Source: Moniliella sp. 'wahieum'
Taxonomy: Eukaryota
Direction: 5' to 3'
Length of the DNA stretch: 32,394 bases
NCBI GenBank assembly: GCA_003971905.1
Contig: RSEE01000223.1
Location: forward strand, 1 to 32,394
Shown: positions 1 to 32,394 of the stretch, in pieces
How positions within the stretch are numbered: the first letter of the stretch is position 1
Layout: the number at the start of each line of letters is the position of its first letter
Notes under the pieces: generated by a model
What the model saw: only the letters and a program-made list of their open reading frames with translations
Databases searched by the model: none
What the model was told of the DNA's origin: nothing
Position numbers and translations under genes: made by a program

Positions 1-617
1 AAGCTCATCCCAATGCAGGCCACCACGCCTTGGCAGATTTGGCCTCTGGGTGGGGAGCTGGGTCCAGGTTGCTGACCATCTCTCAGAACGTGGACGATCT
101 GTGTGAACGCGCCAACCACCCTCGGGCCTCCCTGCTGAAGCTGCATGGCGATATTATGACCGTTCGCTGCACCTCTCTTCATTGTGATTACGAAAAGCAA
201 GACTTGACCCACCCCTTGACCCCTGCGTTGGGACGAGTACCACCACTCAGCGAGCAGTCGGCGGGCGAGCCCGATCAGCCCACGATTCCAGTCTGCGACC
301 TGCCTCGTTGCCCCAAATGTGCTTCTCTTCTGCGTCCAGGGGTTGTGTGGTTCGGAGAGCAGCTGCCCCACGACGCACTTGAGCAGACCGAACGCTTCTT
401 TGAAAAGGGTGTGGACCTGCTACTAGCCATTGGTATGTCAGCTTCAGTATATCCGGCCGCTGGTTTTATCGATCAAGTTGAGGAGGCCGGGGGGCGGGTG
501 GCTGTTTTCAACCCCGACCCATCGGCGGGGCGTGACTCCCATTTTGATGGATGGCACTTCCAAGGGGATGCTACTGATTGGCTTCCCCGCGTTCTAGCTC
601 CTTTCTTAAAGCAATAA
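1..617 (+). CDS. Sir2-family NAD-dependent deacylase, 3' part
   Basis: Frame from base 3 reads AHPNAGHHALA...SQNVDDL.ERA...LHG...C..C...CPKC..LRPGVVWFGE...GMSASVYPAAG...FNP, all sirtuin motifs. Stop at 615-617. About 280 aa when joined to 32169-32394. Confidence 0.93.
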   Translation, partial: AHPNAGHHALADLASGWGAGSRLLTISQNVDDLCERANHPRASLLKLHGDIMTVRCTSLHCDYEKQDLTHPLTPALGRVPPLSEQSAGEPDQPTIPVCDLPRCPKCASLLRPGVVWFGEQLPHDALEQTERFFEKGVDLLLAIGMSASVYPAAGFIDQVEEAGGRVAVFNPDPSAGRDSHFDGWHFQGDATDWLPRVLAPFLKQ

Positions 618-717
618 GAAAGATACAAGAATCTTGTGGAGGCGCAACAGATAAAATAGTAAAGCATGCCAATGGTACAGAAGGAGAGGCATATGTTTCT
701 TCTCGATGCGGTTCCTT

Positions 718-2870
718 TTACTTATGTTCCCCTTTCCTCCTCCCGCGCGGCATGTGTACCATCCTTTTCAGGTTGCCCTGGCCCTCCGGTTTTAACGTGT
801 TTTCGATAAAATCGACGTTCCCAATCCTAACACTGATGTGTGGCATCTAATACTTCTGCAACAGGGATCGGGCATTATGATGCTTCCTTTGCTGTCAAAT
901 TTCGGCTCTCTGGGGTGCACGAGCAATCAGCAGCAAGCGAACAATGTAGTAGCCAGCCAAGACCACGCCGGGTTGCATGCCGGAAGCTGCAAGGGTATCG
1001 GGTATGAGGCTCACGGGAAAAAACAATCAAAGGTCGCAGTCGCTGATGGCAGTTTGGAGGGAGATCCTGATAGGGAAGTCGTCAGTCTCGGTCAAACACG
1101 CGAAGTGTAAAAGGCGTAGGATACGCACAACCAGCCATGAAGGTCAGTCTCTGTTCTGGAAAGGAGCAAATACGAATTGGCTGACGTGAAAAGCGACAAT
1201 ACCGCAGGAACCTAACCAAGACAGGGGGTCAGTCTCCGTGTGCAAGGGGTGGTCCAAAGGAAAGGAAACGTACTTGACACACAACCGGCCAAGCTCGCTA
1301 CTGATCTCGACCGTCGAGTTGGCGTCAATGCGCACAGCGCCTTCCAACACTCGGCGGCGCGGGTTCGCCTCATTAAAGAAGAGTAAGTGCGGCCCGAACA
1401 GAACGGTCCATAGACGGGGCCAGGGATCGATCTCAGGACGAGATGCATTGGTGGGACGACGGGGAGGGTGCCCGTTCGCTGCTCGGACTGGATCCGTGCA
1501 AATGCGCAGCCAGCCGCTTCGTCTGTTTGCCCCAGCCGAGGTGGACATCCGCGCCCCCGCCACAGCGGAGGCAAGGAAGGTGTTGACTGGGCCGACCAAG
1601 ATCGTCGTCTGTAGTGTCGGCTCCTTCTGTCCAATCTTCGAGGCAGGCGCGCCGTTCTCACCAAGGGGCACGGAGTGGGGAGTCCGTTGAGGTTGATAAT
1701 TGAACTGCACCAATGTTAGCTAGGTTTCGGCATAGCGAGCACAACTTACTTTGCCCATCCGGTCATACTCGGTGGCGCGACAAGCACTTTGCCACAAGGC
1801 CACAACCCGCTCTATCGACATGGGTTGAGATCGAGGTGGGTTTACGGGAGAGAGTCGTGGGTCGTCCGACGTTAAGGTATGGTCCGTTGAGCTCGGCGGC
1901 GTATCTTGCCCCACGAAGCTCGGCACCAGAGTCGGCCGATATCGGTGCAGTAGATGTCGGGCGAGAGCTTTCGGATTGCCATGGATCAGGAGCGGCCCAA
2001 GGGTCATTCGTATCCAGGTCATCAATTTGACCGGGGCCAGTTGACATGGTGGTCGAGTTGGCCCACACCTCCAACGGAGAGGGTTCGGCTGGGGTGAAGG
2101 CCGAAGGTTGTCTTGCCATTTTGCAACTCGGGAGATGTAGCAGTCCCAGGAGAAGAAGGGGGGGCGGCTGCAGGGAAGGTACGAGCATCTAAGAGAACAC
2201 GGGTGGCCTCCACGTCCGCACGGAGGATTTGCTTGCGCGTACTGTCCGAGTACGCACCAAGGAGAGAAAGGCTTCGTGGCCGCCACACGCGGACCGGCCC
2301 TGGCGACGATCCAGCCACCTCCGAGATGATCGGTAAGGAAACAGTATTTTTTGCAGAAGTGGAGGCCGGGCTGTCGACGAACTGATCCGATGCCTGCACC
2401 AGTTGGACGTCAAACAGTTCCGTCACAGTTGTGACGGGTTCAGGGGCTTGTCCGACCCGACGGGGCACCGGCGCGTGGCGGGCCCTGCGGAGGCGCCGAG
2501 GGCGGAGCACTGGCGCGCGGCGGGCCCTGTGGAGGAGCCGAGGGCGGAGCACCGGTCCGCACGGGCGGGGGCGCTGCGTTCGAGAGCGGCGGGTACTGGC
2601 GATGGCGCGGAGGGTGCGACATGGTATCTTCAGCCCAACCTCGGGGCAGAAGGCAGAGGTGGAGGTGGAGGTGGAGGGGAGGTGGAGGTTCAGATGGATG
2701 CTGCGGGCCGTGGGGGCGGGGGGTGACATGGAGCGATGCATGATGCTCGCAATGGCCCCAGAGCAGCCCCAGTGCCGACACTGGCCCCGCGCCTTCACGC
2801 TGGTGAGCGACGAAGCAACGGGACGGGTGACCCCCACACTGCCCTTGTCCGTGTCTACGTCATGCACGGG
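718..2870 (-). pseudogene. Decayed intron-containing gene of unknown function with a Pro/Ala-rich repeated N-terminus, probably TE-associated
   Basis: Overlapping minus-strand ORFs (2440-2781, 2022-2867, 1763-2188, 1720-2286, 1144-1713) and a GTAAGT...CTAAC...CAG intron at about 1705-1749. The 1144-1713 frame continues to about 718 through four isolated TGA/TAG stops. The 5' boundary is approximate. Confidence 0.5.
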
Positions 2871-3518
2871 CTACGTGGAGGGAGAATAGGGTTGCACTGA
2901 TTGGTGTGTCGGATGCTCAGCGGGTCTGACGCGTGACGCGACACCCAACACGCAACACGATTGCCACTCACTGAGCGGGCGTCCCGCACCAACGTAACCC
3001 GTTTGGGACGAAGGGCACGCCTCCAGCGTTCATTTCAGTTGGACACGTGGCCTCCGCCTGCCACCGCCTCCCGCTGTACATTTCAATTCCTGCGCCAGTG
3101 TTCCGCCTCCAAGCTCCAAGTCCGCCACGCCTGTAAGGGGTTCTTGTGGCCCGGAAATAAGGGCGGCGGCGGAGGCTCGGGCGACCTCGGCATGGGGGTT
3201 TAGCCAGTCGGCCAGCCTCGGCGGGGCTGCATCGGCACTGGCCCTCTGTGGGGGTTCGGCGGCCAGTGTCCCTTTTGTCCGCAGTGCTGTAGTGCCAGTA
3301 ATGTGGTGAGGAGTGGTGAGATCTGAGAAGTGGTGATTGACTACACTGACATTGGAAAGTTAGAGAAAACTTGAAGCTGCAGTTCATCTCGGCCTTTGCG
3401 ACCCAGTGATCGAAGAGCGCAGATTGCCTTACGTCCGCCCCCCGATAGCATATTAACACACGAGTTGGGCGAAAGGATTCGGGCCAAGCAACCCGCTGCC
3501 TTTTTCCTTTGCGCCATC

Positions 3519-4601
3519 ATGTCCACTACTCTTCCCTCCACCGCTACTGCGTGGCGTGTGCATAAGGCGGGCTTGCCGCCTGTGACGATGCAAAAAGAAG
3601 AGGTGCCGCTCCCCAAGCCGGGCAAGGGCCAGATCCTAGTCGAGGTCCGCGCCAGCTCGATCAACCCAGTCGACTGGAAGCTTACTGCTGTCGCGCCAGC
3701 TTTCTTGCAAACCTGGCCCCGTACGCTGGGTAGCGACTTTGCTGGCATTGTTGCCGATCACGGCCCCCCTGAGTGAAGAGCAGAAGAAGACCTTGCCTAT
3801 TGGCGCTCGCGTGTGCGGGCTCAATGATGCGGGTGACGTGGCATTTACGAAGCTGCCAGGCACGATTGCGACCTATACATGCTCCAATGCAACCTGCGTT
3901 GCGCCCCTACCGGAGCGCCTATCCTTTTCCCAGGGTGCCGCGCTCCCTCTTACCTCGCTTACTGCCCTCAAGCTCTCGTCTTACGTCAAGGCCGGCGACC
4001 GCGTCCTGGTCCTGGGCGGTAGCACCAGTGTCGGCCTCATCCTCATTCAGATCCTCCGCTTCCTTGGGGCCAAGTCATCATCACTGCCAGCGCTTCGGGG
4101 GAAAAAATTAAGGTGGTCAAGTCGCTGGGCGCAGACGAAGTGCTGGATTATCGTGCGGTTTCGCTCCCCACTGAGCTGGCCCAGTCCCATGCCACCAACA
4201 GCACCGAAGCTTTCGACGTTGTGCTTGATTGCGTTGGAGACTTAAGCATTTTATACGCGTCGGACAAGTTCCTCAAAAAGGACGGGGTCTATTGTAACAT
4301 CGGGGCAACGGACCTGCTGCCAGGCCAGAGTCTCGGAGCAGTGTTAAAGTTCTTGTGGAGTCGGGCGCGCCTGGTGCTACTACTGCCTCGATTTTTGTCG
4401 GGTGTGCCAAGGACATACAAGGAAGAGATGATTGACAAACTCCAGATGCCGGTCCTGGGCGCCAAGTACATCACTGCTGACGCCGCTACGTCGATCAAGC
4501 CCGTAATTGATTCGGAGTTTGCGTTTGACGAGGCCAAGGACGCATACCAGCGTCTCCTGACCAACCGTGCCTTGGGAAAAATCGTGATCAACGCGCCCTA
4601 G
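3519..4601 (+). CDS. MDR-superfamily (GroES-like) NAD(P)H quinone/enoyl oxidoreductase, Yim1/RTN4IP1-like; two apparent frameshifts
   Basis: Motifs VRASSINPVDWK, LGSDFAGIV, AALPLTSLTA, VLVLGGSTSVG, LGADEVLDYR, FDVVLDCVG, IKPVIDSEFAF and RALGKIVI are spread over three consecutive frames. Shifts lie near 3770 and 4080-4110. Confidence 0.85.
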
Positions 4602-5218
4602 CGTGTCAAGTATGACCGGGGCGTGTATACGTGAATGGAATATTGTGCTGTGCGGCCGATGATCCCTAATCGATAATCGTTGATCATTACAAGATGTGGT
4701 TTTACAAGAAGAAAATCAACATGGGTGGCCAGGCCCAAGGCTTCGCCTGTTGGGTTCTCAAATTCGGTAGAAGCGCGCACTTGATGCAGTTACTATATAC
4801 GACACAGTTTGCCCCCACTTTGCGTGTTGACAATGATGTGCACACGGGGATAGGGATAAGCGTTACAATTGATAAGGTAGGTCTTCCCAAGAGGCCCCCG
4901 TACTCAATCTGTACTACTCAGTGCCAGTGTAATAATTTACGAGGAAGTGCTATCGGATGATATTCTTAGTGCCTTGGCAGCCTTCGCTTGCTTCTGTTGG
5001 GGGGGTAGTGCTAGGCTTCCCCTGCACCCACCCTCAGTGGATCGGTGACGCTCTCGCTTAGCCGGTCGAAAGAGTTCCGCTCGCAGGCCGCACACGCCCT
5101 GCTCGCTCCATCTCCCTTCTCGCCCAAACCCGAAACTACCGTGAATCGTCCTTCACCTAAGGGATTGTACCCCATCAACCTGGGTGAGAGCCCCCTGGCA
5201 GGGCCCAGGGTCGTCGTA

Positions 5219-5907
5219 TCACGTTACATGGGTCGAGCCCACCACCTCTGGTCCACCGATTATCCTTGCTCCAACCCTTCCCTTGTTCCACCGATCACCT
5301 TTTCCACCCCCTCCCCCCTCTTTTTGTTCCACAGGCCCAATTGCTCTCCACATCTCCGCCTTGTTCCACCACTCCGCCTGTTGTGCTATCGCGGGTACTC
5401 TTTGCATCACTGCTCCCCTTTGAGCCAGTAGTGAAGTCCCCATAGGATGGCAGGCATGAAATAACACACCCATCCACCCTATCGAGCTTAAACGCTGTAG
5501 ATCATTGGAGGATGATCCGAACCGAGAGCTAGGGGCAGGGCAGAGACGCGTCGGGTGGTCATCCGTCTTGCAAAATACGCATTGTGGGCAGTCGGCAGCC
5601 TTTTGTGACCAGGGCGAGGGCATGACGGTATAACTCTCGGTGTGGATTGGAGGGGCACTGTGCGCGAGTGTGGTCGTTGATGCGACAATGTGGGGGCACC
5701 GCCAGTGAGCACGGATAGGGGGCATTTTAAGGTAGTGGAGGGACGCGTCGACGCGACTCTGTCATATGCCCGATCGTTGGCGTAGCCAGCCCCACCCACC
5801 TCACGTGCAGGTCGGCGGGCAAAAGGGTTGGCATTTTCTTTTGCACCCTCCGATATAGAAATACGAATATCATCGAATAGCACTTCCTCGTTATTCATTG
5901 CTCTCAT
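5219..5907 (-). mobile_element. Gag-like remnant with a CCHC zinc knuckle (retroelement relic)
   Basis: CVFCKTDDHPTRLC (C-X2-C-X4-H-X4-C) at 5540-5581, within broken minus-strand ORFs in a repeat-rich block. No RT or integrase motif was recognised. Confidence 0.45.
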
Positions 5908-6062
5908 ATGTTGTCACGTGGAGATACCACTTTTTCATTTCTCCGCGCTACCTCCACTAGCTCCACTTCTCCCAATTGAGTTAACATGCATGACATGCAT
6001 AACACGGGCAAGCAGGACGCGGCGGGTGTATTAGCTGGTTATACGCGCAGCACAAAGGCGCC

Positions 6063-6400
6063 CAGAGCGTTTCTTTTTGTCCCAGCCGTACTTCTTGAAT
6101 TCATATCATTGACAGAGCTTAAGGCTGGGACAGGGGGAACGCTACGTCTAAACCGAACCGTTCATCTTGCGGGGGTTACTTGGAAGCGCCACTAAGGTCA
6201 AGGAACCAGGGGATCGCCAGGATATCAGGACCCTCCGGCTCTCGCCATCCGGTCCCGTACCCTAGGAAGCGCGTGTGGACACGGAGGAACGTGGTTGACA
6301 TCCGAGCGAGGAACCATTTCCACTGAGACTTAGTAGCCAACTCCTTCCAATGCGCAAACAACTTGCCCGCCGTCTTGGTGCCGTAGTATCCTCGCGTACT
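6063..6400 (+). mobile_element. Unclassified repeat family, copy A: degenerate R-type end (6063-6087) abutting an L-type end (6107-6175), followed by a coding remnant
   Basis: CATTGACAGAGCTTAAGGCTGGGACAGGGGGAACGCTACGTCTAAACCGAACCGTT at 6107 recurs at 10444-10512, 20071-20126, 21155-21202 and from 25864. Segment 6176-6400 is an inverted homolog of about 20560-20940. Confidence 0.8.
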
Positions 6401-6469
6401 TCTGTAAATATTTAAATGAATGCGAAACGCAACATTAGGGTTTCTTTTGAACCGTGCCGCGCGTCTACA

Positions 6470-7192
6470 CCATCGATCATCGATCGACTCCGTCTCGTCC
6501 ACCTCTTAGATACAGGATGAATATTGCCGTGTGCCACAAGAGCCACAGCAGGCCACAGCCTGTGGAGTGGTACGTTCATTCCAGCTTGAAGCTTGAAGCT
6601 TGAAGCTTTTATTGAACGTTGAAGACGTTAAAGAGCTTAAAAAGCTTTTGAAGATCTAATTCGGCGCCACCTTGAGTACTCAACTGCTGAGTCTGAGTGC
6701 ATCAGATCTCACTGAGATTTCAGAGGCAGTGATGCGTGATGGTTGTGGATATTGTGAATCATTCTCTCTCGCTTTCTCATTAAAATTTCGAATCCTCAAA
6801 AATAAGTGCAGCACACAGTATACATACGTGGACTCTTCGACTCAGACAGAGTACTCAGTACTCGGACTGTGGCAAGCACAGTGCCCCTGCGTAAGCGCCA
6901 CTTGTGGCGCCTGGGGTCATCGGTCACCGGTCACTTATCGATTATCGATTATCGATGATCTCGATGATCGATGATCTCTGAGCGCGAGCCTCACAGGCCT
7001 CAGGTCCTCAGATTGGGTGTCGGCCACTTTTGTGAAGATTGTGCCTCCAGCCCCCTCCGGCCTTAGGCCTAAGGGCCTCAGGAATAACTCGGTACACAAA
7101 TGCTCTCCGGTACTCACGATATGTACTTTCGTCACTTTCAGGGTTTGGCATGGTTTGGGGGTTTAACGTTTAAGCTTCATTAAGCGCTCAAG
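6470..7192. repeat. Cluster 1 of TNA + palindromic 4-mer heptamer expansions
   Basis: AGCT(TGAAGCT)3 at 6583, GGTCACCGGTCA at about 6921, (TTATCGA)3 at about 6935, GGCCTTAGGCCTAAGG at about 7059. Confidence 0.85.
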
Positions 7193-7301
7193 TGTATATA
7201 AAGGTCGAGGTAACGTTCGCGCGTTCATGCTGGCATTTTCTCATTTTCTCTACCTCTCCCCCCACATCACGACCAACACTATCGCCATCACCTTTGCGCA
7301 T

Positions 7302-8570
7302 ATGGCTGACAACCCACCTACCCATATGATGCAGCATGCTGCGCCCGGAGTGAGGGTGCATTTGCCCCCATCTGTTCCAACTTCGCTATTGGAACAGGAC
7401 TTGGTGCGGGGTATGTACCTAGGTGCTGCTCTTGCTTTTCTGCTGTGGGAGTACGCCATTACCCCTTCTCCATTTCTCATCCTATCCTCCTTCATTTTTA
7501 CGCCTGCACCTCTGCTGACACATAACCTCCTCTGGAAGCATACTTATCACATTTCCAGCTGAGATCCGCATGCACAGGAAGCGGGGTTTCAAATGGCTTG
7601 TCACTCCAGCTTTTCTTATCGCGCGCTACACAAGCCCAATTTGTATCGGACTCTACATTCATGCCCTTCGGAAACCTTCTTGGACAACCCAAGAGTGTTA
7701 CCACGTGGGCGTGCGTCCGTCTTTCTTGGCAGCATTATTACCTCCTCCGCCTCCTTCATTTTTTCCGTACGAACTTGGGCCATGTGGCACTGCAATCGCT
7801 ATATCATGATAGTCGTTGCGCTCCTTTGGTTGGCCCAATTTATGATCAATATTATCCTCAACAACTGGTTTCGCCCGTATGCGCTTAACCTGGTGTGTGT
7901 GTCTACGCGATGCCAGGACACGAAATTCCGTGGGCATACTTTATCTGCAACATTGTCTTCGACACACTCATCACTTCGCTTGCCTTTGCCTCTTTCTTGT
8001 TTGACGCACACGGGCGGCGGGTTAATATTACCAGGCAAACTGTGTTGACCAAGGTCGTGCAGCAACGTCTTATGTCTGACGGTTTGATCTACTTTTTCTG
8101 TGCCCTCTCCATCAACTTGCTCAACGCGCTCTTTTTCAGCAAGCGCTGGACTTTTTCCAACATTAATGGGTCCATCGCCAATGCTTTTACTGCCATTTGT
8201 GCATATCGTCTCGTGCTGCTGAAGCTGGGTGGTGGCCTGGACTTGAAAGGTATTGCGGGATACCCCTCCCTCTCAAGCGGTAGTGGGAAACAAGAAGGCA
8301 CAGCAACGATCCAAATATACTATCACCCAAGCCGTGGTTGATCAAGTCGAGATGGAGAACACATCTGCAATCAAAGAGTGTGAGCGCAGCTCCATAACCC
8401 ATTTTTCGACCCTCCCCTCCCCTCCCAACCGTGTGGGCAACGTCCCCTTCACGGTCGAGACACAGGTGATGCAGATGCACGATCCTTCATCCGTGACCCT
8501 AACCCCGCTCCCCTCTCGTTCACTGCATCAGAGCAAAACAGCAGATGAAGAGGCGAGGGTGGGATTCTGA
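7302..8570 (+). CDS. DUF6533-like multi-pass (7TM-like) membrane protein of basidiomycetes; one intron and several apparent frameshifts
   Basis: Splicing 7451-7538 (GTACGC...CTGAC...AAG) gives LLWDILITFPAEIR. Later segments read RTWAMW, FDTLI, LMSDGLIYFF and RLVLLKL, with hydrophobic helices and a Ser/Pro-rich tail ending at TGA 8568-8570. Confidence 0.7.
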
Positions 8571-8858
8571 GTCCCCTTATTCTCTGTTCAGGATTGCTTC
8601 ATTTTCTTCATGGAGGGAAAGGCACTGGCATAGATTATTATTCTTTATCATCACCACGGACCATCAGATGCTCTTCAAATATTTGGTTGTCTCTCCCTCT
8701 TGTGTATGTGAAGGCAGCCCGTACATGATATATGATATATAGCCAGCTTGGCCAACCCACCAACCATCTGGAAAGTCATTATGTCCTTATAGCTCAAATG
8801 CTCAGCATTTGATCTCTGTCTCCTCACCGGCTTTTGTTCTTTCCAATGGCCAAACATC

Positions 8859-8982
8859 AATCATAGCTAATCGAAAATGCTGGTTACAAGGTTCGGGATA
8901 GATATGTGAGTACTACGTACAAAATTCAAGGTGGGCAAGGCCCACAAGATTGTGCGCAAGAAATTTCGATTAGCTATTGATT
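8859..8982. mobile_element. Putative MITE of about 120 bp
   Basis: Inverted repeat AATCA-TAGCTAATCGAAA (8859-8876) / TTTCGATTAGCTATTGATT (8964-8982) with a non-coding interior. TSD is ambiguous, possibly TA. Confidence 0.45.
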
Positions 8983-9413
8983 AGGCTCCCTTCATCTCAT
9001 TAATCATTGGATGTGAAAGAAATTGACCAGAGCTTTTGACGTACGGGATGGCACGGACTTCTGGTCAAGGTTCTTTAGGGCCCTCCTCAAGCTCCACAGG
9101 TCAATAGGTGTGTGGTCCGATGTTTCCTCGTTTTTCTGTGTGTTCCTTGTTTCGCAGCCTCTGGCCCGAAATAGGGGTTGGCTTCTTTTAACATCCCTGT
9201 GCAGAGGTGCCGTTGGGTGGCCTATACCAATACCCCGCACGTATAACGGCGCGCTGAAGCGTTTTGATGTCTTCCAAACATGTTAGGTCAGGATACTCTA
9301 ACCGCCGGATTCTCTCGACAATCCGTTAATCGGTAATGGATGGATGTGTTAATGGATAAACTCGATAACCCCAACACCTGTTTTGCGGCGAGAAACAATA
9401 TCCGTCAAAAATT

Positions 9414-10110
9414 CATCGAGCATCGAGCATCGACGCCATCGACCGCAGCGACTATGCATCGACGTATCATGCATCATGCAGAAAAGCGTTCAATGCGTGT
9501 CAGCGCTCAGCCTGAGCGCTGCTCAGCATGAGCTCAGCGCTCCACGCTCCACTGCATCAACGTCTAAACGTGTGCGTCTAACGTACCTAACCCTAAACCC
9601 TAAGCACAACAGCCAATTCTTTCACACACCTGTGCCTAGCAGTATGTACCTTCCTATGCACATGTATTTTGGATGTTGGCCCGAGATAGAAGGTAGATAT
9701 TTGCCATCGGGCGGATCTCAAACATTGTGGCGCCCGCTCGTCACGCGTCACGCGTCAGCGCGTCACACATCATGCATCATGCATCATTAATCATTCGTCC
9801 CTTGGAGCTTCAAATCATATATTTTCCAGGGATATTTTCCGGGTATATAAAGAGCAAAAACGCCCGGACGGCAGGATGTGTGCGCAAGGCGTAATTGTGG
9901 CGTTACGCGGTACTAGAGAAGTTACTAGTTACTGTGCCCCGTCGAAACTCCGCCACCTGCTCCGCACCGCGCAGTTCGAAAGAGAGGTCGTTGTCACATG
10001 TCACGCGTCACGCGTCACGAGCGAAGACGGGGCCGTACGGCGAGCCTGACTGGCCGGTGAGGCCCTGAGGGGCCTGAGGGCCTGAGGCCTGACTGTCGGA
10101 GTACTGAGTA
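9414..10110. repeat. Cluster 2 of TNA + palindromic 4-mer heptamer expansions
   Basis: CATCATGCATCATGCATCATTAATCATT 9768-9795, TGTCACATGTCACGCGTCACGCGTCACG 9992-10019, AGTTACTAGTTACT at about 9920, CCTGAGGCCTGA at about 10081. Confidence 0.88.
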
Positions 10111-10443
10111 TAATACGCGCTGCGCGCTCACTTTCCCACACGAGGATCAATCTGCGTCTCTTCACTTCCTGTCTTTGTCAATGCATTAGCGTTTCCACCT
10201 TCATCAATCCACACAGTATAGGCAACCCCTCACTTCTATAGTATAGCTGTCTCCTCTGGTCTTTGTCTTCTTTTGTCATCATGTCACCTCAGCTTTACCG
10301 GTCATGCAAGGGCCAATGGCGCCAGGGGCGTTTGATGGACTGTGGGAATGGTTGTGAATTAAACATGGGGAACTCAGGGACGAAGAAGGACAGAAATGTG
10401 CGTTCTTCGGAACTATATACTATGGATACGCCGATATTATACC

Positions 10444-10512
10444 CCCCCGCAAGATGAACGGTTAGGTTTAGACGTAGCGTTCCCCCTGTCCCAGCCTTAA
10501 GCTCTGTCAATG
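10444..10512 (-). mobile_element. Unclassified repeat family, copy B (L-type end)
   Basis: Its reverse complement matches 6107-6175 at 68 of 69 positions. Confidence 0.85.
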
Positions 10513-11051
10513 AAATGGACGTGATCTAGGGTACAACCTTTGCCTGAGAAAGTTCTTGTATCGCCTCCTTTTTTCTGAGCGGACGGGTTGGGAAATTGTC
10601 GTTTAAGCACCAACAGCGCATCTCGGAGACCACCACAGACCTATTACAGCCCGGATTTCGTACTGGCTCACCATAGCTACCGTAGCCACCATTCCCGTCC
10701 ACTGTCCCTCCGCCAACCGCTGTGTGAGGTCCGGTTTGAATTATCACCCATGTAAAGTCCTTCTGCGCTGCATCTGCAGAACGCGGTTGTGTTACAACTA
10801 CAACCTCGTTGTTTTATATATGTTGGTGGAATTGTGCTTTTCCTCGACATCTGACGAGTGGGGCAGAGTCAATATGATCGTCCCTTTTTTGCTTCGTTTA
10901 AGACGAAGACACCTTATCTTCTTCAACGGTATCACAACCTCATGTTTAGTATTTCTTTATCGGATTGAGACCTTTCATGCGGTATTGTTTTGTCGCGGGG
11001 AGGGGGGAGCGCAACAGATATACACAGCAGAAGATGTGAGATGGGGGGGCT

Positions 11052-13887
11052 TCAGCGTGGATCAAGGTTAATAGAGGCTCGCGCCCCCATAATGTCAACA
11101 AGACGCTTTACTCCATACCACCATGCACTGCGACCCGTGCGATGTTTCATGTCGGCCTCCTTGGCCATGTCCCGGGCTAGGGTCATCTCGATTGATGAAC
11201 CACGGAAGGTGATGATAGCTGCTGATGTTGGGTCGTATCCCTCATTACTCTGATGGGATTGACGAGTATGGAAAATCACGTCTCCCATGCCCGTGTCCGA
11301 ATCTTCTTCCTGAATGTCCCGTACATTCCTCATCGAAGGGGTTGACCACTCTTCGTATTGCAGAAGCTCAGGGCGAGCCTTCCCTTCGAGCCACTGGCAA
11401 CTGCGAATAGCCAACCGAGTAGCACGACACCGGTCCAAAGGAGAAGGATTGCCCCCTTGCAAGGTATGGCCCAATGTCGCAGAACGAGCATCAAAGTGTT
11501 GCTGCCCCTCTTGTTTGAGAATAGAAGTCAGCAAGTCGGTTGTGTAAACACTACTTGATTCCTCGTTGCGGATGATCAGACGACCTTCTGACTTGCCCGG
11601 TTGGTCGAGACTGTACCGTTTTTTGAGCCACTCAACGTCTTTGTAGAGCTGGGAGATCGATAAGCCCATTTCAGGGATGTAAGTGAGGGCAGCATCTGTC
11701 GCCAATCCGCCCAAAACGGCCAAGAAGCCACAGTTTCCTCCTTGCGTCTCCACAACAAAACGCGATTTCGACTTGCCCTGGCAGACTGTTTAATGGCATC
11801 GCATGCGTCGACTAGAGCGTTGAGGGCCGTATCGGACCCAATGGAAAAGTCGTTCATGGGCACATTGTTACTCAACGTAGCAGGGATGGCAACAAGAGGG
11901 ATTCGGAATGCAGGATACTGAGTCCGGGCGTCGTCCATGAGCTTGACAGCATGGAACGACTCAAATCCGCCAATCAAAATTAACCCATCAAGGTCATGAT
12001 ACTGAATCTTAGCCGCCACCGCTCCAAAGTCAATGGAAGGCAGCACACGGTTTGTCCCTATTTCGGAGCCACCCCGAATACCCCAATTGTCAACACGCAA
12101 CCAGTCCACTTCCTGAACATTGTCCTCCAGTAATCCAGGAAAGCTGTTGGAAATCAAAAGGGGTGTGTGCCCCCTGCAAAGGAGATACCGCACTATGGCC
12201 CGAGTGGCCGCGTTCATCCCCCCCGCGGGTGCCCCAATATGCATGACGCCGACTCGGATGCGGTTCTCTGGTTCGACTGATCTTCAGGGTTGATTTGGGA
12301 AACGAATTTCCAAGCCTTGAGGTCCTCAGAAAATGCATCCCCCCGTGCACGTAAAGCATCGCCAAACCGTTTGTTGGCATAGCCACTGCCACCGCTTGGT
12401 CTGTTCAATGGCATCCTTGAGCGGTACACGAATTACTTTGCTCTCCGTAACCAATCACATACGAGGGGGTGTCCGGCGTAGATTGAAGCAATGTTTTGAC
12501 CGCTTCCACGGCTTGAAGGTGGAAAGGACAGGTCATTTGCATCCGGTTCCCCCCGCGCTGAGTGTGGCCGAGAGTGGTGACCCGTGTATCCAACCCAAGC
12601 TGCTCTGAAAGAACTTAGGCCACGTCGGCAGACTTGATTGGGTTGAGGTTTTTAGATGCCCCTTCTGCGACAATGACAATGGTCTTGCGTTTCCTGCCTT
12701 GCGGTTTGCGTCTGCTTCTCTAGAACGCGGCAATCTCCTGTCACCCACCCTTTCTCTGCCTCCTCCGACCCTTCTTCGGCTTGAAAATCATTGCACAGCG
12801 GAGGTTGTTCCGGGATGAAGATGTAGTCAGCGCGCAGAAGCGATTGGCACACTGCAATGCGATCCAGCCACAGTGTGCCCCATAACCTCGACAACAAAGG
12901 CGCGTGAGTGGGAGGCAGCAGTGGATGAAATGGAGTCGACGGCCTCGCATTGCACGCGCCAAGGCGGTAGGGGAGAGCAGCCAATGGTCATGTCAGTTGT
13001 GGCTAGATCATTGTCGATTGATCCCACTAGGCCCACAATACAAGATCTTGAACTTGTCATACTGAAGCTGGGTGATTTTTCCTTCGGAAAAGAGGGTACT
13101 GATATGATCCGGCCATTCTTTGCGTAGCATATCTGCCCCGGTCAGCTTCCATCGCCCCCACGACGGCAAGGCAGTCGATGCCATTGATAATCAAGTTGAG
13201 GGCAGCTTTCTGTCTACCTTCAAGTTCTCGGAACTCCTGACATCGTGCCGTACCAATCAACGTTCCTCCCTGAAGCACCACAGAAACGTAACATGTGCGT
13301 TAGGAACACTTGTGTGATGAAGTCAAGACAATGAATACAGAGAGGGGTGAAATGCGTACCTGCTCGGACCAGCCCCGAACGTCGTCCCACCCAACGCGGA
13401 TAATGTAGCGTCCCTTCAGTCCAGTATCCGACGCTCCACCTACACCTTCACGTAGGAGCTCACCGTAGCCATAAGTCGGAACAAAGCGCTGATGGCGACT
13501 GTACGGTTTCTCCCAAGGATAGCGGTACCCCGTACCAATTGAGATGCCGGGGATCTGGTCCACATTCGCCTTGGGTCCGAGTGCCGGGCTCGCCGCGGTC
13601 GAAACGGCGGGGCTGGCGAGAGGGCTGACAGCGCGGCTACAGGGCTCGGCATTGGCATTTCCATAAACTAATCCCGAGAGGCCCTCCCGGATAACATACG
13701 CTTCGCACCCCTTGTAGATTGCAAACTTGACCACAGCCCGCACTGCCGCGTTCATCCCGGCTGCATCCCCGCCCGAAGTCATTACTGCAACACGGGTTTT
13801 GCGGCGCTGCTGTCCTGTCGAGCCGCTTGTTTGCGTCGCCGCTGAGTGCGAGACCGAAGTGGAGTAAGCGCGTGCGTGCAAAGCCAT
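11052..13887 (-). CDS. PFK: ATP-dependent 6-phosphofructokinase (eukaryotic two-domain type); one intron and multiple apparent frameshifts
   Basis: Motifs [98 protein letters not shown] and [15 protein letters not shown]. Intron 13270-13359 (GTACGC...CTAAC...CAG). Confidence 0.93.
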
Positions 13888-15075
13888 GATGCGGTAGCGA
13901 CAAACGATTCTAACGACAGAGATGGTGGTGCGAACGAATTAACTCTGACGGAGGCACATATTCCTAGTATATATATAAGGCGCACGAGCCACGAGCCACG
14001 CGCCGACGTGTGCCCCTGCCGCGGGTATGCCAGTTGTCAGTACTAGGCGACAAACACAATGCCAGTGCCGGGTGCGCGCCAGAAAAACGCCAAGGCGCAC
14101 GGTGCTGCGCCAAGGAGAAGGAGGAAATTGCGCCCCCTGGGCGGGCAGCTGTGGAGGAGAGCGGTTATACAATTAGTACCGCTGCGTAGTGTGGTCCCAC
14201 AACGATCGAATAGTCTGCGAAAAATACAATTAAAAGGGCAGAGTGCCGTATGTATTACCGCGCGCCAGGAGGTTATTCCAGTTATATATTGTGCCCTAGC
14301 TACGCGTTCCATTACCCATTACCCCCGCGTTCAAGTCGCCAGGGGACCAACGGGGGGTCGAGAGCTTCGAGAACGCCGTCATGCGTCACAGCAAATATTA
14401 AGACAGTGGGGCCTCGAGCGAGAGCCTGTGTCTAACATGTACCACGTCTAACACGAAAATCTGTCTCTTTCATTTCAAGTGGCAAAAACTTTTATAGACG
14501 AGGAACAGTAGAGCATTATATACTGAGGGAAAACTGACTTCTTTGTGTTGGGGGTGCACTGCCCGGGGAAGAGGGTGATGCGGGGAGTTCGGATTCGGTT
14601 GCTCTACACTCTACTGATGTACTGATATATGATAGAGGTACTCTTGGACGCGGCACATACACTCCACGTTATTGTATTTGGCGGATAGCACCCCCCCCCC
14701 CCCTTTACTCTCCCCGCATCATGTGAGTATATATATGGCGGCTAAATTAGTACTATAGTGGATGGTGGATTGCGCCTGTGCTTCTCACTCATCATTTTCC
14801 ATATACACTTTTGAAAGATGGGGACGAATATGCTGAAAAAGAATGATATGTTCTCGACATTGTTCGTGTGAGACCGAGGTCAGAAGAGACAACAGAGACT
14901 TTATAGGCTTCTAAAAGAGCCCAGAACTTTTGCTACATATTTGATGGACACTCCCTCGGCCAACGATGAACGTCAAGGTACTATATACACAGCGGATCAA
15001 CGAAATAGATTTAAAATATCAGCGGATGTCCGGAGGCTGACATCGGCGACGTGTTTGCATGGTTTTGAGGGAAAT

Positions 15076-15150
15076 GATGTCAGCGACGTCGCAAAAGAGG
15101 TCGTTGATGTCAGCGACGGCGCAAAAGAGGTCGTTGTTGATGTCAACGAT
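15076..15150. repeat. Subterminal tandem repeat, unit about 30 bp
   Basis: GATGTCAGCGACG(T/G)CGCAAAAGAGGTCGTT twice plus a partial copy. Confidence 0.75.
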
Positions 15151-15674
15151 GTGCAGCGCGGGGGGCCAACTGCTGGCTACATGTGAAACTTTGCATCGTT
15201 TCAAAATCCCACCCGGCCACACCATTTCGTGTCTTCTGCTAGCAAATGCTACCAGAACCACCTATAGTCAACACGCGTCCTTCCTATACGCGCTCACGGT
15301 AGCTGGCCAAGGGCAGGGAATCGATTTGGCATAGTCGCCGCATGGAAGGGTGTGCTCTACGGGGACATACGTATTCAGATGTGTCAGGGGAACATCGGCA
15401 GTTGGTGTGGCCAAGATTTAACGTCAGGTAAACGGAACCTCTCATTTCATGTGGTCCAAAAGGCAGGCCATGCGGGACAGCATTGTGCCCACTGATAAGG
15501 GGTTTGGCTCATCAGCCACCCATCCTGCGCCTAGTTCTGATTGGGCTCCGGGAACGCAGGGACGACTGGTGCAGCCCCGCTGAAGATACGCTTTTGTTGG
15601 TCCTTCACATTACTTTGACCCCGCAAACGAAAGCCATGAAAAGTCTGTTGGGTTCTCCGAGCAAACCGACGAGG

Positions 15675-17645
15675 TCATCGAGAGTCATTCCTCCTGATAA
15701 ATTCATAGTCGGACAGGCGCGTTTGAGAGGTGGGTCTGAAACCGAAATCGGTCAAGCGAGACTGTCTCCAAGAGGTTAGGCTGTCGTATACGCGGACTTG
15801 ACACTTCTTCACCATCTCTTCTTCTTGTTCCATCAGGTGTGTGTGCTCGTGAGCCAACCGTCTGACCCATTCCGCGTTGGCTCCGACAACAGTAAGGTGT
15901 TGTGGATGAGGCCGGAGCTTGGGCCCCACTGGTCCGTGTAGTGTAGGTGTCCTTCATCGCAGTGTTCCGACTCGGCCAGATACTCATTGGACCAGATCAA
16001 TTGTCGGTGGTCACAGAATGACCCTGACCCCGTCGAACGGACCAGCAAAGCGATGAACGACACCAGTTCGACAATGAATACGGGTAACGACAGGTTTTAC
16101 ATTTGCGGACCGGCATGCCCTTCCACTGTTCCTTGAAGCAAAACTCCACCTTTTGCTTAATGAACGCGGTGTTGCGTGTGCGATCTGTCCCAATGTCCGG
16201 GAAGATTGTCATTGGAAGTCTCCGCTCATCAGCTGGCCGCCTGGCAAATAATAAAGGCGATGTGCAGAGCCACGTCGCGTCGCGCCAGAGGCCCAGGGAA
16301 GTACCGATGCGCAGTAGCTCCCGCGATAAAGGCTAGAGATAAAGGTGACGGTGCCAACATACGCGCTTGTGTAGTTAGAGCACAGTCGTCTCCCTTGGCA
16401 ACACATCGCGAGCCGGATGGGGAGGTGGGATTCGCGTTAATCCATCCACCCCATCTTGCGAGTGGAGGTCATCTGAGTTATCACGCATAGTCAATGTGGG
16501 AACGGTGAAAAGACATTATGTTCCCTCTCCAGCGTGGAATGGTTCCAGCGTGGAACGGTGACTAAGGTGGCGACGCAGCGATAATTAATCTCATCAGTGA
16601 CAGGACCAGTTCGGCGAGCTCTCGCCGCATATACTTTTTGGTAATCACAACTGGATGATGTTGATAACGGCAATGAACGGGTTCGTAAAGGGCGCGAACA
16701 TATTGCTAGCAATCGGGCCGTGGTGACGTATTATTGTTTCCGAGAGATCCTCAATACAGAGCCGGAGACTGCAAAGGAGTGCGTCTTATTGTGAGGCATC
16801 AGACTTGTGTGCGCGCCGAGTTGATCGCCTCTCTGGCTTGGATCCGGACTGAGGATCCGCTGTCGCTTCGGGTTCGGTAGGCGGGCCAGCCGACTGTGGG
16901 CAACGCACGTTTCAGCGTTGTCCTCCACCCAAAAGCATCTTCCACATCGCCATTTTGCGTGGGAGACCCAGAGGGCAATCCAGAGAGGGGCTGAAGGTGC
17001 AATTCAGGGGAGGCCACGTCTGGCATATTAATGTCAGATGTGTGCCACAGTAAAGATGGTGGCCAGCGCTTGCCGGTTGGAACCAGCTGGGATCGTGCTT
17101 GCGCGCCGGAGCGCATGGTGCACGAATGATGCCTGCTGCAGTGTCCAGTGTTGCAGCTGGGTTATTGGACGCGACCCGGTGTGCCCGGTGTGATCTTGGT
17201 GACGTCGGGCGTCCCTGTGTCGAAAAGACGAGTACGGGTATCGACGACATATCCGGTGCATATCCAATGGCTGGCAGTGCTGGGAATTCTGGCAGCCGAA
17301 AAGAGTTGAGGCAAGAGTTGGAGGAGCTAGGGCTCCAGTCTCCAGTACCTCGGTGTCGATACATTGCCGGGGTACCAACGGCGAACGTTTGAATGTGCGA
17401 CTCAACTATCATTGTTGGCCCGGCTGCTTCGATCTGTCCAGGACACTACGTAGCCTTATTCGCTCACCATCGAGCGACAGTTGCCTACTGCCGGTCACGG
17501 GCGAAGACGAGCTGGCAAGCCTGACGAAGCCTATGTGCGCCTGTCGCCTTCCTATTCCCATCCACAGGTTGGTCATGGAGTCAGATTCAATCTGGAGACG
17601 ATAGTCGCCCCGTGCCCTTTTACTTTTTAGGTTGCCCGTACCCAA
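15675..17645 (-). pseudogene. Decayed gene of unknown function with a Cys/His-rich C-terminal region
   Basis: Chain of broken minus-strand ORFs (17409-17645, 16912-17412, 16731-16928, 15997-16212, 15833-16063, 15675-15929) including CKTC...FCDH...HCDEGH. Boundaries are approximate. Confidence 0.35.
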
Positions 17646-18399
17646 AACCGTCGCCCTCCCTGGTTTCCCCTGTCCCCCGTTCTTCCTCTATGCTACACAG
17701 CCTTGGCACACTGTGGCAGTCACCTCTTCTGCTATACGCCGAGAAGTCTTTCTTTGTCCCTAGCCCCGCTCGGACCCACCAATCAGCCCAAGTGCGTAAC
17801 CACCGTGAGAGCTAGTCGACCTTAGTATCTCCAATGGATTGTACCCCTTAAGGCCTTAATCCCCCTGGGCGGGCCCTCTGGCAGCGCCCGCGCTTACACT
17901 GCCTGATGCAGAGAATGTTGGGCGCAGCCAGTTCCCTGCAGCAGCAGCGCCTCAGTGCTTCTTCAGTTAGGCCCCTGGCTAGCCAAATCCGGCCAGGGGC
18001 AAAAGACTTGCCTAGTGCGTTGTATGGAACCCCCCGCATGTGAGTGGCGCAATCTGCTCTACCCCCACACTGCAGCCCACACTTGACAAGAGCCAGCCAG
18101 ACCCCCTGGTCCTGCCCCTTTCCACACACACCCCACCACCATCCCTCGCCTCCGTTCCACCAGAGTAAGTGCAACAGCCCATCCAGGCAATGCTCGTGCG
18201 AGCCCCTCTCGCGGACCCAGCAATATCGCCGGTCCAGCTCACACCCGCACCGTCAACAACAAGCTAGGTTGCCAGGCAGCCGAAATGGACGAGCTGTACG
18301 TGGACAAGCCCCCACCCCCCCCCCCCAATCTGGCCTCGCCCCCCCGCCCGCATTCGGACGATCCCTGAAATAGCGGCATGTCACGGTGCAGGCGCGCAG

Positions 18400-19425
18400 G
18401 CAAATGATCCAGAAAAGATGTCGATCAAGATACCACAAGCGACGCACAAGGTCACGCCAGTGCCCCTGGGTAATAATTGTCGAATTCTTTAGCATGTCGG
18501 CCAGACAGCACGTTTTGCTGATGGTGCTCAAGAGTCTACCGCTCTGGGCGCCTCCCCACTAGATCCACCTTCAAGAGGGCCATAGCCAACATCATCCAAG
18601 AGGCGGGCAACGCTCAGCACAAGCTATTTGAATGAGGTGCGTTAACCCAAACCGCTAAACCATCTACTAACAAATAGAACAGCGTCCAGTTGCCAGAGAG
18701 CATGCACTGTATCGATCGAGGCAACGGAAGGCGCATTGTGCGCCTTCCAGGCTGATTTGGTGCGTCATAAGTTTCTAGTCTACTTTCGCAGCCTCTCTCA
18801 CCAAGAGCTCACTGCCGCCAAGCTGGTACGTACTGACCCCGCCTCTTCACGCGTTGCTCTCCTCGCAACATGGCCACAATAACTTACTTCACCCGTTCTC
18901 ACCAAAAGCGCTTCTGTTGCTACCCACCGAACGACATTGACTTCCAGAGGGAAATGAGACGTGTCTTACAACATCACAGCTTCCCTGACCCATCTGCCCT
19001 GTGCACCGTCTTGCTCAACCGGAGTCTGAACAACAGCAACCGCTGCAGCGACATTTTCAGTGCCATCACCGTCTCTTTGTCTGATCATAAGTACGTCGCT
19101 ACCCCGTTCTCGTCCAGCAGGTCATCTGACTTTTTTCACTCATCGCCCCGCAAGCTATCTACTGGGCTGAACGAGTGTATGGGAGAATTTCTAGGGCATT
19201 GCGGACACGCATCTTCGGTAAGGTAAGCCTGAAATTTGTACCGCCTGGCGTGCGACGCGTGTTGAACAACTCACCCACCACCGTCACATCGCAGTAACCC
19301 GGGTGCAAACCGAAGAGGAGTAGGATACATGGGACAACCAAGGCACTGCGGTCAACTTCTTTGACGCAGAGGGCACTGATGGCGAGGACGACGACCGCAC
19401 AGGCGACTCTGAGACTGAGGAGTGA
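18400..19425 (+). pseudogene. Decayed intron-containing gene with an acidic C-terminus, unknown function
   Basis: Intron-like segments 18637-18677, 18826-18908 and 19223-19294 (GTRMG...AG with CTRAC/CTCAC branch sites). The last exon reads ...FDAEGTDGEDDDRTGDSETEE* and internal stops are present. The start is not defined. Confidence 0.4.
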
Positions 19426-19629
19426 TTTAGCGCCTCTACATTCCCGAGAGCTCTCAACGGCGAGCCCCCAAATCCATATTGACCTATCGCAATGAAAAAA
19501 GTACCCTCGAAGACGATTGCACAGCATTCGATGGTACTAGAATGAGTAGTAGTATAAAATGTAATACCGATAGTAACCCAGGAAGAGCGAGCATACGAGG
19601 ATCAGAATCGTCAGATCCGTCGCCCAGGG

Positions 19630-19710
19630 GCACGTCAACGACGTATCTGACGTTCAAGGGGATGACGTCGAGTACGTATCTGACGTTCAAGGGGGTGACG
19701 TCGAGGACGT
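19630..19710. repeat. Tandem repeat, unit about 33 bp
   Basis: ACGTATCTGACGTTCAAGGGG(A/G)TGACGTCGAG twice plus a partial copy. Confidence 0.75.
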
Positions 19711-19796
19711 AACAAACCTGCTGACAGTGACAGGTTTGCACGTCCCCACAGCCAAAACACTCTTCTGACGTTTTTGAAGGTATTTTATACGAGGAG

Positions 19797-19844
19797 ACCA
19801 CCGGGCCTACGGCCCGGTCAGCTGGGGCTTCGCCCCAGCTTGGT
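19797..19844. other. Twin perfect hairpins (rabbit-ear structure)
   Basis: ACCGGGCC-TAC-GGCCCGGT (19800-19818) and AGCTGGGGC-TTC-GCCCCAGCT (19820-19840), flanked by ACC/GGT. Confidence 0.75.
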
Positions 19845-19855
19845 GCTGCGTCGCA

Positions 19856-19963
19856 GCCGCCACCGTAGCCACCGTTCCCCCGTCGCCACCATTGCCACCT
19901 TAGCCACCGTTCCCCCGGTCCCCCTCGCCACCTTAGCCACCGTTCCCCCCTTCGCCACCGTAG
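19856..19963. repeat. GCCACC-based compound minisatellite
   Basis: Repeated GCCACC(G/T)TAGCCACCGTTCCCCC units. A related degenerate stretch occurs at about 10670-10715. Confidence 0.7.
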
Positions 19964-20070
19964 TTATAATATCACCGATACGCGCTGGCTGCGGGTGGCT
20001 GGGAACGTGGCACCGGTCGGCACGTGCCTATGACGTAAAAGATGCACGGCGGATCAATTTTGCATATGTT

Positions 20071-20126
20071 AACGGTTCGGTTTAGACGTAGCGTTCCCCC
20101 TGTCCCAGCCTTAAGCTCTGTCAATG
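20071..20126 (-). mobile_element. Unclassified repeat family, copy C (L-type end)
   Basis: Exact reverse complement of 6107-6162. Confidence 0.85.
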
Positions 20127-20719
20127 GAATGCACACAACATAGAGATCTTGAAACATCTGTGACGTATTTTGCTGATCCGCTGTGTATACACGGTCGACT
20201 ACCATCGCGGTAGGGAGTGCTAGTCAACTCAGCTGGGGCCAGAGAAGGATGGGAGTCTAGGTCCTGAGAGGTGGGTTAGGTCCGGATATAGAAGAAAGCT
20301 GTGCCGACCTGGCTAGTCACTGGTTAGGCAGCATTACACGCTGGAGGATGTACCTTGAGGTCAAGCCTGAGGTGCATTGCATGACAGTGGGAGGCGTGAA
20401 CGGCAGGGGCGGAACGGGACCGACGCTCTGTGCTCCAAGAACCTCATGGAATCGGCATTGATCTCACTGGAATCGGCATTGATCTCACGGGAATCGTCAT
20501 CAACGTTCAAATAAAGTACCAGGGATGCACGCAAGAGCCGTTTTCCCCTCCTGGTTTTGACGACGCGAGAGGATATACTATTACGGCACCAAACAGCCGG
20601 AAAGATGCTTGCGCACTGGAAGGATTTGACTAGTTGACTACTGTGAATCTCGGTGGAAATGGTTCCTCGCTCGGATGTCTACCGCGTTCATCCGTGTCCA
20701 CACGCGCTACCTCGGGTAC

Positions 20720-20840
20720 TGTCACGGGCTGCGGCGGACTCGAGATGGTCCGACCGAAGCTAAGGCCCGCCTGCTCCGCACATGCCCAGTAGAGCGTGTG
20801 CTCTGCAGGCCAACCGAGTGTGTTACCGCAATCCGTGACA
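20720..20840. mobile_element. 121-bp TG...CA insertion (solo LTR or MITE) with 5-bp TSD GGTAC
   Basis: GGTAC|TGTCACGGGCTGCGG...CCGCAATCCGTGACA|GGTAC. The paralog at about 6255-6265 has a single GGTAC (empty site). Confidence 0.88.
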
Positions 20841-20964
20841 GGTACGGGACCAGATGGCGAGCACCAGAGGGTCCTGATATCCTGGCGATCCCCCTGGTTC
20901 CCTAGCCGTAGTGGCGCTACCAAGTAACTCACGCAAGATGAATAACCGGTTACGGGTCCGTTTA

Positions 20965-21154
20965 TGTCATAGTTTGTGGCTGATGTCGCTCCCATTTTCC
21001 AAATTCTTCGTCTCGAGCGTCTCGCTCCTTCCCTGTTTCTTCCACTTCGCACCATGTCCTCTGTTCTTGCTTCTTCCCCACGAACGATTGCTACACCCCT
21101 TGGCCTAGTCCGATTCTGGTCTCCCTCGCTGTAGCTGTAGCCCCGACTGTGACA
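20965..21154. mobile_element. 190-bp TG...CA insertion (solo LTR or MITE) with 5-bp TSD GTTTA
   Basis: GTTTA|TGTCATAGT...ACTGTGACA|GTTTA. Copies A, B and C have a single GTTTA at this position. Confidence 0.85.
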
Positions 21155-21242
21155 GTTTAGGCGTATAGCGTTTCCCTGTCCCAGCCTTAAGTTCTGTCAA
21201 TGATAGGGATCAAATAAGGTTTTGGATGTCAGCGAGATCTCG

Positions 21243-21710
21243 ATCAGGCATCATGCATCAGGCCTCAGGCCTCAGGCTGAGGGCTGAGGCCTGAGCTCAG
21301 GGCCTCAGGGGCGCCATGCCGATCGGTGAAGTCTCAGAGCTTAAAAGGGATTCGTAGGGTGACCGGTGAACGTTGAACTTCAACGTTGAAGCTGAAGGGC
21401 GACTGTCCTTGTGTGCTACCCAGGCCTTGAATTCGGCCATGATGCATGATGCACGATGCAGGATGCATGACCTGTGACCGGTGACCCTTTGTCACGCGTC
21501 AAGCTTCAAGTTCAAGCTTCACATGCACTTCACATGTCATGCATGTCACAGGGCTTCAGGCCGCCCTCATGCGTCACGCGTCACGCGTCAGGCCTCAGAC
21601 TGGAAAACGTTCAACGTTCAACGTTACTTCTTCCGGCGCGGCATCAAGGCATCCGTAACGCGTAACTGGTAACTCAGTGCATCAGTGACTCAGTTGAGTA
21701 CTAAGTGAGT
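21243..21710. repeat. Cluster 3 of TNA + palindromic 4-mer heptamer expansions (densest)
   Basis: CATCATGCATCAGGCCTCAGGCCTCAGG 21249-21276, GGTGACCGGTGAACGTTGAAC 21358-21378, CGTCACGCGTCACGCGTCAGGCCTCA at about 21572, AACGTTCAACGTTCAACGTT at about 21606. Confidence 0.9.
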
Positions 21711-21902
21711 CGATAGGTTGCGGCAGAAGCGAGGGCAAAGAGTGCGACAGCGGCGTAGCAACGGCATAAAATTTAAAAACCACACTGTCTTCACAGTGAT
21801 CTGGTCTCAGTTTCTCCGCCCCTTGTGTCTCTCGCTGCAGCTCCTCCACAGTTTCCACCAACCCCCACAGGCCCCGCCGTGCTTCGCCTGTTGGGGGGTA
21901 CA

Positions 21903-21956
21903 GAGAGCGTTTCTTTGTCCCAGCCTTAAAGCTCTGTCACATGTCACATGTCAATG
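21903..21956 (-). mobile_element. Unclassified repeat family, copy E (R-type end) carrying a 14-bp heptamer expansion
   Basis: AGAGCGTTTCTTTGTCCCAGCCTTAAAGCTCTGTCA[CATGTCA]2ATG. It shares AGAGCGTTTCTTT..GTCCCAGCC with 6064-6087 and is preceded by an imperfect hairpin at 21861-21899. Confidence 0.75.
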
Positions 21957-22334
21957 GTACAGTTACAGTATATAGAGATTTTGGCTTTTGCACGTGGTTG
22001 CGTGTGAGTACGCAGCGGCACCTTCCTTCAGGATTATTTTTCCACATTGACCTTGCGGCAACACGCAACTTTTCAGAAAGCACACTCTCACTGCACCTCA
22101 TCTGATGATGCACCGAGATGGTACAGTTGAACTTCCCCAAAAGGAATCGATTTCCCATGGTATATCGATGGTAGAAAGGTTGACTAGGCGTGGGGCCCCT
22201 TCTTTTTGTGCCGAAAGGCTGTTCAGGCGCGGTGGGGTTATTTCCCCCCCCCGCTATGCAAGGAACAGATCCATGACGCTGTATCGATGACAAGTTGATC
22301 AACAAGCGTGGGGGGAAGGAATATATATTAGTTG

Positions 22335-23425
22335 ACGATGATCGATGATCAATGATCAATGATTAATGGTCGATAATATATATAGTTAGCCGATAGCGCG
22401 TCCATAGCGGCGGCGTCTGGTTACCGGTTATATCGGTTATCACTGATGAAAGTACTAAAAGAGGTACTTCTTCCTAGGGCTATTTGTTAGTTTTGCTCTA
22501 GTGGTATAGTGATGATGAACATACTGCCAGGGATGTCAGCATGTCACAGGCTCATGTGCTGAGGCGGTGCTGAGGCGGTGCTGAGGCGTGCGGAGGCACT
22601 GAGACCAGAGGCAGAGGCAGGCAATAGGGAGGCCTAGTCACAAATTTACCTATACTGTTATTACTCTTATATACTGCTTGTTTCTTGGCTGTGGGTCTCC
22701 CAGGTACGTCTCCCTCTATGAATAGGGCCAAGGGGAAAGACCATCTTGTGGAGCTAATACATGTCTGTACTTGTCCTCCATTGGTAGTATTTGTGCTTAG
22801 TCCAATACCAGTACCAAAACGTAGTTCAGCGCACGTTCAACACGTTCAACGTTCAACGTTCAACGTTCAACGAACGTTCATCGATCATCGATCATCAGCG
22901 GCGTTCAGTGTCTTCAAGCTTGAAGCTTGAAGCTCACACGCGTTGAGACACGTTGACGGTTGAAGTTCAACGTTCAGATCTCAGATCTCAGAGATCTCAG
23001 ATCCATCAGGCGTCAGATTCAAATCTCACAGGCCCCAGGCTCATCCTGAGTATCTAGCCCACTCTCTGAGCCCACTTGCCACTGTCATCGACGTCATCGA
23101 TCATCGTCCACGGTTCATGCGTTCACTGCAACAATGGGGGGAGAGAACGGTTCGATATATCGTTGCAGGTCCGACTGGAGCCCCGCGGGGGTGTAGGAAC
23201 GGTGACGAAGTCCTGTTTCTCCTGCTAGTACTAACTATTCGACAGATGGGAGGCGAAAAGGAGGGGAATCGGAGCACTTACGCCGGTTTTTTGATGCGCA
23301 GTACAGACAGGGCCCAAAATGTGGTCTGAGATCTGAGGTCTAAGAAGATCAAAACCTCTTCACAAGCTCATGAGGCCTATTAAGGTCCAAGAAGGCGTAA
23401 GGCCTAAGCTCTTAGGTCCAACAGA
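22335..23425. repeat. Cluster 4 of TNA + palindromic 4-mer heptamer expansions, upstream of the MFS gene
   Basis: (TCAACGT)n at about 22843-22872, TCATCGATCATCGATCATC at about 22878, GTTCAACGTTCAGATCTCAGATCTCAGA 22965-22992, GGTTACCGGTTA at about 22419, TCTGAGATCTGA at about 23325. Confidence 0.88.
22554..22600. repeat. 11-bp tandem repeat
   Basis: (GTGCTGAGGCG)3 plus a degenerate copy. Confidence 0.7.
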
Positions 23426-23640
23426 TCTAGAGTCTCAAACGTTTCAAGTATTATAGGGGTTGTATCTGGCCAGACCGTTCTTGTATTAAAGCAGTGCCCC
23501 TCGTCGTGTTGGAAAGCATCTCACCAACACAGATTGCGACCTCTACTACTTCTACCTTTCACTCTTATCAGCATCTTTTTCCATCTCCATCACATCTTAT
23601 TAACTCTCTCCGTTATCGCGACGGCTCTTATTTGCCTGCA

Positions 23641-25518
23641 ATGGTCCTCAAGAAGCAATCAAACACCCGCGCGGACATCTTTCCTGGTAAGGAACAATAC
23701 ACTACAGCCGACGCTGACCACGAGGCAGCTGCAACATCCGAGGCGGAGACACATACAGCATCTCCCAGTATCGATCATGGTTCTGTAACCCACCTTAACC
23801 AGGATATCCTCAAAGAGGTATCGGAGGGCAAGATCATCCTCGTCGACTGGGATGGGCCTGACGACCCCATGAACCCCATGAACTGGTCGACGAGGAAAAA
23901 ATGGACCAACACCAGTCTCCTGTGCGCCATGTGCCTCTTCATCGGTTTGGCAACCGCCGCCTATGGTTCCGGTGTCTCAAGAATGTGCAAGGAGCTGAAT
24001 GCTGGTACGTCTATGCGCCACTATTTTTTGGGGAACAATGCTAACCATGAGATGGATTACACACAGGAATTGAACTTGGACGTGTGGGTTTTACCGTGTT
24101 CAACGTAGCCTTTGCCCTGGTACGTATTTCACCACTATACCCGCTTTCGCTTTGATGTGGGGAAATCCGTTGCTGATTTTTTTCTCCTTCGTAGGTTCCT
24201 CCTATTCTGGGGCCCGTGTCCGAGTTTGTTGGGGCGCAACCCGTCTACTTGATCTGCTACGCTGGGTTTGTTATTTGGTTCGTGGCTCTCTTTGAGGCGC
24301 AAAATATTTGGACAATTGTTATTGGCCGCTTCTTTTCGGGTTGTTTTGGAGCAGCCGGTGTGACGATCATTCCGGGAACACTCGCTTCAATCTGGCGTCC
24401 CAACGAGATCGGGCTACCTGTCGCGCTCTTCACCCTTGTCGCCGTGTTGGGCACAGCTGCTTCGCCTCTATATGCTGGATACATTGATGCGCGCCACAAT
24501 CTGGGCTGGCGCGCCATCGAGTGGATTCAAATGGCCATCAATGGCACCGCACTGATTCTAGAGTGCATCTTCCTGCGTGAGCCCCGTGGCAGTGCTCTCC
24601 TTTCGCGCCGAGCCAAGAAGCTGCGCAAGGAGACAGGCGATAACCGTTATCGCTCTCGAGATGAATTGGAAACGCCAAGTTTGAAGGAACTTCTCAAGGT
24701 CTCTACGACTCGTGCGGCGGTAATGATTGTGAAGGAACCAGTTGTCCTCTTCTTCTCCCTCTGGTTGTCATACATGTGGAGTTTGATCTTTGCCCTCTTC
24801 AGTGCCATTCCAATTGCCTTCTCCACAAAGCGTGGCTGGGGTGAAGGAAACACCGGTCTAGCTTACATTGGTCCAATCATTGGCACCTTCATTGGCTGGG
24901 TGTTCCTTTTCCACGACTCTTACCTCTACCAGAAATCTGCCGACGCACACGGTGGGCATGCCATACCCGAGGTGCGCCTGTACTACGGCGCCGCAGGGGG
25001 CATTGTATCCACTATTGGCATGTTCATTTTCCTTTACGGCCCCCTACACGTGGGTGCATTGGATCGCCCCCGAAATCGGCCTCGCTGTACTTCTGATCGG
25101 AATTGTGTGGGTTTTCCAATCGGTGCAGGCATATCTGACTGATGCGTACGGGGAGTCGAGTGCCTCAGCCATTGGTGCTCAAGGCTTCATTCGTAACCTA
25201 ATGGCCGCAAGCTTCCCCTTGTTTACCACCCAGATGTTCAACAACATGGGCTTTCAGTACGCTGGTCTACTGCTCAGTCTTCTGATCGCTATTGCCATCC
25301 CCCTTCCTTTCATCTTGATCTGGAAGGGCGCGTCCATCCGTGCTCGCTCGCCATACGCTGCCGTCCAGACCGAGGCCACGTTGGAAGGCCCAGTTAGTGG
25401 CACTGGACGTGCAGAGATCGATCGCCAGGATGCAAAGGGGGCCGAATCTCCAGCTGCCACTGACATCGAAAGCCATCCCACACAGGAGAAGGTGGCCGAA
25501 TCACCCATTCAGCCTTAG
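23641..25518 (+). CDS. MFS transporter, DHA1 (drug:H+ antiporter 1, Tpo/Flr-like) family; two introns and one apparent frameshift
   Basis: Motifs VDWDGPDDPMNPMNWSTRKKW, GPVSEFVG, IGRFFSG, LGWRAIEW, LRKETG, KEPVV, PEVRL, YLTDAY and FPLFTTQMF. Introns 24005-24066 and 24120-24194. Frame switch near 25040. Confidence 0.9.
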
Positions 25519-25856
25519 GCTTCTGTATTATCAATCACGTCACTTCATTGGAGGGGTATTAGTTCCCCAGGCAAGCTACAATGGCCCTGTTTTGTCTCGC
25601 ATCTTTCTGTCCCTCCCTTTCCTATTCCTGATCATTCATCACTTCTTGCTGCTCCTGCCCATTTGGTACTGAACGCCTATATATGTCACGTCTACATCAG
25701 AGATACTATAGCCTGGTGATTTTCATTCTATGTGCCGGTCTCCGAGTGCTCTCTTTAATACGCAGAACCAAGAGGAGAGAGTTGTCTGTTCCCATTAAAG
25801 TTTATGGTACCAGCCGGAGGGCGCACTCAAGAGCCTTTAATCGCCTTAATTATGCA

Positions 25857-25945
25857 TTCATATCATTGACAGAGCTTAAGGCGGGGACAGGGAAACTCTA
25901 CGCTCATCTTGCGTGTGTTACTTTTTGGCAGCGCCACTGCCACTG
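25857..25945 (+). mobile_element. Unclassified repeat family, copy F (diverged L-type end)
   Basis: TTCATATCATTGACAGAGCTTAAGGCGGGGACAGGGAAAC...TCATCTTGCG.G.GTTACTT...GCGCCACT matches copy A, with an internal deletion. Confidence 0.75.
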
Positions 25946-26280
25946 CTAGGGAAAAAAGTAAACGCGAGGTTACCGGTTACTGTTCCACCATGCCGCAGCG
26001 GGCAAAAGGAATGGGTACTGAGTTGGGAGCTCACATGTCACAGCCCACATGTATACTACTGAAATGTTTCTTACTACTAATCCACGCCAAGAGCTATGGA
26101 TCCAGAGTTTGGAAGCGAATGGCGCCGAAGAGATCACCAGGCGGTCCTTATATACCTGTCGGCGATTGGGTTACTTTTTTGGCATCAACAAGCAGCACAC
26201 GCCGAATGAGCGAAACGATTCTTTGTCCCAACCTTTGACTCTGTAAATATATGATGAAGATGAGGGTGCATTTTGTTTGC

Positions 26281-26321
26281 CTCTTCTCGCCTCTTCTCGT
26301 CTCTTCTCGTCTCTTCTCGTC
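26281..26321. repeat. 10-bp tandem repeat
   Basis: (CTCTTCTCG(C/T))4. Confidence 0.8.
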
Positions 26322-26836
26322 CCTTCGAATCTCTGATGACTCTTATGTCTCTCCGGCCAGTTACGAGATGAACATCAGTGTATTATTATAGAGATAGAGC
26401 AATGAATGTCCAAAATACTTGCCAAACAGGGGACAAATGAGTAATGACGATGTAGCCATCCCAAACCTACTGATGGATCTAAGCCTGAGCCAGTGAAGGT
26501 ACGGGTTGCTGTATACTTCGCATTATTTTGGTGTACCACACTGAAATAAATAAAAGCATTGCATGCGTTCGCGTTATGGCACCAACTTGTGACGGACACT
26601 AGGGTTTCGCCCTAGGGTTAGTTTCGTCGATCTGTGATTATCGACGTGGCATTTCTTCGCGGCGGCGCCACGTTGGCGTTGAACGAGACAAGCACCACCA
26701 TCGCTTCATCCGCCACCTTGCCGGCGAGCCCTTGAAGCACATCTTCTCGGTCTCCGCCTCTCTGCGACGCCACGTTCCCACCCATTCACTCTCCTTACCT
26801 CTTCTGACCCCCTTCTCGTTTCGCTCGCCGGCCGCC

Positions 26837-29623
26837 ATGGATTCGCCCGCGAGCAGCGTGCTGCGAGAGCGGCGCCGGCCCCTCAAGGACTCCGTGCCCT
26901 CCACTACCACAGACTCTTCTCCTGTTGGTGACATCTCTACATCCACTTCCAAGATGCGGACAAATCCCGCTCCCTCTTCACGACGGGCAGAGTTTGTCCT
27001 GTTTGCCTCGGTTCTGCTCGTGACCGCCGCCGTTCGCTTCTACCGACTCGGCCAACCAAGCAGCGTTGTGTATGTCTAATGTCTTCAGCCCAGCATGCTA
27101 TCTGGGTTGTGCCTCTGACGCGGATTCTCTCTCCTTAGATTTGACGAACTTCATTTTGGTGGGTTTGCTAGCAAGTACATCAACCGCGTCTTCTTCATGG
27201 ACGTACATCCGCCCTTGGCCAAGCTGTCGATCGCTGCTGCAGGTTGGCTGGCTGGGTTTGACGGCTCTTTCGACTTTTCCGAAATTGGCCGCGAATACCT
27301 CTATGGGCCGGACACGCCCGTACCATATCTCGAGATGCGCCTTCTCTGCGCCGTATTGGGCTACCTGACGCTTCCCGTGGCCTATTTCACTTTGCGTTCT
27401 TTGGGGCTGCGCGCAGCAACCAGCGCAGTGGGCACATTCATGCTTGGGCTTGACAACGCGTTGTCCACCCAGAGCCGATTGATCCTTCTTGACTCTCATC
27501 TTATATTCTTCACCGCTACGGCGGTCTTGGCCTACACCAAGTTTTCGCTTCTCAACGGTACGAGACCATTTACGAGAGCCTGGTGGCTTTGGCTCATTGC
27601 TACCGGCACCAGCCTGGGGTTAGTCGTCAGCGTCAAGTATGTGGGACTGTTCACGATCGCAACCATTGGCATTTTCACTGTGCTTCAGTTGTGGAACATC
27701 CTTGTCGATCCGAAGGTCGGACTAGTTCTGTTCGTTAAGCACTTTGTTGCTCGCGCCCTGTTCTTGATTCTGTGGCCTGCGTCCATTTACACGTTCTGGT
27801 TTGCTGTCCATCTGCGTGTCATCAACCGCTCTGGTTCGCAGGATAATTTTATGCCATCTGAGTTCCAGCACAGTTTACTCGGCCATGAGATGCTTCCTAC
27901 ATTCGCCGATGTGGCCTTTGGGTCGACCGTTACGATCCGCCATCTGAATACCCAAGGGGGGTATCTGCATTCTCACCCACACGCCTACGAGACCGGTTCC
28001 AAGCAACAACAGATCACGTTGTATCCTCACTCGGATGAGAACAACGAATGGCTTGTCATTCGTGCACCTCCGCTCGACGCCGAGGTGCCCACAGATGAAG
28101 ATGGTGTTCCTCTTACACTCGAAGGACCCCATGAGGTGGAACAACATCTCGACCAGCTGGAATGGCTTCGCAACGGCGACATTATCCGCCTAACCCATCG
28201 CACCTCGGATAAGCGCTTGCACTCGCATGACATTCGTCCGCCCATGACCGACGCTGATTACCAAAACGAGGTTTCGGCGTATGGGTTTACCAACTTTGCT
28301 GGTGACGGGAACGACAATTGGATTGTCGAGATCGACACTTCTCTTAGCCACGACAAGGAATCGCGCGAGAGGGTGCGCGCCCTTCGCACTGTATTCCGTT
28401 TGCCCCCCTTTTCGGGGTGCTACCTGTTCTCCCACCCTGTCGAGCTCCCCGAATGGGCCTTTTCTCAACAGGAGGTGACCTGCAACTCATCTCCCACCCG
28501 ACCCAATACGTTATGGTTCATTGAAACCAATGTTCATCCTATGTTGGAAGAGGAACCCACGGCGGTCAAGGTCAACTATCGCACTCCCTCCTTTTGGCAA
28601 AAGTTTATCGAGTTGCAAAAGGTAATGTTCAAGACAAATTCGGGTTTGACCGAGCGTCATGTGTACGACTCGCGCCCGTCCCAGTGGCCGCTGTTGCGCC
28701 GTGGGATAAACTTTTGGAACAAGGAAAGCCGACAAGTGTATTTGTTGGGCAATCCATTTGTCTGGTGGGCTTCTGCGGCAGCGACCTTGATATATTTGGG
28801 TACGCGCGTGTTGCTCATGCTACGAAGCAAGCGTGGCTACCCCGAATTGACCCGCCGCAAGGTTGTCTTTTACGATACCATCCTTGCGTTCCTCGTTTGC
28901 GGTTGGGCTTTGCACTACCTCCCTTTCTTCTTGATGGAGCGGCAGCTCTTTCTCCATCACTACCTCCCAGCGTTGTATTTCAGCGTTCTGATTTTTGCCA
29001 CAGTGCTGGACGCTGTGATGGGGGCACTACCCTCTCGTTATGCCCGTTGGGGCTTGGTCTCCCTCGTCGTACTTCTTACCACGGCGGCATGGTGGCGCAT
29101 CGCACCGTTGAGCTATGGATCACAATGGACCCTGGAGCAATGCGAGGCCGCGCGACTCCGTCAACCCTGGGACTTGGATTGCGTCAATTTCCCGTTTCAC
29201 CTCAGTGAGTATGCATCGCTCCCACCGGGCATCAAGACGGAGCCCAGTGCCCAGGAGATTGAAGCTGAGGGGGCGAAGCGCCGCCAGTCTAAGGCCGATG
29301 AGGCTGCCCGGCTGGTAGAGGAGCAAGACGCATTTATGTGGTACCGCAACCTCATCCACGACACGGGCATGCCCCCGGCCGATGACGATCCAGTGATTGA
29401 GACGTTGGAGGAATACCAAGCCTTCCAACAAGAGCATCCTGACTTCCATCCGTATGTGGTGTACCACATGCAGGCAAGCGGTGGTGGCCCCAGTTCGACG
29501 TCGGAAGAGGCCCATATCACTGGGCCCGACGATGAACCGTACAAAGTCAAGGTCGAGCCTGGTCGACATGCATTCGAGAATCCGCCCGCGGTGGCAGTGC
29601 AGAGTGGACCCCCACGCTACTAA
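26837..29623 (+). CDS. PMT1: Dolichyl-phosphate-mannose:protein O-mannosyltransferase, PMT1 subfamily; one intron
   Basis: Splicing 27070-27138 gives VVFDELHFGGFASKY...FMDVHPPL, the PMT1-type loop-1 motif. Also QSRLILLD, MIR domains (GGYLHSH, RLHSH), YLLGNP and RQLFLHHYLPALYF. Confidence 0.92.
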
Positions 29624-29736
29624 CGACTAATCCATCATTGTTCCAGCTATTCAGCAGGCCTAATGGAAACATGTGGGCAACCATTTTGAAGAATACAAGG
29701 GTGGCATCAAACGAGGGACGGGTGGGAAGAAACAAT

Positions 29737-31848
29737 CTAGTCAGAGTCAGAATCGGTGTCTGTGTCCTCGTCTTCGCTTGAGCTCCCGCCCGAGGCATCC
29801 TCGTCCTCCTCGCCTTCATCCTCCGACCCGGCATCGCCATGGACAGGGGATCGCTTCACATTTTCCCCACGCATCAATGCCAATTGGCCCGCCAGCGTAT
29901 CTTCATCCGCCTCTGAAATATCGTCGTCGAAGTCATCCTCCGCATCGAGCACAGCGGGGTCTTCCACAGTCAGTCGCAACGCCTGTTCAGCGTCCGATCC
30001 AAGGAATGAATCAGAGCGCACGACTACATTAAATGTGTAGACACCAGCCGAAGGAGGAGCCGAGAAGGAGAGGGTGAATGTGCGTGTTGTAGTCCCCACA
30101 TCAGTTACTCGCGTAGGCTGGACCATGACGCGGTCTACCTTCGAGTCGCCAACGAAGACAACCCAATGGGGTTTTCGCTCGCCGATGAGGTAAGGGGCGC
30201 GAGCCGAGCCGATGGGGACAGAGCCAGCATCCTCCGGGCCGGCATCCCCATCGTCTACCTCAGGATGGGGGACAGTCTCTTTGGTCTCAGGACCGGTTTC
30301 TTTGGTGACCAAGATGTCCTTCGTCCGTCGGGCATCACCATCAACGCCATATTTAAGTAATTTAGGGAAATCGCCAGGCGGGGAAAGGCGGAGTTGGATG
30401 ACGAGCTGTACCAATGCCCCTGCAGTAACCAGCCGTTCACCTGCGACCTTGAACTGAGCACCTAGCAGCTGGATCCGGGGCCAGGCCTTGGCCACAGACA
30501 TCAAGCTAGCATACTCCTCCTCGTTCAGCCCCTTCTTGCCGTCGGTAAGGAGTGCATGCCGCTCATTCTCGGGCATGGCAACGAGGCCTTGAACACCCCA
30601 GTCAGCCCGGGCATTGGAAGCGCGCACCAGCTTCTCAGCAACTGGCAACGTCATGTTGGGCAGCTGTAGTAGTCCTGCTACAGCACGAGGCGCTTGGATG
30701 GGCACGGCCTGCACAATGCACTGTTGCAGCGCCAGCACATTCTCCGTTTGTTGGAACCAGTTGTGCCCAAGGCTAATTGACAACATCGACTGGATCAAGG
30801 GCAGTGCAGTAGAAGCAGCACGGTACTTGGCCTTTTCAAGCTCCGGACCAGAGGGTTTAATGCGCAACAAGTAAGCGTTAAGCAAAACCAGAGCACGTCG
30901 CACACTTTCCGAACGGAATGAAGAGGGTAAGGCGGCATCGGGGCCAAAATGCTTCAGTCCCTCACGTACCTGGCGCTCGAGAGCATCCAGTGCGGCTTGG
31001 CCAGTGTACGGCTTGCCTGATTTGGCAGAACGCTCAGCAAGCAAATCCAGACCTGGTTGGGAGAATTCCTCCGAGATGGCCAAAAGAGAGAGAAGGCGCG
31101 AGGCAGGCGTGTCGTCACGCAGGTTTTGGAAATAGGCTTGGGCAGTGGCATTGTACACGCCATCCTTGGTGCGTGACCGCGACCCATACCACCACCTGCC
31201 TACAAGCATGGGCAAAAGCAGGCCAAACACCAGGCCATAGGCACCCAAGACCCAAACATTGTTGTGGCTCTCAATGACCCAGGTCGGCAAGGCGATGCCC
31301 ATACTCATTTCCTGCCTCCCGTCGGGATGGCCATAAAGCTCGAAATTCTTGCGGATGGTCTCGTCAGTCAACGCCTTGTAGGCCTTGGTGAGCTCAATAA
31401 AGTGTGCCTCCGCATCAGAAGCAGTCTCGTTTGGGCCGAGCACAAGCTTATCGGGGTGGAACTTGAGACTGAGCTTGCGGTAGTGCTTGCGGACTTGCTT
31501 CTCGGTGGCCGAGGCACCAATACCGAGGATGGAGAAAGGGTCGTAGATTTTGTTGGGCGACGAGGCAGTGGTGGTGGAGAGTTTGTGGGCGAGGAGGCCC
31601 ACAGCCGCCCATCCGAGCAGAATACAGAGGGTGCGGAGACTGATGCGCGGGCCAAGACGCGTGCTGAGTGCGGCGACGGGGGGGATCTTCTGGCCAGGGG
31701 CGTCGAACGCGCCCTGGTGGGTGGAGCGGGTGCGGCGGCGGAGCGAAAGGCCGGACCACGTAAGCGGGACGAGCACGAGACAGAGGACGCTGATGACGAA
31801 GGTGAGGAACTGCGTCCCCTCGTCGTCGTACTTGTAGGACCCAGCCAT
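29737..31848 (-). CDS. SEC63: ER translocon subunit Sec63
   Basis: YKYDDEG N-terminus, transmembrane helices, J-domain with HPD (LKFHPDK), YGHPDG, GIALP.W, Brl/Sec63 domain (SDSFLGSD) and acidic tail. Intact 703-aa ORF. Confidence 0.96.
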   Translation of the reverse strand: MAGSYKYDDEGTQFLTFVISVLCLVLVPLTWSGLSLRRRTRSTHQGAFDAPGQKIPPVAALSTRLGPRISLRTLCILLGWAAVGLLAHKLSTTTASSPNKIYDPFSILGIGASATEKQVRKHYRKLSLKFHPDKLVLGPNETASDAEAHFIELTKAYKALTDETIRKNFELYGHPDGRQEMSMGIALPTWVIESHNNVWVLGAYGLVFGLLLPMLVGRWWYGSRSRTKDGVYNATAQAYFQNLRDDTPASRLLSLLAISEEFSQPGLDLLAERSAKSGKPYTGQAALDALERQVREGLKHFGPDAALPSSFRSESVRRALVLLNAYLLRIKPSGPELEKAKYRAASTALPLIQSMLSISLGHNWFQQTENVLALQQCIVQAVPIQAPRAVAGLLQLPNMTLPVAEKLVRASNARADWGVQGLVAMPENERHALLTDGKKGLNEEEYASLMSVAKAWPRIQLLGAQFKVAGERLVTAGALVQLVIQLRLSPPGDFPKLLKYGVDGDARRTKDILVTKETGPETKETVPHPEVDDGDAGPEDAGSVPIGSARAPYLIGERKPHWVVFVGDSKVDRVMVQPTRVTDVGTTTRTFTLSFSAPPSAGVYTFNVVVRSDSFLGSDAEQALRLTVEDPAVLDAEDDFDDDISEADEDTLAGQLALMRGENVKRSPVHGDAGSEDEGEEDEDASGGSSSEDEDTDTDSDSD

Positions 31849-32168
31849 GGCGGGCGGGAGGCGGTGGTGGGGCGAGCGGGAGCAGGCGCGGGTGCGACGT
31901 GGAAGAAGCAGCGGCGCGGAGATGCGTGACGTATGCGTGATGACGCTAGGGTTGTCTCTTGCTGTCTTCGGATCGAAGCGAGTTCAATGTTTCAACGTAC
32001 ACCGTTTGAATGTTCAACTTGGGCCTCCAGCGCTTCCGACGTCAGATGAAGCCTCAGATCCTCATAGATTGAAGATACGCAGGCGACACGACGCCCCAGG
32101 CGATCGCAGCCGCTGTCATCCGAGTTCATCTCCATCTCCCTTGCGCCACCCACAAACCCGCCCTGGAT
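31849..32168. promoter_or_regulatory. Probable bidirectional promoter between SEC63 and the sirtuin
   Basis: 320 bp separate the divergent ATGs at 31848 (-) and 32169 (+). Contains TGACGT (CRE-like) motifs. Confidence 0.45.
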
Positions 32169-32394
32169 ATGTCGTCCGACGTGGCCAGCTTCCAGGCGTA
32201 TATGGCGCAGTCGCGCCGGGTAGTTGCTTTGCTGGGGGCTGGACTGAGTGCATCCAGTGGCCTCGGCACCTTCCGCGGACCAGGAGGGGTGTGGCGCCAT
32301 CGCAGCGCCATGTCGCTCGCCTCACCTCAAGCCTTTGCCGCGGACCCGGGCCTGGTATGGTCCTTTTACTCTGCCCGGCGCGCGGCCGTGCTTC
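32169..32394 (+). CDS. Sir2-family NAD-dependent deacylase (class III, CobB/SIRT5-like), 5' part; continues in frame at window position 1
   Basis: ATG at 32169 opens MSSDVASFQAYMAQSRRVVALLGAGLSASSGLGTFRG...WSFYSARRAAVL with no stop before the window end. It has the GAGxSxxSGxxTFRG NAD-binding motif and the YxxR motif typical of class III (SIRT5-type) enzymes. Confidence 0.92.
   Translation, partial: MSSDVASFQAYMAQSRRVVALLGAGLSASSGLGTFRGPGGVWRHRSAMSLASPQAFAADPGLVWSFYSARRAAVL

Follow-up and report, generated by a model that had tools for sequence, protein, structure and literature searches.

We analyzed a stretch of 32,394 nt from Moniliella sp. 'wahieum' (assembly GCA_003971905.1), here called the window, which is the whole of contig RSEE01000223.1. 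Its 283 ORFs of at least 60 aa were scanned against Pfam with a cut-off of E <= 0.01, and the matches upheld the gene list given in a preliminary description of this DNA, that is, a sirtuin, a medium-chain dehydrogenase/reductase (MDR), a 6-phosphofructokinase (PFK), an MFS transporter, PMT1 and SEC63. All six recognizable genes are complete in extent and none is abruptly truncated. As judged from their sequence, the genes of the window belong to common families and are of the ordinary nuclear kind, from a basidiomycete related to the smuts. SEC63 lies on the reverse strand (29737..31983) as one unbroken frame with DnaJ (E 3.2e-15) and Sec63 Brl (E 4e-14) domains, and its likely start codon is located at 31848-31850. 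The PMT1-type protein O-mannosyltransferase (26603..29623, forward strand) matched the Pfam families PMT, MIR and PMT_4TMC. Its main frame is unbroken from 27119 to 29623 and the N-terminal exon falls within 26603-27079, where two segments (26686-26808 and 26981-27070) match by tblastx the sequence directly upstream of the PMT body in one metagenome locus, L002. The MDR (3519..4595, forward strand) was delimited by its ADH_N and ADH_zinc_N domains and by a frameshift-aware alignment to P0243, and the MFS transporter (23548..25518, forward strand), with introns near 24000-24194, by a Pfam MFS_1 match and by alignments to P0244, P0247 and P0250. The PFK gene (11055..13842, reverse strand) appeared as Pfam PFK pieces in several frames and was assembled from these, from tblastn and from frameshift-aware alignments to P0123 and P0126; it contains two introns, of 87 and 90 nt. 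Between 14000 and 23400 there are 9.4 kb in which no ORF of at least 60 aa matched a Pfam family at E <= 0.01. The window also contains three arrays of period 7 (AGCTTGA, CATGATG and ACGTTCA), and searches over its length found neither tRNA genes nor Rfam families.

The PFK was compared with those of Ustilaginomycotina, its nearest named relatives, and showed 60-64% identity over 629 shared columns. Three close relatives of the window PFK gave similar values against the same proteins. The PFK orthologues are located on contigs of about 8-10 kb. A divergent paralogue was considered and rejected on these figures, the window gene being about as similar to the Ustilaginomycotina PFKs as the three close relatives are, and it looks like an orthologous PFK. 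Conserved neighborhoods were searched for among metagenome contigs. The PMT1 query found seven loci, the longest of 7,868 nt, six of them 49-51% identical and one 73% identical over 91 residues. None of the other window genes was found on these seven loci, where the additional tblastx matches were short or corresponded to a GAGGTG repeat, and six sirtuin sequences used as tblastn queries found no hit with E under 0.07. In one of the loci (L003) an ORF next to the PMT gene, read by eye, looks like an S-adenosylhomocysteine hydrolase.

The sirtuin is the gene that draws attention to the ends of the record. By scripted translation, the final 226 bases of the window continue into its initial 617 bases as one in-frame gene of 280 residues, with neither overlap nor gap at the DNA level. 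The 5' part (32169..32394, forward strand) extends from the start codon through codon 75 and includes one base, the first, of codon 76, and the translation of 32166-32393 ends in YSARRAAVL. The join codon is made of base 32394 (C) and bases 1-2 (AA) and codes for Gln. The 3' part (1..617, forward strand) completes codon 76 with the two remaining bases and continues through codons 77-280 to the stop (615-617), and the translation of 3-617 begins with AHPNAGHHAL. The Pfam SIR2 profile, which has 180 positions, is divided between both pieces, positions 1-55 matching the one at the window end (E 3.6e-7) and positions 61-180 the one at the window start (E 6e-22). Both pieces also match SIRT5 chains (E 1.5e-17 for the end piece and 5e-31 for the start piece), the top alignments being with animal SIRT5 chains. 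Residues 3-73 of the end piece correspond to positions 4-74 of human SIRT5 (chain 7x3p_A), which places residue 76 of this piece on chain position 77, the Gln on 78 and the first residue of the start piece on 79. In an independent alignment, residues 2-199 of the start piece correspond to chain positions 80-269. The numbering of the chain is therefore unbroken across the join, with no residue gained or lost. A MAFFT alignment of the window sirtuin with nine homologues (P0003-P0007, P0009, P0010, P0012 and P0014) was free of gaps in all ten rows from SFYSARR to HPNAGH, the stretch that spans the join. The closest relatives of the window sirtuin are 76% identical to it. One orthologue, P0004, is carried by a contig of 17,968 nt.

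When the alignment with human SIRT5 was read by eye, the HG motif and both pairs of cysteines (RCTS..C and RC..C) were found to be retained, and directly before the join there is a Y-x-x-R stretch identical to that of chain 6enx_A. We take the HG to contain the catalytic His, the cysteines to be the four zinc ligands and Y-x-x-R to be the acyl-recognition motif. With a full SIR2 domain, collinearity with SIRT5 and these key residues, the joined gene is predicted to encode a class III (SIRT5/CobB-like) sirtuin. The exact in-frame closure is beyond chance. The first proposal of the preliminary description, that an intact sirtuin gene reads in frame across the two ends, is thus confirmed by the translations, the SIR2 profile, the SIRT5 numbering and the ten-row alignment. 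Since the record is cut open inside a normal sirtuin gene, the join of its ends represents a native chromosomal adjacency and not a rearrangement. As for circularity, a head-to-tail closure was found, and it is a property of the record only.

For the closure the preliminary description offered four origins, namely a real circle, one unit of a tandem amplification, an assembler loop and a rotated linear sequence. A closure of this kind could thus also come from data handling. If the window was a linear piece of chromosome whose record had been rotated or permuted, for instance by a finishing tool, an artificial junction should lie somewhere inside it, and neither the cell nor the assembly graph would contain a circle. 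We found no internal breakpoint in the window. The 9.4 kb without a recognizable gene are one place where a hidden junction, if there is any, could be located, because an arbitrary junction in a stretch with no recognizable gene would be invisible. Codon-position GC and a score for codon usage derived from the genes of the window gave signals too weak, even on the known genes, to reveal hidden coding regions or frame switches in the 14-23 kb region. The exact 36-mer of the window start had no match in the genome_contigs and viral_contigs collections, which also agrees with a rotated record. However, all six recognizable genes retain their full extent, and we consider a rotation of this kind unlikely.

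The preliminary description had expected a non-chromosomal junction within a block of transposable elements. Neither appeared: we found no junction and no TE-coding block, just five short copies of one dispersed repeat, of about 65-570 nt. Copy a (6091..6328) is inverted with respect to copies b (10444..10520), c (20071..20138) and d (20648..21218), of which c is 95% identical to b over 64 nt, and d, the longest, is collinear with a in inverted orientation; copy e lies at 25853..25940. Copies a and b form a 74-nt inverted pair with 97% identity and 4268 nt apart. This pair and the 64-nt direct repeat are the longest repeats in the window. The inverted pair (6102/10517) was considered as a transposon and rejected, given that it has no transposase family and that inspection of its flanks by eye revealed no target-site duplication. 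ORFs located between the 74-nt arms resemble a membrane protein when read by eye. A search for terminal repeats with a target-site duplication bounding the whole unit found none, and the only good inverted pair encloses 4.4 kb.

Among the 283 ORFs, none matched transposase, reverse transcriptase, integrase or recombinase families, nor replication initiator, partition, relaxase or capsid families (E <= 0.01). Starship elements carry a tyrosine-recombinase 'captain', and no Starship-like or transposon recombinase or transposase was detected in the same set of ORFs. The suggestion of an excised giant element gained no support, as a mobility gene is absent among these ORFs. An origin in a cloning vector or plasmid was rejected as well, since megablast of both halves of the window against 72,556 plasmid records gave no match. 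No telomere arrays were present in the window; the best candidate was one 12-mer with a mismatch, reached by 5 of 100 shuffles. The DNA of the window thus appears to be ordinary nuclear DNA, without recognizable machinery for its own replication or movement.

Three of the six recognizable genes carry frameshifts; the other three, PMT1, SEC63 and the sirtuin, are free of them. PFK is by far the most affected, with 15 frameshifts and one in-frame stop. The frameshift-aware alignment with P0123 contains 13 of them and has 542 of 679 residues identical, and the alignment with P0126 adds two more, at 13160 and 13146. Fourteen of the 15 are concentrated in a dense patch of small indels of 877 bases (12284..13160). 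In the P0123 alignment the stop is flanked by the frameshifts at 12714 and 12547, and it is hence placed in the same patch. The MDR has one frameshift in a run of six C near 3765 and another near 4079, and the frameshift-aware alignment to P0243 has 214 of 356 residues identical and no stops. The MFS transporter has a single frameshift, at five consecutive C near 25038-25047. When the sequence contexts were read by eye, at least 5 of the 18 frameshifts coincided with, or were next to, a homopolymer of five or six bases. Homopolymer runs of at least five bases also occur in PMT1, SEC63 and the sirtuin, 11 in all, and these three genes have not a single frameshift.

This damage could be real. 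PFK, MDR and MFS would then be decaying in a redundant copy of a duplicated segment, in tandem or extrachromosomal, with functional copies elsewhere in the genome, and the frameshifts in half of the recognizable genes, along with the stop in PFK, are what such a decay would leave. Natural decay is, however, expected to bring many substitutions and to spread the damage evenly. Instead, nearly all the PFK frameshifts fall in one short patch, and only there does the identity to outgroup PFKs drop. Outside the patch, with the frameshifts read through, the identity of the window PFK to P0126 is 0.627, and that of its relatives is 0.636, 0.650 and 0.619 (357 columns), so that it is conserved as much as they are. 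The association of part of the frameshifts with homopolymers also speaks against decay. Many indels in PFK accompanied by few substitutions argue for technical error rather than gene decay, and a decaying segment is, in our opinion, very improbable. The record is of draft quality and the indels in PFK, MDR and MFS are probably technical errors, although they are unevenly distributed among the genes and the frameshifts may be partly real.

Besides the end join, nothing in the window marks a free DNA circle, which makes a loop in the assembly graph the most likely origin of the record. We infer that on balance the window is probably such a loop, derived either from a collapsed tandem duplication or from spurious circularization. 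The contig would be a self-closing one from a draft assembly with many small indel errors, in which reads linked the end of a unit of ~32.4 kb back to its own start, and the point at which the record was cut would have fallen by chance inside what appears to be a functional SIRT5-like sirtuin gene. Two reasons for this linkage can be envisaged. The first, which we infer to be the likelier, is that at least two tandem copies in the genome were collapsed into a loop. Alternatively, the contig might have been circularized wrongly.

What counts against an assembly loop is that a true circular molecule would give the same isolated loop, opened anywhere. A real eccDNA or episome of 32.4 kb would be a chromosomal segment that was excised or recombined and was so abundant in the sequenced culture that it assembled into a separate circle. 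The exact closure at an arbitrary site inside an intact gene is precisely the look that an isolated circle would have in an assembly graph. Amplification of transporter genes of the MFS kind can be selected for, and the window carries an MFS transporter. Gene-bearing eccDNAs are moreover known in fungi, as in the Magnaporthe oryzae circularome (PMC9694575). Against an eccDNA, no junction differing from the chromosomal arrangement was found in the window and replication and partition families are absent from its 283 ORFs. The gene content is also difficult to reconcile with it. SEC63 is essential in yeast, and if SEC63 and the apparently orthologous PFK were present as sole copies they would sit on an unstable acentric circle. 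On this evidence a genuine eccDNA seems quite unlikely. A stable circular nuclear molecule of 32.4 kb, carrying the sole copy of SEC63, PMT1 and the orthologous PFK, would amount to a mini-chromosome without recognizable replicon genes, and we regard it as highly unlikely.

The consequences depend on which of these origins is the right one. If the record is an assembly loop, the result matters for curation, and a region of 32 kb lacks its chromosomal placement. Gene callers will miss the sirtuin, which is split over the record ends, and will annotate PFK, MDR and MFS as pseudogenes because of the probable indel errors. In the case of a tandem amplification or an eccDNA, the window would represent a multi-gene copy-number variant that includes a transporter, of a known kind and in a little-studied smut-related lineage. 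The finding would be surprising only if a stable circle held the sole copies of core genes, which is the unlikely case.

Circles carrying genes are well known in yeast, where GAP1, CUP1 and HXT6/7 are examples. Fungal eccDNAs, those of yeast and of Magnaporthe oryzae (PMC9694575), resemble the closed record in being circles of tens of kb with ordinary chromosomal genes and dispersed repeats nearby. They differ in that they were reportedly shown by circle-enriched sequencing and junction reads, whereas the closure described here was observed in the sequence of the record; their junctions are reportedly found at repeats or microhomologies, whereas no junction was found in the window.

At the level of the gene that closes the record, the known counterparts are human SIRT5 and bacterial CobB, and the predicted window sirtuin aligns over its full length to SIRT5 chains. 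For the preferred reading, an assembly loop, the relevant comparison is with tandem segmental amplifications such as the expandable CNVs of Candida albicans. These are reportedly bounded by long inverted repeats. Long repeat sequences are described for the CNVs (PMC7371428), in contrast to the window, where inverted repeats reach 74 nt and direct ones 64 nt. The likeness lies in the arrangement: a multi-gene unit repeated head-to-tail would collapse in an assembly to a self-closing contig of one unit.

We analyzed the two ends of the contig, where a sirtuin gene is split, and found that they join without the gain or loss of a single residue. Translation of positions 32166-32393 gives a peptide with YSARRAAVL at its end, base 32394 and bases 1-2 make up a Gln codon, and positions 3-617 continue as AHPNAGHHAL up to the stop codon, the joined frame coding for 280 residues by script. 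The two pieces divide the 180 positions of the Pfam SIR2 model between them, 1-55 in the end piece and 61-180 in the start piece. The most stringent test of the join was to align both pieces to one solved chain, human SIRT5 (7x3p_A). Residues 3-73 of the end piece aligned with chain residues 4-74, so that the end piece finishes at chain residue 77, the Gln occupies 78 and the start piece begins at 79; the separate alignment of the start piece placed its residue 2 at chain residue 80. An alignment of the joined sirtuin with nine homologues was also free of gaps at the join in every row, and the closest relatives were 76% identical. Our own reading of the SIRT5 alignments is that the joined protein keeps the HG motif, its paired cysteines and, just before the join, a Y-x-x-R stretch; we take these to be the catalytic His, the zinc cysteines and the acyl-recognition motif, respectively. 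The preliminary description had proposed that the contig closes end to end through an intact sirtuin, and the translations, the SIR2 coverage, the chain numbering and the homologue alignment all bear this out. Such a join cannot be due to chance.

The window is nuclear DNA. Among all 283 stop-to-stop ORFs of at least 60 aa, the Pfam families above the cut-off were SIR2; ADH_N, ADH_zinc_N and ADH_zinc_N_2, which belong to a medium-chain dehydrogenase (MDR in the preliminary description); PFK; MFS_1; PMT, MIR and PMT_4TMC; and DnaJ and Sec63. Three matches fell below it, Glu_dehyd_C on the dehydrogenase itself and two, MRP-S34 and DUF4186, that seem fortuitous. None of these ORFs matched a replication family or a family of transposases, reverse transcriptases, integrases or recombinases, neither half of the window matched any of 72,556 plasmid records, and no telomere array, tRNA gene or Rfam family was found in the window. 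In 629 shared alignment columns the PFK had 60-64% identity with its counterparts from named Ustilaginomycotina; three closer relatives were 77-83% identical to it. Besides, the region 1144-2870 is GC-rich (58-65% G+C), contains tandem repeats of 42 and 6 nt as well as long ORFs overlapping on both strands, and is devoid of any family match.

A junction inside the window had been expected in a transposable element block, and this expectation was not supported: apart from the missing element families, only a short dispersed repeat was found, and no junction was seen. The repeat has five intergenic copies (6091-6328, 10444-10520, 20071-20138, 20648-21218 and 25853-25940) in both orientations, with the common core CCCTGTCCCAGCCTTAAGCTCTGTCAATG and with neither coding capacity nor a target-site duplication seen. 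The first two form an inverted pair of 74 nt (97%) around 4.4 kb; the interval contains no transposase family, and we saw no target-site duplication for the pair. Between them, at about 7100-8700 on the + strand, consecutive ORFs in different frames resemble one hydrophobic membrane protein; they had no Pfam match and read like a gene interrupted by introns or frameshifts. The longest direct repeats in the window, of 64 and 40 nt, are short for recombination or mis-assembly at the 32-kb scale. Short arrays of 7-base units are located at 6583-6608, 21438-21470 and 22842-22872, and also at 6945-6978 and 22338-22374; the units of three period-7 arrays (AGCTTGA, CATGATG and ACGTTCA) fit T-any-A plus a 4-base palindrome.

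Smut-type genomes are gene-dense, so the 9.4 kb at 14000-23400, with zero recognisable protein families among ORFs of at least 60 aa, are unusually gene-poor. Within this stretch we inspected 13900-21360 directly and read C runs roughly thirteen bases long at about 14690 and 18310. All the recognisable genes (sirtuin, MDR, PFK, MFS, PMT1 and SEC63) are full in extent. The MDR alignment spans residues 1-360 of the 362 of its homologue P0243, and that of PFK runs from residue 2 of one homologue (P0126) to residue 690 of the 690 of another (P0123). We found no truncated gene or abrupt break in the window, where a junction in non-coding DNA would escape view without a reference. A rotated linear record, which would account for a cut inside a gene and leave its junction internally, is unlikely. 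In metagenome contigs only distant PMT homologues were found, on short contigs sharing no neighbour genes, and the exact 36-mer of the window start was absent from genome_contigs and viral_contigs.

Frameshift-aware alignment to intact relatives located 15 frameshifts and one in-frame stop in PFK, besides two ordinary introns. Fourteen of the 15 lie in a patch of 877 bases (12284-13160), where our own placing from the P0123 alignment also puts the stop, and one in the remaining 1.2 kb or so. The MDR has two, at about 3765 and 4079, one of them in a run of six C, and the MFS gene has one (25038-25047) in a run of five C. With the frameshifts read through, 542 of 679 PFK residues were identical to P0123. 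Outside the patch (357 columns) identity to the outgroup P0126 was 0.627 for the window and 0.636, 0.650 and 0.619 for three intact relatives; inside it (248 columns) the values were 0.573 against 0.641, 0.641 and 0.681, a deficit of about what is expected from residues scrambled beside 14 frameshifts. PMT1, SEC63 and sirtuin contain 11 homopolymer runs of at least 5 bases, yet no frameshift, an unevenness that could mean that some of the frameshifts elsewhere are real. A decaying duplicate, in which the frameshifts would be real, could explain broken reading frames, but the many small indels with few extra substitutions, their uneven spread and their homopolymer sites argue for technical errors and make decay highly improbable. 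The frameshifts are thus probably errors of a long-read-type draft, and at 12284-13160 the assembly seems to have been left unpolished or poorly resolved. Gene callers would call MDR and MFS broken.

The cut point of the record is an arbitrary place within an intact gene, which means that it was written out from a loop treated as closed by the assembler or a finishing step. Such a loop might arise from a collapsed tandem duplication, spurious circularisation, a true eccDNA or a permuted record; the alternatives listed in the preliminary description all stand. We somewhat favor an assembly-graph loop, taking the first two routes together. In our judgement collapsed tandem duplication is the likeliest single cause, since it would account for reads linking the end of the unit to its start and requires neither an acentric circle bearing core genes nor both chimeric reads and a failed connection to the flanks. 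A true eccDNA would also close the sequence, but it would have to be such a circle, and we consider it quite unlikely. In practice, a sirtuin gene is cut in two by the ends of the record, three genes (PFK, MDR and MFS) are probably damaged by sequence errors, and a 32-kb region is still without chromosomal placement. Unless a free circle is true, the contig is of low interest. The readings of the loop are none of them new in kind: gene-bearing eccDNAs of fungi (PMC9694575) and tandem amplifications (PMC7371428) have already been described.

Follow-up and report, generated by a model that had tools for sequence, protein, structure and literature searches.

What process fills the non-coding DNA of a fungal locus with seven-base repeats whose units differ from one another and yet follow a single grammar, a TNA triplet alternating with a palindromic 4-mer? 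The window analyzed here, meaning the whole stretch of 32,394 nt from Moniliella sp. 'wahieum' (assembly GCA_003971905.1, contig RSEE01000223.1, forward strand, positions 1-32,394), contains 97 pairs of TNA triplets that share the same N and are separated by four bases. The spacer is palindromic in 64 of these pairs, hereafter scars, and non-palindromic in 33. In 500 dinucleotide-preserving shuffles of the window, palindromic spacers appeared on average 1.37 times (sd 1.14, maximum 6) and non-palindromic ones 22.9 times. The count against dinucleotide shuffles that an earlier note on this DNA had proposed, run here on the window, thus gave a strong enrichment (64 vs 1.37) and bears out the grammar that the note had read in the non-coding DNA; non-palindromic 4-mers, which on a contrary outcome would be as frequent between the triplets, are in the minority (33 vs 64).

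The enrichment is specific to TNA. Palindromic and non-palindromic spacers numbered 37 and 11 for TCA, 17 and 10 for TGA, 6 and 4 for TTA, and 4 and 8 for TAA, and when all 64 trimers were counted no excess was found for the remaining 60, each with at most five palindromic spacers. Fourteen of the 16 possible palindromic 4-mers are present as spacers, none of them preferred; the list of 4-mers drawn up earlier holds in this respect, except for GTAC, which like ATAT lacks any exact same-N pair window-wide, as read from the spacer list, and was seen only in one decayed pair and one inverted pair. Among repeated 5-mers, 326 recur at distance 7 compared with about 34 expected, and distances 5, 6 and 8-11 gave 51-124. 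Tandem Repeats Finder returned 70 rows, of which 29 have period 7, some arrays reaching four to five identical units; the consensus, read off by eye, is TNA plus a 4-base palindrome in 20 of the 29, and three of the other nine are one substitution away from it. Many scars are decaying through substitution. Period-7 arrays without TNA were also observed, namely CATCGAG (9414-9433), CGCTCCA and CACGAGC, which implies that at least some growth takes place via another route or at relaxed sites. A control set of 124 metagenome loci, picked with a seed of five TCAs spaced at period 7, gave TSA-4-TSA spacers that were palindromic in 35 cases and non-palindromic in 1246.

The flanking dinucleotides dictate which palindrome is found. 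In a site written ab-TNA-xy, the rule is that the palindrome corresponds either to the left flank (b'a'ab) or to the right flank (xyy'x'). The 64 palindromic spacers fall into 45 chains, of which 32 have two TNAs, seven have three and six have four, and the rule is satisfied on both sides in 13 chains, on the left only in 10, on the right only in 15 and on neither in seven, that is, in 38 of 45 chains vs about 12% by chance. Two-TNA chains contribute 25 of the conforming cases, 19 of them one-sided. Seven of the 13 chains with at least three TNAs are mixed, each with exactly two palindrome types, and the flank-derived type lies on its own side in six of seven on the left, in six of seven on the right and in five of seven on both; the two misses are each one substitution from the rule. 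The mixed chain CA.TCA.TG/CA.TCA.TG/CA.TCA.TT/AA.TCA.TT (9770-9793) takes its left palindrome from flank CA and its right one from flank TT. The others are TG.TCA.CA/TG.TCA.CG/CG.TCA.CG/CG.TCA.CG (9994-10017), CA.TCA.TG/CA.TCA.GG/CC.TCA.GG/CC.TCA.GG (21251-21274), GG.TGA.CC/GG.TGA.AC/GT.TGA.AC (21360-21376, followed by a 19-nt odd palindrome at 21369-21387), TG.TCA.CG/CG.TCA.AG/CT.TCA.AG (21492-21508, left flank one substitution, T for C, off the rule), CG.TCA.CG/CG.TCA.CG/CG.TCA.GG/CC.TCA.GA (21574-21597, right flank one substitution off) and a chain of ACGT followed by two GATC (22967-22990). The four mixed chains previously reported at 9768-9795, 9992-10019, 21358-21378 and 22965-22992 are all present there, and the proposal that flanks predict the palindrome withstood its check, with the mixed chains in the predicted order.

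The scars are restricted to non-coding DNA: none of the 64 lies inside the six genes identified by Pfam (11.8 kb), and two non-coding blocks hold 57 of them. Their density reaches 15 per kb, for which we know of no precedent. Positions 6470-23425 contain 40 chains (59 spacers), and five lie outside. In the first block, cluster 1a (6583-7172) comprises chains at 6587-6603 (AGCT twice), 6613, 6702, 6924, 6935-6951 (TCGA twice), 6965 and 7163, and cluster 1b (8726-10092), located 3' of the PFK gene and not clearly in a promoter, comprises those at 8726, 8997, 9467, 9500, 9741-9757, 9770-9793, 9922, 9994-10017 and 10083, together with variable-spacer TGA repeats at 10058-10092. The densest cluster, 2a (21243-21665), is directly upstream of a minus-strand ORF (20630-21196), with chains at 21251-21274, 21285, 21360-21376, 21440, 21475, 21492-21508, 21512, 21530, 21574-21597, 21611 and 21656. 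It is followed at 22339-22430 by chains at 22339 (TCGA, then TCAA units that differ from it by one substitution) and 22421 (CCGG), and by cluster 2b (22838-23103), 400-650 bp upstream of an MFS transporter ORF, with chains at 22846-22869 (ACGT three times), 22878-22894 (TCGA twice), 22921, 22967-22990 and 23094. Isolated scars include TGA.GATC.TGA and TAA.GGCC.TAA (23327-23407), three at 2927, 3317 and 4667 (2927-4676), all obeying the right-flank rule, and two at 25970 and 26031 (25970-26040), between the MFS and PMT genes. TGA.TATA.TGA (14623-14632) fits the right-flank rule and could be a chance match in TATA-rich sequence. Neither flank of TCA.ACGT.TCA (20500-20509) fits, and as this scar has a diverged counterpart in a paralogous segment at 6613, it predates that duplication.

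A before/after pair is provided by a dispersed repeat, in which five copies read TG-TCA-AT and the sixth, by alignment, TG-TCA-CATG-TCA-CATG-TCA-AT (TG.TCA.CA/TG.TCA.CA/TG.TCA.AT, 21937-21953). The gain of 14 nt into pre-existing sequence equals two +7 events following the left-flank rule, and regular seven-base insertion at TNA sites is a confirmed observation. As palindromic spacers numbered only seven in complementary-N pairs (C/G, G/C, A/T, T/A) compared with 64 in same-N pairs, the core, central N included, is duplicated directly and only about 2 nt are inverted. Other product classes were not enriched in the window: +5 (0 and 3 observed vs about 1.5 expected), +3 or TNATNA (34 vs 24.8) and +9 (1 vs 0.36). 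Plain duplication (xyab) covers just three of the 33 non-palindromic spacers. Longer inverted junctions are found within the clusters, at 9501-9521 (arm 10), 21369-21387 (arm 9) and, in cluster 1a, 7061-7074 (14 nt, arm 7), and odd palindromes with an arm of at least 9 number four vs 0.1 expected, one of which (22912-22932) is an ordinary array.

On balance, the scars are probably the repair footprints of a cut-and-paste element that duplicates a 7-bp nnTNAnn target and hairpins the flanks, which is the best available of the readings tried; that the element exists, that it cuts with a 7-bp stagger and that hairpins form is what we infer from the patterns above. Such an element would cut its target with a 7-bp stagger around the central TNA, so that insertion would duplicate 7 bp, and on excision both flanking ends would be sealed as perfect hairpins, as by RAG, Transib, hAT and MULE enzymes. 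Opening of each hairpin by host nucleases, some 2 nt (or 3 nt) off its tip, would then give the left end the palindromic 3' overhang xy-y'x' and the right end b'a'-ab, each of 4 nt, and the two would be overlaid in register with just one retained. The product would be ab-TNA-xyy'x'-TNA-xy or ab-TNA-b'a'ab-TNA-xy, always +7, and one scar unit would represent one cycle of insertion and excision. The split of one-sided chains (10 left, 15 right, raw plus-strand counts) is expected if either overhang can win, and the long inverted junctions if some hairpins open far from the tip. Since both new 7-mers would again be targets, local re-hopping could build the chains.

The earlier note had already suggested scars of an nnTnAnn element, and while the grammar and flank rule fit hairpin/P-nucleotide excision, no such element or transposase came to light in the window. 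The 32-kb window yielded no TIR element flanked by 7-bp duplications centred on TNA, no transposase domain by Pfam scan of its 83 ORFs (15 + 68), and no RSS-like ends or RAG/Transib gene. Two TIR structures were found, a 121-bp MITE at 20720-20840 with duplication GGTAC (or TAC) and a 5.2-kb pair with a duplication of at most TATA. The missing element would be accommodated by an element-free or domesticated recombinase or nuclease that repeatedly attacks nnTNAnn in open promoter DNA, cutting with a 7-bp stagger, hairpinning the ends and carrying no mobile element, with the same repair and the same +7. The very high scar density, the clusters upstream of ORFs and the strikingly uniform products agree with this, and domesticated hAT transposases whose breaks are capped by hairpins have been described in yeasts (Kat1, PMC4763223). 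We regard it as unlikely, since a direct 7-bp duplication normally needs strand transfer into a staggered target and we found no way to derive the product from a single hairpin-forming cut; the Pfam scan of the 83 ORFs also gave no candidate gene in the window, and scars alone do not separate the two readings. A Transib/RAG-like element, with a 5-bp TNAnn duplication plus two P-nucleotides on one flank (5 + 2 = 7), would yield the same two products, perfect even-centred palindromes are of the RAG/Transib coding-end hairpin type, and the MITE may have a 5-bp duplication. This scheme is quite unlikely, however, as it would require +2 opening of one hairpin and tip opening of the other every time, TNA is not central in the 5-mer, the +5 and +9 classes are missing, and GGTAC is neither TNAnn nor nnTNA. 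Of the two targets entertained earlier, the 7-bp nnTNAnn is therefore favoured over the 5-bp TnAnn by the lack of a +5 class and by TNA being central in the 7-mer only.

Two further explanations were weighed. One needs no break made by an enzyme: in short quasi-palindromes, replication slippage or template switching within the molecule could correct ab-TNA-b'a' 7-mers to perfect palindromes that then expand like microsatellites, in line with the arrays of four to five identical units, the period-7 arrays without TNA and the identical substitutions common to neighbouring units (TCAA, 22346-22360), which suggest some whole-unit copying. Slippage, however, copies units unchanged and is unable to produce an inverted dinucleotide, as the earlier note had argued in excluding it, and the grammar and flank rule on which that argument relied hold. 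Neither slippage nor template switching explains the choice of TNA among 64 trimers, the in-phase junction of two flank-derived palindromes (7 of 13 chains with at least three TNAs) or the 25 two-TNA chains obeying the rule, and the spacers of seeded heptamer TCA repeats in other DNA are almost never palindromic (35 vs 1246); we consider this origin very unlikely. Selection of ACGT, CGCG and TGCA cores at 7-bp spacing as promoter binding sites, whatever their origin, would suit the two clusters (21243-21665 and 22838-23103) that precede ORFs in a divergent intergenic region, but it is highly improbable given that 14 palindromes are used with none preferred, that the flank dictates the palindrome, that one scar lies within a dispersed-repeat copy, that cluster 8726-10092 is downstream of PFK and that many scars are decaying. 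Arrays of mutational origin may have been co-opted for regulation afterwards.

Judged by the literature cited here, none of the known superfamilies fits the scars: duplication length sets hAT, MULE and Transib apart, and target consensus does so for Galileo, in agreement with the earlier failure to recognize a described system. To our knowledge, and in the passages of the cited papers on Ac/Ds, on MULE, hAT, Transib and RAG, and on Galileo, no described eukaryotic superfamily both duplicates 7 bp around a central TNA and hairpins the flanks. Heptanucleotide microsatellites share the head-to-tail arrays and the 7-bp period, but not the grammar tied to flanks, as the 124 metagenome loci illustrate. 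PIF/Harbinger and IS5-group elements share the T-N-A target preference; they duplicate just 3 bp and usually excise precisely, and the window shows no enrichment of TNATNA. V(D)J coding joints and Transib excision resemble the scars in that the joint has a perfect, even-centred palindrome with arms of about 2 nt, as arises when a RAG-type sealed hairpin is opened 2 nt from its apex, whereas Transib and RAG transposition duplicates 5 bp and no +5 class exists here. We know of no hairpinning of flanks in P-type excision. Galileo/1360 of the P superfamily, Drosophila elements and thus animal rather than fungal, also duplicate 7 bp with a palindromic consensus, GTAGTAC, whose centre is A-N-T instead of T-N-A (PMC2775673). 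The literature describes flank hairpins and palindromic P-nucleotide footprints for MULE, hAT, Transib and RAG, with a duplication of 8 bp for hAT compared with the period of 7 here (PMC5499845), and for Ac/Ds (hAT) in fungi (PMC5873905). As in the cited account of Ac/Ds in plants, budding yeast and Candida albicans, neither copy of the target duplication is lost, and the joint gains short P-nucleotide stretches that repeat the flank in inverted orientation (PMC5873905). The experimental Ac/Ds footprints, of 28 types in 128 events, have heterogeneous palindromes whose centre is the complement of the one base that adjoins the element (PMC5873905), whereas the scars described here are far more uniform, with an even-centred palindrome, almost always 2+2 nt, and a gain that is always 7. 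Ac/Ds joints have been explained by off-centre hairpin opening and end joining (PMC5873905).

The pattern of TNA triplets separated by palindromic 4-mers is real, strongly non-random and rule-based. The window holds 97 cases in which a TNA triplet recurs after four nucleotides, and the spacer is palindromic in 64 of them and non-palindromic in 33; 500 dinucleotide-preserving shuffles gave a mean of 1.37 (maximum 6) palindromic and 22.9 non-palindromic spacers. Both the predominance of palindromes and the excess over shuffled controls thus agree with the earlier note, and the four mixed chains that it quoted, in which two palindromes are combined, are present exactly as written. By core, palindromic and non-palindromic spacers numbered 37 and 11 for TCA, 17 and 10 for TGA, 6 and 4 for TTA, and 4 and 8 for TAA. 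When all 64 trimers were tried as core, the palindromic excess belonged to TNA only, the other trimers having at most five palindromic spacers each, arising from other phases of the same arrays. Fourteen of the 16 possible palindromic 4-mers are used. Moreover, 5-mers recur at distance 7 in 326 cases against about 34 expected, compared with 51–124 at distances 5, 6 and 8–11 (81 at distance 8), where coding repeats contribute in part. Tandem Repeats Finder returned 29 period-7 rows, of which 20 have a TNA-plus-palindrome consensus (assigned by eye) and three are one substitution away from it.

The other six rows are ACGCAAC, CATCGAG, CGCTCCA, AACCCTA, CACGAGC and CCATTAC. Three of these, CATCGAG, CGCTCCA and CACGAGC (9414-9433, 9538-9552, 13983-14004), form exact or near-exact arrays without a TNA core. 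The CATCGAG array resembles TCA-TCGA with G replacing T in every unit, which implies growth at a relaxed site or whole-unit copying. AACCCTA (9589-9603, 2.1 copies) is a telomere-like heptamer lying internally in a scar-rich block.

As an outside control, metagenome loci with five TCAs at 7-bp spacing were collected (at least 125 stretches; 124 loci analysed, 369 kb). TSA-4-TSA spacers were palindromic in 35 cases and not in 1246 in these 124 loci among the matches listed, against 54 and 21 in the window, so that heptamer repeats in general do not follow the grammar. None of the 124 loci among the matches listed shows it convincingly. One of them (L088, 363 nt) has three GGCC spacers, and an unrelated metagenome contig of 60% GC (L061) carries inverted blocks of GGTGACC/AGTGACT-like heptamer sub-repeats (1533-1680 and 3384-3530, 1.7 kb apart) that resemble transposon subterminal repeats.

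The 64 spacers fall into 45 chains, that is, runs of successive TNAs joined by palindromic spacers: 32 with two TNAs, 7 with three and 6 with four. If a site is written ab-TNA-xy, with primes for complements, the first palindrome is b'a'ab in 23 chains and the last is xyy'x' in 28. The rule put forward earlier, by which half of the palindrome is an inverted copy of the adjacent flank, holds on at least one side in 38 of the 45 chains, against about 12% by chance. Among the 13 chains with at least three TNAs, six are uniform and seven mixed, and a mixed chain always consists of two contiguous blocks, each with its own palindrome type. The block on the left carries the type derived from the left flank in six of the seven, the block on the right that derived from the right flank in six, and both hold in five; each of the two misses is one substitution off the rule. 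Such a layout is expected when a locus begins as a single ab-TNA-xy site and every event there draws on the flanks present at the time. TNA pairs with complementary central bases have only 7 palindromic spacers, compared with 64 for pairs with the same base; the central base is therefore copied and not inverted, and the event combines direct duplication of the core with inversion of only about two bases.

A single substitution separates 12 of the 33 non-palindromic spacers from the flank-predicted palindrome, in several cases at CpG; three others are plain duplications (xy then ab) and one fits a 1-nt palindrome. Decayed units can also be seen by eye, such as TCA-GTAC-TCG at 6853-6862, so 64 is a lower bound on the number of scars (7-nt insertions at TNA sites). 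Chains collapsed to their presumed original site reveal little preference beyond T-N-A: the centre is C or G in 36 of 45, with a background ratio of about 2.3 to 1, and the bases at offsets 2 and 4 tend weakly to be complementary. At 10058-10092, a variable-length variant of the GGCC scar has TGA cores split by GGCCC, GGGGCC, GGGCC and GGCC (5, 6, 5 and 4 nt), which could reflect different hairpin opening positions or slippage in the G/C run.

A dispersed repeat provides a before/after comparison. It is about 70 nt long, with the core ...TGTCCCAGCCTTAAGCTCTGTCAATGA..., and has at least six copies in the window in both orientations (6091-6175, 10444-10520, 20071-20138, 21147-21218, 21893-21975 and 25853-25940; weaker copies at 6055-6110 and 26205-26270), often adjoining scar clusters. 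It lacks clear ends and duplications, and Rfam and tRNA scans give no match to it. Five copies read ...GCTC-TG-TCA-AT-G... (plus-strand starts 10462, 20076 and 21152; minus-strand starts 6152 and 25910), and the copy at 21893-21975 reads TG-TCA-CATG-TCA-CATG-TCA-AT. The latter is longer by 14 nt, or two units, and its CATG is the palindrome predicted from the left flank TG. This copy is direct evidence that the units were inserted into DNA already present, with a sequence predicted by the rule. Self-BLAST of the window for 7n indels between paralogous copies yielded no second case; a 14-nt gap between the copies at 6096 and 25853 was rejected, as its sequence does not follow the grammar. An inverted pair at 6102-6175 and 10444-10517 (74 nt, 97% identical, 4.3 kb apart) was considered as a single element, but its flanks do not match and we read it as two copies of the dispersed repeat. 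Continuing from the repeat, segments 6161-6400 and 20560-20942 (inverted) are paralogous at 81-88% identity, which may reflect either a segmental duplication or a repeated unit of greater length.

Pfam searches of long ORFs identified six genes: a Sir2 fragment (3-617), a zinc-type dehydrogenase (about 3640-4601), a split phosphofructokinase (PFK; minus strand, exons between 11052 and 13887), an MFS transporter (about 23431-25518), a protein O-mannosyltransferase (PMT; 27197-29623) and a Sec63/DnaJ protein (29737-31848, minus strand). The closest relatives of the mannosyltransferase are two proteins at 81-82% identity; its best named matches (52-57%) are nearly all from Ustilaginomycotina (Thecaphora, Parajaminaea, Pseudozyma, Sympodiomycopsis, Ustilago and others), with other basidiomycetes next (47-54%), and no relatives were found in metagenome_contigs. 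These matches place the source among the basidiomycetes, probably near the smuts, and no named genome in the database is close to it. A homologue search with ORF 7563-8048 gave no match, Atlas gave no lead for ORF 16912-17445, and Rfam and tRNA scans of the window gave no matches. A GC-rich stretch (65%; 2000-3000) contains a 42-bp tandem repeat (2461-2555) and long overlapping ORFs on both strands without Pfam match. A 9-bp repeat (GCCACCGTA) is present in about 12 copies at 19859-19963, with higher-order periods of 35/42 bp, inside a minus-strand ORF whose product is probably a repeat protein rich in glycine and tyrosine; 10657-10696 contains a related stretch.

None of the 64 scars falls inside the six genes, which cover about 11.8 kb including the PFK introns. 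Fifty-seven are held by two non-coding blocks, 6470-10525 (23 scars, 5.7 per kb) and 21201-23430 (34 scars, 15.2 per kb), of which they make up about 7% (57 x 7 nt in 6.3 kb). In the second block, two sub-clusters (21243-21665 and 22838-23103) adjoin the starts of the diverging ORFs on either side. The association is not confined to promoters, as the cluster at 8726-10092 is found downstream of PFK.

The best explanation, and one that we hold to be rather probable, is that the pattern consists of excision scars of an element that forms hairpins on its flanks and has a 7-bp, TNA-centred target. The target would be cut with a 7-bp stagger centred on TNA, giving abTNAxy-element-abTNAxy upon insertion; excision would turn both flanks into perfect hairpins; each hairpin would be nicked 2 nt from its tip, leaving 4-nt 3' overhangs xyy'x' and b'a'ab; and these would be overlaid in register with one retained, so that the length would always be 14 and the gain 7. 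A nick at 3 nt would give the same product, because T and A pair. This is the simplest scheme that gives both products and only those, its hairpin chemistry, 7-bp stagger and element being postulated from the sequence. As it predicts, either flank supplies the palindrome (10 left-only and 15 right-only chains), the core N is kept in the duplicated TNA, the +5, +3 and +9 product classes are not enriched, and plain duplications are few. Hairpins opened far from the tip should leave long inverted junctions, and four such junctions lie inside clusters: CAGCGCTCAG.C.CTGAGCGCTG at 9501-9521, AACGTTGAA.C.TTCAACGTT at 21369-21387, CCTTAGG followed directly by CCTAAGG at 7061-7074, and CCTGAG followed directly by CTCAGG at 21290-21301. 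Odd palindromes with arms of at least 9 number four against 0.1 expected, one of them (22912-22932) being an ordinary AGCT array. The predicted +11 product, with both P tracts kept, occurs twice (7177 and 22826), and neither case obeys the flank rule.

The main rival holds that an element-free, domesticated enzyme makes the scars. Within the window there is no occupied site, that is, no element between two target copies. Conservative cut-and-paste leaves one scar per hop without gain in copy number; on this argument the scar record could stem from a handful of elements at other places in the genome or from a family now extinct. A 5-bp duplication plus two P-nucleotides yields the same sequences as the 7-bp scheme; we rank it lower, since it would require the two hairpins to be opened differently in every case, one at +2 and one at the tip, and TNA would be off-centre. 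Slippage, as in a microsatellite, would copy units unchanged, with neither flank dependence nor core specificity; the seven mixed chains with flank-derived palindromes and the restriction of the excess to TNA cores argue against it. Three other routes were discarded: spacers of the form b'a'y'x', expected from a TNA-loop hairpin on a 3-bp TNA duplication, are not observed; a hAT-type 8-bp duplication with an apex base would give odd palindromes; and a single hairpin cut without duplication would give TNA then TN'A.

Among the sources envisaged in the earlier note, an element with a 7-bp nnTNAnn target was not recovered in the window. A search of the window for 7-bp nnTNAnn direct repeats with terminal inverted repeats (TIRs) just inside returned array artefacts only, a 10-mer TIR seed with any duplication returned nothing, and the comparison of 83 window ORFs (15 + 68) with Pfam revealed no transposase domains. 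Duplications of 5-9 bp with TIRs comprised only a 121-bp MITE-like insertion (20720-20840), whose TIRs begin TGTCACGG with 13 of 16 bases matching, flanked by GGTAC (or TAC by an alternative parse) and lacking in the paralog at 6161-6400; it speaks for another mobile family in the genome. A second structure, the inverted pair 14984-15007 and 20166-20189 (22 of 24 bases matching, termini CACAG...CTGTG, at most TATA duplicated), has 30-bp tandem subterminal repeats (15075-15136) and encloses 5.2 kb whose ORFs have no Pfam or Atlas matches. It may be a non-autonomous or novel DNA transposon. A 7-bp duplication centred on TNA is seen in neither structure.

Should a transposon be the source of the scars, they would be an unusually clean and countable record of individual excision events in a genome, in which target choice, hairpin opening position and end-joining outcome could be read in vivo without experiment. 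They are notable for their regularity, their density and the absence of a matching described element, and the record points to an element class (7-bp TNA-centred duplication plus flank hairpins) absent from the catalogues checked. The scars create arrays of ACGT, CGCG, TGCA, GATC and like palindromes beside genes and, given their share of the two blocks, may plausibly account for a major part of the variation in promoter length and motifs in this lineage. In annotation, such arrays should be taken neither for ordinary microsatellites nor for conserved motifs. More speculatively, and with considerable doubt on our part, an undescribed lineage of hairpin-forming transposases that target 7 bp centred on T-N-A, or a domesticated host derivative of such an enzyme, might enter and leave open non-coding DNA so frequently as to write thousands of rule-based palindromic heptamer lattices genome-wide. 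If so, the genome would possess an inbuilt source of promoter variation that is predictable from sequence and has no described fungal counterpart.

Among known systems, Transib and RAG-like enzymes duplicate 5 bp at the target site; the products expected from this are not enriched here (TNAxyTNAxy in no case, abTNAabTNA in three, against about 1.5 expected). PIF/Harbinger elements prefer TNA and duplicate 3 bp, whereas the scars add 7 nt and TNATNA occurs 34 times against 24.8 expected (sd 5). We know of no P-type excision that hairpins the flanks. A description of the TNA-plus-palindrome grammar was not found in the openly searchable full-text literature; the palindromic microsatellites of Fusarium mitochondria are a different matter (PMC7218506).

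The formation of hairpins on the flanks is on record for the hAT, Transib, RAG and MULE enzymes, and target site duplications measure 8 bp for hAT and 8-10 bp for MULE (PMC5499845). By these values both differ from the scars, whose period and net gain are 7 (326 repeats at distance 7, 81 at distance 8), and no long-TIR element in the window has a duplication of the MULE kind. Ac/Ds footprints in Candida, yeast and plants contain palindromic P-nucleotides centred on the complement of the element-adjacent base and are heterogeneous (28 types in 128 events; PMC5873905), unlike the even 4-mers of the scars (64 cases, other classes rare). Galileo, of the P superfamily, shares the duplication length of 7 bp; its consensus GTAGTAC (PMC2775673) differs from the T-N-A centre of the scars, whose reconstructed sites have no GTA/TAC arms. 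No described superfamily combines all the features tested. The scars share with Transib and RAG the even 2+2 palindrome, which is the inverted flank in 38 of 45 chains, and putatively the hairpin chemistry; by analogy, the scars would work like RAG/Transib-type coding joints formed on a 7-bp duplication.
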